Below are positions 1 to 64,000 of a stretch of 64,000 nucleotides of DNA, piece after piece (the stretch's first letter is position 1; each line of letters begins with the position of its first letter). This DNA is from Planctomycetota bacterium. Lineage in GTDB: Bacteria > Planctomycetota > Phycisphaerae > UBA1845 > PWPN01. The stretch covers positions 17,938 to 81,937 of the forward strand of contig JAKLEZ010000024.1 in NCBI GenBank assembly GCA_022711465.1, written 5' to 3'. Both the position numbers and the translations under genes were made by a program. Under the pieces are notes generated by a model. That model worked only from the letters and a program-made list of their open reading frames with translations, ran no database searches and had not been told where the DNA came from.

Positions 1-68
1 GTCGACCCGAGCCGATAGTGATGTGAGGGTCGGAAGGCTCGCCGAATTGAGGGTGGACCTGGCTCAGG

Positions 69-1661
69 ATGTGGAAGCCAAGAATACTCATTGCCGAGGA
101 TAATCCGGATCACCAGCGGCTGCTCGAGCTGAGCCTGACCGGCACCGGTCAGGAGGTCGAGCTGTCCGTGGTTTCCTCCGGGGAGGATCTGCTCCGTCTG
201 ATCGCCAAGCGATCGTTCGATTGCCTGGTGCTGGACTTCAACCTGCCCGATCACCGGGCCGATCAGCTCCTGCCCTTGATCGCGGAACGCGGATGCGAAT
301 GCCCGGTGATCGTGGTGTCGAGCTCCCTCGGGCAGCAGGTCGTGGTCCAGAGCATGCGCTCGGGAAGCACCGATTTCGTCCCCAAGTCCGAGGCCATTCA
401 GGGAGACACCCTCTGGCGGCGCATCCAGGTGGCTCTGGACCGCAGACGCAGGCGAGCGCACCGTCAGCGTCAGATCGAACGCCGCGTCAAACGGCTGGCC
501 AAGCTGGCGGAGAGCGATCTGCTGACCGGCCTGTCCAACCGGCTTTACCTGCATCGCGTCCTCAACGGGCGACGCCACCACTTCGACCGCCGGGGCACCG
601 TCTGCGGCGTCATGCTCGACCTGGACCGATTCAAGGCCGTGAACGACACCTACGGCCACCTGTGCGGCGACATGGTGCTCCGCGAAATCGGTGGCGTGCT
701 GCGGGCCAGCGCCCGCCCGGATGACATCCTCTGCCGGTGGGGCGGAGAGGAGTTCCTGGTGGTCATGCCCCGGACGTCGCTGGGGACCTGCTGGCTGTGG
801 GCCGACCAGCTTCGTCGCACGATTCGTCAGCTTCGGCTCACCTGGTCGGGCACCCCGGTGCCGATGACCGTGAGTATCGGGGTCGCGGAGGCCCCGGCAA
901 ACTTCAGTCGCGAGGAACTGGTCGGCCGGGCGGATCAGGCCCTGTACATGGCCAAGTCGCGCGGTCGCGACCGGGTCTGCAGTTGGGCCATGGTGGTCCT
1001 CGAGCGATTGCTCGACGACGATGAGGTGCTGACCGCCGGCGACCTCCAGCAGCAGATTCAGACCATGGTGGCCAAGGCTGGTGACGCCCTGGGGCCGACC
1101 CAGCGTGACCATCTCCTCGCCCACTCCACGCGGGTGGCCACCCTCGCTCGACAGATCGGCGTTGAAATGGGTTTCAGCACCAAGGGATCGGATGCCTTGC
1201 GTCTCGCCGGCCTGTCCCATGACCTCGGCAAGTTCATCATTCCTGAGGACATTCTGGCCAAACCCTCGGCGCTCTCCGGCGAGGAATGGGCGCTGTGTGA
1301 ACAGCATTCCGTGATCGGGGCGGACATCTGCGGCTGCCTGGGCATGGGAGACGGCACCACCGAGCACATTCGCCATCATCACTGCCGCTACGACGCGAAC
1401 GGTCGATATCGCGGTCTGCGGAAGAACGAGGTTACCCTCGGTTCTCGGATCCTCGCGGCCGCCGACGCCTATGACGCCATGACTTCCTGGCGGTCCTATC
1501 AACCTGCCAGGTCGCCGCAGGATGCGATCCGCGAACTCCAGCGTGAGCGGGGGGGGCAGTTTCACCCGGATGTGGTCGATGCGGCTGTCCGCCTGCTGTC
1601 GCCGGGCGAGACCGCCGCCTCAGCCTCGCCGGCTCCGCTGGTCCAATCGCCGGGCAGCTAG
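69..1661 (+). CDS. Response-regulator receiver / GGDEF diguanylate cyclase / HD-GYP-type domain fusion (REC-GGDEF-HD)
   Basis: 530-aa ORF. REC domain (ILIAEDNPDHQ, acceptor Asp in DCLVLDFNLPD). GGDEF domain with intact GGEEF and an RxxD I-site 5 residues upstream (RPDDILCRWGGEEF). C-terminal HD domain (HDLGKF, HHHCRYDANGRYRGL, AADAYDAMTSWRSY) in which the GYP triplet reads GRY. Confidence 0.9.
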   Translation: MWKPRILIAEDNPDHQRLLELSLTGTGQEVELSVVSSGEDLLRLIAKRSFDCLVLDFNLPDHRADQLLPLIAERGCECPVIVVSSSLGQQVVVQSMRSGSTDFVPKSEAIQGDTLWRRIQVALDRRRRRAHRQRQIERRVKRLAKLAESDLLTGLSNRLYLHRVLNGRRHHFDRRGTVCGVMLDLDRFKAVNDTYGHLCGDMVLREIGGVLRASARPDDILCRWGGEEFLVVMPRTSLGTCWLWADQLRRTIRQLRLTWSGTPVPMTVSIGVAEAPANFSREELVGRADQALYMAKSRGRDRVCSWAMVVLERLLDDDEVLTAGDLQQQIQTMVAKAGDALGPTQRDHLLAHSTRVATLARQIGVEMGFSTKGSDALRLAGLSHDLGKFIIPEDILAKPSALSGEEWALCEQHSVIGADICGCLGMGDGTTEHIRHHHCRYDANGRYRGLRKNEVTLGSRILAAADAYDAMTSWRSYQPARSPQDAIRELQRERGGQFHPDVVDAAVRLLSPGETAASASPAPLVQSPGS

Positions 1662-1688
1662 GGACGCGGTTCGAAAGGGAGAACAGAA

Positions 1689-2030
1689 ATGAAACGGGAC
1701 CGCCGGCACGGCACCAGAATCGAAGACAGCCGGCGGCGGTCGGCTCGGATCGCAGACTGTCGGGCGGTCTGGTGGTCTCGAACCGGCGACCGTCGACCGC
1801 ATCACGGCTGGCTGGTGGACTGGTCAGCCCATGGGGTGGCCCTGGTCGTCGAGGCAAACGATTTGCCCGCGCCGGGAGAAAGCATCGTGCCCTGCCGGCG
1901 CCAGGACATTCGCGGCTGGCATCGGCCGGTGACCGTGACCCGCGTGGCCCCGTTGTCCGGCCTGCTGAGGCTGATCGCGGCCGAATACGCCTCCGCCGAG
2001 CCGAAGACCTGTCCGCACGGCTCATCCTGA
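1689..2030 (+). CDS. Small PilZ-domain protein (putative c-di-GMP receptor)
   Basis: 113-aa ORF with a strong RBS (aagggagaa) about 7 nt upstream of the ATG. RxxxR motif (RRRSAR) is followed about 25 aa later by DxSxxG (DWSAHG), the canonical PilZ c-di-GMP binding pair. It lies 28 nt downstream of the GGDEF gene. Confidence 0.6.
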   Translation: MKRDRRHGTRIEDSRRRSARIADCRAVWWSRTGDRRPHHGWLVDWSAHGVALVVEANDLPAPGESIVPCRRQDIRGWHRPVTVTRVAPLSGLLRLIAAEYASAEPKTCPHGSS

Positions 2031-2045
2031 CAGAAAGGACTGGTG

Positions 2046-2363
2046 ATGCGCGAGCGAAGATCGGACCATCGTGATCGCCGCAAAACCGTTCGCCGGGATG
2101 CCGTTGGCCGGATTCGCTGGCGGCGGATCGGAAGCGACTGGTACGCCGCCGGCTGGTTGAGCGATCGCTCACCGGCCGACTTGTCTTTCATCGCTTCTCG
2201 GACCAACGAGCCCTCGCCCGACGAGGAGATCGAACTCCGCACCCCGGATCGGGACCGCCAGTTCGCTCGCGTCACCCGCGTTGCCTCCTACGACGACGAA
2301 CTCTCCCTCGTCGCCTGCCGTGTGGTCCCGCGCCCCCAGGGGCCATCGGTGGGCCACCCGTAG
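2046..2363 (+). CDS. Small PilZ-like paralog with degenerate second motif
   Basis: About 105 aa. RBS gaaagga lies upstream of ATG 2046 (the ORF track starts at GTG 2043). RRKTVR motif is followed by DRSPAD (DxSxxD instead of DxSxxG). The C-terminal half (ARVTRVA...LSLVACRVV) parallels the preceding ORF (VTVTRVAPLSGLLRLIAAEY). Confidence 0.45.
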   Translation: MRERRSDHRDRRKTVRRDAVGRIRWRRIGSDWYAAGWLSDRSPADLSFIASRTNEPSPDEEIELRTPDRDRQFARVTRVASYDDELSLVACRVVPRPQGPSVGHP

Positions 2364-2759
2364 CTGACCTCCGATGCTCCCACTGGCGGACCGGTTCCTC
2401 CATCCCCCTCTCCGCCAAGGCCGGCCCTCTCCCTCCGCCGGGCTTGCGGAATAGTCAGGGGAAACTCCCATCGATCCTCAGCGGAAGACCTTCTCCGGGA
2501 CACCCGTCGTGTTATTCATCAGCCCACAACACGACCCGGGCCGCGCCAAGACCGCTAGCGCCCATGGCTTCGTTTCGCAGGCGGCCAGAGCGGCTTCAAG
2601 CCGCAGGTCCCGAATGGGTTCGTTTGGTCAGAACGAGAATGGTGGGAAAACCGCTCCCGTGGCGACCTGCGGCCGGGGGCACGTCCGCTGCTTACGTTCA
2701 GTTGCCGCCCCGCGTACAATAGAGGGCCTCCGGACGGGCGGGCGGCGGAAAGGAACGTC

Positions 2760-4010
2760 ATGGGCAAGCCGTTTTGCACCATCGCTGAAGCCCTGGCCGA
2801 GCTGAAGGCCGGGCGGTTCATCGTTCTCGTAGACGACGAGCACCGCGAGAACGAGGGAGACTTGGTCTGCGCCGCCGAGTGCATCACCCCGGAAATGGTC
2901 AATTTCATGTTGATCCACGCCCGAGGGGTGCTGTGTGTGGCTTTGCCGCGCAACCGATGTCGAGAACTCGACTTACAGCCACAAGCGGTCGAAAACACCG
3001 CGGCCCTCCAGACCGCCTTCACGGTGACCATCGATGCCCAGGGTCGTTTCGGCGTGACCACCGGCGTGTCCGCCAAGGACCGGTGCACCACGATTCGACG
3101 CCTGGCCTGCCTGGAAGCTATGGCCGATGACTTCGCCCGGCCCGGGCACATCAACCCCCTGATGGCTCGCGACGGCGGGGTGCTGGTCCGCGCCGGCCAG
3201 ACCGAAGGAACGGTCGATCTGCTTCGCCTGGCCGGAATGCAGCCGGTCGGAGCCCTGATCGAAATCATGAACGACGACGGGACCATGGCCCGGGTGCCCG
3301 ACCTGATCCGTTTCTGCGAGCGGCACGGCATCCGGATGTGCACCAACGCCGACCTCATCGAATACCGCCAGCAGCGCGAATCGCTCATCCAACGGGTCGA
3401 GGTGGTGCAGATGCCCACCCGGTACGGCCGCTTCAAGCTTCATGCCTACAAGTCGCTGGTCGATCCCGAACTGCACCTCGCCCTGTGTTGCGGAAGCGTC
3501 GGCGAACCGGACGACCAGGGGCAGGTGATCCAGCATCACGATCCCATCCTCGTGCGGGTGCACTCCGAGTGCTTCACCGGAGACGTATTCGGCTCGCAGC
3601 GCTGCGACTGCGGCGAACAGCTTCGCGACGCCATGACCATGATCCAGGCCGCCGGCAAGGGCGCGATCGTATACCTCCGTCAGGAGGGTCGAGGTATCGG
3701 GCTGCACAACAAGCTCCGAGCCTACCATCTGCAGGAGAACGGCTTCGACACCGTCGAGGCCAACGAGGAACTGGGTTTTCCGGCCGACAAGCGCGATTAT
3801 GGCATCGGGGCCCAGATCATCCGCGACCTCGGCCTGCGCAATATTCGCGTGTTGACCAACAACCCCAAGAAGATCAGCCGACTGTCGGTCTACGGCCTCA
3901 ACGTCGTCGAGCAGATACCGATCCGCATACCGCCTAATGATGCCAACCGCGCCTACTTACGGACCAAGCGGGAGAAGATGGGTCACCTGCTCGACGCCGA
4001 CGAGACCTGA
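2760..4010 (+). CDS. ribBA: Bifunctional 3,4-dihydroxy-2-butanone-4-phosphate synthase / GTP cyclohydrolase II
   Basis: 416 aa. DHBP synthase N-terminal half (VDDEHRENEGDLVCAAE, GHINPL, RAGQTEG) and GTP cyclohydrolase II C-terminal half (VRVHSECFTGDVFGSQRCDCGEQL, YLRQEGRGIGL, NNPKK). RBS ggaaaggaa. Confidence 0.95.
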   Translation: MGKPFCTIAEALAELKAGRFIVLVDDEHRENEGDLVCAAECITPEMVNFMLIHARGVLCVALPRNRCRELDLQPQAVENTAALQTAFTVTIDAQGRFGVTTGVSAKDRCTTIRRLACLEAMADDFARPGHINPLMARDGGVLVRAGQTEGTVDLLRLAGMQPVGALIEIMNDDGTMARVPDLIRFCERHGIRMCTNADLIEYRQQRESLIQRVEVVQMPTRYGRFKLHAYKSLVDPELHLALCCGSVGEPDDQGQVIQHHDPILVRVHSECFTGDVFGSQRCDCGEQLRDAMTMIQAAGKGAIVYLRQEGRGIGLHNKLRAYHLQENGFDTVEANEELGFPADKRDYGIGAQIIRDLGLRNIRVLTNNPKKISRLSVYGLNVVEQIPIRIPPNDANRAYLRTKREKMGHLLDADET

Positions 4011-4135
4011 TCGCCGCGTATCCGTCAAGTTGGAGGATTCTACAGATCAGGCGGCAACAAGCCGGCTTTCGGTTTCCGGCTGACTGCCGATCGCTGAGAA
4101 GCTGAAAGCTGACCGCTGAAAGCCGATGGCTCCCT

Positions 4136-5170
4136 ATGCTTCCTTCCATCGCCCGAATCATCGATGCCAATTTCAACCGGGCCCGCGAGGCCCTGCGGGT
4201 GATGGAGGACTATGCACGGTTCGTGCTCGACGACCCGGCCGGTTGTGAGAGTCTCAAGCGTTTCCGGCATGAGCTGGCCGCGATTCTGAAGCGATTCCCG
4301 GCCGAGGAGCTGCTCGTCGCCCGTGATACACCCGGCGATGTCGGAACTCAGATCACCACCGCGGCCGAGCGCGAACGCGATGACGCCCAGAGTGTCTGCG
4401 TCGCCGCCGCCAAGCGTCTGCCCGAGGCCCTGCGGACAATCGAGGAATACGCCAAGACGGTGGACACCGACCTGGCGGCCGCGGTCGAGGCCCTGCGCTA
4501 CCGATCGTATTCCCTCGAGCAGCAGCTGCTCCTTCGCGGCGAGCGATCCGGTCGGTTCGCCAGAGTGCGGCTCTACGTGATCGTGACGGCATCGCTCTGC
4601 CGCAAGGACTGGTTCGATACCGCCGCCGATGTGGTCGCCTCTGGCGCCGGTTGCCTGCAGCTTCGCGAGAAGGACCTCGAGAGCGGCGAGCTCGTGCAGC
4701 GCGCACGGCGCCTGGCTTCGTTCTGCCGCGAGCACGGAACGATCTTCATCGTGAATGACCGTCCGGATGTAGCCGCTCTCTCCGACGCCGACGGCGTCCA
4801 CATCGGCCAGACGGACATGTCCGTGGCCGATGCCCGGCGGATCGTCGGGCCGCGCCGCCTGATCGGCAAGAGCACCCACACCCCTGAGCAGTTGCATGCC
4901 GCCCTTGCCGAAGGTCCGGACTACGTGGCCGTCGGCCCGATGTTCCCGTCCACGACCAAGCCCCAGGATCACGTCCCCGGCCCACCGTTGCTCGAGCTGG
5001 CCGGGCATCAAACCACCATGCCGGTTGTGGCCATCGGCGGGATCACCCTCGGCAACGTGGATCAGTTGAGAGCCGCTGGGGGCAAGTGCATCTGCGTGTG
5101 CTCTGCCGTGATCAGTGATCCCGATCCCCGTACAGCGGCAGAACGGTTCCTGCCTGCAAAGCAGGTCTAG
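4136..5170 (+). CDS. thiE: Thiamine-phosphate synthase with N-terminal extension domain
   Basis: 344 aa. C-terminal ThiE core (LYVIVT, LQLREKD, IVNDRPDVA, GVHIGQTD, GKSTH, DYVAVGPMFPSTTK, VVAIGGI). The N-terminal ~130 aa (IIDANFNRAREALRVMEDYARF) is the extension seen on long ThiE forms. Confidence 0.85.
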   Translation: MLPSIARIIDANFNRAREALRVMEDYARFVLDDPAGCESLKRFRHELAAILKRFPAEELLVARDTPGDVGTQITTAAERERDDAQSVCVAAAKRLPEALRTIEEYAKTVDTDLAAAVEALRYRSYSLEQQLLLRGERSGRFARVRLYVIVTASLCRKDWFDTAADVVASGAGCLQLREKDLESGELVQRARRLASFCREHGTIFIVNDRPDVAALSDADGVHIGQTDMSVADARRIVGPRRLIGKSTHTPEQLHAALAEGPDYVAVGPMFPSTTKPQDHVPGPPLLELAGHQTTMPVVAIGGITLGNVDQLRAAGGKCICVCSAVISDPDPRTAAERFLPAKQV

Positions 5171-5445
5171 GGTCGGGCCGGCGAGATGGAACTTCGATGT
5201 GCGCGGCCGCGCTGTCCACTGGCCCTCTCCACGTTGGACACGGCCGTTCCAGGACAAGATGAGCGACAGCGATGTCGAGAAGAACAGCGGTGGGGAATAG
5301 CGGTCCGACACCGAAACGCGGAGGCGTCTGGGCGGAAGTTCGTGATTCAGGCTCGTGCGGGTACGCCCACCCTGGACATCGCGGGTCGTCCATCTTGGCG
5401 GTCTGCTTCGTGGCTCGCCGTATCAGGCTTGTTGTTAGACTGCGA

Positions 5446-6852
5446 TTACTCCTTGCCCTTACCGTACCGCTTCTCAGCGATGCGCTTGGCGAGGCCGGCC
5501 AGATAGAAGGAGCCGGTGATGCAGATCAGGTCCTCGCGGGTGACGGCCCGCTCGGCGATCTCGAGGGCGTCCTCGAGCCGCTCGGCCACCTGGGCCATCT
5601 TGCCGCTCCGCTCCATGTACTCGGCGGCGAGTTCGGCCGGATCGCAGGAACGCGGCGATCCCGTCGTGGTGAAAATGACCTTGTCGGCACCCAGTTGGAT
5701 GTGGTTGAGCATCCCGTTGACGTCCTTGTCGGAGCGGCAGCCGAAGATGACCACCATCGAATCGTAAGTGATGTTCTGGCCGATGGCTCGCATCAGGGCC
5801 TCGACGCTGGCCGCGTTGTGGGCGCCGTCGATGAGAATGCGCGGCTGCTCGTGAATGATCTCCATCCGGCCGGGCAGCCGGGTCTTGGCCAGGCCCTGAA
5901 TCGCCTTCTGGTCGTCGATCTGGAAACCGCGTTCCTTGAGAATGGCCATGAGGCTCAAGGCCAGCCCGCAGTTGATGGCCTGGTGGTCGCCGGGCATGGG
6001 CACGGCCAGATGCTCGAACCGGCTGTTGCCGGTGGACAGGCTCACCCGGGTGTGGGGGCCAAGTGCCCGCGACGACTCGAACCGATAGCTGAACTCGATC
6101 TCCTTGCCGGTGAACAGCAGGGGGGCCTTGACCTTCTCGGCGGCCTTGGCCAGCACCATGCGAACGCCCTTGGGCTGTGGGCTGCTGACCACCGGTACGC
6201 CGGGCTTGAAGATCCCGGCCTTCTCCTCGGCGATCGCTTCAAGCGTCCCGCCGAGTTGGGACATGTGGTCGTAGCTGATGCTGGTGATCCCGCAGACCTC
6301 AGGCTTCAGCACGTTGGTCGAGTCGAGTCGCCCACCGAGTCCCGCCTCGATCACCGCGATGTCCACCTCCTGGTCGATGAAGTACTGAAACGCAACCGCG
6401 GTCATGATCTCGAAGAAGGTGGGCTCGTCCTTGGTCTGCTTGCGGACGATCGGGGCGATCCGGGCGATCAGCCGAGTCATCTCGGACTCCGGGATCATCT
6501 CGCCGTTGATCTGAATCCGCTCGCGGAGATCGACGAGATGCGGCGAGGTGTAAAGGCCGACCTTCAGTCCCGCGTTGGCCAGCATCGAGGACAGCATGGC
6601 CGCCGTCGAGCCCTTGCCCTTGGTCCCGGCAATGTGTACGCTTCGCAGCTTCTTGTGCGGGTTGCCCAGGCTGGTCAGCAGCCGGTTCATCCGGGAGAGA
6701 TTGAACGTGGTGGTGTTGTAGCCGACCCGAGCCATTTTCTCGTAGTCGGTGGCCGTATTGAGGAAACTGATCGCCGCTTCGTACGTTCGAATGGCCGCAG
6801 GTGCGCGCTTCCGCGCTTCGATGCGGGAGTTGACGGAGAGTGTTTGTGCCAT
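5446..6852 (-). CDS. folC: Folylpolyglutamate synthase / dihydrofolate synthase
   Basis: 468 aa. Mur-ligase P-loop (HIAGTKGKGST), YTSPHL, IAVIEAGLGGRLDSTN, SISYDH. Overall length and order are typical of FolC. Confidence 0.9.
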   Translation of the reverse strand: MAQTLSVNSRIEARKRAPAAIRTYEAAISFLNTATDYEKMARVGYNTTTFNLSRMNRLLTSLGNPHKKLRSVHIAGTKGKGSTAAMLSSMLANAGLKVGLYTSPHLVDLRERIQINGEMIPESEMTRLIARIAPIVRKQTKDEPTFFEIMTAVAFQYFIDQEVDIAVIEAGLGGRLDSTNVLKPEVCGITSISYDHMSQLGGTLEAIAEEKAGIFKPGVPVVSSPQPKGVRMVLAKAAEKVKAPLLFTGKEIEFSYRFESSRALGPHTRVSLSTGNSRFEHLAVPMPGDHQAINCGLALSLMAILKERGFQIDDQKAIQGLAKTRLPGRMEIIHEQPRILIDGAHNAASVEALMRAIGQNITYDSMVVIFGCRSDKDVNGMLNHIQLGADKVIFTTTGSPRSCDPAELAAEYMERSGKMAQVAERLEDALEIAERAVTREDLICITGSFYLAGLAKRIAEKRYGKGKE

Positions 6853-7389
6853 CTAGCGGTATCCTGCCTAACGGCCTGCCCATTGTGGGCCGGCCATGCG
6901 GGCCCTTTGCGCACGGGTTCCGTCCGCCTGCCAGCGCCAAAGGTGCGGAACCCTACAAGACCCCCCAGCCGGCCATATCCGGCTGTGAGGAATGACCTTA
7001 CCAAAAACGGCCGCGGATTTCAAGCCCAATCTCGAGGGAAGCCTCACGCCCAACATATGGGGTACGTCCGGCTTTGCGGTACTATATCTAGGGGGTGTCG
7101 AAGGAAGTCGGTCTTCGCCGGCCGTGTGTTCGCTGGAGGCTGGGGTAGAGTTCTTGGATTGCATGAGGCAATATGTTACCGTTAGGCACGCGAACGGGGT
7201 GAGAGGTGACGCGTGCGTGTAGCTGGTTTTGGGGCTTCCGAGCCGTTGGGGCGCGCCCGCCGGCTGGTTTCGTTCGTCTGAGGAAGCAGGAAACGCTTAA
7301 AATCCTGCGACGTCTGGCCGAATAGTCTGTATTACAGGTGAGCGGAAACACCACTCCTCGGTCCTGACGCTGAGTCCAAGGGAGTCTCG

Positions 7390-9711
7390 ATGTACCTGTT
7401 GCGAAAGAGCCAAGCCGTGGGTCGCATGTACGCCTTGCTGGTTGTGGCAAGCTGGGGATTATCGGTCCCGGCGGTTGGGGTGGCGTGTGTCTTGCTGGCT
7501 TCCGGAGCAGGGTGGGCGGCCACCGAATCACCGGCGGTGGTCGACTGGGCGGGGAGCGAGGCTCAGCGCAAGCAGTGGCTGCAGGGCCTGTCGATGGTGG
7601 GGTCGGGTCAGTGGGATGAGGCTGGCCGGCTGATCAACCAGTTGGTCTCCGACGGGGTGTCCGACCTTCGCCTGAAGCGTGTTCAAGACTGGGTTACGGC
7701 GTTCACCAAGCTTCAGGGTGAGCGACGTGAGCGGCGGCTCAAGGACTACGAGCAGTACGTGGCGTGGACCAAGGAGGACATGAGGGACAAGAAGTGGCGG
7801 CGGGCGGTGGCCACCTGCCACCGGGCGTTCACCAACGCCGACGACAAGGAGGCCTTCCGCAGGGCCGCCTTCGTCAAGGAGCTGATCGACGGTGCCATTC
7901 TGGCCGCGGAGGAGTATGAGAAGGATCACAAATGGCAGAACGCGGCCACGATCTACCTGTATTTGAAGGAGATCTTCCCGCTGGAGATGCGCTACCGTGA
8001 CGCCATCGAGCGGTGTCAGGAGCACATCCGTCTGGAGTATGCCTATGCCAAGGACTCCGACTGGGAGAACTCGGTCGCCAACATTGTGCCGTCGATGGCC
8101 AAGGAGGCCTTCAAGCGGGTGCACTCCGACTATCGCGAGCAGCCGAACTTCAAGCAGATGGTGGTTGACGCCCTGCAGCAGATGCAGCGGATGACCGAAG
8201 AGCCGAAGCTGGTCAAGGTATTTGACAAGCTCAAGGACACGGATGAGGTTCAGGAGTTCCGGGATCGCATCCAGCCGCACCTGGCCCGGGCTCAGAATCG
8301 CTCGAAGATGTCCTTGACGGACATCATCGAGGTGTTCGACCGGGTGCTGGAGATCAACAACGAGATCGGTCTGTTTCCCCAGGCGGTGGTGATCCGCGAG
8401 TTCGTGCACGGCTCCTTCAAGCCGCTCGACCAGTTCAGTGACATGCTCTGGCCGGCGGACACCGAGGAGTTCAACAAGCACACTCAGGGCAAGTTCTACG
8501 GGGTGGGCATTTCGATCCGCAAGGGCCACGGCGAACCGATCCGGGTGGTGACTCCGCTCGAGGACACGCCGGCCTACCAGGCGGGCATTCGGCCGGGCGA
8601 CATGATCACCCACATCAACGGCAAACCGGCCGCTCCGCTGAGCATCACCCGGGCGGTGCAGGAGATCACCGGGCCCCCGGATAGCCTCGTGACCCTGACC
8701 ATCAAGCGTTCCGGCGAAGGCGGCAAGGATGAGCGCTTTGACGTCAAGCTCAAGCGGGCCGAGGTCGTGATTTACACGGTCAAGGGCCAGCAGCGGAATC
8801 CTGACGGTTCCTGGAAGTACATGATCGATCCTGAGAACCGGATCGGCTACCTCCGCATGACCAATTTCACGGATGAGACGCCGGGTGAACTCAAGGCCGC
8901 CCTGAAGTCGCTCAGCGCGCAGAAGATGCGAGGTCTGATCCTCGATCTCCGCGGCAATCCCGGGGGCACGCTGAAGGCCGCGGTCGACGTCAGCAACCTT
9001 TTCCTCGATGGCGACAAGCAGATCGTGTCGACCCGCGACCGGAAGGGCCAGGACATGCAGATGTCGACCTCCGAGCCCGAAGGCGAGCACTATGCCGACT
9101 TCCCGCTGATCCTGCTGGTCAACGAGAGCAGCGCCAGTGCCTCGGAGATCGTGGCCGGAGCCTTGCAGGTTCATCATCGCGCTCTGCTGGTTGGAGAACG
9201 GAGCTTTGGCAAGGGCAGCGTGCAGCAGGTTCTCCCGGTGAGTCCCACCCGCTCGGCGTTCCTCAAGCTGACCACCGCCCGCTACTACTTGCCCAACGGG
9301 CGCTGTCTGCACCGCGACGAGGACTCCGAGACCTGGGGTGTGGATCCGGACGTGGAGGTCGATCTGGTGCCCAAGGAGATGTACAAGATCGCCAGCGCCC
9401 GCCTCAAGAGTGACATCCTGAAAGGCACCGGTCAGGACAAGCTGACCGAGAAGGAACTTGACCGGGTGCTCTCCACCCAGCCGGTCGTCGGCGAGGACGA
9501 GGACATCGAGGACAAGGCCGACGACGATCCGGATTCCAGGGACGAGAAGGACGACGAGGGGGCCCGAGAAGACCCGAACGACTGGCCGGAAGTCGATGCC
9601 CAGCTGGGCGCCACGTTGCTGCTGATGCGCGTCCGCATCGAGACCGACCAGCCCTGGCCGATGAAGAGCCAGGCTCTTGCCTCCACGCCTGAAGCAAGCA
9701 CCGGGAGTTGA
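7390..9711 (+). CDS. S41 family C-terminal processing peptidase with long N-terminal helical extension and acidic tail
   Basis: 773 aa. Signal/TM-like N-terminus. PDZ (GVGISIRKGHGEPIRVVTPLEDTPAYQAGIRPGDMITHING). S41 core (LILDLRGNPGG, SASASEIVAGALQ, GERSFGKGSVQ). C-terminal Asp/Glu-rich stretch (EDEDIEDKADDDPDSRDEKDDEG). Confidence 0.9.
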   Translation: MYLLRKSQAVGRMYALLVVASWGLSVPAVGVACVLLASGAGWAATESPAVVDWAGSEAQRKQWLQGLSMVGSGQWDEAGRLINQLVSDGVSDLRLKRVQDWVTAFTKLQGERRERRLKDYEQYVAWTKEDMRDKKWRRAVATCHRAFTNADDKEAFRRAAFVKELIDGAILAAEEYEKDHKWQNAATIYLYLKEIFPLEMRYRDAIERCQEHIRLEYAYAKDSDWENSVANIVPSMAKEAFKRVHSDYREQPNFKQMVVDALQQMQRMTEEPKLVKVFDKLKDTDEVQEFRDRIQPHLARAQNRSKMSLTDIIEVFDRVLEINNEIGLFPQAVVIREFVHGSFKPLDQFSDMLWPADTEEFNKHTQGKFYGVGISIRKGHGEPIRVVTPLEDTPAYQAGIRPGDMITHINGKPAAPLSITRAVQEITGPPDSLVTLTIKRSGEGGKDERFDVKLKRAEVVIYTVKGQQRNPDGSWKYMIDPENRIGYLRMTNFTDETPGELKAALKSLSAQKMRGLILDLRGNPGGTLKAAVDVSNLFLDGDKQIVSTRDRKGQDMQMSTSEPEGEHYADFPLILLVNESSASASEIVAGALQVHHRALLVGERSFGKGSVQQVLPVSPTRSAFLKLTTARYYLPNGRCLHRDEDSETWGVDPDVEVDLVPKEMYKIASARLKSDILKGTGQDKLTEKELDRVLSTQPVVGEDEDIEDKADDDPDSRDEKDDEGAREDPNDWPEVDAQLGATLLLMRVRIETDQPWPMKSQALASTPEASTGS

Positions 9712-9870
9712 CGGGCCCCGGTCGCTTCACATCTGGTATTCGCGGATCCGCCGCTCGAAAGAGGGGCAGGGCAGCCGGCGTGGCAGACACGACCGGTGCG
9801 GCGTGCGCTCGTTGTCGCGCGGTGGCGGGGGTACTCGGCGGCGGAGGTTCTTTTTGGAGCAGCGGAGGGG

Positions 9871-10209
9871 TCAGTTCTTGAGCTGCAGGCTGAGCATGCC
9901 ACTGGCGACGTCGTCGTAAACGTCGAAGATCTTGTCCAGGCCCGTGACCAGAAACACGCCCCAGACGTGGGTGTTGATGGCGCACAGCTTGAGCTTGCGG
10001 TGGTTGCTGCTGACCTGCAGCTTGCGGAGTTTGAGCAGCTTGGCGATGTTCGATGAGTTCAGGAAGTTGACTTCCTGGAAGTTGAGCACGACGTCGAGGT
10101 CGCTGCGCTTCTCCACCGTCTCCAGAAGGGCGGTCATGTCGTCGGTGAACTGCGGATCGTCGCTCAACTCGACGAGCAGGACATCATCTGACCAGTTCTC
10201 GATGGGCAT
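9871..10209 (-). CDS. STAS-domain protein (anti-sigma-factor antagonist-like)
   Basis: 112 aa. SpoIIAA-like pattern (VLLVEL..., VVLNFQEVNFLNSSNIAKLLKLRK, KLKLCAINTHVWGVFLVTGLDKIF). RBS aggaggcgggg. Confidence 0.8.
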   Translation of the reverse strand: MPIENWSDDVLLVELSDDPQFTDDMTALLETVEKRSDLDVVLNFQEVNFLNSSNIAKLLKLRKLQVSSNHRKLKLCAINTHVWGVFLVTGLDKIFDVYDDVASGMLSLQLKN

Positions 10210-10274
10210 GTCGCCCCGCCTCCTGTACGAGCCTCAAGCGCGCCGGACCGAACCGACCTGCGACTTCAGGGGCC

Positions 10275-10303
10275 ACTCTAGCCCTGCTCACCAGCCGTGT
10301 CAA
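10275..10303 (-). promoter_or_regulatory. Candidate sigma70-type promoter (TTGACA-N17-TAGAGT) for the STAS gene
   Basis: Read on the minus strand: -35 TTGACA (10303-10298), exactly 17-nt spacer, -10 TAGAGT (10280-10275). It lies about 65 nt upstream of start 10209. Confidence 0.4.
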
Positions 10304-10452
10304 CCCTGGAGCCCGGCGTCTGGGCCGCCTGGAAATGGAGAAGTGAGAGGCGAGGAATGAGAGAGGCCGCCCCTGGAGAATCCTTTGCTCCCGGAGGGCA
10401 CAGCTTCAAGTCGATGGGGATGGGCGCGCCTTCAAGCTCCATGCTCTCTCGC

Positions 10453-11493
10453 TTACATCGCCCGCACCAGCAGCGATCGATCGATGCCCAGCCGCCGGAT
10501 GGCCTGCTCGGCGTCGGCGAGGAACCGGCGGCCGTCTTCGTAGTAACCGGCTGTGGGCTTGAGATCGGGGACCTGTCGCGCCCAGTAGCGGTTGAAGCAT
10601 ATCATGAGCAGTTCGCGGACGTACTTGCTGAAGATGCTGGCCAGGGCGATCTGCATGTGATGGGTCTCGCCTTTCTGCACGAAGCGGATCATCCACGGTG
10701 CCGGTCGATGGTTGAGCCGATAGCTGCTTCGCTCGGGCGACTCTTCGACGATTTCGAGTTCTGCGTCCTGGAAGGCGGTCATGAGTGGCCGGGCGTAGCC
10801 GATGCGACCGCCCTGGCGGTCGACCCAGATCCGCAGGGGGCGCGGACCGACGTTGATGGCGATTCGCTGCATCAGCCGCGTGGCCAGGGCGAAGAGGACG
10901 ACGGCCTTATTCCGCGTCCGGCCGACCATGTCGTTGTAGTCACCCTCGGGCAGGACCTCGACCCACGCCCCGCGGAAGCGGATGCCAGCGGCGGCCAGAT
11001 CGCGCTGGACCGAGCTTCGCTGGACGCCCAGGTCGTCTTCCGTCACCTCGACCGGCAGGGCGATGTCCTCCGCCGCATACCAGGGGTACCGGCCGAGCAT
11101 CGCGACCACGTGCGGGCAGGCCAGCTGGAGCATGGCCCGGAGGCTCACGGGCGCCTTCCCGTGTTGCATGAGGAATGTGAGTGCGGCCCGTTCGAGAAGG
11201 GCGATGCCGGCCGGTGTGTCGCTCTTGCCGTGCAGTTTCTTGCTGTCGGACACGGCCAGTCGCGGGTCGCGTTTGCGGTGCCTGGCGGTGAGGCTGGCCT
11301 GGAGCAGGCCCCAGAGATCCGGGCCGGCTGCCCGGTCCTTCAAGGCGCGCATGAGGGTCACCGGCACATCGAAAGCCGCGGCCGACACGACCAGCGGCCC
11401 CAGCAAGGGGCCGTAGCCGGCCTCGTCGATCCCGACGATGGTCGACGTCGCCTGCTCGGTCGGGTCCAGTCCCTCGGCCATAGAGGAGTTCAT
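10453..11493 (-). CDS. RNase HII/HIII-like family protein (long, divergent)
   Basis: Motifs GIDEAGYGPLLGPLVV, VSDSKKL and IALASIFSKYVRELLM parallel the RNase HII DEAGRG / DSK / AASIxAK blocks. The ORF track extends to 11646, but that N-terminus is low complexity. ATG at 11493 (MNSSMAEG) sits just before the conserved block. Confidence 0.55.
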   Translation of the reverse strand: MNSSMAEGLDPTEQATSTIVGIDEAGYGPLLGPLVVSAAAFDVPVTLMRALKDRAAGPDLWGLLQASLTARHRKRDPRLAVSDSKKLHGKSDTPAGIALLERAALTFLMQHGKAPVSLRAMLQLACPHVVAMLGRYPWYAAEDIALPVEVTEDDLGVQRSSVQRDLAAAGIRFRGAWVEVLPEGDYNDMVGRTRNKAVVLFALATRLMQRIAINVGPRPLRIWVDRQGGRIGYARPLMTAFQDAELEIVEESPERSSYRLNHRPAPWMIRFVQKGETHHMQIALASIFSKYVRELLMICFNRYWARQVPDLKPTAGYYEDGRRFLADAEQAIRRLGIDRSLLVRAM

Positions 11494-11544
11494 AATCGCT
11501 TTGGGAGCGAATCTCAACCTCGTCGTGATGCCGCGCGGCGAGGA

Positions 11545-11579
11545 GAGATGGAGAATGGAGAGTGGAGAATGGCGAGATG
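11545..11579. repeat. Imperfect heptanucleotide tandem repeat (GAGAATG-like, about 5 units)
   Basis: Direct reading: gagatg gagaatg gagagtg gagaatg gcgagatg. It lies in the leader or alternative N-terminus of the RNase H-like gene. Confidence 0.5.
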
Positions 11580-11774
11580 GGGCGGGATCGAGTCTGGTCG
11601 GAGTTGCTCCATGGCGTTTGGTCGAGGGGCGGTGGGCATTCCGCATTCATGGTAGACGCCGAACAGGTTGCCGGTTCTGCACCGGCCGATACCGTTGATG
11701 GCGTGTCGTGGCTTGCGTGGAGGGATCACTGGCGGAGGCTGCACGGATGCTGCGGGCTCATCGGCCCGTCACGG

Positions 11775-12311
11775 TCACGGGATGAGGAGCGCTCCCAGCA
11801 ACACGGACAACCCCAGGATCATGGCTGCCACTCCCAGCCGGATGCTTGGCGGCGGATTGCTGATGTGGGGGCGGATCGGTGCGGGGATGCGGCGGATGTT
11901 GAGGACCTGGCAGCCGAGCACGATAGCCAGGAGGCCGGCCACGCAGGCGACGAAGTTGGCCAGTGGGGAGAGCACGGAGATTCCCGGCAACCGGAAGAGC
12001 AGGGCCCCGGCCCAACCGACACCGGCCAGCATCAGGCCCATCCTGGAGTCCTTATTTGCATGCTGGAGCCGAAGCATGTGGGTCCATGTTTTGGCGGCCC
12101 GTCCGCGTACTTCCCGCCAATCGAAAGTGGCTCCGCACTCGGGGCAGCGGTGCTGCTTCAGGCCGTGCAGGATGTAGGAGCACTTGCGGCAGGTGGGCGG
12201 GATTGGAAACCGCCATTCGTCCCTGGCGTTGCCCAGATACTCGAGCTCGTTCCAGGTGAAACTCACATCTCCCAGCATACATGCTGATGGACCCGAGGCC
12301 AAGTTGACCAC
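11775..12311 (-). CDS. Hypothetical membrane protein with N-terminal zinc ribbon
   Basis: 178 aa. CxxC...CxxC (CRKCSYILHGLKQHRCPECG) followed by 3-4 hydrophobic helices (MGLMLAGVGWAGALLF, VACVAGLLAIVLGCQVL, VAAMILGLSVLLGALLIP). Confidence 0.45.
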   Translation of the reverse strand: MVNLASGPSACMLGDVSFTWNELEYLGNARDEWRFPIPPTCRKCSYILHGLKQHRCPECGATFDWREVRGRAAKTWTHMLRLQHANKDSRMGLMLAGVGWAGALLFRLPGISVLSPLANFVACVAGLLAIVLGCQVLNIRRIPAPIRPHISNPPPSIRLGVAAMILGLSVLLGALLIP

Positions 12312-12495
12312 GGACCGCCGCCGGGTGGGTGGTCAAGCGGTTTGATTGCCTCCGGCTCGGCGGATAGCCTACCGGGGCCACGATTCGCGGTGGAAACGCA
12401 AGCTGGCGATCTGTTGTTGTCTTCGGGGGCACGCCTGGCTCGCGGGTGCTCCCGCGTCGTGCGGTGATGAGCGGCCGGAGAGGCGGCGCATCGGA

Positions 12496-12705
12496 ATGGT
12501 ACGAAGGCACGCATGGACAACCGCGGTGGCGGTGTTGGCGGTCGCGCTGGCCGGGCTCACCAGCACTGCTGCGGGGGACGGCGAAGTCAGGCCGGTCGAG
12601 GTGAGTCTGACGACCGTGGACCGGATGGAGCCTGGTCAGAAGGTCACCGGGCGGCTGGAGCTGGCGAATCAGCAGGATGCGGCCGCGGCCTGCCGAATCA
12701 GCTAA
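12496..12705 (+). CDS. Short signal-peptide ORF ending at an in-frame TAA (probable 5' part of a disrupted gene)
   Basis: MVRRHAWTTAVAVLAVALAGLTSTAAG signal peptide. The stop TAA at 12703-12705 is in the same frame as the next ORF, which starts at GTG 12709. Confidence 0.3.
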   Translation: MVRRHAWTTAVAVLAVALAGLTSTAAGDGEVRPVEVSLTTVDRMEPGQKVTGRLELANQQDAAAACRIS

Positions 12706-12708
12706 ACG

Positions 12709-13155
12709 GTGCAGACGGACGGCGCGATGTACCACGCGGCGGTTCCGGATCCTGTCTTCGGCGTCGATTGTGCCCTGGGTGCTCGGAGTTGGACGGTGGC
12801 CGACGGTAAGGTCGTGGAGGAGGGTTCACTGACCGACGGGAAGGACTACACTGACGCCGGTACGGTCTGCCGACTGGACAAAGGGCGCGAGTTCCGGTTC
12901 AAGGTGAAGCCTGGGCGTTACCAGTTGCGTTTCGGCGTCAGCCCATTCCACAACGTCAGCATTGTGCTCAAAGGTGCGGCCGGCGGGGACGGGGTGTTGC
13001 CCGCCGCCCAGGGCGAATCCACCGTGGAGGCGGCGTTCGAGGCCACGGGTTCGGTTCTGTCGCTGTCCACGGACGAGTACGCCCTGTTTCGATGGCTGAC
13101 GGTGATCGAGCGGGTGCCGGGCGACGACGACCACTCTGGCGGAGGGGGGGACTGA
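12709..13155 (+). CDS. Hypothetical protein (probable 3' part of the same disrupted secreted protein)
   Basis: 148-aa ORF in the same frame as 12496-12705, separated only by TAA plus one codon. It has no recognisable family and no own signal peptide. Confidence 0.35.
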   Translation: MQTDGAMYHAAVPDPVFGVDCALGARSWTVADGKVVEEGSLTDGKDYTDAGTVCRLDKGREFRFKVKPGRYQLRFGVSPFHNVSIVLKGAAGGDGVLPAAQGESTVEAAFEATGSVLSLSTDEYALFRWLTVIERVPGDDDHSGGGGD

Positions 13156-13197
13156 GGCTGCGGGTCCAAACCTTGTTGGCTCTCGTATGTCGGCGTG

Positions 13198-13572
13198 GCT
13201 TTCGGTACCATGGTGAGGGCGCCATTCTGTTCGCAGGCGAGGAGGGCACCATGCTCCGCGGCGGATGGTCCGGCGTGTTCATCCTCTAACCGGTCCGCCG
13301 GTGGAATGAGTTCAAGGTGCCGCCCAAGACGATTCCGCGGTCCATCGGCCACGATGTGGAGCAGGTCAAGGCCTGCAAGGATGGCAGGCCGGAAGATGTC
13401 AAGGCTGGCTTCGTCTACTCTGGGCCTTTCACGGAGTCGTTGCTGGCGGGCGATCTGGCCCTGCGGCTCCAGAAATGCATCGAGTGGAACAGGGCGAGCA
13501 GGAGGGCGAAGAACGCCCCCCAAGCCGAGTCGCTGATCAGGGTAAGCTACGGTGACGGATTCGGGATCTGGT
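13198..13572 (+). pseudogene. 5'-truncated relic of a Gfo/Idh/MocA-like oxidoreductase C-terminus, with in-frame TAA
   Basis: Frame-0 translation reads GEGAILFAGEEGTMLRGGWSGVFIL*PVRRWNEFKVPPKTIPRSIGHDVEQVKACKDGRPEDVKAGFVYSGPFTESLLAGDLALRLQKCIEWN...AKNAPQAESLIRVSYGDGFGIW. This matches my recollection of the conserved C-terminal ~120 aa of planctomycetal Gfo/Idh/MocA oxidoreductases (TIPRSxGH...ACK...FxYxGxLTE...LGxxAxR...xEWD...NxPEAxxxxRxxYRxGW). No Rossmann half lies upstream, and there is a stop at 13287-13289. Confidence 0.4.
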
Positions 13573-13642
13573 TGAATGGGTGTGGGCGGGGTTTGGAGAG
13601 AGACTTGGGCGCGTCTCGGGCGGCGCGCGGGAAGAAGGTTAG

Positions 13643-14767
13643 ATGCACATCGGTCACGAAGGCACGGTTGCTGCTTCCGAGCTCGGCACTGACCGGCAGA
13701 GCTGCGCCTTTCCGGGCATCTGCGTGTTGCCGACCGGGCGCTGGCTGTGCACGTATCGGGTGGCGCCGGCCAAGCTGGCGACCGCGGGCCAGCATGTTCT
13801 GCTCACCTGGTCAGATGACGAGGGTCGATCCTGGTGCAAGCCCCGCGAGCTGTGTTCGCCGCCGAGGATCGAAGGCCGTGCGGGGCTGTTCCGGGCCGCG
13901 TACCTGACCGCGCTGGGCGGGGATCGTCTGCTGGCGGTGCTGTGTTGGGTTGATCACTCGGACCCGTCGCGTCCTTTCTTCAATGAGCAGACCCAGGGAC
14001 TGCTGGATACGCGGATTCTGCTGTCGTGGTCCGAGGATGCGGGTGGTCACTGGTCGTCGCCGCTTCTGGTTGACACCGCTCCGTTCCACATGCCGACGCC
14101 GATCACCGGGCCGGTTCTGTGTCTGGGCAACGGCGATCTCGCCTGCCAGTTCGAGTTGAACAAGCCATACGAGGACTGTGGCGTATGGCGGCATCGCTCG
14201 GTGCTCCTGTATTCCCGCGATTCGGGCAGGACCTGGCCGGAGCACGCGATCACCAGTGGTGACCCGGCCAACCGGGTGTTCTATTGGGATCAGCGTCCCG
14301 CGGTGCTGGATGATGGGCGGATTCTGGATCTGTTCTGGACTTACGACAACGAGGCGGCGGTCTACCTCAATATCCACGCCCGGCTGTCGATTGATCATGG
14401 CCGGACGTGGTCGGATCTGTGGGATACGGGCGTGTCTGGCCAGCCCGCGGCGCCGGTGGAACTGGGAGACGGGCGTTTGGCGATGGTGTATGTGCATCGT
14501 GATGGTCCGCCCGCGATCAAGCTCTCATGCAGCGAGGACGGGGGGCGGAGCTGGCCGGCCGGTTCGGGGCTGACGATTCACGAGACCGGACTGGATTCCC
14601 AGACGCGGGTGAAGGGATCGATGCAGGATTCGTGGGCTGAGATGGGTGCGTTTTCGGTTGGTCTGCCGGCCACAAGTGCGCTGGCTGGCGGTGACGTCCT
14701 GGTGGTGTATTATGCCGGTCCGCATGCCGACCGGACGGACATTCGGTGGTCTCGGGTGCGGCCATGA
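13643..14767 (+). CDS. BNR/Asp-box repeat protein (sialidase/GH33-like six-bladed propeller), no signal peptide
   Basis: 374 aa with five Asp-boxes (WSDDEGRSW, WSEDAGGHW, SRDSGRTW, SIDHGRTW, CSEDGGRSW). No N-terminal hydrophobic signal. Confidence 0.75.
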   Translation: MHIGHEGTVAASELGTDRQSCAFPGICVLPTGRWLCTYRVAPAKLATAGQHVLLTWSDDEGRSWCKPRELCSPPRIEGRAGLFRAAYLTALGGDRLLAVLCWVDHSDPSRPFFNEQTQGLLDTRILLSWSEDAGGHWSSPLLVDTAPFHMPTPITGPVLCLGNGDLACQFELNKPYEDCGVWRHRSVLLYSRDSGRTWPEHAITSGDPANRVFYWDQRPAVLDDGRILDLFWTYDNEAAVYLNIHARLSIDHGRTWSDLWDTGVSGQPAAPVELGDGRLAMVYVHRDGPPAIKLSCSEDGGRSWPAGSGLTIHETGLDSQTRVKGSMQDSWAEMGAFSVGLPATSALAGGDVLVVYYAGPHADRTDIRWSRVRP

Positions 14768-15879
14768 CGCTGCGGGAGCGCATAGGTGCGGTGTACGAGG
14801 GGCGGAGGCCGGATGTCGTGCCCTACATGCTTGATCTGTCCCACTGGTACTATCACCGGAATCACCAGCCGTGGGACCTGAGCCGGGCCTACGAGTGCCC
14901 GGAAACTGCGCTGATCGACTACCACCGGCGTGCGGGGGTGGGTTTCTACCTGCCCAATCTGGGTTCGTTCTTCGGCATCGCGTACCCTCCGGATGTCACC
15001 GCCACGGTGAGGCGCAGCCCAGACGGCAACGAGATCACCTGGAGGTATGACACACCGCTGGGCAGTATCGAGCGGACCCGCCGCTGGTACGAGCAGACCT
15101 ACTCGTGGGCGGTCTGCGGCTGGGGCGTCAAGACCGAGCATGATCTCGAGATTCTGGGATATGCACTGGCCCACCGCGCCTATACGCCACGGTGGGATCG
15201 TTACCAGGCGTGGGTGAATGCCGTGGGCGATCTGGGCGTTGTCTACATGCTCCCCGGCTACAGCGCCCTGGGGCAGTTGCTGCACTACTGGCAAGGGGTC
15301 GAAGGGACCATGTTTGCGGCGGAGGACTGGCCCGTCACGATGCACCGCGTTGTCGACCAGATCAATGAGAACAACCTGGCGCTGATTGACCTGATTGCGA
15401 CGTCACCCGCCGAAGTTGTCCTGATGGGCGACAACTTCTCCGGTGACGTGCAGCCACCTCGTTTTTTCGATGCCTGGTCGCGGGGTTATTACGTGGAGGC
15501 CATTCGACGCCTGCACGCGGTGGGCAAGCGTGTGGCCGTGCACATCGACGGGCGGTTGCGCGGGGCGCTGCGGATGATTCGTGATGTCGGGGCCGACGCC
15601 GCCGACGCGGTGACACCCAAGCCGATGGGTGATCTGACTCCTGCCCAGTGCCGCGAGGAGGCCGGGCCGGACTTCATTCTCTCCGGCGGCGTGTCGCCGA
15701 ACCTGTGGCTGCCCGGGGCGAGGGTCGAGGATTTCAGGCGGGCGGTGCTCGACTGGCTGGAGCTCAGACGCCAGGGACCTCGACTGATAGCCAACGCCGG
15801 GGACCAGGTACCGCCGGGCGCGGTGGAAGACCGCATCGCCATCATGCGTGATCTTGTCGAGCGTCACGGTCGGTACTGA
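14764..15879 (+). CDS. Uroporphyrinogen-decarboxylase-like (URO-D/MtaA-like) family protein
   Basis: About 371 aa. Start ATG 14764 overlaps the upstream stop (ATGA). TIM-barrel URO-D-like tail (VVLMGDNFSGDVQPPRFFDAWSRGYY, DAVTPKPMGDL, ANAGDQVPPGAVEDRIAIMRDLVERHG). Confidence 0.6.
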   Translation: MTLRERIGAVYEGRRPDVVPYMLDLSHWYYHRNHQPWDLSRAYECPETALIDYHRRAGVGFYLPNLGSFFGIAYPPDVTATVRRSPDGNEITWRYDTPLGSIERTRRWYEQTYSWAVCGWGVKTEHDLEILGYALAHRAYTPRWDRYQAWVNAVGDLGVVYMLPGYSALGQLLHYWQGVEGTMFAAEDWPVTMHRVVDQINENNLALIDLIATSPAEVVLMGDNFSGDVQPPRFFDAWSRGYYVEAIRRLHAVGKRVAVHIDGRLRGALRMIRDVGADAADAVTPKPMGDLTPAQCREEAGPDFILSGGVSPNLWLPGARVEDFRRAVLDWLELRRQGPRLIANAGDQVPPGAVEDRIAIMRDLVERHGRY

Positions 15880-15979
15880 AGCGCCGGACGGATTCGCCGC
15901 GATGGCGGCCGACATCGACAAGCCGTTCTGCTCTCGCTGATCGGACGACTTCCGCTCCGGGGCGGGGGCCGGGTCGGGG

Positions 15980-17413
15980 TTACACGGCCAGCGATTTGTC
16001 CTGGTACTTGTGGGCGAAGAACCGTTGGACGGCCTCGACGACCTTTGAAGGAACGGTCGGCCGGTAGCTGCTCACGAGTTGTTCGGCGGTCTGGTGGGCG
16101 ATTTCGTACATACCCGGGGCGTTGTCGCAGTATCCGCCGGTCAGGTCGAAATAGGGGCTCTCGAAGAACTCGCCGCTGCGCAGCAGCCGCACGGTCAGAT
16201 CGTCGGTCAGGAAGTTTCCGCCGGGCTGCACCTCGGCGAGCGATCGAAGGCCGAGCTTTTGCTCATCCAGGTCGAGGCCGCCTGCCAGGTACTCGGCCAT
16301 GTCGATCAGGCCGCACTGCATGATGATCTGTTCGGCGCTCATGCCATTGGCGTTATGCAAGCTGCCCAGGCCGCCGATGACGTTTTGGCCGCCGGTGACG
16401 GACGCCAGCAGGTAGGCCATGCTTTCGGCGCCGTTCTGGACGTCTGGTCGCCAGGTAAGGCTTCCTCCGGCCTCTCCGGAGATGGGAAGGTGGTAGAATC
16501 GCCCCAGCTGGGTTGCAGCGGTCTTGAAGATCATCTTCTCGGCGCCGTAGTAGCGGTCCCGCCCGGTGCGCATGTCCGCCACCGAGGGGCCGATGCCGTA
16601 GAGTACCGGATGGCCCGGCTTGCAGGTCTGGGTGATGAGGACCGGCGCGAGGGCCTCCACGTTGGCTGCCAGCAGGGTGCCGGCCCGCGAGTAGGGCGAG
16701 GTCATGCCCGCCATCGGACACACCGTCGAGATGATGGGGTAGCACCGCTCCATAGCCATCTTCATGATCTCGATGTTCATGCTGTGGATTACCATGGGGC
16801 TGGTCACGGCCATGGCGACGCTGAGCAGAGGAGTGGTCTGGGTGTCGAGTCCCGCCGCATCGGCGATGACTGCGGCCACGTCCATCCAATCCCGGCAGTT
16901 CTTCTCCGAGGTGGGATAAACCGCGATGTGCTTGGTGGCGTGAGCAAGGAAGACCTCCATGGTCTTGTAGTAGCTGTCCGGCTCGGGCACGTCGGTGACG
17001 GGGAACTGCATCCGCATCATGGAGGCCACCCGGTCCAGCGACTCGCCGATGATGGTGTGACGGCGGACGTCCTCGAGGACTGGGGGCCTCGGGCCGCCGC
17101 GGTATGGAATGACGAAGGGGTCGAGGATGAGAGAGAGGTAGTAGCGGTTGTCACCACCGACCTCCAGCGGCCGCCCGTTGAGGCCGGTTTCCCTGGCCAC
17201 CGCCGGAGCCAGGGCCAGCAGTTCCTGGATCAGTCGGGGATCGAAACGAACGATGCCCGCGGCCTCATGGACGCGAGCTCCTCTCCGGGCCAGCCTGGCC
17301 AGGGTCTCGGCGTGTGTGATCCGAATCCCGATTCGCTCAAAGACCTCCAGTGTGCGGGCGTGGAGCGATTCGATTTCAGCATCGCTCAAGACGCGGATCT
17401 GCATTCTGCTCAT
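15980..17413 (-). CDS. MttB-superfamily methyltransferase (non-pyrrolysine type)
   Basis: 477 aa, uninterrupted with no in-frame TAG. The N-terminus LSDAEIESLHARTLEVFERIGIRITHAETLARLARRGARV and the overall length are typical of trimethylamine/glycine-betaine methyltransferase (MttB) family members. Confidence 0.85.
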   Translation of the reverse strand: MSRMQIRVLSDAEIESLHARTLEVFERIGIRITHAETLARLARRGARVHEAAGIVRFDPRLIQELLALAPAVARETGLNGRPLEVGGDNRYYLSLILDPFVIPYRGGPRPPVLEDVRRHTIIGESLDRVASMMRMQFPVTDVPEPDSYYKTMEVFLAHATKHIAVYPTSEKNCRDWMDVAAVIADAAGLDTQTTPLLSVAMAVTSPMVIHSMNIEIMKMAMERCYPIISTVCPMAGMTSPYSRAGTLLAANVEALAPVLITQTCKPGHPVLYGIGPSVADMRTGRDRYYGAEKMIFKTAATQLGRFYHLPISGEAGGSLTWRPDVQNGAESMAYLLASVTGGQNVIGGLGSLHNANGMSAEQIIMQCGLIDMAEYLAGGLDLDEQKLGLRSLAEVQPGGNFLTDDLTVRLLRSGEFFESPYFDLTGGYCDNAPGMYEIAHQTAEQLVSSYRPTVPSKVVEAVQRFFAHKYQDKSLAV

Positions 17414-17449
17414 GAGCCGTTGTTCCTTCGCCGAGTCGTTTGCAGGCGT

Positions 17450-19765
<2,316 letters not shown>

Positions 19766-19840
19766 GGGGCACCTCGGAGTTCGGGGATCCGTGTGAGCCC
19801 ATCCCTCTTGAAGCTGGCAAAGAGCCGCTCATGATCCGTC

Positions 19841-19869
19841 TTGACACTCGCGCACCCTTGCCGTAGCGT
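19841..19869 (+). promoter_or_regulatory. Candidate sigma70-type promoter (TTGACA-N17-TAGCGT) for the SSF transporter
   Basis: TTGACA at 19841-19846, 17-nt spacer, TAGCGT at 19864-19869. It lies about 85 nt upstream of ATG 19952. The ORF-track start at 19841 is the TTG of this hexamer. Confidence 0.35.
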
Positions 19870-19951
19870 TGCCGGGGATCGCTCAGACAGATCAACTTGG
19901 TTGGCCAAGAGGACTCGAATCCATTGGACAAGCTATCCAGCTCTGCGGAGG

Positions 19952-21817
19952 ATGTCAATGCTGGCGGCTAGGGCCCACGCGCAGGCAAGGCCGGGGTTGG
20001 CCTCTGCACCTGTTTCCGGTCTTGCGTCCAGCCCCTTGTCGGTGTTCACCGGCGAGTCTGCCGGCGGCCCCGTCTGTCGAGCCTGGGCCGGCGTGTCCGG
20101 TTCACTGCCGGCGCGGGCCGCTTTCCTGTTCGTGTTGCTTGCGGCGCCGGTGATAGCTCAGAGTGTGCCGGCCGCAGCGCGTGACTCCTCTCCGGCCGCC
20201 ACGGCCCAGGCTTCGCCCTCCGCGCCTCTCGCCGCAGGCGAGGGGGAGCGTCTTGAGCATCGCCGGCTTGTCCTGCTGGACTGGCTGGCGATCGGAGCAT
20301 ACGGAGCCGGCATGCTGGCCATCGGCTGGCTGGCCTCCCGGAAGACCAAGACCAGCGAAGATTATCTTCTCGGCGGGCGGAAGCTGAATCCCTCGGCTGT
20401 CGGTCTCTCCCTGTTTGCCACACTGATCAGCACGATTTCCTACCTCGCCGTGCCCGGTGAGATCATCAAGCACGGGCCGGTGTTTCTGGCCTACATTGCG
20501 GCCATTCCGATCATCTATGTTGTCACGGGTTATCTGCTGATCCCGTACATCATGCGGCTGCCGGTCACCAGCGCCTACGAGATCCTGGAGAGCGTTTTGG
20601 GCATCGAAGTGCGTCTGCTGGGCTCGATCATTTTTCTGCTCACCCGGCTGGTGTGGATGGGCCTGATCATTTTCGCTTCGACGAGAGCCATGGTGGCCAT
20701 GCTGGGGCTGGCTCCCGAGACAGCTCTTTACCTGGGCGTAGGGATGAGCCTGGTGACGGTCGTGTACACTTCGACGGGCGGGCTGCGCGCGTCGGTTGTC
20801 GCCGGCGCGGTGCAGACGCTTGTTCTTCTGGGCGGAGCGGTGGTGTCGGTGTTCTACGTGACGTACGAGATGGGTGGGGTGCGATCCTGGTGGCCTACGG
20901 AGTGGGCGTCGAACTGGGATGTGCAGCCCTTCTTCAGTTTCGACCCGCACGTGCGTGCGACCGTGCTGGGCATGGTCATCACCACGGTGGTGTGGTGGGT
21001 CTGCACGGCCGGCTCTGACCAGATGGCCATCCAACGTTATCTGTCGACACGGGACGCGCGGTCGGCGCGGCGTGCGTTCCTGGTCAACAACTGCGCCGAC
21101 GTGTTCACGACGTTGGCGTTGGCCTTTCTCGGCTTTGCCCTGCTGGCCTTCTTCCGCAGCCACGCCGCCGCCCTGCCTGCGGAGTACAATCTGGTCACGA
21201 ACGCCGACTATCTTTTTCCCTACTTCATTGTCAACGTCCTGCCTGCCGGTCTCGGGGGGCTGGTCATCGCCGGGTTGCTGGCGGCGGCGATGTCGAGTCT
21301 CTCGGCGGGCTTCAACTCCTGCTGTTCCGTGGTCACGGTGGATCTCATCGACCGCTTTCGCGAGCAGAAGTCCGCGGCCGAGCGACACCTCCGCATGATG
21401 CGTTACATCAGTGTTGCCGTCGGCCTGATCACGATCGGCCTGAGTCTTCTGATGGGACGTGTTTCGGGCAATCTGGTGGAGATGGCCAACAAGACGACGA
21501 ATCTGTTTGTTGCCCCACTCTTCTGCCTGTTCTTCATGGCCATGTTCGTGCCGTTCGCCACGGCCTTCGGGACATTCTCGGGAGCGGTTTACGGGCTGGC
21601 CGCCGGTGTACTGGTCGGCTACTGGGACCAGCTGACGGGGGGGGCGGTCCTGAGCTGGACGTGGATCACGCCGGCCTCGCTGATGGCCAGCATCGTCGCG
21701 GGCTGCGTGTTCAGTCTCTTTCCGACCCGCGGCCGCTCCTGGCCGCTCCTGGTCGGGTGGACGCTGCTTGCCGCGGCGCCGCTGGTTCTGTGCTTCGTTG
21801 CCGTGGTGCGCTGGTGA
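19952..21817 (+). CDS. Sodium:solute symporter (SSF) family transporter with ~100-aa N-terminal extension
   Basis: The SSF core begins at LDWLAIGAYGAGMLAIGWLASRKTKTSEDYLLGGRKL, followed by about 13 TM segments. Start ATG is 19952 or 19958, just after ggagg. The Ala/Pro-rich leader includes a signal-like AAFLFVLLAAPVIAQS. Confidence 0.85.
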   Translation: MSMLAARAHAQARPGLASAPVSGLASSPLSVFTGESAGGPVCRAWAGVSGSLPARAAFLFVLLAAPVIAQSVPAAARDSSPAATAQASPSAPLAAGEGERLEHRRLVLLDWLAIGAYGAGMLAIGWLASRKTKTSEDYLLGGRKLNPSAVGLSLFATLISTISYLAVPGEIIKHGPVFLAYIAAIPIIYVVTGYLLIPYIMRLPVTSAYEILESVLGIEVRLLGSIIFLLTRLVWMGLIIFASTRAMVAMLGLAPETALYLGVGMSLVTVVYTSTGGLRASVVAGAVQTLVLLGGAVVSVFYVTYEMGGVRSWWPTEWASNWDVQPFFSFDPHVRATVLGMVITTVVWWVCTAGSDQMAIQRYLSTRDARSARRAFLVNNCADVFTTLALAFLGFALLAFFRSHAAALPAEYNLVTNADYLFPYFIVNVLPAGLGGLVIAGLLAAAMSSLSAGFNSCCSVVTVDLIDRFREQKSAAERHLRMMRYISVAVGLITIGLSLLMGRVSGNLVEMANKTTNLFVAPLFCLFFMAMFVPFATAFGTFSGAVYGLAAGVLVGYWDQLTGGAVLSWTWITPASLMASIVAGCVFSLFPTRGRSWPLLVGWTLLAAAPLVLCFVAVVRW

Positions 21818-22181
21818 CAACTTTCTCCTTTCCCAGGGAGACGGGTGGTTTTGGGGAAGGAGGTCCGAAGGAAGCCGGCGGCGTTTCGATCTGAGTTGCG
21901 GTCAGGATCAGGGCTTTCCGGTTGTTCGGCTTGGCACGGTGGTGCGGGATCGATAACATGCTCTGTCACACCGGTCGTTCGCGGCGCTTGGGCTCGTTTT
22001 CGTCGAGTCACCGGCAGCGGCTTTCTGGGCCCTTGGAGGAGGATCGAAGGCTTCTACCGATCCGGGTCGGGTCCGGGCGGTGGGTGGGGGTCCGAATCGC
22101 CCCTGGCGGGGAGTCTGGCCATGACCGGCCACCTGCCGGGATGTGCCTGGCGACGGTCGTGCGGCAAGCGGAGAGGGGGCC

Positions 22182-23369
22182 ATGACCGCCCAGATCCTGG
22201 ACAACGCCGTGCTGTGGATGGGGGACGGAACGTCGCTGGCTGGGCATCTTGCCATCGAGTCCGGCAAGATCGTCTCCGTCTGCCCCGGTCGCTATCACGG
22301 TTGCCTGCGGGTTGAGGATCTCGGCGGCCAGGCTCTGTCGCCCGGACTGATCGACCTCATGGTGCTCGGCGGTTTCAACCGGAGCATTCTGCGGGACGAT
22401 CCCGGCGAGTTGGCCCAGGCCTATCTTCGGCTGGGCATCACCAGTTGCCAGTTCTGCATTGGGACGCTTTCCTGGGACTCGATGCAGCGGGTGGCCGGCA
22501 ACGTTCGCCGAGCGATGATTGACCAGGACCGGCCGGCGGCTCGGGTGCTGGGTCTGTATCTTGAAGGGCCCTTTCAGCAGCCGGACTTGACCGGGGCGAG
22601 CCTGCGTGAATATGCTCTTTCCCCTTCGCTGGAGCATGTTTCCCGGGTGCTGGAGATGGGGCCGGTGATCACGATGATCAACGTTGCTCCCGGCCTGGAG
22701 GGTGACGCGGCCGCGGTCCGTCGTCTGGGTGAATCCGGCAAGGTTGTGTCGATGGCTCACTCCGACGCCCCGGTGGAGCGTGTTGATGCGTGCATTGATG
22801 CCGGTGCGAGCGTGTTGGGCCATTGCTGGGACAACAACTCCGGCCGGATCGGCGATTCCGGAGTTCAGCAGCCGACGCTCGAGCATGCCGCGTTGCTCGA
22901 CGAGCGGGTCCGATTCATCCACTTGATCTGCGACGGCACGCACGTGCATCCGGTCATGGTCCGCCTGACGGTGCGGTGTCGCGGAGTTCAGTCCGTGTGT
23001 CTGGTCACTGATGCGGTCACGCGTGCGGGGTGCCCCGACGGGTGCTACACTTCCGACGACGGGCGCGTTTTCAGCAAGCAAGGCGGCGTTGGGCGGACGG
23101 ATACCGGCTGGCTGTGTGGCAGTGCTCTGTTGCTGCCCGATCATCTGCGGAGTTTCATCCGGTTTACCGGCTTGCCTCCGGAGCAGGCGATCCGTACCGT
23201 AACCGGGAACCCGGCGGCAAGCCTGGGTCTTCAGGATCGGGTTGGCCTGCTTCGGGCGGGGCTTGCCGCCGACGTCGTGGCCTGGGACTCGTCTCTGCGA
23301 ATTCGCAGAGTCTGGTGCTCCGGGCGGGAAGTGGAGGATGTCTCCGATTTCGCAGAGGTGCATCTGTGA
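22182..23369 (+). CDS. N-acetylglucosamine-6-phosphate deacetylase-like amidohydrolase (NagA family)
   Basis: Start ATG 22182 after gagaggggg. Motifs LSPGLIDLMVLGG, YLEGPF, MAHSDA, THVHP, CLVTDAV, AADVVAWD are typical of the NagA-type amidohydrolase fold. Confidence 0.8.
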   Translation: MTAQILDNAVLWMGDGTSLAGHLAIESGKIVSVCPGRYHGCLRVEDLGGQALSPGLIDLMVLGGFNRSILRDDPGELAQAYLRLGITSCQFCIGTLSWDSMQRVAGNVRRAMIDQDRPAARVLGLYLEGPFQQPDLTGASLREYALSPSLEHVSRVLEMGPVITMINVAPGLEGDAAAVRRLGESGKVVSMAHSDAPVERVDACIDAGASVLGHCWDNNSGRIGDSGVQQPTLEHAALLDERVRFIHLICDGTHVHPVMVRLTVRCRGVQSVCLVTDAVTRAGCPDGCYTSDDGRVFSKQGGVGRTDTGWLCGSALLLPDHLRSFIRFTGLPPEQAIRTVTGNPAASLGLQDRVGLLRAGLAADVVAWDSSLRIRRVWCSGREVEDVSDFAEVHL

Positions 23370-24193
23370 GCGCTGGGGCGCGTTTTGACCTCACTGGACG
23401 AATTGCCCTGGTTACTGGGGGGAGCCGCGGAATCGGCCGGGGCATTGCGATCGGTTTTGCCGAGCACGGTGCCGACGTGGCCATTGTTTACCGCTCCGCC
23501 GAGCGGGAGGCCGGCGAGGTTGTGGCGGCGATTCGGGCCCTTGGTCGGCGGGCATGGGCTTACCAGCAGGACCTGGCCGAGCTCGATGCATTGCCGGCCT
23601 TGGCGGAGCGCGTCTGGCGAGAATGCGGCCGGATTGAGATTCTCGTCAACAACGCGGGCATGGCCTACCTCGAGTCGTTCAACGAGATCACTCCGGAGCA
23701 CTGGCGCCGGGTGATGGCGGTGAACCTCGATGCCGTGTTCTTCCTGACACAGCGGATCGCTGAACGCATGATTGCGGCCGGCGTCAAAGGCCGGATCATC
23801 AACCTCTCCAGCAAGAACGGCTTTGTCGCCGAGGCTGGCCTGGCTCACTACAATGCCTCGAAGGGGGCGATGGAGCTGCTCACGCAGAGTCTGGCCATCG
23901 AGCTGGGTGGGCACGGCATCACGGTCAACACGATTGCCCCGGGGATCATCGAGACCGAGATTGCCGGCGAGTTCGACCTGCCGAAGGAGTTCTTCGAGTA
24001 CTACAAGGAGCACATTCCGCTCGAGCACCGCTTTGGCCAGGTGGAAGATTGCGTCGGTGCGGCGGTGTTCCTTGCTTCCCGAGCGTCCGGTTACATGACT
24101 GGCCAGCACCTGATCCTCGATGGCGGCGTGTTATGCGAGCAGGTGCCACGGATGCAGTTCATGGCTGCCGAGACGCGGACACATGGAGGGTAG
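23366..24193 (+). CDS. Short-chain dehydrogenase/reductase (FabG/KduD-like)
   Basis: GTG 23366 overlaps the nagA-like stop (GTGA). TGGSRGIGRG, NNAG, S...YNASK catalytic motif, and PG tail (IAPGIIETE). Confidence 0.85.
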   Translation: MSAGARFDLTGRIALVTGGSRGIGRGIAIGFAEHGADVAIVYRSAEREAGEVVAAIRALGRRAWAYQQDLAELDALPALAERVWRECGRIEILVNNAGMAYLESFNEITPEHWRRVMAVNLDAVFFLTQRIAERMIAAGVKGRIINLSSKNGFVAEAGLAHYNASKGAMELLTQSLAIELGGHGITVNTIAPGIIETEIAGEFDLPKEFFEYYKEHIPLEHRFGQVEDCVGAAVFLASRASGYMTGQHLILDGGVLCEQVPRMQFMAAETRTHGG

Positions 24194-24198
24194 GCATC

Positions 24199-25293
24199 GT
24201 GTCATCAGCCCCGCGGACGGGTACAGCGATTCAGGATCTGGATACCCCGGCCTTGCTCGTCGACGGGCCGGCGATGATGGGGAACATCGAGCGTATGGCG
24301 GCCTTTTTCCGCGGCCGGCCCGCGCAGCTTCGTCCGCATTTCAAGAATCACAAGTGCACGCAGATTGCCCGTCGCCAGTTGGCCGCGGGCTCGGCCGTCG
24401 GGATGACGGTTGCCAAGCTGGCCGAGGCCGAGGTTTTAGCGGGCGCGGGGATCGACGACGTGCTGATTGCGAACCAAGTCGTTGGAGACCGCAAGCTGGA
24501 GCGGCTGGCCTATTTGGCCCGACGCATTCATCTCCGGCTGGCCGTTGACCACATCGACCAGGCGGTTGCTCTCTCGCGGGCTGTCTCGGCCGCCGGCGCG
24601 ACCGTGGGCGTGCTCATCGAGATTGACATTGGGATGGGGCGTTGCGGGCTGCCGCCCGGCGAACCGGTCGTGGCCCTGGCTGGCCGGCTGGCGGACTTGC
24701 CGGGCGTCCGGTTCGACGGCCTTCAGGCCTACGAGGGTCACTTGGTCAGCGTGGCTGATCCCGAGGATCGTCGTGTTCGCGTGATCGAGGCCTTCCGGGA
24801 AGCCCTGGACACGCGGGCTCTTCTGGAGCGATCGGGCCTGCCGGTTCGGGTCATCAGCGGCGGCTCGACCTCCACCTATGCGATCACCGGGGTCATCGAG
24901 GGCGTCGACGAGATCCAGGCCGGCACCTACGCGACCATGGACTGCGTTTACCAGCGGCTCATGCCGGAGTTTGGCCTGGCCCTGTCGGTTATTGCCCGGG
25001 TCATCAGCCGGCCGAGGCCGGGGGTGGCCGTTCTGGACGTCGGGGTGAAGGGTGTGGGTCACGAGTTCGGTCCTCCACAGGTCAAGGGCTGCCCAGGGGC
25101 GAGAGTACCTTCGTTCATGTCGGAGGAGCATTGCATCATTCACGATGCTCCGGGCTGGCGGGTGGGCGACGCGGTGGAGTTGGTGCCCAGCCACGCGTGT
25201 ACCACCTGCAACCTGTACCGGCAGATTCACGTGCACGATGGAGGCCGGATTGTCGACCTGTGGCCGATCGAAGGCTCGGGAGGGCTGACCTAG
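24199..25293 (+). CDS. DSD1-type PLP enzyme (D-serine dehydratase / D-threonine-aldolase-like, alanine-racemase N-terminal fold)
   Basis: GTG 24199 lies 6-7 nt after ggaggg and 5 nt after the SDR stop. Motifs LDTPALLVD, LRPHFKNHKC (PLP-Lys), GMTVAKLAEAEV, C-terminal EEHCIIH...VPSHACTTCNL. Confidence 0.8.
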   Translation: MSSAPRTGTAIQDLDTPALLVDGPAMMGNIERMAAFFRGRPAQLRPHFKNHKCTQIARRQLAAGSAVGMTVAKLAEAEVLAGAGIDDVLIANQVVGDRKLERLAYLARRIHLRLAVDHIDQAVALSRAVSAAGATVGVLIEIDIGMGRCGLPPGEPVVALAGRLADLPGVRFDGLQAYEGHLVSVADPEDRRVRVIEAFREALDTRALLERSGLPVRVISGGSTSTYAITGVIEGVDEIQAGTYATMDCVYQRLMPEFGLALSVIARVISRPRPGVAVLDVGVKGVGHEFGPPQVKGCPGARVPSFMSEEHCIIHDAPGWRVGDAVELVPSHACTTCNLYRQIHVHDGGRIVDLWPIEGSGGLT

Positions 25294-25494
25294 TCTGGTG
25301 TCCGGGGCGTCTCGTGTTGGGGTCGAGCTAAGGGGGGTTTGCGTATTCGAGCGGCTGCCGTGGGGCGGGCACGACCTGTTGTCCGGGGCCAGGGTGGGCA
25401 AGCGCGTCATCGAAGATGAGGGGGCGGTCCGGCCGGGCGTTTCATCGTGGCGGGCCGCGTCCTGCTCGCCGGTTCTGCCGAAAGGAGCGAGGCC

Positions 25495-26976
25495 ATGAGC
25501 TTGAAACGCGTAGGTCCGGTTGTCCGCGGTGAAGAGCTTGCCGACGGGGGTGGGGGGCACGTGGATGTGGTCAATCCTGCAACCGGGCAGGTGATCGCGC
25601 GGCAGGCCTGTTGTGATGCGGCCGCGGTGCGACAGATCGTGGAGGCCGGCGACGGCGCCTTTCGCTCGGCCGGCTGGCAAGGCCTGTCGCCCGCGGATCG
25701 CGGCCGGCTGTTGCTGCGTCTGGCCGATCTGGTCGAGGCGGAGGCCGAGCGGCTGGTGGAGCTCGAGCTGCTCGACACGGGCAAGCCCATTTCCCAGCTT
25801 CGCGGCGGCGAGCTTCCGCTGACTGCCGCCATCATTCGCTTCTACGCGGGGGCTTCCGACAAGATCGAGGGAAGGACCAAGAACACGCCGGGCGGGTTCC
25901 ACCTGACCGTGTGGGAGCCCTATGGGTTGGTGGGTGGCATTCTCCCGTGGAACTATCCACTGGTTAACGCCGCCATGAAAGTCGCCCCGGCTCTGGCTGC
26001 CGGCAATGCGATCGTGTTGAAGCCGTCGGTGGAGACGCCCCTGGCGACCGTCGAGTTCGCGAAGCTCTGCACCCGGGCGGGTATTCCTCCGGGCATAGTC
26101 AACGTGGTTCTCGGTTCGGGCACGAAGGTCGGCAACGAACTGGTCGTGAATCCCAGGATCAAGAAGATTTCCTTCACGGGTTCGACCGCCGTCGGCCAGG
26201 GCATCCAGAAGCTAGCGGCGGATCAGATGAAACCGGTCAATCTCGAATGTGGTGGCAAGAACGCCATCATCGTTTTTGCCGACGCCGATCTGGAGCGGGC
26301 GGCCAACGCCGCCCTGGTCAGTGGGTTCGTCAACTGCGGGCAGCTCTGCGTTTCCTGCTCCCGGCTGCTGGTGGAGCAGTCCATCGCGGATCGGTTTGAG
26401 CGCCTGCTGGCGGACAAGTTGCGGAGGATCAGGGTCGGCGATCCGAAGGATCCTGCGACCCAGATCGGGCCGATGATCACCCGTGCCCAGTACGACGTTG
26501 GTCTGCAATACCTGCAGCTGGCCGCGAACGAGGGCTGCCGTGTTGTTGCGGGCGGCCGGAAGCTGGCGCTGGGTGGCGCCCTGGCGGAGGGGCTCTGGCT
26601 TCAGCCCACGATTCTCGCCGACGCCAAGCCCGCAATGCGCGTGGCCCAAGAGGAGATCTTTGGACCAGTTTTGACGGTCTTTAGGTTCTCCGAAGAACAT
26701 GAAGCGATCGATATCGCCAACGGCGTCGCGTACGGTCTCTCCGGCTCGGTGTGGTCCGGCAGCATAGAACGGGCCGGGCGGGTGGCCCAGTCCATGGATA
26801 CGGGCATTGTTTGGGTCAACACCATGCTTGTCGGCTACCCCCAGATACCCGTTCCCCCGCACCGAATGAGTGGTACCGGCGTCGAGCTGGGCATGGAAGG
26901 GCTGCTGGCCTACTGCAAGCGCAAGAGCGTCGTCATCAGTTCGGACCGCACGGCGCCGATTGGATGGGGGGTGTGA
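25495..26976 (+). CDS. NAD(P)-dependent aldehyde dehydrogenase
   Basis: ATG 25495 after aaaggag. Motifs WNYPL, LKPSVETP, FTGSTAVG, LECGGKNA (catalytic Glu), FVNCGQLCVSCSR (catalytic Cys), EEIFGPV. Confidence 0.9.
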   Translation: MSLKRVGPVVRGEELADGGGGHVDVVNPATGQVIARQACCDAAAVRQIVEAGDGAFRSAGWQGLSPADRGRLLLRLADLVEAEAERLVELELLDTGKPISQLRGGELPLTAAIIRFYAGASDKIEGRTKNTPGGFHLTVWEPYGLVGGILPWNYPLVNAAMKVAPALAAGNAIVLKPSVETPLATVEFAKLCTRAGIPPGIVNVVLGSGTKVGNELVVNPRIKKISFTGSTAVGQGIQKLAADQMKPVNLECGGKNAIIVFADADLERAANAALVSGFVNCGQLCVSCSRLLVEQSIADRFERLLADKLRRIRVGDPKDPATQIGPMITRAQYDVGLQYLQLAANEGCRVVAGGRKLALGGALAEGLWLQPTILADAKPAMRVAQEEIFGPVLTVFRFSEEHEAIDIANGVAYGLSGSVWSGSIERAGRVAQSMDTGIVWVNTMLVGYPQIPVPPHRMSGTGVELGMEGLLAYCKRKSVVISSDRTAPIGWGV

Positions 26977-27113
26977 GGGCCGCGCCCGGCCTGGCACCTG
27001 GGTCTGCCTGATTGCTATGGGGGGTTTTGCTGGGAAGCGGCGTCGAGGTATGCTCGGCCTCCTTCCCAGTCGGTTCGGAGGCGGGGGCCTTGGGCTCCCT
27101 GTGAGAACGCAAG

Positions 27114-28451
27114 ATGCCAGCGCTCCGGATGCAGACGATCGAGGCCCCGACGCGTCCCCCTCGTTTCCACTACGCCTGGATCATCCTCGTGGTCGGGACG
27201 CTGGTGGTTTTCGGGTCCTTGGGCCTAGCCCGGTTCGGGTACACTCTGGTGCTACCGGAGATGCAGGCCGAGTTGCGGCTGAACAACACGCAGGCCGGCG
27301 GCCTGGCAACCGCGAATCTCGTGGGGTACCTGGCTCTGGCCGTGGCAGGTGGCGCCCTGGCCAGCCGCTACGGTCCCCGGAAGGTGATTGCGGGCGGCTT
27401 GGCCCTGGCCGCCTTGGGCATGCTGCTGACGGGTTTGGCGGGCAGCTTCACCGCCACCATGGCCTGGCGGGCGCTGACTGGGGTAGGCAGCGGGGCCAGC
27501 AATGTGCCGGTGATGGGTCTTCTGGCGGCATGGTTTGCCCAACGTCGCCGTGGCCTTGCCGCCGGGATCGGGGTGACGGGATCTTCGTTTGCGATCATCG
27601 TGTTGGGCCCGCTTGTGCCCCGCATGCTGGCCAGTTACGGCCAGAGTGGCTGGCGTGTCTGCTGGTTTCTGTTCGCGGCGGCAACGCTGGGGTTGGCCAT
27701 CCTGTCGCTGGCCGCCTTGCGTAATCGGCCCTCGGAGGTTGGGCTGCGACCGCTGGGATCGACGGGAGGCGGGGAGCCGGCTTCCTCCGTGCACCAGGGA
27801 CTCCAGTGGAGCACGGTCTATCGTTCCGGGACGGTCTGGCACGTGGGCTTGATCTACGTTGCCTTTGGTTTCTCGTACATCATCTACATGACCTTCTTCA
27901 CCAAGTACCTGACTACCGAGGGTGAATACACCCCGGCGTCGGCGGGCAGGCTTTTCATGCTGATGGGCTGGATGAGCCTGCTGTGCGGGCTGGTCTGGGG
28001 GTGGGTCTCGGATGTCATCGGACGCAAGGGGGCCCTGATCATCGTTTATCTGATTCACGCCGTGGCCTTTGGCCTGTTTGCGTTGTGGCCATCACCGGCC
28101 GGCTTTACCCTCTCTGCAGTTCTTTTTGGGCTCTCGGCATGGAGCATCCCGGCGATCATGGCCGCCACGTGCGGTGATTTGCTTGGCCCGAGGCTGGCGC
28201 CTGCCGGGCTGGGTTTTGTCACCCTCTTTTTTGGCGTTGGCCAGGCTGCGGGTCCGAGTGCTGCGGGTGCCGTGGCGGATGCCACGGGATCGCTTTCCCT
28301 GGCGTTTGTGCTTGCCGCCGTTGTCGCCCTGCTGGGGGCCCTGGGTACCCTGATGCTCCGCGACGCCGGCATGGTGCGGGGCGGTCGCCAGGCCGGCGGA
28401 TCGTTGCCGGCGGGCGGGTGTGCCTCGCAGGTCCCGGACGAGCCCTCGTGA
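27114..28451 (+). CDS. MFS transporter
   Basis: 445 aa, about 12 TM segments. It has an MFS-type loop (ASRYGPRKV) and internal two-fold symmetry. Confidence 0.85.
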   Translation: MPALRMQTIEAPTRPPRFHYAWIILVVGTLVVFGSLGLARFGYTLVLPEMQAELRLNNTQAGGLATANLVGYLALAVAGGALASRYGPRKVIAGGLALAALGMLLTGLAGSFTATMAWRALTGVGSGASNVPVMGLLAAWFAQRRRGLAAGIGVTGSSFAIIVLGPLVPRMLASYGQSGWRVCWFLFAAATLGLAILSLAALRNRPSEVGLRPLGSTGGGEPASSVHQGLQWSTVYRSGTVWHVGLIYVAFGFSYIIYMTFFTKYLTTEGEYTPASAGRLFMLMGWMSLLCGLVWGWVSDVIGRKGALIIVYLIHAVAFGLFALWPSPAGFTLSAVLFGLSAWSIPAIMAATCGDLLGPRLAPAGLGFVTLFFGVGQAAGPSAAGAVADATGSLSLAFVLAAVVALLGALGTLMLRDAGMVRGGRQAGGSLPAGGCASQVPDEPS

Positions 28452-28455
28452 GGGT

Positions 28456-28842
28456 CTATGTCGGAAGCGGTTTTCCCTCGAACTTCACGTTCCACCGAAC
28501 TGACCGGCTGGTCGGGGATTGGATGGTGACCCGGACCAGCCCGGTGGCTTTCTCCAGCGACACGCTGACTCCGGCGGTCTGGTCGCCCGCGGAAATGGTG
28601 GCGGCGACGGGTTCCCAGGCTTGCCCGCCGTCGGTGATTCCGGCAATTCGGAGCTCGTAAGGATCCTGGCCGACGACGCGGCTCGTGGCGGACAGGGCGC
28701 GCATGTTCTGACTCACATTGCAGCTGGAGAAGAAGACGTCCGGGCCGGCCGCTTCGCGCAGCAGCTTGAGACCGCCGCGGAGGACTTCGATGTTGGTTTT
28801 TTTCGGGTCGTGAAAGGGGGCGTTGGAGTTGTCATGGTCCGT
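28456..28842 (-). pseudogene. Possible 5'-truncated gene relic (TIM-barrel glycosidase C-terminus-like)
   Basis: The minus frame is open for 129 codons: TDHDNSNAPFHDPKKTNIEVLRGGLKLLREAAGPDVFFSSCNVSQNMRALSATSRVVGQDPYEL... followed by a beta-rich tail. The first 42 codons contain no ATG/GTG/TTG, and the frame overlaps the stop of the upstream esterase gene. The only possible start is GTG 28716 (86 aa). Confidence 0.3.
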
Positions 28843-30781
28843 TCACCAGAAGCTGGAAGACATGAAGGCCGGTGCCTGAGCTCTTCGGGTTGTGCTCGGC
28901 AGTCAGGCGGACCCGGGCGATATGGCGGCCGGGCTCGAGTCTGTCGGAGAACATCACGGCCCAGGGCAGGTAAAGGGATTCGCTCCAGGATGTGAAGGTG
29001 TCGTACCGCCGGCCGGGGCCGCCGTCGACCGCGACTTCCATGATGCCGGCGTCGGGTCCCGCGCCGATCAGCAGGCCCGCGCCGGTGCCGGCGAATTCGA
29101 ACTCGAACTCGGCTCCCGGCACCGTGGCGTCGAGCGCGGGCACGTGCACATAACCCGGGCGTGTTTCCCGTGCGATCGCCGGTGTCCAATCCGGGACGAG
29201 TGTGCAGTCCCTGATGATTCTCGCTTTTTCGGGCGAGACGAGCCGTCCCCGGAAGAAGCTCTGCGGATCCAGCGGCTCTGCGGGCAGGTTGTGTTCCCTT
29301 AGACCGGTCGCCGGTATTCCGTAGGCGGCATCCAGCAGCCGGGTGATGCTGTTCGTGTACACCCAGTGGCCGAACGGTGCCGGGTGGAGATCCTTGAAGT
29401 CGTCCGACCAGCTGAACTGGCGCGCGTTGATGCGGTCGGCAACCTCTCGAGCGAGGTTGAGCGAGGGGTTGCCGTAAGCCTCAGCCACCCGTTCATGTTG
29501 AGCGATGGATGCCGGCTGGCGGCCGCAATTGTAGTCGGCGATGTGTTCGGGCATCACGAAGTGTAGATGGACGATGTCCATCAGCGGGTTGGCGATGCGG
29601 GCGTGGCGGACGATTCCTTCCATTCCGCGCAGCATCAAGGCGGGCTCAAGGACGTTGGTTGTGTCATTGACGGCGGCCTCGACGAATAGCAGATCCACTG
29701 GCCCGGGCGAGAGCACATCGCGCTCCAGGCGGAAGGCATGGGGCACGGATCCGAGTGAGGGGACGCCGGCGCTGATGAAGTCGAACCGGGTTTGCGGGAA
29801 CCGCTTCTGCAGATAGCGGGTCATCTCCTCGCGCCAGCCCGACATGGCGGTGATCGAGCCGCCCAGAAACGCGATCCGGCCGGTTCCGTCCCGCTCGAAC
29901 CTGAGGTGCGAGTTGTTCAAGCCGTCGCGCAGGGTGAAGTACTCGACGCCCTTGGGCGACACTGTGCTGTGTCGCATGACGAACCGTGCCGACTGGAAAG
30001 CCTCGGGCGGGGGGAAGTGATGTCCGTTGCTCTCCTTCGTTCCCTCCTGCACGATGACGATTTCCACGTCCCACCCGAGTTTTCGGAGCCGTCGACGCGC
30101 CTCCAGCGTATTTTCCTCCGGCGGTACCACTTGGTCGTTGAGGGAAACGACGTGACGCAGCGGGGTCTTCGCGGCGGCCAGTCTCGGCAGGAGGTCCAGC
30201 GGATTGCCGTTGAAAGCCAGGGCCTCGCTTTCCGACTTGAAGCCGTAGTGGCGGTGGGCCTCCTCCCACTCTTTGCGTGATCCCGGCCACCGGCGTGGCC
30301 AGCTCTTCAGATCCATCACCGGCGTGTCCGCGTAGATGCAGGCGATGCGCTCGGGTCGCCGTGCCGCATAGCGGTAGGCGTGCAAACCGCCGCGGCTCAC
30401 GGCTTCCAAGGCGGGTCGGACGCTCAAGCCGCGCTGCCTGGTGACCTGCTCGTAGAATCGATCCATCAGGTCCAGTGACGAATCGCAACCCAGCATGTCC
30501 ACGCAGTCGATGAACCCGACGTGCCAGCCGCTTCGCAGCAACTCCAGGTCGACCTCGGGGTGGAAGTCCGGGAACGACGTGCGCCAAATCCAAGGTCGGC
30601 CGGGCGCGGCTATCCGAGGCTCGGTGACGAAGCACTGGCGGTCGGCGATCGAGAACGATTTCCGCGTGAATCCGTTCCACTGTGAAGCCGGGGCCGGCGT
30701 GTCAGCGAACAGCGCGCTGCCGGTGGCTTGGGCCAGCAGCGACACGGCCATTCCAAGAGCAGTCGATGTGCAACGGGTCAT
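28832..30781 (-). CDS. Secreted two-esterase fusion: alpha/beta-hydrolase domain + SGNH/GDSL hydrolase domain + C-terminal beta domain
   Basis: ATG 30781 after gaggaggaaaa. Signal peptide MTRCTSTALGMAVSLLAQATG. The alpha/beta part (AVSRGGLHAYRYA nucleophile elbow, IYADTPVMD). The SGNH part (IAFLGGSITAMSGW block I, ISAGVPSLGS block II, VEAAVNDT block III). Confidence 0.7.
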   Translation of the reverse strand: MTRCTSTALGMAVSLLAQATGSALFADTPAPASQWNGFTRKSFSIADRQCFVTEPRIAAPGRPWIWRTSFPDFHPEVDLELLRSGWHVGFIDCVDMLGCDSSLDLMDRFYEQVTRQRGLSVRPALEAVSRGGLHAYRYAARRPERIACIYADTPVMDLKSWPRRWPGSRKEWEEAHRHYGFKSESEALAFNGNPLDLLPRLAAAKTPLRHVVSLNDQVVPPEENTLEARRRLRKLGWDVEIVIVQEGTKESNGHHFPPPEAFQSARFVMRHSTVSPKGVEYFTLRDGLNNSHLRFERDGTGRIAFLGGSITAMSGWREEMTRYLQKRFPQTRFDFISAGVPSLGSVPHAFRLERDVLSPGPVDLLFVEAAVNDTTNVLEPALMLRGMEGIVRHARIANPLMDIVHLHFVMPEHIADYNCGRQPASIAQHERVAEAYGNPSLNLAREVADRINARQFSWSDDFKDLHPAPFGHWVYTNSITRLLDAAYGIPATGLREHNLPAEPLDPQSFFRGRLVSPEKARIIRDCTLVPDWTPAIARETRPGYVHVPALDATVPGAEFEFEFAGTGAGLLIGAGPDAGIMEVAVDGGPGRRYDTFTSWSESLYLPWAVMFSDRLEPGRHIARVRLTAEHNPKSSGTGLHVFQLLVNGP

Positions 30782-31079
30782 GAGGGTCGTTTTCCTCCTC
30801 GCTCGGACTGGCCGCGTCGCCGTTCCGCCGGTGCCCGCCCGGACTGGCGTTTCAGGAAATGGTGCGTGGCCGACTCGCAGGTTTGCGACGTGCGGTTGCC
30901 GATGGTGGTCTCGGACGTGCATGCCTGCGGATGAGGATTGTACCCGATGAAGGTCGGCGAGGTCTTGGGGGGGACGGGTTGCCCGGCCGGGGGTGAGCGG
31001 GGGCCGGTCAGTGGCCGTCGGTGGTGGGAGTACAGCGGGTAGGCCGAAGTCTGGGACGGATCTGGCCGGGAGCTGGGAC

Positions 31080-31961
31080 TCACGGGGTGAGTCGTCTGAC
31101 CTTGATGGTCAGGGGCACGCCGGATGTGGAGGAGCTTCCGCCGATCCGCAGGGCGGAGCTGCTCCAGTGGACGCCGAGCACCCATTCCCCGGTGCCGCCC
31201 CGTTGGGTGTTCTTGATCCAGTTGGTGTGCCCATCGAGGTAGCCCATGTTCACCCCGGTGCAGGCGGCCTGGGAGGCCGAGGTGTAGTAGTTGGTGTAGG
31301 CGGGGATATCCGCGTTGTTGGTTCGTTCCGACGACCGGCCGTGGTTGAAGACATACTTGGTGAGATTGGTCACGCCGGGTCCGCTGGCGGTGTACTCGTC
31401 CTGGACGATGGGGACCGAGGAGGGTGAGCCTCCGGCGGTCCATTCCTGTTTCGGAGCCCACGGTCTGTCGAGCGAGGTGCCCTGGAACACGCAGGTCGAG
31501 TTATAGAGCATCATGACCTGGGCGCCCATGTAGCCGGCAGACAGAGCCTTTTCGATGTTGGCGGGATCGTCCAGTCGCGGGCCTCCGTTGGCGGGACAGC
31601 TGAAGATCTCCATCTGGTTTCCGATGTAGCGTTTCATGATCGCGCGGAGATCGTAGACGCCGCGACCGCTGGGATCGTAGGATGCCAGGACGGTGTCGAT
31701 CCACCAGGAAGCCCCGTTGTTGGCGTACTGGGTTGCGTTTCTCGGCAGGTGTCCCCGGTAGTCCTGGCCGTACATGATGCAGGCGTTGAGGTGCTGGTGC
31801 ATGTTGGATGCGCAGGTGACTTGTTTGGTTTGCTCGCGAGCGCGGCTCAGGGAAGGAATGAGGACGGCGATGAGTAGGGCGATGATCGCCACGACGACGA
31901 GGACCTCGATCAGCGTGAATCCTGCTATGGCCCTGGTCTTGTGCAGATGTCGCCCGCTCAT
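31080..31961 (-). CDS. Prepilin-type N-terminal cleavage/methylation protein, DUF1559 / H-X9-DG family (pseudopilin-like)
   Basis: G|FTLIEVLVVVAIIALLIAVLIPSL prepilin motif. C-terminal MGYLDGHTNW (H-X9-DG-type DGH). Confidence 0.85.
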   Translation of the reverse strand: MSGRHLHKTRAIAGFTLIEVLVVVAIIALLIAVLIPSLSRAREQTKQVTCASNMHQHLNACIMYGQDYRGHLPRNATQYANNGASWWIDTVLASYDPSGRGVYDLRAIMKRYIGNQMEIFSCPANGGPRLDDPANIEKALSAGYMGAQVMMLYNSTCVFQGTSLDRPWAPKQEWTAGGSPSSVPIVQDEYTASGPGVTNLTKYVFNHGRSSERTNNADIPAYTNYYTSASQAACTGVNMGYLDGHTNWIKNTQRGGTGEWVLGVHWSSSALRIGGSSSTSGVPLTIKVRRLTP

Positions 31962-32026
31962 GTGGCATCCTCCGCGGTGACTCTACGCCCCACGAACATC
32001 GGCTGGGATGTTATGCCGCTTATGAT

Positions 32027-32055
32027 AGAATATCGACCTATTCCGATCTTGTCAA
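32027..32055 (-). promoter_or_regulatory. Candidate sigma70-type promoter (TTGACA-N17-TATTCT) for the pseudopilin gene; overlaps a weaker divergent TTGTCA-N17-TATCCG
   Basis: Minus strand: TTGACA (32055-32050), 17-nt spacer, TATTCT (32032-32027). It lies about 65 nt upstream of start 31961, inside the most AT-rich patch of this intergenic region. Confidence 0.4.
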
Positions 32056-32297
32056 GAAGGTGAACGACCGATATCCGGTCTTTCTTTGCCACGAAATGTG
32101 GTTTTTTCTGGAGAGGCGGGGAAGAGAGGCTTGACAGCGAAGCCCTGGTCTGGTGTAATGGCGGGTAGAACAGTGAGTGGGAACGCGCCCTGGGGCGAGG
32201 CGGCCGGTCGTCAGGGAAGGGAGGCATGTGTGGCGCGGGCGAGTGGGCGGGTCTGTAGCGTGGCGGGTGGCGGTTCGGGGCAGGTGCGAGCGTTTCG

Positions 32298-33449
32298 ATG
32301 AGGCGAGAGGAAGGGTTCAATGACGTTCTGGACGTTGGCCCGGTGGCCATGCGGGTGGTTCGTCGGCTTCGCCGGCAGGTTCTGACTGGCGGTTTGAAGG
32401 CTGGCGAGGAACTGCCGTCGGTCCGTGAGCTGGCTCGGACCAGCGGGGCGGGGGTGGTGAGTGCTCACCGAGCCCTGCAGCGGATTGAAAGCGAAGGGTG
32501 GGCCAGCCGGGGCGGCGGCCGGCGGTTGCGGATCAATCACGACGCGGTTCGTCTGGCCGAGGCCCAGCTTCGCCAGGAGCCGCCGACCCGGGTTTTCTGG
32601 CTGAGTCCCTCGCGCGTGCGTCTCAGTTCGGAGATGGCGGTCAACACCATCTCGGAAGGTCTTTTTCAGGTTTTCCCGGGTTGTTCCCCTCACTACTTGT
32701 ATGTTGATCTGTCTGCGGGTTTTGGTCCGGTGGAGCAGCTGATCCGCCAGAACGCGGAGTTGCCGTGCGAGGTAGGTTATGTTCTGGCGGGGATGCCCCC
32801 GGCGTTCAAGCGGCTGTTTGCCACCTACGAGTTGCCCTGTGTGGTGCCCGGCTACGTCGAGCCGGGAGTGGGTCTGCCGTGCGTTTACGAGGACATGGTG
32901 AACGTTGGCCGGATGGCCGGCGAGCTGTTGTGCCGGAGGGGGCGGGTGGTGGCCCTCTGCCATCAGGAGCTTATTGGAGCTGAGGTCTTCCTGGTCGAAG
33001 GGGTTCGGGAGGCGGCCAGGGTCATGGGAGCTCACATTCCCAGCGCCGCCGAGTTCTACTACCACCTCATGCCCGATATGGCCGACTATGCCCGGGCGAT
33101 TGACCTGTTGCTTGATCAAAGCGACGGTCCCGTGGGCATCCTGGCGGTTCAACCGGAGTTTGCGATGCTGGCCCTGCAGGCCGCCGCCCGGCGTCGCATA
33201 CCCATCCCCGAGCGAGTGCAGGTCGTCGCGTTACATCATCATCCGATGTATTCCTTCGCCTATCCGGCGATCACCTCGATCGGGCCCTATTCGCTGGTTG
33301 AACTGGGCCGCCGATGCGCGGAGATGCTGGCCGAATCGATGGGTGGGCGGTCCAAAGCTGCTCCGCGGGAGATCATCCGGTCCACGCTGGTTGAACGAGA
33401 ATCGACGCTGCCGCGGGCCACGGGTGCCCAGCGGCCGGCGGCGGGTTAG
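32298..33449 (+). CDS. GntR-type HTH regulator fused to a periplasmic-binding-protein-like (PBP1/LacI-type) sensor domain
   Basis: N-terminal winged HTH (GLKAGEELPSVRELARTSGAGVVSAHRALQRIESEGW). The remaining ~300 aa has the alternating beta-alpha pattern of a sugar-binding fold. The true start may be Met-18 (32349). Confidence 0.7.
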   Translation: MRREEGFNDVLDVGPVAMRVVRRLRRQVLTGGLKAGEELPSVRELARTSGAGVVSAHRALQRIESEGWASRGGGRRLRINHDAVRLAEAQLRQEPPTRVFWLSPSRVRLSSEMAVNTISEGLFQVFPGCSPHYLYVDLSAGFGPVEQLIRQNAELPCEVGYVLAGMPPAFKRLFATYELPCVVPGYVEPGVGLPCVYEDMVNVGRMAGELLCRRGRVVALCHQELIGAEVFLVEGVREAARVMGAHIPSAAEFYYHLMPDMADYARAIDLLLDQSDGPVGILAVQPEFAMLALQAAARRRIPIPERVQVVALHHHPMYSFAYPAITSIGPYSLVELGRRCAEMLAESMGGRSKAAPREIIRSTLVERESTLPRATGAQRPAAG

Positions 33450-33508
33450 AAGAGCACCGGGCCGTCTCGTGTGGCTTGGGGCTCTCTTGCGGTTCTGGAG
33501 GTTGGAAG

Positions 33509-36500
33509 ATGAGACGATACCTTATTTCCGCGGGGGTGGTACTGGGCGCAATCCTGTGTCTTGGGTCAGCCTCGTGGGCCACGCAGATCACGGTGAACGG
33601 GGTCACTTCCCTCTTTGACGACTATGAGGCGCCCGATGTCTTGGGCTTGCCGCCGGTGGCCAATATCGGCACGTGGACGGTCCGCGGCGGGACGGTGCAG
33701 GAAGTCACTCCTCCCGGGGCTTATCAGGGCAGTCAGTTCCTCGCGATGTTCAACGCCGACAGCCCTATCCTGCACAAGTTGAACCCCGTCGGTAGCGGGA
33801 CCGGCACGGTCATCCGCTTGGACACCATGGTTTTCCTGCCCCCGGCCGCTCAGGGTCAGGAAGCCTGGTATCAGATGGTTTGGTACGACACCTCGGGTAC
33901 AACGGTGGGAGCCGACAACTCGCCCATCCACACCGCGATCATCGGTGATCAGCTCCGTTACTGCGAGGGTGGGTCTGCCTACTCGACGAGCGGCGTCCCG
34001 GTCGCCTACGGTGTCTGGCAGCACTGGGTGATTGAATACACCGTCGGCTCGGGTCAGTTCACGGCGACCGTCGACGGCGCATCCATGACCATGGGTCTGA
34101 ACGCCCGCAGCTCCGATGTGGGCATTGGCTATGTCCAGTTCTTCGCCAACAGCGCCGCGGGAAGCAACCCGATCCTCTTCGACGCCGCCGTGAGCCAGGG
34201 CACCAATGACACCTGCACCAACGCCTTTTCGCTCGGCGACGGCCTGATCGCCGGGAGCACCGCGGGGGCGACTCCCGACGGCACCGCCTCTTGCGGCAGC
34301 TCGGACAGTGGCCCGGATGTGTGGTACGTTTACACGGCCACGTGTAACGGACAACTCACCATCGACAGTTGCGGTTCCGACTTCGATACCGTGGTCTCGG
34401 TTCACGCCGACGGTTGTCCGGGCACGGCCGCCACTCAGTTGGCCGGCGGATGCAGCGACGACTGCCCGGGCACGCCCTGCGGCGGGACGGCGTCGTGCGT
34501 GACCGTCGCGGTGACCAACGGGACGCGATACCTGGTGCGTGTGGCCGGCAAGGGCGGGGCGAGCGGGGCGTTTACCCTGAATGCGAGCGTGGTCTGCGAA
34601 TCGGAATGCCCGGGTTTTCCGCAGAATTTCGATACCAATGAGGTGGGTTCGGCGGCCTGCTGGTTTGGCGGGCAGCGGTGGTTTGACCCGACTCCGGGTG
34701 CGACGGTGGCGGTCACCGACACCGATTTCGTCTCCTTTCCGCGCAGTTTGATGGTCACCGGCAGCGGTACGAACATGATGGCCTGGCGGGCGTACGAGAC
34801 GGTGTCGTCCAACGGTACCGATCCAATCAGCGTGTCCTTCGATTTCAAGGTCAACAACTACGCTGAGAACATCGCGTTCAGTCCGTTCGCCTTCAACAAG
34901 GTGTTGTGGGGCGCGGCGGGTACGCCGCACGCTGATGCATTCGGCTGGCCGGTCAACACCAACTACGAGCCCACCGGGCTCTTCAGCTACGTTGATGCGG
35001 TCGCGGGCTCGATCACCATGTTCGCGAAGGACCGAGCCGACCTCAACGGGCAGTGGATCCGCTGGGAAGGAACGCTCTATCCCGCGACCCGCAAGGCGGA
35101 CGTGGTCGTCGAAGTCATGACTGGTCCGGCGGCTGGGACCTCCGGCGGCGTCATTGGCAAGGATTTCCAGTGGGACGTGGCCAACGACTACTATGGCCAG
35201 GCGATGGACGAGATTCGTGGCTCGGTTTTCTTCACCCCGGGCGGTTCCACCTTTGGGCCGGACGATCAGGTCCTGATCGACAACTACGATGTGCGAGTCG
35301 GGCCTCCCGCGACGCCGACCCTGCCGGTGAACGACCTGTGTGCCGACGTCCTGACGATCGGCAACGGCAAGACCTACGGGCGGACGCTGGGCGCGACGCA
35401 GGACGGCGACGCGTCCTGCGGCAACACTTCGGGCAGCCCGGACGTCTGGTACCGGTACACGGCCACCTGCACCGGTGATCTGATCATCAAAGGCTGCGGC
35501 TCCGGTTTCGACGTGGTCATTTCGGTGCATTCGGACACTTGTCCGGGGACGGCCGCCAACCAGTTGGCTTCCGGCTGTGCCCAAGGCTGTGCCACCGGTT
35601 TGTGTGACCAGTTCCAGCCGTGCTTGTCCGTGCCGGTCGTCGAGTCAACGAGCTACCTGATTCGGGTGGCAGGCGTCGATGGACAGTCCGGTTTCTTCGG
35701 GCTGGATCTGTTCTGCTTCGCTCCGATTCTGAACGACACCTGCGAGTCGGCGACGACGATCACGGAGGGCACGGTGTCGGGTACCACGATGATGGCGGCG
35801 GTCGACGGTGATGCTTCGTGCGGCAGCTCGGGCAGCAGCCCGGACGTCTTCTACGCGTTCACGCCGGCAGCCACGGGCACTTACACAATCGGCGTTTGCC
35901 CGAAGAGTGCGTTCACGCCGGTCCTCTCGATCCACTCGGGCTGCCCGGCGGCCCTCGGCAACGAGTTGGCCTGCACCAGCGGCTCAGCCGGTGCTTCGCT
36001 TGTCCTGTCGCTGACCGCTTCAACCACGTACATCATCCGGGTATCCGGAGAGAGCGGCACTTCCGGCGACTTCGATCTGAGTGTGGTCGCCGGCGGCGGG
36101 CTCGCGGCATTGCCGTTGAGCCAAGGCTTTGAGAGTGACACGGTGGGTGCGGCCGCGGGCTGGGAGACCGGCTATCCGACCATCACCTCGTCGGCTTGCG
36201 GTGGCTCGACGGTTACGGTCATCGATACCGAAGCCAGTCCGAATGACGGCGGATCGAGGAGTCTGCACTGGCTTGAGCCGGCAGGGGACGGGCGCAGCGC
36301 ACTCGTCCGGCGATGGGAGCCGCTGCCCAGTGCCGCGACGGGCAAGCTGCGTGTGGCCTATGACTTCAAGATCGTGCAGCACTCGGTGAGCGGCCTGTCG
36401 TTCATCGTCTCCGGTTGGGACCCGAATGGCGCGCTCAATCTCAACCTGTTTGCCATGCGATTCGATCCTGACTCCGGCGACGGTCTCAGCATCGGGATGA

Positions 36501-37030
36501 ACTACCTGAACAACGGGAACTGGGAGAACTTCATGCCCGTTGCCGACACGGCCGAGATCATTGGCCAGTGGTTCCACTATGAGGCGATTATCGATGTCGG
36601 CGCCAGAACGGTGGACCTGACCCTTACTCGTCTGATGACGCCGGCGCCTCTGTCGGCGCACATCGTCGGCAGTTACCAGACCGCGCCCGGCGAGAATCCG
36701 CTCGATGCCGACATCGCCAACTACCATGGCATCGACATCTTCCAGTCGAGCGGTGCCGCGGTCAGCGAGGTATTGGTCGATAACGTGACCGTGGAGGTTC
36801 TCGGCGGATGCCCGCGGCCGTTTGCCGATGCCGATGGTGACAGCGACGTGGACCAGGTGGACTTTGGCATTTTGCAGGCGTGTTTCACCGGTGCCGAGGG
36901 TGGAGTTGCTGACGCGTGCAAGTGTCTGGACTGGAACAAGGACAATGCGATTGGAGGGGTCGACCTGAACAAGTTCAGCGCGTGCTTCAGCGGTCCGGCG
37001 ATCCAGGCGGACCCGTCTTGTGCAGACTGA
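33509..37030 (+). CDS. Giant secreted multidomain protein: jelly-roll-like N-domain, 3x Cys-rich PPC-like modules, 2x unnamed ~230-aa domain, C-terminal dockerin-like module
   Basis: ATG 33509 after ggagg. Signal peptide MRRYLISAGVVLGAILCLGSASWA. Internal repeats are described in the findings. C-terminal DADGDSDVDQVDFGILQACFTG...CKCLDWNKDNAIGGVDLNKFSACFSGPAIQADPSC. Confidence 0.85.
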   Translation: MRRYLISAGVVLGAILCLGSASWATQITVNGVTSLFDDYEAPDVLGLPPVANIGTWTVRGGTVQEVTPPGAYQGSQFLAMFNADSPILHKLNPVGSGTGTVIRLDTMVFLPPAAQGQEAWYQMVWYDTSGTTVGADNSPIHTAIIGDQLRYCEGGSAYSTSGVPVAYGVWQHWVIEYTVGSGQFTATVDGASMTMGLNARSSDVGIGYVQFFANSAAGSNPILFDAAVSQGTNDTCTNAFSLGDGLIAGSTAGATPDGTASCGSSDSGPDVWYVYTATCNGQLTIDSCGSDFDTVVSVHADGCPGTAATQLAGGCSDDCPGTPCGGTASCVTVAVTNGTRYLVRVAGKGGASGAFTLNASVVCESECPGFPQNFDTNEVGSAACWFGGQRWFDPTPGATVAVTDTDFVSFPRSLMVTGSGTNMMAWRAYETVSSNGTDPISVSFDFKVNNYAENIAFSPFAFNKVLWGAAGTPHADAFGWPVNTNYEPTGLFSYVDAVAGSITMFAKDRADLNGQWIRWEGTLYPATRKADVVVEVMTGPAAGTSGGVIGKDFQWDVANDYYGQAMDEIRGSVFFTPGGSTFGPDDQVLIDNYDVRVGPPATPTLPVNDLCADVLTIGNGKTYGRTLGATQDGDASCGNTSGSPDVWYRYTATCTGDLIIKGCGSGFDVVISVHSDTCPGTAANQLASGCAQGCATGLCDQFQPCLSVPVVESTSYLIRVAGVDGQSGFFGLDLFCFAPILNDTCESATTITEGTVSGTTMMAAVDGDASCGSSGSSPDVFYAFTPAATGTYTIGVCPKSAFTPVLSIHSGCPAALGNELACTSGSAGASLVLSLTASTTYIIRVSGESGTSGDFDLSVVAGGGLAALPLSQGFESDTVGAAAGWETGYPTITSSACGGSTVTVIDTEASPNDGGSRSLHWLEPAGDGRSALVRRWEPLPSAATGKLRVAYDFKIVQHSVSGLSFIVSGWDPNGALNLNLFAMRFDPDSGDGLSIGMNYLNNGNWENFMPVADTAEIIGQWFHYEAIIDVGARTVDLTLTRLMTPAPLSAHIVGSYQTAPGENPLDADIANYHGIDIFQSSGAAVSEVLVDNVTVEVLGGCPRPFADADGDSDVDQVDFGILQACFTGAEGGVADACKCLDWNKDNAIGGVDLNKFSACFSGPAIQADPSCAD
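34204..36090 (+). repeat. Three copies of a ~125-aa Cys-rich module (PPC/pre-peptidase-C-terminal-like) at protein level
   Basis: The copies start NDTCTNAFSLGDG, NDLCADVLTIGNG, NDTCESATTITEG. They share ASCGxSxSxPDVWY.YTA.C.G.L.I..CGS.FD.V.SVH...CPGTAA.QLA.GC and YL(I/V)RVAG..G.SG.F. Approximate ranges are 34204-34600, 35329-35720 and 35731-36090. Copy 1 is separated from copy 2 by one copy of the ~230-aa domain. Confidence 0.7.
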
Positions 37031-37137
37031 TCGATGGTGCCGAGCGACACCGCTTGCCGGCGCGTGGCCGGTGGAAAGACGGCTGTCGCATGTTGAGGAG
37101 GGACCGGTCGAGCCGGTCCGGAAAGCGGGAGAGAGAC

Positions 37138-37968
37138 ATGAGAGCAAGAACAACTCTGGTGTGGGTGTGCGGCGTGATGGGTGTCCTGGCTGGCGTGGCC
37201 TTCGGGCAGACCTTCTCGCAGAGCTTCGAGAGCGACGCGGTCGGTTCGGCAGCCGGCTGGAGCGGCGGGCAGCGTTGGTTCGATCCGACGCCGGGCGCGG
37301 TCGCGGCGGTGACCAGCACGGATTCCGTATCCCCGTCGAACAGTCTCAGTGTGACGGATCCGAACGGGACCGGTTTCTTCGTCTGGCGAGACTATGGTGG
37401 GCTCTCCTCGGACGGTGTCCAGGACATCACCGTGTCGTTCGATATGAAGGTGAGCAACTACGGCGACAATATCGCCGTCAGCCCGTTCGCGTACAACTCC
37501 TCGGTCTGGGGCGGTGATACGGGGGGTTCCGGCGGCTTCGGCTGGCCGGTCAACACCAACCTGACCGTCGAGAACATCTTCAGCTACTATGACGAGAACG
37601 CCGGTTCGATCACGATGCTGGACAGCACGGTCGTCGGCGACCTCCGAGGACAGTGGATTCACTGGTCCGGCACGGTGCATCCGGTCGCTCGCACGGCCGA
37701 TGTCGCCGTGACCCTGCTGACCGGTCCCTCGGCCGGTGCGACCGGCAGCGTCACGGGTGCGCAATTCCAGTACGGCGTGGCTTCCGACTATTACGGTGGA
37801 GCCATGGACGCTCTGCGCGGCCTGGTGATCTTCAACCCTGCGTCTGCTTCATTCAGCGGTGGCGAGCTCCTGATCGACAATCTGAGAGTGGTTGTGCCCG
37901 AGCCCGCTTCACTGGCTCTGCTCGGTCTGGGTGGCCTTGCTTTGATCGGCCGGCGGCGGAGCCGGTGA
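37138..37968 (+). CDS. PEP-CTERM-anchored protein consisting of a single copy of the unnamed ~230-aa domain
   Basis: ATG 37138. Signal peptide MRARTTLVWVCGVMGVLAGVAFG. The domain runs QSFESDAVGSAAGWSGGQRWFDPTPG...LLIDNLRVVV. C-terminal VPEPASLALLGLGGLALIGRRRSR is a textbook PEP-CTERM sorting signal. Confidence 0.8.
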   Translation: MRARTTLVWVCGVMGVLAGVAFGQTFSQSFESDAVGSAAGWSGGQRWFDPTPGAVAAVTSTDSVSPSNSLSVTDPNGTGFFVWRDYGGLSSDGVQDITVSFDMKVSNYGDNIAVSPFAYNSSVWGGDTGGSGGFGWPVNTNLTVENIFSYYDENAGSITMLDSTVVGDLRGQWIHWSGTVHPVARTADVAVTLLTGPSAGATGSVTGAQFQYGVASDYYGGAMDALRGLVIFNPASASFSGGELLIDNLRVVVPEPASLALLGLGGLALIGRRRSR

Positions 37969-37995
37969 GGACTCTCGGTTTTCTCTTGCAGGGGG

Positions 37996-40900
37996 GTGTT
38001 CGTGCAGCACATGGGCGACAGGGCGGTTGCATGGCTCGGTCTGGCTCTGGGCTTGTTGTTGATCTCGTCGCCGGATGAAGCCCGCGCTGCCCGGCAGCTT
38101 GGTGACCTGAGCGGGTCGTGGCAGTTGTTCGCCGACGATTACCTCGTTGCCCGTAAGCAGAACGTCACCCGCTCGTATCACGCTTTCCAGAAGCTCCCAG
38201 GGCCGGTCATGGTGGCCGACCGGCCCTGGGAGTCGAATAACGTGTACCTTTACGGTACCGTGCTTCCTGCCGAGAGCGGCTCCGGCTACCGCATGTGGTA
38301 CCACTGCTACGATTACGCCGCCAGCACGTACCGGATGCTGTACGCGGTGAGCTCAGACGGCCTGGCGTGGCAGAAGCCGGACCTCAGCCTGGTCAGCTAC
38401 AACGGTTCCACCGCCAACAACATCTTCCTTCGCCGCACGACCGAGGACCACACGCCCCAGATCATCCACACGCCCTGGGAGTCCGATTCCGCGCGCCGCT
38501 ACAAGATGGTCAACTTCGACTACGGCCGCACGCCCCCGGATCACACGGTCAGCGGCTACTGGGGGGCCTGGTCGTCGGACGGGATCCACTTCACCGCGGC
38601 GCCGGCCAACCCGGTACTGCCGGATCCCGGCGACGTCGGCAACTTTGTCTGGGATCCGCTGACCCGGCGATACGTGGGGTTCCCCAAGAAGTTCGCGGAT
38701 GTGCGTGGTTTTCGGCGACGGTGTGTCGGCCGCTCCGCGACCACCGTGTTCGAGCAATGGCCGGTCTCACAGATGTGCCTGGTGCCCGACGAATACGACG
38801 ATCGTTGGGTGACCGAAGGGGGTCAGCACACGGATTTCTACGGACTCAGCGGTTTTGTGTACGAGTCGATGTACATCGGTTTCCTGTGGGTTTTCCGCAT
38901 CGCCGACGGCGACAACGACGGCCCGATCTTCGTTGAGCTGGTCACCAGTCACGACGGCGTGACCTGGCTTCGTCAGGAGCAGCCGCGGACGCCGATTCTC
39001 CCGCTCGGTCCGGAGGGTGCCTGGGACAGCGGTATGATCTTCACGCCCAATCACCCGCTGGTCGAGAACGGCACGATCAAGCTTTACTACGGGGGATGGA
39101 ACATCACTCACAACGCCGGCGGCGGAGGGGGGGCGATCGGCCTGGCCACTCTCCGAAAGGACGGCTTCGCTTCGCTTGATGCAGACAGCGCGATCGGCAC
39201 CGTCACGACGTGCGAGCTGAGGAATGCTTCCGGCCAGCTCCACGTCAACTGCAACGCCTCTGGAGGTTGGCTTGCAGTCGAAGTGCTCGATCAGAACAAT
39301 CAGGTGATTCCGGGCTACAACCAGGCGAGCTGTAACCTCATTCAGACCGACAGCGTCGATCGAACCGTGACCTGGGGTCTGGTGAGCACACTGCCGGCCG
39401 TTGAACCGATTCGTCTGCGGTTCGTCTTCAAGAACGCATCGCTGTATTCGTTCCGAGCCGGTGATGCGATCGAGGCCGCTGATGCCGGACCGGGGGCCAT
39501 CTACACCTTCGAGGGTGACAGCGGGACCACCGCCGCCGACAAGCTCACCACCGACGGCGTACAGGCTGCCGAGTTCCAAGGCTCGGTCTTGGTGGTTGCC
39601 GATCGAGCCCGATCGGCGTTCGGCAACTCATCAGCGGCCTTTGCCGGCGACGGATCAGCGGTGGACACAATCGAGATCGAGCGCACATTCGACCTCGGTC
39701 GGCAGTTCACGTTGGCCGCCATGGTCAAACCAGCCGACAATCGCCTGACCCGGTTGTTCAGCTCCTATCTTGGCAGTGGCTCCGCCTCGTCGAACGATCT
39801 GATTTTCGATTTCGACCCGACGGGGACAGCCATCACGGGTTTGCGCTGCATAGTCCAGGGAATGTCGATCCAATCCCAGCAATGGGCTTTCGCTGACGGC
39901 GCCTATCACCATCTGGCCATGACCTACAATGACGGAGCCGTGAGTCTGTATCTCGACGGTGATTCGGTAGGCGCCGGCACGGTGCCGGCGGGGGCGGTGT
40001 GGCTGACGCGGAATCTCCGCTTCGGGCAGGACACCGAGGGTGCTCCGATCTTGAACCAGGCTTTCGACAGCGATGCTTTGGGATCGGCTGCCGGCTGGCA
40101 AAGCGTGGCCAAGTGGTTCGGAGGGGCGGCCGGCACGGTCGCGGTCGCGGATTCCGACGCCGTGTCCGCGCCGAACGGCTTGAACTGGCAGGGCGACGGT
40201 TCGGACTGCCAACTGATTCGTCCGTGGGGCTTCGCCTCGGACGGGGCCAGTCCCGTCACCGTGTCATTCGACTTCAAGGCGGTCAGTCGCGGCAACTGGG
40301 TGGGCATGAGCCCGTTCGTCTATCGAGCCGAGTGGGGCGGCACGGTGAACGGGGCGTACGGCTGGCCTGTGCTGCTCTACCTGTACTTGGCGGACACCTC
40401 GACGCTTGCGGCCGGGTTCAATTACTACGAGGACGGCACCGGCTGGGTCAGCGTGTTCAAAGCTCCTGCCGACCAGCTGGTTGGCAGCTGGTTCCGGATC
40501 AGCTCGACGCTGTACCCAAGCAGCCAGACGGTAGGCGTGACCGTAACGCAACTCACCGGCCTGGGCGCGGGTGCGAGCGGATGTTTGGCCGGCCGGCATT
40601 TCCAGTACGGCTACGTCACCGAACCCGGCTGGTACACGCCCGCTCTGGACGATTTGCGGGGCAGCCAGTTCTATGCGTGGGGCTTCCAGCCCGGCGAGAG
40701 CATTCTGCTCGACAACTTCAGCGTACGGGTCGGCGGCAGCGGATCGAGCCAGGGTCAGAGCCAGATCCAGTCCACTCAGTTTCGCGGCAACGCCGACGAC
40801 ATCGTTGTCATCAAGCGAGTTCTTTCGGCGAGCGAGATTGCGGCCGCGGCCACGCTAGGTATCGCCCGGCTGTATGATCTCTCGAACCTCCCGGATTTCG

Positions 40901-41100
40901 ACGGCGATGGCGATGTTGACCAGTCCGACTTCGGTACGTTCCAAACCTGTATGACCGGCGCGGACACTGCGCAGACCGACCTGGCCTGCGCCCCGGCGCG
41001 TCTGGATGACGATGCCGACGTGGACGCGGCCGATCTGGCGATCTTTCTGGCGTGCATGAGCGGGGACGGAATCCCCGCCGATCCAAACTGCGATCGATGA
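37996..41100 (+). CDS. Secreted glycoside-hydrolase-like protein: five-bladed-propeller-like N-domain + beta-sandwich + LamG-like domain interrupted by the ~230-aa domain + dockerin-like C-terminus
   Basis: 1034 aa (GTG 37996 or ATG 38011). Signal peptide AVAWLGLALGLLLISSPDEARA. Propeller-like block (WQLFADDYLV, DRPWESNNVYLYGTVL, YRMWYH, SSDGLAWQKPDL, SSDGIHF, TSHDGVTW, KLYYGG, LRKDGFASLDA). LamG-like (FTLAAMVKP, IFDFDP, YHHLAMTYNDGAVSLYLDG). C-terminal DFDGDGDVDQSDFGTFQTCMTG...DADVDAADLAIFLACMSGDGIPADPNC. Confidence 0.8.
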   Translation: MFVQHMGDRAVAWLGLALGLLLISSPDEARAARQLGDLSGSWQLFADDYLVARKQNVTRSYHAFQKLPGPVMVADRPWESNNVYLYGTVLPAESGSGYRMWYHCYDYAASTYRMLYAVSSDGLAWQKPDLSLVSYNGSTANNIFLRRTTEDHTPQIIHTPWESDSARRYKMVNFDYGRTPPDHTVSGYWGAWSSDGIHFTAAPANPVLPDPGDVGNFVWDPLTRRYVGFPKKFADVRGFRRRCVGRSATTVFEQWPVSQMCLVPDEYDDRWVTEGGQHTDFYGLSGFVYESMYIGFLWVFRIADGDNDGPIFVELVTSHDGVTWLRQEQPRTPILPLGPEGAWDSGMIFTPNHPLVENGTIKLYYGGWNITHNAGGGGGAIGLATLRKDGFASLDADSAIGTVTTCELRNASGQLHVNCNASGGWLAVEVLDQNNQVIPGYNQASCNLIQTDSVDRTVTWGLVSTLPAVEPIRLRFVFKNASLYSFRAGDAIEAADAGPGAIYTFEGDSGTTAADKLTTDGVQAAEFQGSVLVVADRARSAFGNSSAAFAGDGSAVDTIEIERTFDLGRQFTLAAMVKPADNRLTRLFSSYLGSGSASSNDLIFDFDPTGTAITGLRCIVQGMSIQSQQWAFADGAYHHLAMTYNDGAVSLYLDGDSVGAGTVPAGAVWLTRNLRFGQDTEGAPILNQAFDSDALGSAAGWQSVAKWFGGAAGTVAVADSDAVSAPNGLNWQGDGSDCQLIRPWGFASDGASPVTVSFDFKAVSRGNWVGMSPFVYRAEWGGTVNGAYGWPVLLYLYLADTSTLAAGFNYYEDGTGWVSVFKAPADQLVGSWFRISSTLYPSSQTVGVTVTQLTGLGAGASGCLAGRHFQYGYVTEPGWYTPALDDLRGSQFYAWGFQPGESILLDNFSVRVGGSGSSQGQSQIQSTQFRGNADDIVVIKRVLSASEIAAAATLGIARLYDLSNLPDFDGDGDVDQSDFGTFQTCMTGADTAQTDLACAPARLDDDADVDAADLAIFLACMSGDGIPADPNCDR

Positions 41101-41113
41101 GGTGATTCAAGGG

Positions 41114-44100
41114 ATGAATCCGACACGTATTCGGCGAATCGGGCTCGGTTTCGCTGCGGGGCTGCTTCTCAGCGCGCATGGCGTGTTCGCGGAGCTGGTC
41201 TCCCGCTCATTGAACGACCTGAGCGGTCCGTGGCAGTTGTTCATCGACGACTGGCTTGTTGCCGAGAAGTCGGGTCTTCAGAAGACTTGGCATGCCTTCG
41301 AGAAGTACGCGGCCAACCCGGTCCTGGCCGCCGATCGACCGTGGGAGGGCTCGGTCGTCTATCTCTACGGGACGGTGCTGCCTGCGGAGAAGGGCCCCGG
41401 CTACCGCATGTGGTATCATTCCTGGGCGGAGGGGGAATACCGCAAGCTGTATGCGACCAGCTCCGACGGTTTGAAATGGGAGAAGCCCGAGCTTGGCCTG
41501 GTGGACTACAAGGGTTCGGCCAAGAACAACCTGTTCCTGAAGCGTTCCCACGAGGATCACTCGCCGCAGGTCATTCACACGCCGGCCGACCCCGACCCGC
41601 TGCGGCAGTACAAGCTCGTCACCTACGAGTACGGCCGCACGCCGCCGAAGTACACGGTCAGCGGGTACCTCGGAGCCTGCTCCCCCGACGGCATTCGCTG
41701 GACGGATGTGCCGCGTTATCCCGTCCTGCGCGATCCCGGCGACGTGGGCAACTTCACCTGGGATCCGTTTAACGGGCGTTACATTGGGTACCCGAAGAAG
41801 TTCACCGAAGTCCGCGGTTACCGCCGGCGATGCGTGGGTTTCTCCGAGACGAACGTGTTCGACTCCTGGCCGCTTGCCCGGCTTGTGCTCGTGCCCGATG
41901 AGTTTGACGATCGCTGGGTGAAGAGCCCCGGGCAACACACTGACTTCTATGGCCTGAGTGCGTTTGCCTACGAGTCCATGTACCTCGGTTTCCTTTGGGT
42001 TTTTCGGATCACCGACGGCGATAACGATGGTCCGATCTTCGTGGAGATGGTCACCAGCCGCGACGGCGTGAACTGGACCCGCCAGGACGAACCGCGGACG
42101 CCGGTCTTGCCGACCGGACCCAAAGGGGCCTGGGATTGCGGCATGGTCTTCACACCCAACCACCCGCTGGTTGAGGGTGACAAGGTCAGGCTCTACTATG
42201 GCGGCTTCGACGTCACCCACGGCGCCGACGGCAGAGGAGCGATCGGCCTGGCGGTGCTCCGCAAGGACGGCTTCGCGTCGCTCGACGCCGGCGCGAACGC
42301 CGGTACGGTGACAACGCACCCGCTGGTCGGCGTACGGGGTCCCCTGCGCGTGAACTACCGTGCCGTGCGCGGCTCCCTCAAGGTCGAGATTGTCGACGGC
42401 CAGGGTCGGCCGTTGGCCGGCTACTCTCGCCAGGAGTGCGATTCGTTGACCACTGACAGTGTCGACCAGGAGGTCACGTGGAAGGGTTCGAACCACCTGC
42501 CGGATGGGCAGGGTGCGATACAACTGCGATTCGTGCTTCAGGATGCGTCGCTGTACTCCTTCTGCGCCGGAGAGAACCTCCAGGTTGCTCGGCCCGACCA
42601 TGGTATTCTGTACACTTTCGAGGGCGACAAGGGACAGGCCGTCAAGGATCATCTGCGTGCCGATGGATCGCAGGACGGCCGGGTTCGCGGCCTTGCCGGA
42701 GTGGACAGCGGCCCGACGCAAGCTGCCTTTGGTGAAGCCGGCTTTCGTATTCCCGAGACGGTCACCGAACTGAGCACCATCGAACTGCCCGGCACCAACC
42801 AGTTGGGTACGTCCTTCACGCTGGCCGCGATGGTCAAGCCGGCGGCTCCCGGTTTCGCGAGGTTGTTCAGCAACTATCGAGGCAGCGGGCCGCCGTGGAC
42901 CAGCGAACTCATTTTTGACATCGACCCTAGCGGCAAGACCATCGCCGGCCTGCGGGGGGTGATCAATGGCGGGGAGGTGCAGTCTGGAACGGGCTCGTTT
43001 GACGCCGGCCGCTATCACCATGTTGCACTGACCTATTCGGACGGCGAGACCGTTCTGTATCTCGACGGCGGGGAGGTCGGGCGTGGCGAAGTACCCGCCG
43101 GTCCGGTTCTGCTGGGGACTAACATGCGGATCGGGGAGGACCTGGGTGGAGTGGTCAACGAGCAATTCACCGGTTCGGTCGATGATGTGCTCGTCCTGCG
43201 GCGAGCGCTGACCTCAAGCGAAATCGGCACCCTGGCCAAGAACGGTGCACGGGCTTTCGTGGATGCAGGTCGGAGCGGCACCTGGCCGGTGCGCCCCGCC
43301 CGTGCCGCGATACCGATGGAGGCAAACGCCTTACCCCGCACCTGCAGCATCGGATCGCGTCTGGAGCTGTTCGTGGACCGTTTTCTGATCGAGAGGCTGG
43401 AAGGCACTGAGCTCCGCCTTCACCATCCTCAGTCCGCCGGCGTCGTGTTCCATTTCGACAGGCCTTGGGAGGGCATTGTCAGCGGGTATGTGACGGTCAT
43501 CAAGGACGCCGACCTGTACCGCATGTACTACCGTGGACGGCCCACGACCAGCCAGGCCGATGCCAGCTCCGAGGCCCAGGAGGTTGCCTGCTATGCCGAG
43601 AGCAGGGACGGTGTCACCTGGACGCGGCCGGATCTGGGACTGCTCGAGGTCGCCGGCACACGCCACAATAATGTCATTCTCACCGAGCCGAAGACCGTGA
43701 CCCACAACTTCTGCCCGTTCATTGACGCTCGCCCGGGCGTGCCCGAGGCCGAACGATTCAAGGCGGTCGGCGGCACAGGTTCCGGAGGTTTGTTCGGTTT
43801 CGTCTCCGGCGACGGCATCCACTGGAAGCCGGTGGCGCCGAAGGCACTCATCACCCGCGGCGAGTTCGATTCCCAGAACGTGGCCTTCTGGTCGCCTTCC
43901 GAGCAGCTCTACCTGTGCTATTACCGCACCTGGCGACGTGAGCGGCGCTGGATCAGTCGCACGACCTCCAAGGATTTTCTCCACTGGACCGCTCCGGTGG
44001 ACATGGACTATGGCGACACGCCGCCCGAGCACCTCTACACCAATCAAACGCATCCGTATTTTCGGGCTCCGCACCTCTATGTCTCGGTGGCCGCTCGCTT

Positions 44101-44725
44101 CAATCCTGGCCGCCGGGCGCTGACCGACGAGCAGGTCAAGAGCCTCGACTTGGAGAGCAAGGGCAACTATGACGGCCTCAAGGAAGACACGTCTGATGCC
44201 GTCCTGCTCACCAGCCGCGGTGGCAAGTGGTACGACCGGACTTTCCTGGAGAGTTTCATTCGTCCCGGCCGCGACCTGCGCAACTGGGTGGCGCGGGCCA
44301 ACTACCCGGCTCTTGGCGTTGTTCCGACCGGGCCGGGCGAGATGTCGATCTACATTCAGCGACACTACGGCCAGCCGTCGGCCTGCATCGAACGCATGAC
44401 CCTGCGCACCGATGGCTTTGCCTCGGTCAGTGCTTCATACCGCGGGGGTGAGATGGTGACCAAGCCTCTGACGTTCACCGGCAAGGAACTGATCGTGAAC
44501 GTGTCCACCTCCGCGGTCGGTGGTGTTCGGGTAGAAATCCAGAGCGAGGCCGGCAAGGCGATGCCTGGATTCTCCCTGACCGACGCCGACGAGGTCATCG
44601 GCGATGACCTGGAGCGTGTCATGACCTGGAAAGGCAAGTCGGATGTCAGCATGCTCGCTGGCGAGCCGGTGCGATTGCGGTTCGTGATGAAGGACGCGGA
44701 TCTGTATTCACTGCGATTCCGGTAG
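41114..44725 (+). CDS. Secreted glycoside-hydrolase-like tandem paralog: propeller-like domain + beta-sandwich + intact LamG-like domain + second propeller-like domain + beta-sandwich; no dockerin
   Basis: 1207-aa ORF (GTG 41102 or ATG 41114, 13 nt after the upstream stop). The N-terminal 650 aa is collinear with 37996-41100 (WQLFIDDWLV, DRPWEGSVVYLYGTVL, YRMWYH, SSDGLKWEKPEL...). The second module has RPWEGIVSGYVTVIKDADLYRMYYRG, ESRDGVTWTRPDLGL, SGDGIHWKP, SKDFLHW, LRTDGFASV. Confidence 0.8.
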   Translation: MNPTRIRRIGLGFAAGLLLSAHGVFAELVSRSLNDLSGPWQLFIDDWLVAEKSGLQKTWHAFEKYAANPVLAADRPWEGSVVYLYGTVLPAEKGPGYRMWYHSWAEGEYRKLYATSSDGLKWEKPELGLVDYKGSAKNNLFLKRSHEDHSPQVIHTPADPDPLRQYKLVTYEYGRTPPKYTVSGYLGACSPDGIRWTDVPRYPVLRDPGDVGNFTWDPFNGRYIGYPKKFTEVRGYRRRCVGFSETNVFDSWPLARLVLVPDEFDDRWVKSPGQHTDFYGLSAFAYESMYLGFLWVFRITDGDNDGPIFVEMVTSRDGVNWTRQDEPRTPVLPTGPKGAWDCGMVFTPNHPLVEGDKVRLYYGGFDVTHGADGRGAIGLAVLRKDGFASLDAGANAGTVTTHPLVGVRGPLRVNYRAVRGSLKVEIVDGQGRPLAGYSRQECDSLTTDSVDQEVTWKGSNHLPDGQGAIQLRFVLQDASLYSFCAGENLQVARPDHGILYTFEGDKGQAVKDHLRADGSQDGRVRGLAGVDSGPTQAAFGEAGFRIPETVTELSTIELPGTNQLGTSFTLAAMVKPAAPGFARLFSNYRGSGPPWTSELIFDIDPSGKTIAGLRGVINGGEVQSGTGSFDAGRYHHVALTYSDGETVLYLDGGEVGRGEVPAGPVLLGTNMRIGEDLGGVVNEQFTGSVDDVLVLRRALTSSEIGTLAKNGARAFVDAGRSGTWPVRPARAAIPMEANALPRTCSIGSRLELFVDRFLIERLEGTELRLHHPQSAGVVFHFDRPWEGIVSGYVTVIKDADLYRMYYRGRPTTSQADASSEAQEVACYAESRDGVTWTRPDLGLLEVAGTRHNNVILTEPKTVTHNFCPFIDARPGVPEAERFKAVGGTGSGGLFGFVSGDGIHWKPVAPKALITRGEFDSQNVAFWSPSEQLYLCYYRTWRRERRWISRTTSKDFLHWTAPVDMDYGDTPPEHLYTNQTHPYFRAPHLYVSVAARFNPGRRALTDEQVKSLDLESKGNYDGLKEDTSDAVLLTSRGGKWYDRTFLESFIRPGRDLRNWVARANYPALGVVPTGPGEMSIYIQRHYGQPSACIERMTLRTDGFASVSASYRGGEMVTKPLTFTGKELIVNVSTSAVGGVRVEIQSEAGKAMPGFSLTDADEVIGDDLERVMTWKGKSDVSMLAGEPVRLRFVMKDADLYSLRFR

Positions 44726-47401
44726 TCCGCTCGCCGCGGGAGCAGTCTCGCCTCCGTCCGCCGCATACTCTTGCGTCACCCACTGGATGTCCAGGTCCAG
44801 GGTCGCCTTCGCGTCGTGGAAGGCGGTCGGGAACTCCTGACCCAGGCGTGTGGACAGATCGCGCAAGTATTGAAGGTATGCCCCGGCGACAGGCAAGTTC
44901 GTGGCCAGGCGTGTGTACTTCTGCCGAACTGGGTTGTGGCTCGTGCTGAAAGTGCCGCACCTGAATCCGACCATACCCGGGTAGGCCTCGACGAGGTCCT
45001 TGAGGACCATTCGCCCGGCCGGCGTCGCGGCCAGGAGGGCGATGACTTCACCAACAGACCGGTAGGGGTCATATGCCGTGGGGTTGAAGGCGTAGTCAGC
45101 ACACGTGAGCATCGGAATGCGATTCGCCTGATCCTGGGGGCAGAGGGGGTTGCTCATGTATCCGTCAAGAACCTGGCAGAGTCCGGGGTCGCGTCCGATC
45201 ACCGGGCCGAGGTGAAGTGTCTGGTTTCCATCGTTGACCGGGTAGTTGTCCCAGAGAATCAGCCGATGTCGGACCACCGCCTTGTAGCTGTCGGCTGCGG
45301 TCTTGGTGAGTTTCGGCGTCACCACGGCGTCTCCGGTCCAGAACAGGTACACGTCAGTGCCGAGGTTGGTGCCCAACTCGGTCAGGTAGTCGTGGCCGAC
45401 CGAGCCGTCGCCCCAGTAGTAGGTTGGACAGAAGACCATCTGGGCATCGGGATCGGCGAGTCGCAGGCGTGCAAGCAGCTTGTTGACCAGTGCCGCGTGC
45501 TGGGCCCCGACGATGGGTACTCCGCCGATGTCGTCGAGGGAAACGCAGAACCAGCGCACGCCGACCGACTGGGCCCAGGCGTAATGCGACCAGAGTTGCT
45601 CGAAATCGGAATCGCTGGTCGGATCCAGCGGGCGTGACGAGCCCAACTGGGGGTGGATGCAGAAACAGAACTCGATACTGTTCTGTCGGCATGCGGAGAT
45701 CACCTGCTGGTAGGCGGTCTTCGCGGATGGAGGCAGCGGCAGCCACCAATTGTTGCCGCCCTGCACGGCGAAGATGGACAGATAGCAGTTCATCAGGAAG
45801 TTCATTTTCCCCTGGGCCAGATAAGGCACGGCCCTCAGGTACTGATCCGCCGTCCAGTTCCAGCCCTTGATTCCGCGAATGGCGAAGCCCGGATCGGCTC
45901 CCGGAGGCAGAGGCTGAGGGAAGATTCCGGGGGTTTCAGGGAGCTGTACGAAGTGGTTGAAGAAATCGCCGATCGGCGAGTCAGGCTGCTCGCATCTCGG
46001 ATCCGCGGGCACGGTCGAGCCACTGACGCAAACCTGGAAGAGGGCGAAGTCCAGCAGGTCGATCGAGTTGTCTGCGTTTCGATCGAAGCAGGCGCACGTG
46101 TTCGGCAGAGGCGTCGTCGAGGAGGCCGGCCCGAGGCACGTCTGGAAGATCCCGAAATCCTCCTGATCGACGTCGCTGTCGCCATCGCTGTCCGCATACG
46201 GCGTATGGCAGGTCAGCGTCGTGTATCTGAACCACGCTGCTTCGTCGCCCCCATCCGGGTAATAGTCGCCGGAGTCCTCGCCGACGAAGATCACCCGAAA
46301 CTGCCGGGCCCACCTCATGGCCGACCAGGGCAGGGCGATCTCGAGATCCAGGCCATCGGGCGAGACGGCATAGCTGTACGGATGAGTGGTGCCCAGATGG
46401 CAGCCTTCCGCGGCCCAGGTGTTGAACTCCTTCACGCCGGCCAGGTTATACTCTGCCCCGAGGGAGAAGACGCGAGCGCTTGCGGAGATCAGGCCGGTGG
46501 ATGAAGTGCAGTCTGTATCGCAAAGTACCCAGTAGCCGGGAGTGGCGTCGAAGGAGGGTGACGGAGGTGTTCGTTGAAGCCGGAAGTACAAGGTGAGGTT
46601 GTCGTGGGCGATCCAGGCCTGTACGTAGTCCTGCCCGCCGGACACGTCGCCGGCCGCATCGGCCGGGAAAGGCGTAACCCCCGCCCAGTCGGCCAGCTGG
46701 CCATCGAGTCTGATGGTGTCGTGGGAGAGAGGGTTTGAGCCGACGGCGACTTCTCCGGTCTGCGGGGGGGGTACGTCCCGAAGGGTGTACAGGAAGTAGT
46801 CCGCCTGAGTCCCGCCGTCCGGGTCATAGTCGCCGGGGCTTTCGGCCACCAGGATCAGGTTGAAGGCGTTCGGATTGCCCAGCGTCGCCAGTGGCACGGA
46901 GAGCTCCATCGTGGTCCCTGATTCGACGCGCTGATACTCCAACGGGCCCAGAAAACCGCCGGTCGGCGCCCACCGATTGAGGGCCAGGGCCCCGCCGAAG
47001 TTGAACTCTCCCCCGATGCTGAACACTCGGCCGCTGGCGGTCTTGAGTCCGGTTGATCGCTTCAGGTCTGTGTCCAGGATGATCCAATAACCGTAACCGC
47101 CGGTGGTTCCGTTGGTACCGAGAGCCGAGGAGAAACTCACGCTGCCGGGGGCCCGCTTGGCAAGGATGAACAGTGTCGTTTCGCTGTGGGCAACCCGGAC
47201 TTCGACCCAGTCCTGCGTGCCCGCGGGAACATCACCAGCCGGATCGGGTGGAAAAGCGCTTACGCTTATCCAATCGTCGAACCTCCCGTCAATAGCTATG
47301 GCCTGTTCCGCAACGGGATTGCTCCGGCGGGCGATTTCTCCCGCCATGGTATTACCTTCGAGGAGGATCACAAGCGTCAGCAGTCTGCTCATTGGACACA
47401 T
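44708..47401 (-). CDS. Secreted GH84-like beta-N-acetylglucosaminidase with 2x ~190-aa repeat and an internal dockerin-like module
   Basis: The ORF track begins at TTG 47446; ATG 47401 or 47392 is more likely. The C-terminal half carries GH84 hallmarks (FCFCIHP, WFCVSLDDIGG with DD pair, FCPTYYWG, LFWTGD, LILWDNYPVNDG). The middle has YADSDGDSDVDQEDFGIFQTC...CACFDRNADNSIDLLDFALFQVCVSGSTVPADPRC. Confidence 0.8.
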   Translation of the reverse strand: MCPMSRLLTLVILLEGNTMAGEIARRSNPVAEQAIAIDGRFDDWISVSAFPPDPAGDVPAGTQDWVEVRVAHSETTLFILAKRAPGSVSFSSALGTNGTTGGYGYWIILDTDLKRSTGLKTASGRVFSIGGEFNFGGALALNRWAPTGGFLGPLEYQRVESGTTMELSVPLATLGNPNAFNLILVAESPGDYDPDGGTQADYFLYTLRDVPPPQTGEVAVGSNPLSHDTIRLDGQLADWAGVTPFPADAAGDVSGGQDYVQAWIAHDNLTLYFRLQRTPPSPSFDATPGYWVLCDTDCTSSTGLISASARVFSLGAEYNLAGVKEFNTWAAEGCHLGTTHPYSYAVSPDGLDLEIALPWSAMRWARQFRVIFVGEDSGDYYPDGGDEAAWFRYTTLTCHTPYADSDGDSDVDQEDFGIFQTCLGPASSTTPLPNTCACFDRNADNSIDLLDFALFQVCVSGSTVPADPRCEQPDSPIGDFFNHFVQLPETPGIFPQPLPPGADPGFAIRGIKGWNWTADQYLRAVPYLAQGKMNFLMNCYLSIFAVQGGNNWWLPLPPSAKTAYQQVISACRQNSIEFCFCIHPQLGSSRPLDPTSDSDFEQLWSHYAWAQSVGVRWFCVSLDDIGGVPIVGAQHAALVNKLLARLRLADPDAQMVFCPTYYWGDGSVGHDYLTELGTNLGTDVYLFWTGDAVVTPKLTKTAADSYKAVVRHRLILWDNYPVNDGNQTLHLGPVIGRDPGLCQVLDGYMSNPLCPQDQANRIPMLTCADYAFNPTAYDPYRSVGEVIALLAATPAGRMVLKDLVEAYPGMVGFRCGTFSTSHNPVRQKYTRLATNLPVAGAYLQYLRDLSTRLGQEFPTAFHDAKATLDLDIQWVTQEYAADGGETAPAASGLPESQ

Positions 47402-47490
47402 CGCAGTACTCGCCAAGACTGGAGAGCGGGCACGTCCCGCCTCCAAGGATGTACGCGCATACAGAGACTTCGGGTGGCCGGCATCCCGGC

Positions 47491-50247
47491 CTAATAGCTC
47501 ACCTGGATCTTCAGGGGTTCCTTCTCCGGGCGGATCATGATCAGGTTACCCCTTACGTCCGCGGCCGGATGTCCATTGACGGTCGCTTTTGTGATCCGCT
47601 TGCCGGTCGGATGGCTCAAGTGAAGCTGGATCCGGGCCGGGACCCGGCGGCTCGGCGGCTCGATCGCCACGTCGATGCGGCCGATATCGACTGCGGATTC
47701 GATCACGAACGAGACCGGCCCGTACTTCGTCGCGGCGTGGCGAACCTCGATCCGCTTACCGTTCGTCAACCAGGCTTTCGGAATCGCGGGGCTGATGAGC
47801 ACCTCGTCGCCTTCTTCGCGGAGCAGCATCATGCGCAGGATCCGCAGCTGCTGCGTGCCGGAGTACAGGTGGGGCATGGTCGGGGTCGGCTCGCCGCTCT
47901 TGAGATACGTCACCTCCACGCCGCAGTACGTCTCGCGGCCCATGCCATAGGCAAGGGAACCGTAGAGACCCAGGAGCACGCGATCCACTTCGCCACGCTG
48001 CAGGCAATTGAGCCAGTACCCGTATGTGTAAGCGTGGTCAACGCCGTCGTTGAACTCGCACATGCCCAGGATCAGGCCCTTGCGCTCCTCGAGACCCCTA
48101 ACGACCAATGCAGCTCGCGGGTCGTCCGGCGGCAGGAACTCACTCTCGAGGAACATCGAGGCGACCAGGCCGTAGTAGTCGCCACACTCGTCATGGCTGT
48201 CCTTCAGCAGCCGGTGGGTGTCCGGTTCCATCGGCAGCAATCTCATCCCGTCGCGTTCGATGATCGCCCGGTCCATCGAAGCGAGGATGTCCTTCCGGTA
48301 GGCGGCCGCCGCGCCAGCGATTCGAGCCGCGTCGTCGGCGAGGTCGGCGTCGGCCAGCACGGCCGCAGCATGCTCGAGGCCGACGCAGCAGTATGCGTTG
48401 GCGTAATAGTTGTAAGTCTCGACATTGTAGTCGCAGTAGGGTCGGAACTTGATCAGGCCATAGGTGACGGATTGTCTGTCGGCTCCTTGGCCGGTGATGT
48501 CCCGCCGGCGGGCGATGGTCCAGTCGCACATTTTCAGCATGCGCGGGGCCACTCCGCGGAGCCACTCCTTGTCGGCGGTGAGCCGGTAGTGCTCGGCCAA
48601 GGCGAAGAGCAGGCCGCCGTGGTCCGGCAACCCGTAGTTGATCGCGAACAGGCCGTCCGGCTTGAGGAAGGCGAACATGCTCTCGAGGTACCGGCGGGCT
48701 TCGTCGTGGAAGCCCCACAGGTCCAGGGCGTGGGCGTAGAGCACCTCGCTGTAGCCGAAGATGGCCTCGTAGAACCCGGCCCCGTCATGGGGCTGATAAA
48801 CGTCGCCGATCTTGTCCACGTTGATGAAGTTGTAGGCTAGCCACGCTCGCCAAGCGTCGTTCACCCTCCGCTCGGGAGTGGTCACCTGCATCCCTGTATT
48901 GACCACCTTGTCCCAGTAGGCGGCGACTTCGTTCAAGCGGCGGGAGAACTCCGCGGCTTCGACGCGGGCGGCGCCGGCATCCCTGGCCGGTGACGAGACA
49001 CGGAAGCACACCTCTGCCTTGCCACCGGCGGGGATCTGGACGGGAACCGGATCCAGCTTACTGATCGTCTCGGGTTTGGACTTGAACGCGACGGGAACGG
49101 TCCTCGCGGCAGCCCCCGGGTTGGTGACGGTCAGCCGGACGTAAGCCCACAGGTCGGCGTCGGGCTTCATCCCCTCCGACCAGCCCAGCACGGTCTGCTC
49201 GAAGGTGAGGCCGTCCTGCCTGGACTCACAGACGACGACAGGCAAGTGCCCCTCCACGAGTCGCTTGGTGCAGCCGGTCGCGCCGAATCGCACCGGCGGA
49301 CTGCCGAACTCGAACCAAGCCGTCGGGCCATTCTGCTCCCAGCCGTCCGAGCCGGTATCGAGTTGGATCGTTCCCTCATACTGGACGCCGACCTCGTAAC
49401 GGCCTTCCTTGGCACCCACCGCTTCCCGCGGCTTGAGCAGGGGCGGCAGAAGCGCCGCCACCGCCTCGTACGACGGCTCCCGGCCCGATTCGAGAATCTG
49501 ACGGCCGAGGGGGTCCTGGCTGGCGAGCTCCCGCTCGCGGCGCTCCGCCGCGGTGATCTTCATCCGCGCCGGCTCGGTCTTCTCCACGCGGACGTCGCGA
49601 ACTCGTGAGACACCGACCGGCCCCCGTTCGCCATAGTCGCCGTTGAGGTCGGGCGAGTTTGCGTCGGTACCGAAACCCTTGCCGATGACCAGCAGGGCGG
49701 GGGGACCCCTCAGCTCTGCCGGGCGTGCGACGAACAGCTCGTTGGCCCACGTCATCCCGTCCGTGCTGGACATGAACCGGATGCAATCGTCGCCCAGCTC
49801 GATGGCCACTTTCTGAAAGTCAGTGAGCCGGCAGCGGCTCAGATCCTGCTCGGTGCGTTGGCCGTTGGCAGTCAGGCACACGTAGTAGGAACCGCCGTTG
49901 CGTGAGATGACGCTCATCTGGCACCAGTCGCCGGCTCTCCAGTAGAGGAACAGCGAGGTGGCCCAACTCACGCCGGAGCTCGCTTGGATAGCGCACGAGG
50001 CGCGAATGTGATCGACACCCAGCGGCCGCTGGATGTGGGCGAAGGTGTGTTCGGCAGCCTTGATTTCCAGGGAGTCGTCTTTGACCGAGATCAAGTTGTC
50101 CTTGGAGGTGTCCACCCTCCACGCCGGGTCGAGGGCCGGCGCCCGAAACGACTCCACCAAGGGCAGGTTCACGGGCAGGTCGGCCGCCGTGGCGGGCATG
50201 GCCAAGGCAATGGACATCAAGGCGAGTGTCGAGCCGCGTGGCGTCAT
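47491..50247 (-). CDS. Secreted putative glycoside hydrolase (concanavalin-like N-domain + beta-sandwich + (alpha/alpha)6-barrel-like C-domain)
   Basis: ATG 50247 after aaaggaa. Signal peptide MTPRGSTLALMSIALAMPATA. The C-terminal helical-repeat region (HDGAGFYEAIFGYSEVLYAHALDLWGFHDEARRYLESMF, DHGGLLFALAEHYRLT, YYANAYCCVGLEHAA) is reminiscent of six-hairpin glycosidases. No family was assigned. Confidence 0.6.
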   Translation of the reverse strand: MTPRGSTLALMSIALAMPATAADLPVNLPLVESFRAPALDPAWRVDTSKDNLISVKDDSLEIKAAEHTFAHIQRPLGVDHIRASCAIQASSGVSWATSLFLYWRAGDWCQMSVISRNGGSYYVCLTANGQRTEQDLSRCRLTDFQKVAIELGDDCIRFMSSTDGMTWANELFVARPAELRGPPALLVIGKGFGTDANSPDLNGDYGERGPVGVSRVRDVRVEKTEPARMKITAAERRERELASQDPLGRQILESGREPSYEAVAALLPPLLKPREAVGAKEGRYEVGVQYEGTIQLDTGSDGWEQNGPTAWFEFGSPPVRFGATGCTKRLVEGHLPVVVCESRQDGLTFEQTVLGWSEGMKPDADLWAYVRLTVTNPGAAARTVPVAFKSKPETISKLDPVPVQIPAGGKAEVCFRVSSPARDAGAARVEAAEFSRRLNEVAAYWDKVVNTGMQVTTPERRVNDAWRAWLAYNFINVDKIGDVYQPHDGAGFYEAIFGYSEVLYAHALDLWGFHDEARRYLESMFAFLKPDGLFAINYGLPDHGGLLFALAEHYRLTADKEWLRGVAPRMLKMCDWTIARRRDITGQGADRQSVTYGLIKFRPYCDYNVETYNYYANAYCCVGLEHAAAVLADADLADDAARIAGAAAAYRKDILASMDRAIIERDGMRLLPMEPDTHRLLKDSHDECGDYYGLVASMFLESEFLPPDDPRAALVVRGLEERKGLILGMCEFNDGVDHAYTYGYWLNCLQRGEVDRVLLGLYGSLAYGMGRETYCGVEVTYLKSGEPTPTMPHLYSGTQQLRILRMMLLREEGDEVLISPAIPKAWLTNGKRIEVRHAATKYGPVSFVIESAVDIGRIDVAIEPPSRRVPARIQLHLSHPTGKRITKATVNGHPAADVRGNLIMIRPEKEPLKIQVSY

Positions 50248-50381
50248 GATTGAATTCCTTTCATATGGGCAGTTCCTCATACTTCCTCGTGGCCATGCCT
50301 GGTGTTCTCCGGAACCGGCGTTCAAGGCAGGTTCCTGGTTGACGGGCCGAGGATCCGGGGGCGTGGGGTGATAAGACCGCC

Positions 50382-51725
50382 TCAGGTTCTCCCGGTCACG
50401 CAGCCCTGCTCATGAATAGCGCCTCCGCACGAGTTCCACAGGCTCAGCACCTGGTCTCTGATGAGCGATGTGGTCTGGGGACTGACCCGCCACAGGCCGA
50501 TGTAGCGGTGAGCCTCCTCCACCTCGTATCCTCCCAGCGGGAATGACTCGGGCGTGGGGACATACCCGATGTAGCCGTGGCAGTAGCCGGCCACACAGAC
50601 CGGTTCGGCCTTCAGGCAGGCAGCCAGGTCGCGGCCGGACTCGTAGAATACCTCCCCCGGCAAGGCCACGATGGCCCCGTCGCCCACCCGTAGAATCGAG
50701 ATACGAACCGGGAGAGGTGGAAGTTGCCCATTCGAGGAGAGGACCGCCTCCAGCTCGGCGAGCCATTCTCGCCAGGCCCTCCGCACCTTCTCGACGACCA
50801 CGGGGTTGTCCCGCTCGCTGTCCCGGACTGTCTTGTCAGCGCGACCGAGCTCGGCCTTGATCTGCTGAATGGGTGGCATCCTGTCGTAATGCAAGCTGAA
50901 CCGGTGCGACTGCACCGCCAGCGTGTCGCGGTGGGATTGTCGGGAAGCTCGAAGGCCCCGGAGGACGGCCTCGGCGAGCAGCTGCCCGGTTGCACGCGCG
51001 GCCTCGGGACCCCCGAAAGCCAGTTCCGGTGAGAGATCGCCGCAGCAGCCGTTCAGGTAGATGCAGGCGTGTCCTTGGGCCGTCAGGGCCTCGGCCGCGT
51101 ACCCCCAGAAATCGGCGCTGATGAGGGTGCTGTCGCCGCCCAGGCAGTAAGGATGGCACGCATGGTGGAAGAGCAGAATGGAGCGGTTGACGCCGCGGAG
51201 GCTCAGCACGCGAACGGCGGTCTCCGTGGGTCCGGTCGGGTTCCGTCCCAGGATGACGCTGAGGCCTTCGGGGCCCAAGGTCTCCTGACGCCGGTTGTGC
51301 GCGAGCTTGACCGACGCACTGCCCCAGGATGCCTGAACAGGCTGGAGATCCGCGAGAGCTCCCTGAGCCGCAAGCATGGCTGCCCGCTCCAGTCGGGCGA
51401 GATAGGGGGCGTCCTCGTCGCCGATCCCCCGCAGCCGGGCAGTCATGGGCCCGGAATGGGTATGGGTAGAGGCAAGGACGACCTGATCAGATGGAATATC
51501 CAGAAGGCTGCCGAGCTTCGCCACCAGCCGGTCGGCAAGAGCGGGCGAGAGGGCCAGCAGATCGAAACTGACGAGGGCTGCCCGGGTCGGCTCGTCATCG
51601 AGGACCAGGGCTCGGGCGCTCAGTGGAGTGTCGATACCCGTGCTCGCGGAGGTGCGAGCGATGAAGCCGTTGAGAACCGCGCCTGCGGGGGGCGTGATAT
51701 CGATCGAGGCAAACCCGGCGAGCAT
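50382..51725 (-). CDS. Neutral/alkaline ceramidase-like hydrolase family protein (no signal peptide seen)
   Basis: 447 aa. N-terminal GFASIDITPPAGAVLNGF...GIDTPLSARALVLDD...VSFDLL...VVLASTHTHSGP matches the ceramidase_alk N-terminal signature. Confidence 0.55.
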   Translation of the reverse strand: MLAGFASIDITPPAGAVLNGFIARTSASTGIDTPLSARALVLDDEPTRAALVSFDLLALSPALADRLVAKLGSLLDIPSDQVVLASTHTHSGPMTARLRGIGDEDAPYLARLERAAMLAAQGALADLQPVQASWGSASVKLAHNRRQETLGPEGLSVILGRNPTGPTETAVRVLSLRGVNRSILLFHHACHPYCLGGDSTLISADFWGYAAEALTAQGHACIYLNGCCGDLSPELAFGGPEAARATGQLLAEAVLRGLRASRQSHRDTLAVQSHRFSLHYDRMPPIQQIKAELGRADKTVRDSERDNPVVVEKVRRAWREWLAELEAVLSSNGQLPPLPVRISILRVGDGAIVALPGEVFYESGRDLAACLKAEPVCVAGYCHGYIGYVPTPESFPLGGYEVEEAHRYIGLWRVSPQTTSLIRDQVLSLWNSCGGAIHEQGCVTGRT

Positions 51726-51802
51726 ACACCGTTCTCCCCATTGACGCTTCGATGCGTCGCGCGGCTGTGGCTACAGATCGCCGCGGATCTGCGTGTGGTT
51801 GG

Positions 51803-52900
51803 TCAGATCTTCCCCTTGTCTTTTCGCGTCTGGTTGATCTGGGCCCGGCTGCGGTGCCGGTAGTCGCGCAAGATCTCGATCTCGTATTGCCGGCACAGGT
51901 CCCTGACTCGCACACCCGGCTTGACGGACCAGAGCATATACCAACCTTCCAGCTCACAATCCTTCATCTCGACTTCGCCCTTGTGTTCTCTCAGTAGCTG
52001 GGCCACCTTCGTGCCGGTGAAGTTCTTGTGCACGATGGTGCGGTCCAGGTCGAGGGTGGCCACGAATTGGCCGGGGCATGGCTGCTCCACGGCTTCAATG
52101 GTCCGGCCGGTGGCATCGATGATATTGCCGCGGCCGACCGGGACGATGCAGTAGTTGTGGCACATGGCATAGCCATTCAGTGGCATGCCGCCGCCGTAGG
52201 CGCTGGGCCAGAACACGATCTCGGCTCCGCGCTGATCGGCGTCCTGCCACAGCTCGGCGAAGTTGGCGTCGAAGCAGGTGAGGATGCTGATTCGCCCGAA
52301 GTCCGTGTCGAAGACCTTGACACCCTCCTCGCTGAGGTTGAGACCCTCGCCCCAGAACACGAAGACCTTGCGGTAGTAGCCTGCCACCCTGCCCTGGCGG
52401 TCGATGAGCACGGCGGTGTTGTACTGCCTGCCCTGCTCTGCTTGCTCGCGAATGGGGCAGATCACGTACATATGGTGTTTGCGGGCCAATTCCGCGACTG
52501 TGAGGGTCGTTGGCCCGGAGACTGGCTCGGCCTGACTGCCCGCGAATTCCTCAGGGAGGCAGGCGATGTCCACCCCGAGACTACCCGCGGTCTGCAGATG
52601 CTCAAGGGCCAGCTTCAGTTTTTGGTCGTGCTCGCCACCGGTGCCGATGGCGATAGCGGACACCTTGACTTGGCGGCCGGGCAGGTTTTTCGCGCCTCTC
52701 GGGTAGGTCTTGCCCCGATCGGGGGATCCCCGAAGTTGGCCGGGCGATTCCTCTGGACGCGAGGAGGTCTGTCCGATGGCCACCCCCGAGGCATCGGTCG
52801 CGGAAGGGAACACCTGATCTGCGACGGCCGGCCGGGGGAGGCCGGCGACGATCGACACCGCGGCCACAGCCGTAATGGTACTCCAGTTCGACGCGATCAT
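51803..52900 (-). CDS. Secreted carbon-nitrogen hydrolase (nitrilase superfamily amidase)
   Basis: Signal peptide MIASNWSTITAVAAVSIVAGLPRPAVA. Glu block (IACLPEEF), Lys block (YYRKVFVF), Cys block (ISILTCFDANFAELW), followed by IVFWPSAYGGG. Confidence 0.8.
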   Translation of the reverse strand: MIASNWSTITAVAAVSIVAGLPRPAVADQVFPSATDASGVAIGQTSSRPEESPGQLRGSPDRGKTYPRGAKNLPGRQVKVSAIAIGTGGEHDQKLKLALEHLQTAGSLGVDIACLPEEFAGSQAEPVSGPTTLTVAELARKHHMYVICPIREQAEQGRQYNTAVLIDRQGRVAGYYRKVFVFWGEGLNLSEEGVKVFDTDFGRISILTCFDANFAELWQDADQRGAEIVFWPSAYGGGMPLNGYAMCHNYCIVPVGRGNIIDATGRTIEAVEQPCPGQFVATLDLDRTIVHKNFTGTKVAQLLREHKGEVEMKDCELEGWYMLWSVKPGVRVRDLCRQYEIEILRDYRHRSRAQINQTRKDKGKI

Positions 52901-52934
52901 GTCGAGTCTCGTCCCCTTGTGGTCGACGCAGCGA

Positions 52935-53651
52935 TCACCATCCGACGGGGTACGGTGAATGCCAGCGGACCTTGACCTTGGAGTGTGTTCGGACCTCGGC
53001 GTGGCCGTCGCCGCACGAAACGTTAGACCAGCCCTTCTTGTCGTCCAGCGGATGGCGGAACAGCCACCCCTCGCGCGGGCCTTGGGGGATGATCCGGCAG
53101 GTCATGACCACCACCTGCTCCGCGTTCTTCTCGTCGATCTTGCAGATATACTCGTCCCGGTTCTTCCCGTTGCGGTTGACATCCAGCCACATGACGTCAG
53201 CCGAGGGCGACGCATCCGACGGATTGGCGGGGTTCCGCCACGTCGGGTTGCCCAGATAGTAGTAACCGATGCGGTATACCGTCGTGCCATACACGTGGCC
53301 GGGCGGCCAAGGGGGTCGCTTCTCGACTTCCGGGTCGCGCATGATGTCGTCGTTGGGGCAGAACAGGACTTTGTGGTAGTTGTTCCTGCCCAGTTCCTTC
53401 TCGAACGCGAGTCGCGTAGGGTCCGGCACCCACTCGATAAGGTCGGTATTCTGGGGAGGCAGATAGCCTCGGTTGCGGTTCGCATACATGGTCAGGGCAA
53501 CGCCGATCTGGTGGTGGCTGCTCAGGCAGGTGGCCGAGATCGACTGCTGCCGGACACGGCTGAGGGACGGCATCAGGATGGCCAGCAGGAGGGCGATGAT
53601 GGCCACCACGACCAGTACTTCGATCAGCGTGAACGCTCTTGAGCGATTCAT
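52935..53651 (-). CDS. Prepilin-type N-terminal cleavage/methylation protein, DUF1559 / H-X9-DG family (second copy)
   Basis: SRAFTLIEVLVVVAIIALLLAILMPSL. C-terminal NVSCGDGHAEV. Confidence 0.85.
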   Translation of the reverse strand: MNRSRAFTLIEVLVVVAIIALLLAILMPSLSRVRQQSISATCLSSHHQIGVALTMYANRNRGYLPPQNTDLIEWVPDPTRLAFEKELGRNNYHKVLFCPNDDIMRDPEVEKRPPWPPGHVYGTTVYRIGYYYLGNPTWRNPANPSDASPSADVMWLDVNRNGKNRDEYICKIDEKNAEQVVVMTCRIIPQGPREGWLFRHPLDDKKGWSNVSCGDGHAEVRTHSKVKVRWHSPYPVGW

Positions 53652-53822
53652 GGCCGCATCTCCTTGTCATCTTTCCCTTTCCGTCGAGGCAGGCTTGGAG
53701 ACCTGCTCCATCCGGCTACCATCCGCTCCACGCTGGCACATCGGCCCCGTGTCGGGGCCCGCCGGGACAGAGGCGACGCCCGCTTGCGGCCCGCGGCCGG
53801 CGGGTGATTCAACCGGACCGGC

Positions 53823-54137
53823 CTACTTGGGCGACGTCCAATCCCGGAGCATGCCGCCTGCGAAAACCATCTTGCCGCTTCCGGCTCCTTCTCCATATGT
53901 CCATCGCGTGAACGCCAGGTCACTGGCGCTGGCGGTCGGTTCACCGAGAATGTCACGCACCTGCTGCTGGGTCATGCCCGGCCTGATCCGCCGCCAGTTC
54001 TCCCTCTGTTCCCACTTGGCCGCGGGAGACGAGGACCCGAAATCGCTCCGACTGCAGGTCGCGTAGAAGCCCGCCACGGCAGCGGCGATGATGACTCCCC
54101 CCACGATGGCATACCTGGGCAGATTGCGCGCCGTCAT
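53823..54137 (-). CDS. Small membrane-anchored SmpA/OmlA (BamE-like) domain protein
   Basis: 104 aa. TM anchor YAIVGGVIIAAAVAGFYATC, then WRRIRPGMTQQQVRDILGEP...WTYG...VFAGGMLRDW (BamE-like fold signature). Confidence 0.5.
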   Translation of the reverse strand: MTARNLPRYAIVGGVIIAAAVAGFYATCSRSDFGSSSPAAKWEQRENWRRIRPGMTQQQVRDILGEPTASASDLAFTRWTYGEGAGSGKMVFAGGMLRDWTSPK

Positions 54138-54210
54138 GGGTGTATACTCCGGCCGCGCCGGCGGGGAGAATCGAAGGTGGCCCGCCGGCGCGGCTCTCGG
54201 TCCGTGGTGT

Positions 54211-56790
54211 CTACTCCTCGCACTCCGCGCTGGCCGGGACCATCGGCCCGCTGAAGCAGTTCACGAATGCGAGCAGGTCGGAGCCGTCGACATCGCCGTC
54301 ACCCTGGTCGCCGTAGTCGCGGTCGAAGCAGAGACAGCTGTCGACGGCCGCGGTGCCGTTGCCGCTGAAGCAGAGCTGCCACGCACCGAAGTCAGCCTGG
54401 TCCACGTCGCCGTCTCCGTCCGCGTCGGCGAACGGCTTATGACATGGCCGGAACGTGTACAGGAACGTCTTGTCGGCGTTAGCCTCTTCCGGATAGTAGT
54501 CGCCGGAGTTCTCACCGACGTAGATGACCCGGAACCGGGTTGGGTTACCCAGCTCGGACAGCGGGATCGACGACTCGATCGAGGTCTGAATGGGGCCTGT
54601 GGCTGCTGCCGGCAGGGGCAGACCACCGGCGACCAATCCGCCACCGGCATCGGCAGCCCAGAGGTTGTGGCCCTGGGTCCCGTTGGTGTTAATCTCGGCA
54701 CCGATGACGGCCGGCGCCCATGCGCCCTTCTGCCCGGTCGCAGGATCGAAGTCCGTGTCGATCACGGTCCAGTAGCCAAGTGCCGTAAAGGGGAGACTGC
54801 CCGGCGCCCGCTTTACCAGGAAGTAGAAGTTGGCGCTGTCATGAGCGACCCATACCTGCACCCAGTCCTCGCTGGCCGCGGGGGCATCGCCGATCGGGTC
54901 TGCGGTGTAGGGCGTGGCGTTCGTCCAGTCGGCCAGCTGGCCGTCCACGCGCATGGTCCCGTCGGCCACCGGGTTGGACCTCGACTCGGCGATATTGCCC
55001 GGCAGCGGGTCCGGCAGGGCCCCCGTGTAGTAGTGCAGCACCTTCCCCTCCGTGCCGGCGCTGTCCGGGTAGTAGTCGTGGGAGGTTTCGCCCTCGAAGA
55101 TAAAGGTGAAGTTGTCCGGGTTGATGAATGTCGAGCGCGGAAAGGAGAATTCCTCATAGTCTTGCGGCGGCATCGCCATAGGCACGTTGTGATCGTAGCA
55201 GCCATTGCTGCTCCAGGCATTGGACGCAAGTCCGCCCCAGTTGTATTCGCCGCCGATTGAGAAGCTCCGCGCACCGAAGCCGGTGAAGCCGGTCGCCTTG
55301 TCACGGTCGGTGTCCAGGATGATCCAGTAGCCCTGCCCCAGACCTCCCTGGAACTCCGTGCTCTCCGGGGTCCTCTCAACCATGAGATAGAGGTTGTTAT
55401 CGTCGTGGGCGATGGAGGCCCGCAGCCAGTCCTGGGCCAGGCCGCCGTCGCCAGCCGTGTCGTCCGGGAAGAAGGTGAGGCTGGACCAGTCGGAGAAATC
55501 GCCGTCGATGCTGATCGCCCCGTTGGACACCTTGTTGCTCAGCGTGTAAACCTCCACCGGGTCGCCGCCGGTCGGACTTGGGGGATGCACGGTGTAGCGG
55601 AAATAGTCCGCATTGAAAGCTCCGTCGGGGTAGAAGTCCGGGCCGTTCTCGCCCACGAATACCAGATTCATCGCGGCGGGATCTCCCATGTCGGATCGCA
55701 GGACCGCTCCCTCGACGGCGAGGGGACTTGGGGGGAAGGCGACTTGATCCCAGGAGGTGCCCCAGCTGCCGATCAACGGGCCCTGGAAGATGTAGTCCGT
55801 GCTGTTCGTGGAATTCCAGCCCGTCCACTGGGCAACGGCCGGATTCGTGTCAATCATGATCCAGAACCAGCCGGTCCCGTCATCAAGTCCGTTGGGGCTG
55901 TCCGCCGCTGCCTCCAGGCTGAAGTAGTAGTAAGTATCGTCGTGGGCGATGGCAATCTGCTTGAAATCGCGACCGCCGTCACCCGTCGGATCGTCCGGGT
56001 AGGGTGCGACGCTCGCCCATTCCGACAAATCGCCGTCAATGGTGATGGCCCCGGAGGCCACCGGGTTGGAAAACGACTCGACCATCCCGGTCGGCCGGCT
56101 GTCCGGCGGTATCGCCCCGGTGGTGGAGTAGTGGAAGTAGTCCGTACCGCCCGCGTAGCCTCCGTCGGGGTAAACGTCCGTGAATAGGTCGCCCGTATAG
56201 CCGTAGCACACGAAGCGAAACTCGGTCGCAGGCGGTGCGGCGGCGTTGGTGTAGTCGGTGGTCAGCGCGGAGCGCAGAACGCGGGCCTCGAAGACCGACG
56301 GCGACTGCACTGAGGTGGCGACGAACGTGAAACCACCCAGGCCGGAGGTGCAGGTGGATGCCCCCGGCGGCCACCGATTGACGCTCAAGGCGCTGTTTGA
56401 AGTGAACTCGCCGCCGACCGAGAGATTCAGGCTCCCGAGCAGGTTCCTGCCGGTGGCGATGTCCTCGTCGGTGTCCAGGACGACGCGATAGCCGGCATCA
56501 GTCAATGGTAGGCTGCCCGCCGCCCGCTCGAACCGGAAGAAGAGGTGGGTGTCGTCGTGGGCCATCCAGGCCTGGACCCAGTCGTTGGAGCCGGCGACGG
56601 CGTCGCCCGCCGGATCGGGAGAAAACGGCACGACCTCCGCCCAGTCGGTAAACGCTCCGTCAATGACGATCGAACCATTGGGAACCGGGTTCGACCGCTG
56701 TTCGAGTTCCCCGGCGTACGACCGCAGCGCCGGGCAGGCCGTGGCCAGTGTGACGACAGCCAGAGCCACCCAAAAGTTCTTTCCAGACAT
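54211..56790 (-). CDS. Secreted protein made of 4x ~190-aa repeat + C-terminal dockerin-like module
   Basis: ATG 56790 after gaggagga (the ORF track starts at TTG 56796). Signal peptide MSGKNFWVALAVVTLATACPALRSYAG. Each of the four repeats opens SNPV..G.I.IDG...DW..V.P...DP.GD...DW.....AHD...(L/Y)(F/Y). C-terminal FADADGDGDVDQADFGAWQLCFSG...CLCFDRDYGDQGDGDVDGSDLLAFVNCFSGPMVPASAEC. Confidence 0.8.
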   Translation of the reverse strand: MSGKNFWVALAVVTLATACPALRSYAGELEQRSNPVPNGSIVIDGAFTDWAEVVPFSPDPAGDAVAGSNDWVQAWMAHDDTHLFFRFERAAGSLPLTDAGYRVVLDTDEDIATGRNLLGSLNLSVGGEFTSNSALSVNRWPPGASTCTSGLGGFTFVATSVQSPSVFEARVLRSALTTDYTNAAAPPATEFRFVCYGYTGDLFTDVYPDGGYAGGTDYFHYSTTGAIPPDSRPTGMVESFSNPVASGAITIDGDLSEWASVAPYPDDPTGDGGRDFKQIAIAHDDTYYYFSLEAAADSPNGLDDGTGWFWIMIDTNPAVAQWTGWNSTNSTDYIFQGPLIGSWGTSWDQVAFPPSPLAVEGAVLRSDMGDPAAMNLVFVGENGPDFYPDGAFNADYFRYTVHPPSPTGGDPVEVYTLSNKVSNGAISIDGDFSDWSSLTFFPDDTAGDGGLAQDWLRASIAHDDNNLYLMVERTPESTEFQGGLGQGYWIILDTDRDKATGFTGFGARSFSIGGEYNWGGLASNAWSSNGCYDHNVPMAMPPQDYEEFSFPRSTFINPDNFTFIFEGETSHDYYPDSAGTEGKVLHYYTGALPDPLPGNIAESRSNPVADGTMRVDGQLADWTNATPYTADPIGDAPAASEDWVQVWVAHDSANFYFLVKRAPGSLPFTALGYWTVIDTDFDPATGQKGAWAPAVIGAEINTNGTQGHNLWAADAGGGLVAGGLPLPAAATGPIQTSIESSIPLSELGNPTRFRVIYVGENSGDYYPEEANADKTFLYTFRPCHKPFADADGDGDVDQADFGAWQLCFSGNGTAAVDSCLCFDRDYGDQGDGDVDGSDLLAFVNCFSGPMVPASAECEE

Positions 56791-56841
56791 GTGCAATCCT
56801 CCTCAATGGCCAATTGTGACGGACAGACGCTATCCGATACG

Positions 56842-57924
56842 CTAACTCGAAGCCCGAACCACCAGCTGGGGCGGGATCACGACCGCCCGGCGATCCGCGG
56901 GCACCGTACCTTCATCCAGCAGTTCAAACAGCAGTGAGGTCATCGCTCGAGCCAGTTCCTCCACGCGAAGGTCAATCGTCGTCAGGGGCGGATCGACCAG
57001 CGTGCTGATGTCCAGATTGTCACAGCCCACGACGGCGACGTCCTCGGGCACGCGTCGGCCGCGATGGCGGAGGGCGGCCATGATTCGGGCAGCGTAGGCG
57101 TCGTTGACGGCCACAATTCCGTCGACTTTCTGGTCGAGCACGAGGTGGTCCACGGCTGCCTGGGCCAAGTCGGGGGTGAACGCATCCATCCACCCGGCAG
57201 CGGTTCGCTCGCCGAGCACCCACACCAGCCGCTCATCGTAGTCGAGTCCTGCCGCGGCCAGCGACTCCCGGTAGGATTCGTGTCGCTGGACGGCGTAGGG
57301 AAACACCAGGTTGCTCATGACCAGGCCGATCCGCCGGCGGCCCCTTTCAAGCAGGTGCCTGACGCCCACTCGACCCACTTCTCGGAAATCCGCCTCCACA
57401 TAACAGGCCCGTTCCGCCTGGGTCCGTCTGAGCACCCCGGGTTTCTCGTAGTACACGACGTTCCCGAACCGGGCCAGCGCGGGCTGGACGAATGCGGCGT
57501 AGTCCGGGTGGTTGTGGAAAACGCTGATCACGCCGTCCACGCCGCGGGCCCGAAAATCGTCAAGGTAGTCGCGAACGCGCTCGCGCGATCCGATGGCGTG
57601 ACCGACAATGAAACGGATTCCGCGGTCGGCCGCCCGTCGTTCCATCCACTGAATGATGCGAACGTCAACCACCGCCTCGGTATTGATGAGCACACCCACG
57701 GCGTTGCTTCGCTTGCCGGCGAGTTGCCGGGCGATCGGGTTTGGGCGGTAGTTCATCCTGCGGGCGGTCGCCAGCACGCGTCGCGCGGTTCGGTCCGAAA
57801 TGCGATGAGCCTGCCCCCGGCCGTTGAGCACCAGTGAAACGGTGGTCGGGGAGAGCTTCAGCTTGCTGGCAATCTGCTCAGAAGTGACAGACTTGGAATC
57901 AGGTTTCCGCACGCCAGGACTCAC
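56842..57924 (-). CDS. LacI-family transcriptional regulator
   Basis: GTG 57924. HTH VTSEQIASKLKLSPTTVSLVLNGRG...RVLATARRMNYRPN, then a PBP1 sugar-binding fold (VGVLIN..., GVDGVI, DGIVAVNDAYA, VGCDN). Confidence 0.9.
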   Translation of the reverse strand: MSPGVRKPDSKSVTSEQIASKLKLSPTTVSLVLNGRGQAHRISDRTARRVLATARRMNYRPNPIARQLAGKRSNAVGVLINTEAVVDVRIIQWMERRAADRGIRFIVGHAIGSRERVRDYLDDFRARGVDGVISVFHNHPDYAAFVQPALARFGNVVYYEKPGVLRRTQAERACYVEADFREVGRVGVRHLLERGRRRIGLVMSNLVFPYAVQRHESYRESLAAAGLDYDERLVWVLGERTAAGWMDAFTPDLAQAAVDHLVLDQKVDGIVAVNDAYAARIMAALRHRGRRVPEDVAVVGCDNLDISTLVDPPLTTIDLRVEELARAMTSLLFELLDEGTVPADRRAVVIPPQLVVRASS

Positions 57925-57984
57925 TTCCCATCATCGGTCAGCCTTGAAGATGAGCACGGCATTCTGCTAAACCGCTTTTGCATT

Positions 57985-58013
57985 AAGATATCAGGCGATT
58001 GCGAACCTGTCAA
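57985..58013 (-). promoter_or_regulatory. Candidate sigma70-type promoter (TTGACA-N17-TATCTT) for the LacI-led minus-strand gene string
   Basis: Minus strand: TTGACA (58013-58008), 17-nt spacer, TATCTT (57990-57985). It lies about 60 nt upstream of GTG 57924, in an AT-rich patch. Confidence 0.45.
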
Positions 58014-58019
58014 CAGGTT
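58004..58019. promoter_or_regulatory. Palindromic candidate operator AACCTGT-CA-ACAGGTT overlapping the -35 box
   Basis: Perfect 7-bp inverted arms with a 2-bp centre, read directly from the sequence. The size and symmetry fit LacI-family operators. It embeds the TTGACA hexamer. Confidence 0.35.
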
Positions 58020-58386
58020 TTTGCCGTTATCTTGGCGGCGCCTGCCGCCCGGTCCGTGCCGCACGCTAAGTGGCGGAGCGTCCATCGCTTATGCCATCGG
58101 GGCCACGCCGGGGCCCTCCGCGCGGGTGACCGAATCGGCGAGCCGCGTATTCGGCGCGGGGTCTGTACAGGCATCGCGACGGCGAGGCCGGGCCGGGCTT
58201 CAAGGCACGTCGTTGGGGAACCAGCTGCGGGCCGGTGCAGCACGGAAGGAAGAGCCGCTCGCCATGCCAAAGCCAGGGCGTGGATCCGGGTATCCTGGAG
58301 CATCTCGGGATGCGTCGGGGTACGGCCGGCCGCAGGCATCCGGCAGGCGACCGGTGGTGTAGCAGTCCAGGCCGCAACTCCCTAGA

Positions 58387-59322
58387 ATGAGATCAGCGGG
58401 TCTCATCTGGCAAGGTGCCATCATGTGCAAAGCCTTCCCCGGAAGCGGCATCATCACAAGAAACCGATTGGATCGAGCGAGGTCCCGACGCACATGGGCT
58501 GCATGTGGGTTGTTGATCGTACTGAGCACCGCCTGCCGGGAAAGGCCCGATCCGTCTCGATCCCGTTCGGGATCCTCAACGTCTACCGAGGTCGGTTCTG
58601 CTCCCTGCACGGCTCCGGCCCTCGATCAGGGAGCCACGGCTCGAAAGCCGCCGCCGGGATCGGCCGAGCGGGTCCGCGAGCGGGCCGAAATGGTGGATTC
58701 GCAGTTGCGGCAGCCCGTTGACGGTCGAGAGGCCATTCGCGATGAACGGGTGCTGCAGGCGATGCGGATCGTCCCTCGCCATCTGTTCATCCCAGAATCG
58801 ATGCGCCGGTCCGCCTATCATGACGGGCCCTTACCCATCGGCCATGAGCAGACCATCTCGCAACCCTACATTGTTGCCCTCATGACGGAAGCCATCGGGT
58901 TGCGCTCCGGCGAACGTGTTCTGGAAGTCGGCACCGGTTCGGGCTATCAGGCGGCCGTCTTGGCTCACCTCACATCGGGGGTCTACACGATTGAGATTGT
59001 TGAGCCTTTGGCCGAGAGAGCTCGGCGAACACTGCTTGAGCAGGGTTACGAGGAAGTCAGATGCCGCGCGGGGGACGGGTACAAGGGCTGGCCCGAAGCG
59101 GCGCCGTTTGACGCGATCATGATCACTTGTGCCGCGCCAGAGGTGCCCGCTCCGCTCTGGCAACAGCTCAAGGCCGGAGGTCGTCTGGTCATGCCCTTGG
59201 GCGAAGCCGGTCATGTCCAGCAGCTGATCCTCCTGACTAAGCGGGCCGACGGCGGCCGTCACGAGCAGCGGATCATCCCAGTTTCGTTCGTACCCATGAC
59301 CCGTGAGCGGGGGGCGCGCTGA
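58387..59322 (+). CDS. pcm: Protein-L-isoaspartate O-methyltransferase with N-terminal export/lipoprotein-like extension
   Basis: Pcm core (VLQAMRIVPRHLFIPE, GHEQTISQPYIVALMTE, VLEVGTGSGYQAAVLA, YTIEIVEPLAERAR, GDGYKGWPEAAPFDAIMITCAAPEVP, GGRLVMPLG). The N-terminal ~100 aa contains RSRRTWAACGLLIVLSTAC. Confidence 0.85.
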   Translation: MRSAGLIWQGAIMCKAFPGSGIITRNRLDRARSRRTWAACGLLIVLSTACRERPDPSRSRSGSSTSTEVGSAPCTAPALDQGATARKPPPGSAERVRERAEMVDSQLRQPVDGREAIRDERVLQAMRIVPRHLFIPESMRRSAYHDGPLPIGHEQTISQPYIVALMTEAIGLRSGERVLEVGTGSGYQAAVLAHLTSGVYTIEIVEPLAERARRTLLEQGYEEVRCRAGDGYKGWPEAAPFDAIMITCAAPEVPAPLWQQLKAGGRLVMPLGEAGHVQQLILLTKRADGGRHEQRIIPVSFVPMTRERGAR

Positions 59323-59777
59323 TCCACCTCTGGTGTCCTGGTGGTGCTCTGGACCTGGCGTACTTGGGGCCGGCCGCGAGGTGGTCGAGTGGTGACCGGT
59401 CTTGTCCTCGGGTCGGCGGGGCGGACCGGCGCTTGGGTCACAGGGGCGTTCACCTTGTCACATGCCTGGCTCGGGTCAGTTCGACCTTCGGTTTCCTGGA
59501 GAGGAGGCATCCGGTCTCCGACGTGGCCGCGGCAGCCAGTTGCGATGGGCCGTGTTTCGGCCCGCCGTGTCGGGGTGGCGGCCCCTGAAGTGTGGCACCG
59601 AGGTGCATTGGACTCGCGATGTCGGTAGGCTGGTGACCTGGGACGGGGGGAGGTCCGTCTGCCGGGGGAGGTGCCACCTCGGGTGGCGACTCCGGCTGGG
59701 AGGGACGGTGGGTGAGGAGACGCCTCGCGTGAGGTGCCCGCCGGATCACTCCGTCCCTCGTGGGAACGGCGCAGGTC

Positions 59778-61001
59778 ATGGCAGCATCGAGCAGCAACTC
59801 AGCTGAGTTCGTGGCCGAGAACCGCGGCTTTGTCCGGCGCGACGGCCGGCATTTCCTGCTCAACGGGCAGCGGATTCATGTCGCCGGTGCCAACAGCTAC
59901 TACCAGATGATCCATCGCCGGACCGGTCATGCCGGGGCGGACGAGATACTCGATGAGATGCAGGCTCGCTCGATGACCCTGCTGCGGATTTGGGCGTTCC
60001 AGGACGAGGTCGAGGAGGGCGGCTGCCTGCAGCGTGCGCCCCATCGGCGGCTCGGTCGGAAGGAGCGCCCGATCGACTTCATTGACACGGCCACGCTGAT
60101 GGCCCTGGATCAGACCCTGGCGGCCGCCGATGCCCGCGGCATCCGGGTGGTGCTCACGCTGGTCAACAACTGGGATGACTACGGCGGTATGAACCGCTAC
60201 ACGGTCTGGCGGTACGGCTGGGTTCGCCACGACGCGTTCTACACCGACCCGACCATCCGCGGCTGGTTCAAGGACTTCATCGCCCTCCTCGTTCATCGCG
60301 TGAACACGGTCAACGGCCGGATGTACCGCGACGAACCGACGATCTTCTCATGGCAATTGGCGAACGAGGCCCGTTCGAGCTGGAACCTGGCCGGAGCCCT
60401 CAACGACTGGATCGGCGAGATGAGCGCGTACATCAAGAGCATCGATCCGAACCACATGGTAAGCACTGGCATCGAGGGCTTCTACAATACAGGCCATGCC
60501 GAATGCAATACGGACCTTTGGATGTGTGCGTGCGGACAGGACTTCATCGACAACCACCTGCATCCGTCCGTGGACTACGCCAGCTGTCACATCTGGCCCC
60601 AGAACTGGGGCTGGGATCCGGTCGGCCACACGACATGGGCGATGGCCAAGGCCCGGCAGTTTCTCCAGCAGCGCATCGACCATGCCCACGATGTGCTGGG
60701 CAAGCCGCTGATGGTTGACGAGTTTGGCGTTCCGCGCGACAACCACGGCACAGGCCCTTCCGGAGGGCCGACCACCGTTCGCGAACGGTTTTTCCAGGAT
60801 CTCTACTACGCTTCGTGTGAAGCGTCGGTGAGCAGCGGGGGACCATTGGCGGGTACCGCCCTGTGGATGATCCTCGATGACGCTACGGCTTCATGGGATG
60901 ACGGCAACGGCGTGTTCCTGCCGCAGGATGCCGCTCTGGACGCCATCATTAGCGCTCACGCCCGACGCCTGGCTGGCGTAGTGGGCCTGGAGTGCGTTTG
61001 A
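59778..61001 (+). CDS. GH5 endo-beta-1,4-mannanase-like glycoside hydrolase, no signal peptide
   Basis: ATG 59778 (the ORF track starts at GTG 59760). Motifs FVRRDGRHFLLNGQRIHVAGANSYY, LRIWAF, LVNNWDDYGGMNRY, WQLANEARS (acid/base Glu), MVDEFG (nucleophile Glu). Confidence 0.8.
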   Translation: MAASSSNSAEFVAENRGFVRRDGRHFLLNGQRIHVAGANSYYQMIHRRTGHAGADEILDEMQARSMTLLRIWAFQDEVEEGGCLQRAPHRRLGRKERPIDFIDTATLMALDQTLAAADARGIRVVLTLVNNWDDYGGMNRYTVWRYGWVRHDAFYTDPTIRGWFKDFIALLVHRVNTVNGRMYRDEPTIFSWQLANEARSSWNLAGALNDWIGEMSAYIKSIDPNHMVSTGIEGFYNTGHAECNTDLWMCACGQDFIDNHLHPSVDYASCHIWPQNWGWDPVGHTTWAMAKARQFLQQRIDHAHDVLGKPLMVDEFGVPRDNHGTGPSGGPTTVRERFFQDLYYASCEASVSSGGPLAGTALWMILDDATASWDDGNGVFLPQDAALDAIISAHARRLAGVVGLECV

Positions 61002-61097
61002 ACACCCTCGTGAGAGGGCTCTGGGGAACATCCATTTGGCCGAAGCCGGCCGGGTCGGCGAGATGGATCCGCTCAACCCGGCGGTGATCCGAGGGAG

Positions 61098-61865
61098 GTG
61101 ACCGTGAAGAACAAGCTGCGTCAGGCGCTACTCGAACGCAAGCTGTGCCTTGGAGCGTGGATGCAGATCGGCCATCCGGCCTGTGCCGAGATCTTCGCCC
61201 GGGCCGGATTCGACTGGGTTTGCGTTGACTTGGAGCACGGGGCGATCGATCTGGAGACGACGGCGGACATCTTCCGTACCCTTGATGGTTTCGACTGTGT
61301 GCCGGTGGCGAGGTTGCCGCTCAATGATCCGGTGTGGATCCATCGCACGCTGGATGCCGGAGCTCGCGGGATCATCATCCCCATGGTCAAGACCGCTGGG
61401 GAAGCCGAGGCCGCCATCCGCGAGAGCAAGTACCCGCCCCGCGGGGCCCGCGGTTATGGATACAGCCGGGCCAGCATGCATGGAATGGACTTCAGCGAGT
61501 ACATCGCCTCGGCCAACGATGAGATCGCCATGGTGATGCAGATCGAGCACCGGGACGCGATCGCGAACATCGATGTGATCCTCGGAGTGCCAGGCGTGGA
61601 TGGGGTATTCATCGGGCCGCTCGATTTGAGCGGTTCGATGGGGATCACCGGCCAGCTCGATCATCCGCAGATGGTCGCCGCCCTCGACACCTACCGTGCT
61701 GCCTGCAGGAGTCACCGGATGGCCGCCGGCACGCACATTGTCCGGCCGAACGAGCAGAACGTTCGCAAGGCGATTGATGAAGGCTACACGCTGATCGCCC
61801 TCGGCTTGGATAACGTGTTTCTCGATGAAGGCGCGAGGGCAAGCCTGGGAGCTGCGGGAAGGTGA
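61098..61865 (+). CDS. HpcH/HpaI-family 2-keto-3-deoxy-sugar-acid aldolase
   Basis: 255 aa (start GTG 61098 or GTG 61104, after gagggagg). Motifs LGAWMQIGHPACAEIFARAGFDWVCVDLEHG, ARLPLND, GARGIIIPMV, YPPRGARG, MQIEH, DGVFIGPLDLS. Confidence 0.85.
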   Translation: MTVKNKLRQALLERKLCLGAWMQIGHPACAEIFARAGFDWVCVDLEHGAIDLETTADIFRTLDGFDCVPVARLPLNDPVWIHRTLDAGARGIIIPMVKTAGEAEAAIRESKYPPRGARGYGYSRASMHGMDFSEYIASANDEIAMVMQIEHRDAIANIDVILGVPGVDGVFIGPLDLSGSMGITGQLDHPQMVAALDTYRAACRSHRMAAGTHIVRPNEQNVRKAIDEGYTLIALGLDNVFLDEGARASLGAAGR

Positions 61866-62983
61866 ACACGATGCCTGCCGAGTGTTCGCTGGCGAGGGAC
61901 GAGGTGCCGCGTGGGGCGCCGGTACTGCCGATCGAAGATCGTGTTGAACGATTTCGCCGGTTTTACGTCCGGGCGAACGACCGGCCGTTGTTCGGCTTTT
62001 ACGTTGGCAGCGAGTATCCCCTCCTGCGTTACTCGGCGGCGCGGTCTCTGCCCGGCGGCCGGCCGCTGACGCCGGAGGACGTCGATGTCGGGCCGTATCT
62101 CCATGACTGCGATCGGCTGTATGCCGAACATGAGGCTTGCGGGGGCGACTTCATCTGGAGCGCTACAGCTTATTGGGGCATCCCATGGCTGGAAGCCGCC
62201 GTGGGCTGCCCGATTATCGCCGATCACGGTACGGGTTCTATCCGGTCCGAGCCGCCGGTGGGCTTCAACGGACCGGATAGCGTTCCCCAGTTCGATGCCT
62301 CCGCTCCCTGGATGCGCAAACTCGTGGAGTTCATCGATCGCTTGGCCGTGCGGAGCGCCGGGCGATGGCCGATTGGCACTACGCGGATGAGAGGCATTGC
62401 CGATCTGCTCTCGGCTCTCTACGGCGGCGCCGGTTTCATTTACGCCATGATGGATCGTCCGGATGAGATCATCGAGATCGGCCGCCGGCTCACCGATTTC
62501 TGGATTGCCTGCGGCCGGATGCAGCTCGAGCATGTGCCGCCGTTTCACGGTGGTGTCGGCTCCTTCTATTACCACATTTGGGCTCCCGTGGGTACCATAT
62601 GGCACCAGGAGGACGCGGCCGCCCTGCTGTCCCCTGGTTTGTACGATAGGTTCATCCGCCGGCACGATCAGCGGATCGCCGAGTCCTTCGCCGGCTGTAT
62701 CATGCACCAGCACCCGACCGCGTTCGTGCCGACGGATTCCTACATCGACATGCCCTTCACGGCCCTGGAATTGCACGTGGATGAGGGCGGGCCGGATGTC
62801 GCGGCACTGGAGCCGGTGCACCGCAGGATTCTCGCTCGCAAGCCGCTCTTGATCTGGGGGCACCTCGGCGACAACGACTTGGACCGGATCTTCACCCGGC
62901 TGCCGATGGAGGGACTGGCGGTGATGACTTGTGTGGATGGACCGGAGCAGGCTGGACGGTTGTGGCGGCGGTATGTCGGGTGA
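61862..62983 (+). CDS. Hypothetical protein, possibly URO-D-like TIM barrel (second copy in window)
   Basis: GTG 61862 overlaps the upstream stop (GTGA); the alternative is ATG 61871. The central segment (RGIADLLSALYGGAGFIYAMMDRPDEIIEIGRRLTDFW...HQEDAAALLSPGLYDRFIRRHDQRIAESF) resembles URO-D/MtaA-like family patterning. The assignment is tentative. Confidence 0.4.
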   Translation: MNTMPAECSLARDEVPRGAPVLPIEDRVERFRRFYVRANDRPLFGFYVGSEYPLLRYSAARSLPGGRPLTPEDVDVGPYLHDCDRLYAEHEACGGDFIWSATAYWGIPWLEAAVGCPIIADHGTGSIRSEPPVGFNGPDSVPQFDASAPWMRKLVEFIDRLAVRSAGRWPIGTTRMRGIADLLSALYGGAGFIYAMMDRPDEIIEIGRRLTDFWIACGRMQLEHVPPFHGGVGSFYYHIWAPVGTIWHQEDAAALLSPGLYDRFIRRHDQRIAESFAGCIMHQHPTAFVPTDSYIDMPFTALELHVDEGGPDVAALEPVHRRILARKPLLIWGHLGDNDLDRIFTRLPMEGLAVMTCVDGPEQAGRLWRRYVG

Positions 62984-63067
62984 GAGCGAAGTCCTCGCCC
63001 TCTTGAAGCCTTGGGTGCGGCCCCGAGATGGGGCCCGGGCGTTGAGACCTTTCGCGGGAGACTCGCG

Positions 63068-64000
63068 ATGGATGATCGATTGGGCCGGGAGATGGACGGA
63101 TTGCCCAGGCTGGCGTGGTATCAGGGTGTCACTGCGTATCAGTGGTGGGTCTTTGTTGTTGGAGCGATGGCCTGGTTGTTCGACTGCATGGACCAGCGGC
63201 TATTCACCATGGTTCGATCGCCTGCGTTGTCGCAACTGCTCAACTTGCCCGAGAAGAACGCCCTGGTGGTCGACTACGGAACCTATGCCACCGCGGCCAC
63301 CATGATTGGCTGGGCGGTCGGCGGTCTGTTCTTCGGCGTGGTAGGCGACCGCTGGGGGCGCGTCAGAACGTTGTCGGCATCGATCCTGGTCTATTCCCTG
63401 TTCACCGGTCTTTGCGGCCTGGCAACGACGGGGTGGGATTTCTGTCTCTACCGATTCCTGATGGGAGGTGGCATTGGCGGAGCGTTTGCGGCTGCCGCCA
63501 CGCTCATCGCCGAAACCATGCCTGATCACTCCCGCTCCACCTGCCTGGGTCTGTTCTCGGCGCTGTCGGTGCTGGGAAACATGATCGGCCTGGCCATCGG
63601 CTCACGGGTCTTTGATCCAGGCAGGCTGTATCTGGCCGGACTGTCTGGCAGCGGGGGCATACCTGGATGGCGACTCGCGTTCTTCGTCGGGGCGCTGCCG
63701 GCCCTGCTGGTGGTCCTGGTTCTACAGACGCTTAAGGAATCCGAGAGGTGGCAGAAGGCTCGACAGACCGCCGGGGAGAACCTAGAACGTCAGCTCGGTG
63801 ACCTGGGCAGCATGTTCCGCGATCGCCGCTGGCGAACCAACACGATTGTTGCGGTGACCATGGCCACGGCGGGTATCGTCGGTGTTTGGGGCGTCGCGTT
63901 CTGGTCACCTGAACTGATCACGTACGCCCTGATGCCCGCGGGCGGCATCGAGAATCTGCCCGCCGCCGAGCAGGCGGCCATGGCGGCGAGAATCAGCCAG
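63068..64000 (+). CDS. MFS transporter (3' end beyond window)
   Basis: This frame is absent from the ORF track because it has no stop before the window edge. My translation from ATG 63068 reads MDDRLGREMDGLPRLAWYQGVTAYQWWVFVVGAMAWLFDCMDQRLF...GDRWGRVRTLSASILVYSLFTGLCGLA...YRFLMGGGIGGAF...GWRLAFFVGALPALLVV, which is typical MFS (sugar/acid transporter-like). Confidence 0.75.
   Translation, partial: MDDRLGREMDGLPRLAWYQGVTAYQWWVFVVGAMAWLFDCMDQRLFTMVRSPALSQLLNLPEKNALVVDYGTYATAATMIGWAVGGLFFGVVGDRWGRVRTLSASILVYSLFTGLCGLATTGWDFCLYRFLMGGGIGGAFAAAATLIAETMPDHSRSTCLGLFSALSVLGNMIGLAIGSRVFDPGRLYLAGLSGSGGIPGWRLAFFVGALPALLVVLVLQTLKESERWQKARQTAGENLERQLGDLGSMFRDRRWRTNTIVAVTMATAGIVGVWGVAFWSPELITYALMPAGGIENLPAAEQAAMAARISQ

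Follow-up and report, generated by a model that had tools for sequence, protein, structure and literature searches.

CAZyme gene clusters (CGCs) are frequent in Planctomycetota, where they have been reported statistically by dbCAN-type surveys and are functionally uncharacterised (PMC11131199), and cohesin-dockerin systems, or 'planctosomes', have been proposed in freshwater Phycisphaerae (PMC6461901). The locus described here lies within a 64-kb window, by which is meant the whole stretch of DNA analysed; its host is an uncultured Phycisphaerae-like planctomycete, with anaerobic digesters and activated sludge as habitat. Although first described as one 27-kb two-armed island, the locus is probably two independent sugar-responsive CAZyme gene clusters lying tail to tail. 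This type of cluster is ordinary for the phylum, and several of the enzyme and module families that it contains are uncharacterised.

With the CGCs of Planctomycetota, the locus shares phylum and class, CAZymes on one strand accompanied by a transcription factor, many unclassified genes and predicted secretion. Unlike them, it contains only one recognised CAZyme, a GH84 (PF07555), its other large enzymes belonging to unannotated families, and a pseudopilin gene is a conserved member. GH84 supplies the one or more recognised CAZymes that dbCAN asks of a CGC; as to the further rule that a transcription factor, transporter or CAZyme lie within two genes of that CAZyme, the LacI regulator is six genes from GH84, and the six-hairpin and propeller neighbours are GH-like by fold only. 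The SusC/SusD polysaccharide-utilisation loci (PULs) of Bacteroidota likewise combine glycan-binding proteins and glycosidases at the surface with a regulator that senses sugars, but no Pfam match to TonB_dep_Rec, Plug or SusD was found in the 14 cluster ORFs or the flanking ORFs, and a locus lacking both a SusC-like TonB-dependent transporter and SusD is not a PUL. Its repressors, moreover, are of LacI/AraR type, whereas PULs use hybrid two-component or ECF/anti-sigma regulators, and anchoring would depend on PEP-CTERM and dockerin-like ends rather than on lipoprotein signals. The sugar-catabolic LacI/AraR operons of Firmicutes and Proteobacteria, such as the AraR regulon of B. subtilis, resemble the locus in joining a LacI or a GntR HTH to a PBP domain and in the minus-arm operator palindrome, which has a central CG and overlaps the promoter start region; they differ in that the regulator here heads the operon that is presumably under its control, and in that the products here are large secreted multidomain proteins, with no transporter or cytoplasmic pathway in the operon.

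The initial annotation had the gene map nearly all right. All 14 of its genes were found, with their sizes; the plus-arm gaps come out at the stated 59, 107, 27 and 13 nt if 33509 and 41114 are taken as the starts of big1 and big3, those of the minus arm are 34-171 nt, and the arms converge at 44.7 kb, where the ends of big3 (44725) and GH84 (44708) produce an 18-nt overlap of 3' ends. Its domain labels GntR plus PBP, LacI, PEP-CTERM, LamG, GH84, ceramidase-like, CN-hydrolase and BamE-like agree with Pfam and NCBIfam. The secreted proteins it called giant are indeed large, though the term is generous for 860-1200 aa, and of the sialidase-like and esterase genes placed in the neighbourhood, the esterase is adjacent while the sialidase-like gene is distant. 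The plus arm and its surroundings comprise the following features:

13643-14767: BNR_2 sialidase-like gene, 17 kb away
28832-30922: GDSL esterase gene, adjacent to the cluster
31080-31961, minus strand: pilA1, a 293-aa pseudopilin-like protein that has the prepilin N-terminal methylation motif and is transcribed divergently to the plus-arm regulator
32027-32055, minus strand: sigma70-like promoter of pilA1, TTGACA-17-TATTCT
32131-32159, plus strand: sigma70-like promoter of the plus arm, TTGACA-17-TGTAAT, then a conserved GTAGAAC, as read from the sequence
32298-33449, plus strand: AraR-type regulator of 383 aa, a GntR winged-helix HTH with a LacI-like sugar-binding domain
33509-37030, plus strand: big1, secreted lectin-like protein of 1173 aa with a signal peptide likewise read from the sequence
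37138-37968, plus strand: PEP-CTERM protein of 276 aa, with a signal peptide, one modX and a PEP-CTERM sorting signal
37996-41100, plus strand: big2, 1034 aa, with a signal peptide, five-bladed beta-propeller, LamG, modX and dockerin-like C-terminus
41114-44725, plus strand: big3, 1203 aa, sharing the propeller and LamG of big2 and ending C-terminally in another, diverged copy of the propeller

The minus arm, in its own direction, reads:

58013-57985, minus strand: promoter, TTGACA-17-TG-TATCTT
57982-57965, minus strand: LacI-type 18-bp imperfect palindrome, TGCAAAAGC/GGTTTAGCA, the putative operator
56842-57912, minus strand: LacI-family regulator of 356 aa, first gene of the arm
54211-56790, minus strand: rep4, 859 aa, with a signal peptide, four rep units of ~180 aa and a dockerin-like C-terminus
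53823-54137, minus strand: BamE/OsmE-like small lipoprotein-like protein of 104 aa (BamE, 32.6 bits)
52935-53651, minus strand: pilA2, pseudopilin-like protein of 238 aa
51803-52900, minus strand: CN-hydrolase (nitrilase-superfamily amidase) of 365 aa with an N-terminal signal-like segment (CN_hydrolase, 81 bits)
50382-51725, minus strand: cer, 447 aa, neutral-ceramidase-like Zn-amidase fold
47491-50247, minus strand: sixh, secreted glycosidase-like protein of 918 aa from an unannotated family, multidomain with an (alpha/alpha)6 barrel
44708-47392, minus strand: GH84 beta-N-acetylglucosaminidase of 894 aa, in which two rep units and an internal dockerin-like module precede the catalytic domain

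Comparison with related loci (designated L) demonstrates that the two arms are separable. Both occur together only in L175, a MAG whose 92% identity means that its synteny weighs little. In a relative at ~80% identity, the plus arm lies on L007 and the minus arm on L011, separate contigs of 99 and 76 kb from one sample; L008 (67%) and L034 (~45% identity) have the plus arm without the minus arm, and in L176 (76%) the six-hairpin gene is flanked by neither GH84 nor the plus arm. The plus-arm cassette, including the pseudopilin, is kept in four lineages, and with its AraR-type regulator, lectin-like and PEP-CTERM proteins and propeller-LamG enzymes it is a conserved cassette by itself. The minus-arm core of sixh, GH84 and cer recurs out to Kiritimatiellae, usually with an SSF transporter, and is ordered sixh-SSF-GH84-(DegT)-cer in a Kiritimatiellae MAG. 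Among the 44 metagenome loci flanked by 6 kb or more, six-hairpin and GH84 genes are linked in eight (six of them distinct), with the ceramidase-like gene present too in four. The cross-genome check thus finds the proposed two-arm layout only in the 92%-identical MAG, and with the arms separable elsewhere and served by separate promoters, a single island is not supported, giving way to two separate sugar-regulated clusters placed tail to tail. What does stand from the earlier description is that a regulator heads each cluster, that carbohydrate-active and lectin-like proteins, secreted or at the surface, make up the rest, and that SusC/D is missing.

The plus-arm regulator fuses a GntR HTH (PF00392, 40.4 bits, residues 19-77) to a LacI/GalR-type PBP-like effector domain (Peripla_BP_3, PF13377, 62.6 bits, residues 240-370), the arrangement that defines the AraR subfamily, and orthologs head the same cassette in L007 (89%), L008 (77%) and L034 (42%). 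Its promoter is kept in L007 and L008 while the surrounding spacers have diverged. Just downstream along the pilA1 transcript lies a stretch of 20 nt (32009-32028) that L007 shares without change and that is a candidate operator; a search for more copies of this block near pilA1 recovered the original only. Beyond such a conserved block, no operator is definable for the AraR-type regulator, and an inverted-repeat scan of four intergenic regions (seed 6) returned nothing. Next in the arm, big1 runs from an N-terminal jelly-roll-like region through three galactose-binding-like domains (three GBD_T9SS_assoc stretches in Pfam) and two modX to the dockerin-like C-terminus, the latter two modules being detected by BLAST. 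The PEP-CTERM protein, 53% identical to big1 residues 381-613 (BLAST), terminates in VPEPASLALLGLGGLALIGRRRSR, with the PEP motif, transmembrane helix and basic tail of exosortase substrates, and exceeds the cut-offs of both PF07589 (27 bits vs 20.7) and TIGR02595 (25.3 bits vs 16); a scan of window ORFs revealed no exosortase (EpsH).

The two proteins labelled GH-like paralogs, big2 and big3, are 56% identical over 680 aa, both carry Laminin_G_3 (Pfam), and their predicted five-bladed propeller is closest to GH130: the AF2 model of big2 (pLDDT 83) matches GH130 9gph in Foldseek (TMt 0.72, 17% identity), and also GH137 and GH43/32. They fall outside GH130 itself, given no Pfam, NCBIfam or PDB sequence match and a propeller domain of ~460 aa vs ~300-350 aa. 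Residues 738-1205 of big3 align with big2 26-487 at 25%, its orthologs are 59-80% identical, and the propeller-LamG family is found at 301 loci in five or more phyla. A plus-arm substrate was sought in the GH130-like fold, in a GH5-mannosidase-like neighbour and in a GH38 beside the L012 six-hairpin homolog, a basis judged too thin.

At the head of the minus arm, the LacI regulator matches PF00356 (LacI) together with PF00532, PF13377 and PF13407 (Peripla_BP_1/3/4), placing it in the LacI/GalR family, and its ortholog in L011 is 87-92% identical. The putative operator, with a central CG, sits at the promoter start region within a 29-nt block that is perfectly conserved in L011 between diverged flanks. 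No other copy occurs in the window at up to three mismatches, and it is absent from the plus arm; with this single copy, control of the distal cer, sixh and GH84 genes would therefore rely on an unproven 13-kb transcript. The four repeats and dockerin-like end ascribed to rep4 are seen by BLAST. The BamE-like gene is kept in L011 and L175, while the CN-hydrolase gene, present in L175 and absent from L011 and L014, is not a conserved cluster member. The N-acylated glycoconjugate target that the initial annotation read from the amidase and the ceramidase-like enzyme is conjectural. In cer, a Ceramidase_alk N-terminal domain (65 bits) carries an HTHSGP motif aligned to 4wgk; the protein has neither a signal peptide nor the ceramidase C-terminal domain, and falls short of a full neutral/alkaline ceramidase in score (NF041649, 30.7 bits vs 1200) and length (447 aa vs ~650-690 aa).

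The six-hairpin label of the initial annotation is borne out for sixh by its AF2 model (pLDDT 93), which contains an (alpha/alpha)6 barrel and matches GH15/94/78/95/65-type enzymes in Foldseek at ~10% identity and TM <= 0.45; sixh itself has no Pfam or NCBIfam match, and each of its 75 homologs is labelled 'hypothetical'. GH84 is firmly placed by its catalytic domain (NAGidase PF07555, 167.3 bits vs a cut-off of 25, residues 528-807). As in the O-GlcNAcases BtGH84 and CpNagJ, the catalytic DD pair and surrounding motifs are intact, 'SLDDIGG' aligning to 'FFDDISG' of BtGH84 (E 6e-31); unlike in those enzymes, the two rep units and internal dockerin-like module, which BLAST detects much as the initial annotation had them, replace the N-terminal domain of BtGH84 or the CBM32/FN3/cohesin tail of NagJ. 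The GlcNAc-type target proposed for the whole island is reasonable for the minus arm, given the intact DD pair and the repeated linkage of GH84 to the six-hairpin family elsewhere, and it is plausible that this arm acts on a GlcNAc-containing glycan. Apart from GH84, none of the five large secreted proteins matches a characterised enzyme in sequence, and searching PDB sequences with big1, big3, sixh and rep4 brought no meaningful match; catalytic activity of the other four is therefore predicted from fold only.

Each arm includes a protein of type IV pilin/T2SS pseudopilin type, N_methyl (PF07963, cut-off 21.2) scoring 26.1 bits in pilA1 and 32.9 in pilA2 and TIGR02532 lying above its cut-off. 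The more specific label of DUF1559 pseudopilin fails: PF07596 (DUF1559, SBP_bac_10) reaches 14.5 bits vs 23.3 in pilA1, over residues 40-88 only, and does not match pilA2 even at E <= 10, while TIGR04294 (H-X9-DG) has no NCBIfam match in either protein; the DUF1559 literature offered no functional lead. Orthologs of pilA1 occupy the same divergent position in L007 (84%), L008 (64%) and L034 (51-54%, two copies), and pilA2 has an ortholog in L011 (61%). Pseudopilin genes are very numerous in PVC genomes, so that their presence near three of the six distinct GH84-linked six-hairpin loci is not clearly above chance. A general link between pseudopilins and the propeller-LamG family was considered and rejected: a pseudopilin occurs at only 3 of 80 genome loci, all three plus-arm-type cassettes, and the association is therefore a property of the cassette and not of the enzyme family.

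By BLAST, the repeat, modX and dockerin-like modules all fall between 31 and 58 kb and nowhere else in the window. Dockerin-like modules occur on four proteins (BLAST), at the C-termini of big1 and big2, at the end of rep4 and internally in GH84, and display paired calcium-binding loops of DxDxDG type with sub-threshold Dockerin_1 and EF-hand matches. The dockerin label given earlier fails the family threshold, PF00404 scores of 17.4 and 20.3 bits lying below the 22.9 cut-off for Dockerin type I. They are unusually cysteine-rich and may represent a different calcium-binding anchoring domain. In relatives, the module also appears on unrelated proteins, an FGE-sulfatase/BACON protein (L011) and a NAGPA-family protein (L012). 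The rep unit and modX are accessory modules with neither structures nor Pfam entries, and profile searches with both against the PDB gave no match; an exhaustive profile search places the rep unit in 1600 representative clusters, often C-terminally on unrelated enzymes, where a word-indexed homolog search had returned only 3 proteins.

Regarding transcription, a conserved sigma70-like promoter serves each arm separately, and neither arm shows a terminator-like site between its genes. Three activated-sludge metatranscriptomes yielded RNA contigs that fall on lacI, rep4, pilA2 and the CN-hydrolase gene; these sparse contigs span the half of the minus arm nearest its regulator and, in the plus arm, only pilA1, gntR and the big3 3' end. 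None falls on sixh or cer and almost none on GH84, an absence that means little at a contig depth of 2-5. As weak evidence, the contigs do not suggest co-expression of the arms.

Two independently regulated clusters could operate as follows. In the plus arm, the AraR-type repressor gene would be transcribed first from the conserved sigma70-like promoter, followed by the secreted multi-lectin protein, the PEP-CTERM-anchored lectin-like protein and the two secreted propeller and LamG enzymes, with the pseudopilin divergent. In the minus arm, the LacI repressor gene would come first, behind a promoter whose start region holds the 18-bp palindromic operator, and would be followed by a four-repeat surface protein, a BamE-like lipoprotein, a pseudopilin, a secreted amidase, a cytoplasmic ceramidase-like amidase and, distally, a secreted six-hairpin glycosidase-like enzyme and the secreted GH84. 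Each repressor would silence its own operon while substrate is absent, until a sugar freed from the target glycan lifts repression; dockerin-like and PEP-CTERM ends would then retain binding proteins and enzymes at the cell surface, there to bind and cut the glycan. No transporter gene lies in either arm, and the products may be imported by one encoded elsewhere in the genome (relatives have an SSF symporter within the cluster), to be finished in the cytoplasm.

That the locus is instead one integrated 27-kb two-armed polysaccharide-utilisation island, its arms co-regulated and directed at a common N-acylated or GlcNAc-containing glycoconjugate, is very unlikely. Such an island would account for a pseudopilin in both arms, for the abutment with its 18-nt overlap, retained in L175, and for shared modules confined to 31-58 kb, the dockerin-like module common to big1/big2 and GH84/rep4 being readable as a functional tie. 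The module is also found on unrelated proteins of relatives (L011, L012), however, and the synteny of a 92%-identical MAG counts for little against arms on different contigs at ~80% identity and a plus arm that occurs without the minus arm at 67% and ~45%; the regulators, too, belong to different families, with separate promoters and no LacI operator in the plus arm. PEP-CTERM/exosortase systems are linked to the formation of exopolysaccharide and flocs, and the sorting signal, the sludge and digester habitat, the lack of a transporter in both arms and the generic occurrence of the rep unit on many unrelated secreted proteins would all suit a non-catabolic role, in which the clusters would make or reshape the surface or floc matrix of the cell itself, PEP-CTERM and dockerin-like proteins serving as adhesins or matrix proteins and the enzymes trimming self-made exopolysaccharide. 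This, too, is quite improbable: the sugar-binding domains of the two regulators are of the sort usual in catabolic operons, Pfam reveals no gene for a glycosyltransferase, an exosortase or polysaccharide export among the cluster ORFs, and in relatives the minus-arm core is accompanied by an SSF symporter and cytoplasmic sugar-modifying enzymes, which suggests uptake and catabolism.

Still more doubtful is a single multi-enzyme surface complex serving both arms, in which the dockerin-like ends of big1, big2, rep4 and GH84 would plug into a cohesin scaffold encoded elsewhere. Cellulosomes and the systems proposed for freshwater Phycisphaerae (PMC6461901) do share with this locus duplicated calcium-binding loop modules at the ends of secreted enzymes and binding proteins, and all four modules here have paired DxDxDG-type loops and sub-threshold Dockerin_1/EF-hand matches; yet none reaches the Pfam dockerin threshold, their cysteine-rich character may mark another kind of anchoring domain, one is internal (GH84), and no cohesin was found in any ORF scanned within the 64-kb window. 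A bolder extension of the two-cluster reading makes the pseudopilins working parts of both cassettes, a T2SS or type-IV-pilus-like fibre in PVC glycan harvest that would secrete, display or retract dockerin-tagged lectins and enzymes in place of SusC/D, with the propeller-LamG and six-hairpin proteins as new GH families having defined partners (GH84, SSF, DegT, ceramidase-like amidase); this combination is unlikely.

Two tail-to-tail clusters do not by themselves reveal a new kind of system. As compact, regulator-headed units, they offer testable parts, namely a defined putative LacI operator and a GH84 of known chemistry with which to anchor substrate searches, alongside two widespread, highly conserved and unannotated enzyme-like families, the five-bladed propeller with LamG and the six-hairpin multidomain proteins. 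Knowing what both families cut would define new enzyme families and help to show how PVC bacteria feed on complex glycans in sludge and sediments without SusC/D.

The G+C content of the window lies at 63-66% throughout, and its DNA matches a 99-kb JGI metagenome contig (Ga0116241_10000447) and is also present in anaerobic-digester and activated-sludge assemblies. Because the closest named relatives of the window proteins are those of 'Phycisphaerae bacterium' MAGs, the organism is taken to be an uncultured Phycisphaerae-like planctomycete. The gene map of the initial annotation was reproduced by an ORF list with translations, and an independent gene caller produced an identical gene set on the source contig, such that the anatomical part of that observation is good. 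The genes of the two arms are as follows:

31080-31961, minus strand: pilA1, pilin-like, divergent from the regulator
32298-33449, plus strand: regulator, AraR-type
33509-37030, plus strand: big1, 1173 aa
37138-37968, plus strand: PEP-CTERM protein
37996-41100, plus strand: big2, 1034 aa
41114-44725, plus strand: big3, 1203 aa
57912-56842, minus strand: lacI
56790-54211, minus strand: rep4
54137-53823, minus strand: BamE-like
53651-52935, minus strand: pilA2, pilin-like
52900-51803, minus strand: CN-hydrolase
51725-50382, minus strand: cer, ceramidase-like
50247-47491, minus strand: sixh, six-hairpin GH-like
47392-44708, minus strand: GH84

Gaps measure 59, 107, 27 and 13 nt in the plus arm and 34-171 nt in the minus arm, and GH84 and big3 share 18 nt at their 3' ends.

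The same map had been read as one two-armed island, an interpretation rejected here since the layout is not conserved beyond a single locus, L175 (MAG GCA_018003015.1), which shares the convergent overlap and, at 90-97% protein identity, represents almost the same organism. By comparison, in sample ERZ21831019 a complete plus arm of ~80% identity (pilin 84%, regulator 89%, big1 80%, PEP-CTERM protein 81%, big2 83%, big3 80%) lies on a 99-kb contig, L007, and is followed by unrelated genes, while the minus arm lies on a separate 76-kb contig, L011, in the order LacI, rep4, BamE-like, pilin, SSF symporter, cer, sixh and a dockerin/BACON/FGE-sulfatase protein, with neither CN-hydrolase nor GH84. 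The plus arm of a 67% relative (L008, the same as L020) is followed by aspartate-semialdehyde dehydrogenase and sulfatases. A distant MAG locus, L034 (regulator 42%, big2 48%), holds a rearranged set comprising a big3-like double propeller, a pilin, the regulator, a big1-like protein, a second pilin and a big2-like protein, with no minus-arm genes, and neither GH84 nor a plus arm lies near the 76% sixh homolog of L176. The arms have thus come to adjoin one another recently and in this lineage only. The plus arm itself is a conserved cassette, always accompanied by a pseudopilin; such neighbors are otherwise rare in the propeller-LamG family to which big2 and big3 belong (3 of 80 loci, all three of the plus-arm cassette type). 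The lacI, rep4 and pilin orthologs of L011 (1562-2633, 2682-5242 and 5803-7024) are each broken into two ORFs, which may reflect sequencing frameshifts rather than pseudogenes, as the style of the contig name suggests a long-read assembly.

A consensus scan yielded a single sigma70-like site per half, a count not above chance, though both are well placed: TTGACA-17-TATTCT, 66 nt upstream of pilA1, and TTGACA-17-(TG)TATCTT, ~60 nt upstream of lacI. Immediately past the lacI -10 box is an 18-bp imperfect palindrome with a central CG, its halves being TGCAAAAGC and GGTTTAGCA, which occurs once in the window when up to 3 mismatches are allowed. The lacI spacer has diverged strongly from that of L011, whereas the -35 box and a 29-nt block containing the palindrome are perfectly conserved. 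L007 and L008 both retain the plus-arm promoter, TTGACA-17-TGTAAT (32131-32159), with GTAGAAC after it, and a 20-nt block at 32009-32028, identical in L007, may be an operator; no palindrome was found there. The intergenic gaps of both arms contain no terminator-like sites, which is compatible with, and not proof of, one transcript per arm.

Three activated-sludge metatranscriptomes, in the form of assembler contigs of depth 2-5, contain short contigs 99-100% identical to lacI, rep4, pilA2 and CN-hydrolase, as well as one on GH84, showing that the minus arm is transcribed in situ. Plus-arm RNA contigs in these data are confined to pilA1, the regulator and the big3 3' end, which hints only faintly at separate expression of the arms. 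In two of the three metatranscriptomes a ~170-nt RNA contig (54208-54380) over the last ~160 nt of rep4, its dockerin-like coding end, reaches depths of 21 and 51, as against 2-5 for all other island pieces; possible sources are a 3' fragment that is stable, a small RNA, and a near-identical sequence of high expression that was cross-assembled. In run X6, a 416-nt RNA contig has matches of 18-21 nt at 44547-44567 and 31880-31897 and is otherwise unlike the window; chance or chimerism almost certainly accounts for these matches.

Pfam/NCBIfam searches assigned GntR and Peripla_BP_3 to the regulator, LacI and Peripla_BP to the LacI protein, three GBD_T9SS_assoc stretches to big1 and Laminin_G_3 to big2 and big3, and confirmed PEP-CTERM, NAGidase (GH84), the Ceramidase_alk N-terminal domain, CN_hydrolase and BamE in their respective proteins. 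Both pilin-like proteins carry N_methyl; the DUF1559 label previously given to them was not upheld, PF07596 scoring 14.5 bits for pilA1 against a cut-off of 23.3 and pilA2 having no match. Likewise, dockerin family membership falls short, with Dockerin_1 at 17.4 and 20.3 bits against 22.9. Signal peptides were read by eye in big1, the PEP-CTERM protein, big2, big3, rep4, sixh, CN-hydrolase and GH84 (short), and none was visible in cer. GH84 retains the BtGH84 catalytic Asp-Asp pair and adjoining motifs; cer retains the HTHSGP metal-site motif of neutral ceramidases, of which it is a distant, single-domain and apparently cytoplasmic relative.

A ~460-aa N-terminal domain and LamG are common to big2 and big3 (56% identity), and the C-terminus of big3 is a second, diverged copy of this domain (residues ~738-1205 versus ~26-490, 25% identity). 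In the big2 model (pLDDT 83) this domain is predicted to be a five-bladed beta-propeller, best fitting GH130 mannoside phosphorylases/hydrolases (9gph, TMt 0.72, 17% identity), followed by GH137, GalNAc deacetylase and GH43/GH32 enzymes; the propeller and lectin-domain pairing recalls trans-sialidases. No PDB sequence match was found for big1, big3, sixh or rep4. Propeller-LamG proteins form a large and highly conserved family, with 379 matches in an indexed search, 301 loci in species-representative genomes, and ~720-aa members ~50% identical across Planctomycetota, Verrucomicrobiota, Acidobacteriota, Bacteroidota and Hydrogenedentota, annotated as nothing beyond 'LamG domain'. Orthologs as distant as 59% identity keep the double-propeller architecture of big3 (41114-44725), and a separate double-propeller protein is encoded at L034. 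In other organisms, homologs of big3 (P0029-P0031, P0073, P0097, P0105, P0106) have the ~460-aa propeller, at 57-65% identity, fused to esterase/peptidase_S9, BNR_2 sialidase-like, GHL10 (PF02638) or GFO_IDH_MocA domains. Such fusions argue for what would be a catalytic or substrate-specific role combined with other carbohydrate chemistry.

All-against-all BLAST and tblastn against the window revealed a set of modules shuffled among proteins, within the window only between 31 and 58 kb. A cysteine-rich, dockerin-like module with paired Ca-binding loops occurs in four copies, three at the ends of big1, big2 and rep4 (C-terminus) and one within GH84 (residues 413-487). ModX (~235 aa) constitutes the body of the PEP-CTERM protein, with two further copies in big1 and one in big2. 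The rep unit (~180 aa; SNPV..IDG.F.DW...DP.GD...AHDD...DTD...DYYPD), with four copies in rep4 and two at the GH84 N-terminus, matches 1600 representative clusters at E <= 1e-3 (374 at E <= 1e-10), frequently at the C-terminus of unrelated enzymes including a GH42-like protein, Kelch propellers and copper amine oxidase; it is therefore more likely a widespread accessory module for binding or anchoring than a catalytic one.

The sixh family is small (75 proteins by indexed search, all 'hypothetical' and with no Pfam match). An AlphaFold2 model built from their alignment (pLDDT 93, pTM 0.88) predicts an (alpha/alpha)6 barrel (~431-808) preceded by two beta domains, the first of them a beta-sandwich at the N-terminus, and followed by a further beta-sandwich at the C-terminus. 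A Foldseek search of the PDB returned only six-hairpin glycoside hydrolases/phosphorylases (GH15-, GH94-, GH78-, GH95-, GH65-, GH63- and GH121-type) at ~10% identity and TM of at most 0.45; the fold class first proposed is thus right, though none of these structures is close. Of 44 metagenome loci in which a sixh homolog has 6 kb or more of flanking sequence, 8 (6 distinct) carry GH84 within 10 kb, joined by cer in 4. GH84 genes are uncommon in bacterial genomes, and this linkage is accordingly well above chance, providing the best support for a GlcNAc-containing minus-arm substrate. A recurrent order, checked with Pfam, is sixh, SSF symporter, GH84, DegT-type aminotransferase, cer, which looks like a putative, undescribed amino-sugar glycan pathway; CN-hydrolase, rep4 and the BamE-like gene lie outside this cross-phylum core. 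The order, with DegT/DnrJ/EryC1, occurs on the unrelated metagenome contigs L138 (7591-16092), L170 (1728-10562) and L110 (3413-11273) and at L014 (10001-18615), where a GATase1-like gene replaces DegT; in some cases pseudopilin genes and a SASA-type acetylesterase lie in the vicinity. L014, from a Kiritimatiellae MAG, reads AraC (reversed), sixh, SSF, GATase1-like, GH84 and cer, its GH84 catalytic domain being 52% identical. A GH38 alpha-mannosidase adjoins the sixh homolog of another locus (L012), and the source contig's precomputed annotation assigns PF26410 (GH5_mannosidase) to a 407-aa protein (59760-61001, plus strand) that had no Pfam match in a local copy even at E <= 10; together these hint faintly towards mannose-containing glycans.

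From the gene content, folds, conserved promoter and operator sequences and synteny patterns observed, we infer that the arms most likely constitute two autoregulated operons serving the capture and cleavage of glycans at the cell surface, with repressor control, operon extent, localization, substrates and any pseudopilin role all part of that inference. No transporter gene is encoded in either arm; relatives have an SSF gene within the minus-arm core, and in the window an SSF symporter lies at 19841-21817 within an unrelated-looking catabolic cluster. That separate cluster (13643-30922, upstream of the island) comprises BNR_2 sialidase-like, URO-D-like, MttB-family methyltransferase, amidohydrolase/aminotransferase fusion, SSF symporter, amidohydrolase, SDR, BhcC-like aldolase, aldehyde dehydrogenase, MFS transporter and 696-aa GDSL/S9 esterase genes.

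Because they are without SusC/D, the arms are unlike Bacteroidota-type PULs, and the general idea of a PUL-like system lacking these proteins is reasonable. Both arms are of the kind described as CAZyme gene clusters in Planctomycetota, which are reported as frequent yet functionally uncharacterized (PMC11131199). The dockerin-like ends of their proteins recall the 'planctosome' proposed for Phycisphaerae (PMC6461901), but fall below the family threshold, and the window encodes no cohesin. Planctomycetal polysaccharide uptake via crateriform structures and fibers (PMC5394234, as cited in PMC11131199) may be a context for the pseudopilins. The type of system is itself not new; what is novel is its uncharacterized enzyme and module families and the conserved membership of a pseudopilin.

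Follow-up and report, generated by a model that had tools for sequence, protein, structure and literature searches.

Within a 64,000-nt stretch of DNA from a Planctomycetota bacterium (GCA_022711465.1 JAKLEZ010000024.1:17938-81937; hereafter the window), the adjacent genes P1, P2 and P3 encode four copies of a domain of about 227 aa which, as judged by profile searches, represents a previously unnamed, lineage-restricted and very rare sequence family. We give slightly better than even chances to the reading that the family, confined to this lineage, is a new type of carbohydrate-binding module without catalytic activity (CBM- or lectin-like), putatively holding the proteins of one operon on a single glycan. 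The novelty lies in the lineage-restricted family; the underlying fold is very common and the arrangement is most likely not a new kind of system.

Four homologous domain copies in a conserved cassette

Full-length pairwise BLASTP aligned copies A to D (Table 1) with E values from 2e-9 to 8e-76, a similarity far beyond chance, and the four copies are thus homologous. A and C share 53% identity (E 8e-76), while D is 37% identical to both A (E 2e-39) and C (E 2e-38). Copy B is the most divergent subtype, with 25-28% identity to the other three (E 2e-9 to 7e-13). Its clade includes a stand-alone PEP-CTERM protein (P0025), and paralogue types are exchanged at the same position between lineages. 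The original prediction, made from the sequence by eye, had claimed four copies of about 230 aa; all were found in the expected frames and places, with limits that had to be moved by 3-9 bases, and copy A deviates from the motif quoted for the domain (QNFDTNEVGSAACW). A fifth, remote copy proposed for the N-terminal ~200 aa of P1 found no support, profile-profile comparison by hhalign giving a probability of 0.55% and an E value of 0.11. Beyond A to D, a six-frame scan with the family profile detected no further copy in the window.

Table 1. Features of the cassette and dockerin-like modules, numbered from the first base of the window.
Feature	Position	Strand	Description or evidence
GntR-family regulator with periplasmic-binding-protein-like, sugar-sensor-type domain	32298-33449	+	PF00392 GntR + PF13377 Peripla_BP_3
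P1, secreted, 1173 aa	33509-37030	+	Signal peptide, beta-rich N-domain, GBD, copy A, two GBD, copy B, dockerin-like tail
P1 N-terminal beta-rich domain	33581-34186	+	
P1 first Cys-rich GBD module	34205-34600	+	Before copy A
Copy A	34619-35299	+	Internal in P1; profile i-E 1.6e-101; BLASTP vs C (53% identity, E 8e-76)
P1 second and third GBD modules	35330-35719, 35732-36097	+	Between copies A and B
Copy B	36119-36799	+	P1, directly before dockerin-like tail; profile i-E 1.7e-61
Dockerin-like Cys-rich double EF-hand module, P1 C-terminus	36815-37024	+	PF00404 18.1 bits; family HMM E 2.8e-33
P2, 276 aa	37138-37968	+	Copy C between signal peptide (37138-37206) and PEP-CTERM tail; from translation
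Copy C	37216-37896	+	Entire mature part of P2; AF2 model and Foldseek
P2 PEP-CTERM sorting signal (VPEPASLALLGLGGLALIGRRRSR)	37894-37965	+	PF07589, TIGR02595
P3, 1029 aa	38011-41100	+	Signal peptide, propeller + sandwich module, LamG split by copy D, dockerin-like tail
P3 five-bladed-propeller + sandwich module, ~490 aa	about 38083-39561	+	
P3 LamG N-part	39616-40053	+	
Copy D	40054-40731	+	Nested in predicted LamG of P3; BLASTP vs A and C
P3 G/S/Q linker after copy D	40732-40773	+	
P3 LamG last strand	40774-40878	+	
Dockerin-like module, P3 C-terminus	40891-41094	+	PF00404 17 bits; family HMM E 7.6e-29
P4, P3 paralogue	41114-44725	+	Propeller module, unbroken LamG, second remote propeller module
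Dockerin-like module	45986-46207	-	Family HMM
Dockerin-like module	54217-54441	-	Family HMM

The GntR-family regulator lies directly upstream of the cassette and takes the same position in two further loci (L001, L002). The order sugar-type GntR regulator-P1-P2-P3-P4 recurs in other MAGs with the four domain copies kept, and we predict that the cassette is an operon under sugar control, conserved among uncultured Planctomycetota. Divergent stand-alone family members (P0014, P0016) are also preceded by a LacI/GntR + Peripla_BP regulator, in unrelated contexts.

In agreement with the early suspicion of an unnamed family, Pfam gave no match over the domain at E<=10 for the four copies and 16 family members, so that membership in Lectin_legB or PF13385 was rejected; NCBIfam matched the PEP-CTERM tail only and not the domain itself, and a PDB sequence-profile search with the domain was empty. 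The distribution scan by HMM that had been proposed, run as an exhaustive HMMER profile search, returned 21 matches in 1.84 billion representative proteins, and all that could be placed belong to uncultured Planctomycetota. All complete members of the family terminate in a tail of either PEP-CTERM or dockerin-like type, with the domain directly before such a tail or nested near one. At L090, a single protein unites domain, dockerin and PEP-CTERM after reading-frame correction.

Architecture of P1 to P4

P1, whose orthologues are P0018 and P0017, contains three matches to PF23759 GBD_T9SS_assoc (E 1.2e-18) and no recognisable catalytic domain. Its copy A is internal and distant from the tail; three residues separate copy B from the dockerin-like module.

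P2 combines a PEP motif, a hydrophobic helix and a basic cluster, features that mark it as a predicted PEP-CTERM/exosortase substrate. The tail scored 27.4 bits against PF07589 (cut-off 20.7) and 25.3 bits against TIGR02595 (cut-off 16). With both cut-offs passed and P2 flanked by P1 and P3, the idea of a stand-alone copy on a PEP-CTERM protein between dockerin-tailed proteins held. The motif occurs a single time in the window, in P2, and a scan of window ORFs turned up no exosortase (EpsH/Xrt) gene. The architecture of P2 is repeated in sixteen homologues, and a member of its cluster, MBP7936155.1, is titled 'PEP-CTERM sorting domain-containing protein [Phycisphaerae bacterium]'.

P3, the start of which agrees with public gene calls, is 56% identical to P4 over 680 aa. 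Residues 14-690 of P3 align with 15-689 of P4, and 924-961 with 684-721. The Laminin_G_3 match of P3 (E 4.9e-13) stops at profile position 128 of 151, whereas that of P4 is complete (positions 7-150 of 151); upon removal of copy D in silico the LamG of P3 aligned contiguously with P4 (42% identity, E 3e-51). On these alignments, copy D is nested inside the LamG of P3 and not appended to it, an arrangement also seen in P0022 and P0013. P4 carries neither the domain nor a dockerin-like tail; its second propeller module is remote (25% identity, E 1.5e-25). The N-terminal module of P3/P4 was modelled with a pLDDT of 90.7, and its structural matches comprised the F. plautii GalNAc deacetylase and GH137, GH130, GH32 and GH43 propellers, with a PDB profile match to 6n1a (E 3e-6). 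P3 and P4 are therefore best described as putative propeller-fold, glycoside-hydrolase-like carbohydrate-active enzymes, a class assigned from the fold only.

Fold and conserved residues of the domain

The AF2 model of copy C (pLDDT 86.7, pTM 0.88) is all-beta with about 14 strands. Foldseek returned 187 PDB matches with E<=1e-3 at probability 1.0, mostly legume lectins, with 7-15% identity and TM values of 0.4-0.57; the top ranks went to a domain of the phage esterase vb_24B_21 (6yp6), to BT_1020 (5mqr) and to dozens of legume lectins. Among the predicted viral structures of BFVD, matches included phage proteins of the tail-fibre or tail-associated type, F5/8-type-C proteins and a large number of uncharacterised proteins from phages; proteins labelled 'Alginate lyase 2 domain' ranked 24th and 27th. 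The model thus places the domain, at the level of fold, in the concanavalin-A/legume-lectin-type beta jelly-roll superfamily, as had been guessed.

Across 41 domain copies, neither Glu nor His is conserved at >=80%, and GH16/PL7-type catalytic residues (ExDxxE, or Arg/Gln/His/Tyr) were rejected on this ground. The conserved polar and aromatic positions are Q2, W15, R58, S65, D76, K78, Y124, W147, D162, Q185, D221 and N222. That such surface-type residues are strongly conserved between highly divergent subtypes is suggestive of a specific ligand.

A putative glycan-binding module and its alternatives

One of the two roles originally proposed, that of a lectin for the substrate shared by these proteins, is plausible; it agrees with the modelled fold, with the absence of conserved catalytic residues, with fusion to glycoside-hydrolase-like proteins and with the sugar-type regulators upstream. 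P3 and P4 both also carry LamG, in line with carbohydrate-active partner proteins, and the homology of the copies, the conserved cassette and the constant anchor-type tails likewise speak for this reading. In the model we propose, the sugar-sensing GntR-type regulator would turn on four secreted proteins. P2 would present one copy at the cell envelope via its PEP-CTERM/exosortase anchor, P1 would act as a non-catalytic multi-module protein with two copies, and P3 as a propeller-fold carbohydrate-active enzyme with one copy grafted into its LamG. If all copies bind the same or a related glycan, substrate, enzyme and cell would be kept together, with dockerin-like or PEP-CTERM tails retaining the proteins at the surface. 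Glycan binding, the identity of the ligand, surface localisation and anchoring by dockerin-like tails are what we infer. Retention of polysaccharide at the cell surface by exosortase-dependent proteins has a precedent in Nostoc punctiforme, where a crtB mutant loses cell-associated HPS (PMC12188702). Against glycan binding weigh the looseness of the fold matches to the predicted structure, the use of jelly-rolls also for protein-protein contacts and catalysis, the assignment of the P3/P4 enzyme class by modelled fold, and the exosortase gene not found among the window ORFs scanned. Moreover, with about 27% identity between copy B and A, C and D, the four copies need not share a ligand.

The domain might instead be an envelope-proximal structural or spacer module, or bind the cell's own exopolysaccharide, lipid or protein, separately from the operon substrate, which we consider unlikely. 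Its constant position beside a C-terminal anchor in complete members would then arise because it presents or attaches the protein at the cell envelope, and the swapping of paralogue types at that position is consistent with this. PEP-CTERM systems have also been linked to exopolysaccharide production (PMC1569441; PMC12188702). However, copy A sits far from the tail of P1, the conserved polar and aromatic residues point to a specific ligand, and the sugar-type regulators fit substrate use.

Somewhat more doubtful still is a protein-protein assembly module, in which the anchored P2 recruits P1 and P3 via their dockerin-like tails, as a cohesin analog, or by copy-copy sheet pairing of the lectin kind; in both cases a small surface complex resembling a 'planctosome' would result. 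One operon does place the same domain on an anchored and two dockerin-like-tailed secreted proteins, L090 unites all three elements, and no recognisable cohesin was found in the window ORFs scanned. Oligomerisation is obligatory in the legume lectins, which gave the best fold matches. A cohesin/dockerin 'planctosome' has already been hypothesised for other Planctomycetes (PMC6461901). Using a dockerin-like family HMM built in this analysis, we located all four modules claimed earlier. The tails scored below the gathering cut-off of PF00404 Dockerin_1 (17-20 bits, E 0.0008-0.007; cut-off 22.9), and the duplicated D-x-D-x-D..VD..DF motif is visible, together with extra conserved Cys. Two of the modules belong to other window proteins that lack the domain. 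Confirmed occurrences of the module number at least 114 and are spread over many Planctomycetota, some genomes having as many as 6-13 copies each, against 21 representatives of the domain, which was absent from 80 of 80 dockerin-like loci examined (563 kb). Since the module is far more widespread and these loci lack the domain, the domain cannot be its general partner. Neither Pfam at E<=10 (four copies, 16 members) nor the best 50 Foldseek matches contained a cohesin, and the original suggestion of a missing cohesin-like partner found no support; an interaction restricted to this lineage is conceivable. In P1, moreover, copy B and the dockerin-like tail are three residues apart, and Peer et al. 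(cited in PMC6461901) are said to have found dockerin-like modules without cohesins to be common in bacteria.

A divergent GH or PL of the concanavalin-like clan (GH16-, GH7-, PL7- or alginate-lyase-2-like), which would make P2 a cell-bound enzyme, is highly improbable: such enzymes exist in this fold class, the BFVD alginate lyase matches point to them and the mature part of P2 is the domain alone, but the 41 copies lack a conserved Glu-x-Asp-x-x-Glu, Glu pair or His (PL7 needs His), the closest structures are lectins and not enzymes, and duplication, nesting and appending of the domain follow the pattern of accessory modules.

Comparison with known systems

Like the domain considered here as a putative carbohydrate-binding module, cellulosome cohesins are beta-sandwich modules able to sit on an anchored protein, where they recruit dockerin-bearing enzymes; the domain differs in having no cohesin match in Pfam or the best 50 Foldseek matches and in a distribution that does not track the dockerin-like module. 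P2 has the build of small NCBIfam PEP-CTERM families (NF038120 PEP_CTERM_QFxxD, THxN, FxDxF), a signal peptide, a domain of ~200-250 aa and a tail, whereas its globular part has no detectable kinship with them; assignment to NF038120 was rejected, since the 27.2 bits (cut-off 80) came from profile positions 181-214 only, that is, the tail. With the Laminin_G_3/LamG (PF13385) of P3 and P4 the domain shares the broad fold class and the kind of host protein, but hhalign gave a probability of 0.3%, and the domain exceeds LamG in length by about 70 residues and is inserted into a LamG, not itself one. The modules of 6yp6 and 5mqr, which Foldseek ranked best (E values of 5e-7 and 2e-6, TM reaching 0.57), are likewise accessory beta-sandwiches on carbohydrate-active enzymes; there is no detectable sequence kinship to them, and the domain also occurs stand-alone and cell-anchored, or nested in another domain. 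Legume lectins of the concanavalin A-like superfamily (peanut lectin 2pel, Erythrina) have the same size of ~230 aa and the two-sheet jelly-roll, and dozens match copy C with Foldseek probability 1.0 (E about 2e-6), a likeness at the level of the modelled fold at only 7-15% identity and TM 0.4-0.57. In contrast to these lectins, the domain is bacterial and fused to PEP-CTERM or dockerin-like tails.

A conserved gene cassette carries four copies of one domain

Downstream of a regulator gene, four genes (P1 to P4) follow in the same direction and with close spacing. P1 consists, in order, of a signal peptide, a beta-rich N-domain, a Cys-rich GBD_T9SS_assoc module, domain copy A, two GBD modules, copy B and a dockerin-like tail, and no catalytic domain was recognised in it. 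P2 comprises a signal peptide, copy C and a PEP-CTERM tail that scored above both curated cut-offs. P3 is composed of a ~490-aa module, a LamG domain with copy D and a dockerin-like tail, and P4 lacks both copy D and the dockerin-like tail. Long antisense ORFs over the region, such as 33566-35584 (-), were set aside because the plus-strand products have homologues, recognisable domains and conserved synteny, and because the window has 63-66% G+C. No exosortase was found among the window ORFs scanned.

Cassette genes, domain copies and further features of the window
Feature	Position	Strand	Remark
Long ORF without Pfam match	5272-7185	+	
Long ORF without Pfam match	10297-11655	+	
BNR_2 sialidase-like protein	13643-14767	+	
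GntR/Peripla_BP_3 regulator	32298-33449	+	upstream of P1
P1	33509-37030	+	1173 aa
Copy A	34619-35299	+	in P1
Copy B	36119-36799	+	in P1
P2	37138-37968	+	276 aa
Copy C	37216-37896	+	in P2
P3	38011-41100	+	1029 aa
Propeller module, ~490 aa	38083-39561	+	in P3
D and 14-residue G/S/Q linker in Laminin_G_3	39616-40878	+	in P3, between penultimate and last strands
Copy D	40054-40731	+	in P3
P4	41114-44725	+	P3 paralogue
Propeller module, ~490 aa	41192-42670	+	in P4
Remote third propeller module copy	about 43250-44722	+	in P4
GH84 N-acetylglucosaminidase-like protein	44708-47446	-	912 aa
Dockerin-like module	45986-46207	-	internal, upstream of GH84 NAGidase domain of the 912-aa protein
Long ORF without Pfam match	47491-50325	-	
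Neutral-ceramidase-like protein	50382-51725	-	
Dockerin-like module	54217-54441	-	C-terminus of 861-aa protein (54211-56796)
Long ORF without Pfam match	59760-61001	+	

Full-length pairwise BLASTP confirmed the four copies that the original prediction had aligned by eye: A and C share 53% identity (E 8e-76), D is 37% identical to A (E 2e-39) and to C (E 2e-38), and B is 25-28% identical to A, C and D (E 2e-9 to 7e-13). A six-frame scan of the window with the family profile matched A to D and no further copies. The N-terminal ~200 aa of P1, proposed as a remote fifth copy, was not supported as a family member when a profile of this region and four homologues was compared with that of the domain (hhalign probability 0.55%, E 0.11); it may be a jelly-roll nonetheless. 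Remote homology of the domain to the adjoining LamG was likewise rejected (hhalign probability 0.3%).

The domain defines an unnamed and narrowly distributed family

In Pfam, no family was matched at E<=10 by any of the four copies, nor over the domain in 16 diverse members searched at the same threshold. P2 matched NCBIfam through its PEP-CTERM tail only, with NF038120 as best family match at 27 bits, where the cut-off is 80, and the best match of a profile search of PDB sequences with the domain was at noise level (E 0.22). The domain thus lacks any Pfam, NCBIfam or PDB sequence match, as expected for the unnamed family that had been suspected. A word-index protein search with P2 retrieved 16 proteins. 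Among 1.84 billion cluster representatives, searched exhaustively with an HMMER profile, 21 had E<=1e-3, the last two of which (P0033, E 1e-6; P0034, E 4e-4) are repetitive and look like false positives. In a scan of 185,579 species, each represented by one genome, the domain occurred in two uncultured Planctomycetales MAGs; NCBI labels a near-identical protein Phycisphaerae. We conclude that the family is real and has no name, and that it combines a very narrow distribution with a very common fold.

Cassette order is conserved and modules have been swapped

The order regulator-P1-P2-P3-P4 is kept at two loci elsewhere (L001 and L002), where the same four positions are each occupied by a domain copy, the P3 region of L001 being annotated as several shorter genes. 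A third locus (L003) contains the P1-P2 part only and its contig ends there. A neighbour-joining tree of 41 copies resolved the subtypes A to D. P1 of the L001/L003 lineage has an A-like rather than a B-like copy as its C-terminal one, and P0025 is a stand-alone PEP-CTERM protein with a B-type copy; therefore, modules have been swapped.

Two relatives showed further arrangements. The gene of P0014, a divergent member (L090, 8001-9118), is split by a frameshift, which may be an assembly error or mark a pseudogene; read through it, a signal peptide, the domain, a canonical Cys-free dockerin (GDVNGDGVVDIFDINLV... twice) and a PEP-CTERM tail form a single protein. The P1-like P0024 (1339 aa) contains the beta-rich domain of the P1 N-terminal type twice, and each copy seems nested in a Cys-rich GBD_T9SS_assoc-type module (...DTVLSLYPGD[domain]PGSCPGTAANELAC...). 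If so, domain-in-domain insertion would have taken a second form within this protein family.

All complete members of the family have either a PEP-CTERM or a dockerin-like tail at their end. That the domain is an envelope-proximal structural module, or binds something other than glycans, appears unlikely to us. A sugar-type regulator (GntR or LacI with a periplasmic-binding-protein domain) directly precedes the cassette and is also found upstream of the divergent stand-alone P0014 and P0016, whose neighbourhoods are otherwise unrelated.

The domain is not the general partner of dockerin-like modules

The dockerin-like tails are Cys-rich double EF-hand modules that scored 17-20 bits with PF00404, against a cut-off of 22.9. 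Of the four such modules in the window, those at 36815-37024 (+) and 40891-41094 (+) are the tails of P1 and P3; the other two reside on proteins without the domain, one of which, the 861-aa protein, has no Pfam match at all. A word-index protein search with the 72-aa tail returned no candidates. When genomes were scanned with a single narrow pattern from a 4-sequence alignment, at least 114 dockerin-like modules were confirmed in many uncultured Phycisphaerae and Planctomycetales MAGs, several of which have 6-13 modules each among the matches listed. The domain was found in none of 80 dockerin-like loci (563 kb), even at E<=10. As the module is this widespread and the domain has 21 representatives worldwide, a general partnership is excluded, and the proposal that the domain acts as a cohesin analog is not supported. 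A lineage-specific interaction between the two is possible.

A role as protein-protein assembly module is rather improbable. In a specific form of this idea, to which we give little credence, the domain would be a surface-assembly module and not a lectin, with anchored P2 as the receptor that captures P1 and P3 via their dockerin-like tails or through copy-copy pairing. If true, this would represent a minimal exosortase-anchored, cohesin-free 'planctosome' and provide this lineage's orphan dockerin-like modules with a partner.

Copy D is nested in LamG next to a carbohydrate-active fold

P3 residues 14-690 align to P4 15-689, and P3 924-961 to P4 684-721. Removal of D from the P3 LamG gave a contiguous alignment with that of P4 (42% identity, E 3e-51), and in Pfam the P3 LamG stops at profile position 128 of 151 while that of P4 is complete. 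The same nesting was found in P0022 and P0013. Since hundreds of homologues have the plain architecture of propeller and uninterrupted LamG (~750 aa), the D insertion is a lineage-specific elaboration.

The N-terminal module of P3 and P4 was modelled as a five-bladed propeller with a sandwich (pLDDT 90.7). Its best fold matches were the F. plautii GalNAc deacetylase (6n1a), BT_0996 (GH137) and GH130, GH32 and GH43 enzymes, and its sequence profile matched 6n1a at E 3e-6; thus, the host proteins are carbohydrate-active by fold. The module is highly conserved, with more than 680 matches at 53-67% identity in Hydrogenedentes, Planctomycetota and Chitinophagaceae, and neither Pfam nor NCBIfam has a model for it; judging from the predicted structure, it probably represents a family of uncharacterised carbohydrate-active enzymes.

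The BNR_2, GH84 and ceramidase-like genes share the 64 kb with these GalNAc-deacetylase-like propellers, a hint that glycoconjugates with amino sugars are used; synteny of these neighbours with the cassette does not extend to L001 or L002. Several long ORFs had no Pfam match at E<=1e-3, one of them (944 aa) adjoining the GH84 gene.

Fold and conserved residues of a probable non-catalytic glycan-binding module

AlphaFold2 predicted copy C, from a 14-sequence alignment, as an all-beta sandwich of ~14 strands (pLDDT 86.7, pTM 0.88). Foldseek returned 187 PDB matches at E<=1e-3, led by a domain of the phage esterase vb_24B_21 (6yp6), BT_1020 (5mqr) and then dozens of legume lectins (probability 1.0 throughout, TM 0.4-0.57, identity 7-15%). 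At the level of fold, the jelly-roll guess was therefore right. Matches in a viral fold library included tail-fibre and tail-associated phage proteins, F5/8-type-C, alginate-lyase-2 and many uncharacterised phage proteins, which on the predicted model represent generic jelly-roll likeness only.

Conserved over the 41 copies were Q2, F4, G10, A13, W15, R58, S65, D76, K78, Y124, W147, D162, Q185, D221 and N222. A catalytic jelly-roll is very improbable: no Glu or His is conserved at the >=80% level over these copies, which disfavours a GH16- or PL7-type enzyme.

We favour, with moderate confidence, a non-catalytic glycan-binding module common to cell-anchored, non-catalytic multi-module and enzyme proteins of one sugar-regulated operon. 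This operon is a compact example of such sharing of a putative binding module, and it also exemplifies domain-in-domain insertion (D in LamG) and a PEP-CTERM or dockerin-like tail placed right after the same domain. Only a handful of MAGs have the family, which limits the reach of the finding; of wider practical interest is the P3/P4 propeller module, a widespread family without Pfam or NCBIfam model. If binding is confirmed, the domain would constitute a new carbohydrate-binding module family, with the prospect of an entry in Pfam or among the CAZy CBMs; it comes from uncultured Planctomycetota, a group in which the surface machinery for glycan degradation is poorly understood. While no named sequence family was matched, the domain is similar to legume lectins in its predicted fold, and its acidic first-strand motif, F-[ED]-x-[DN], and last-strand D-N presumably recall the structural Ca2+ sites that many jelly-roll CBMs contain.
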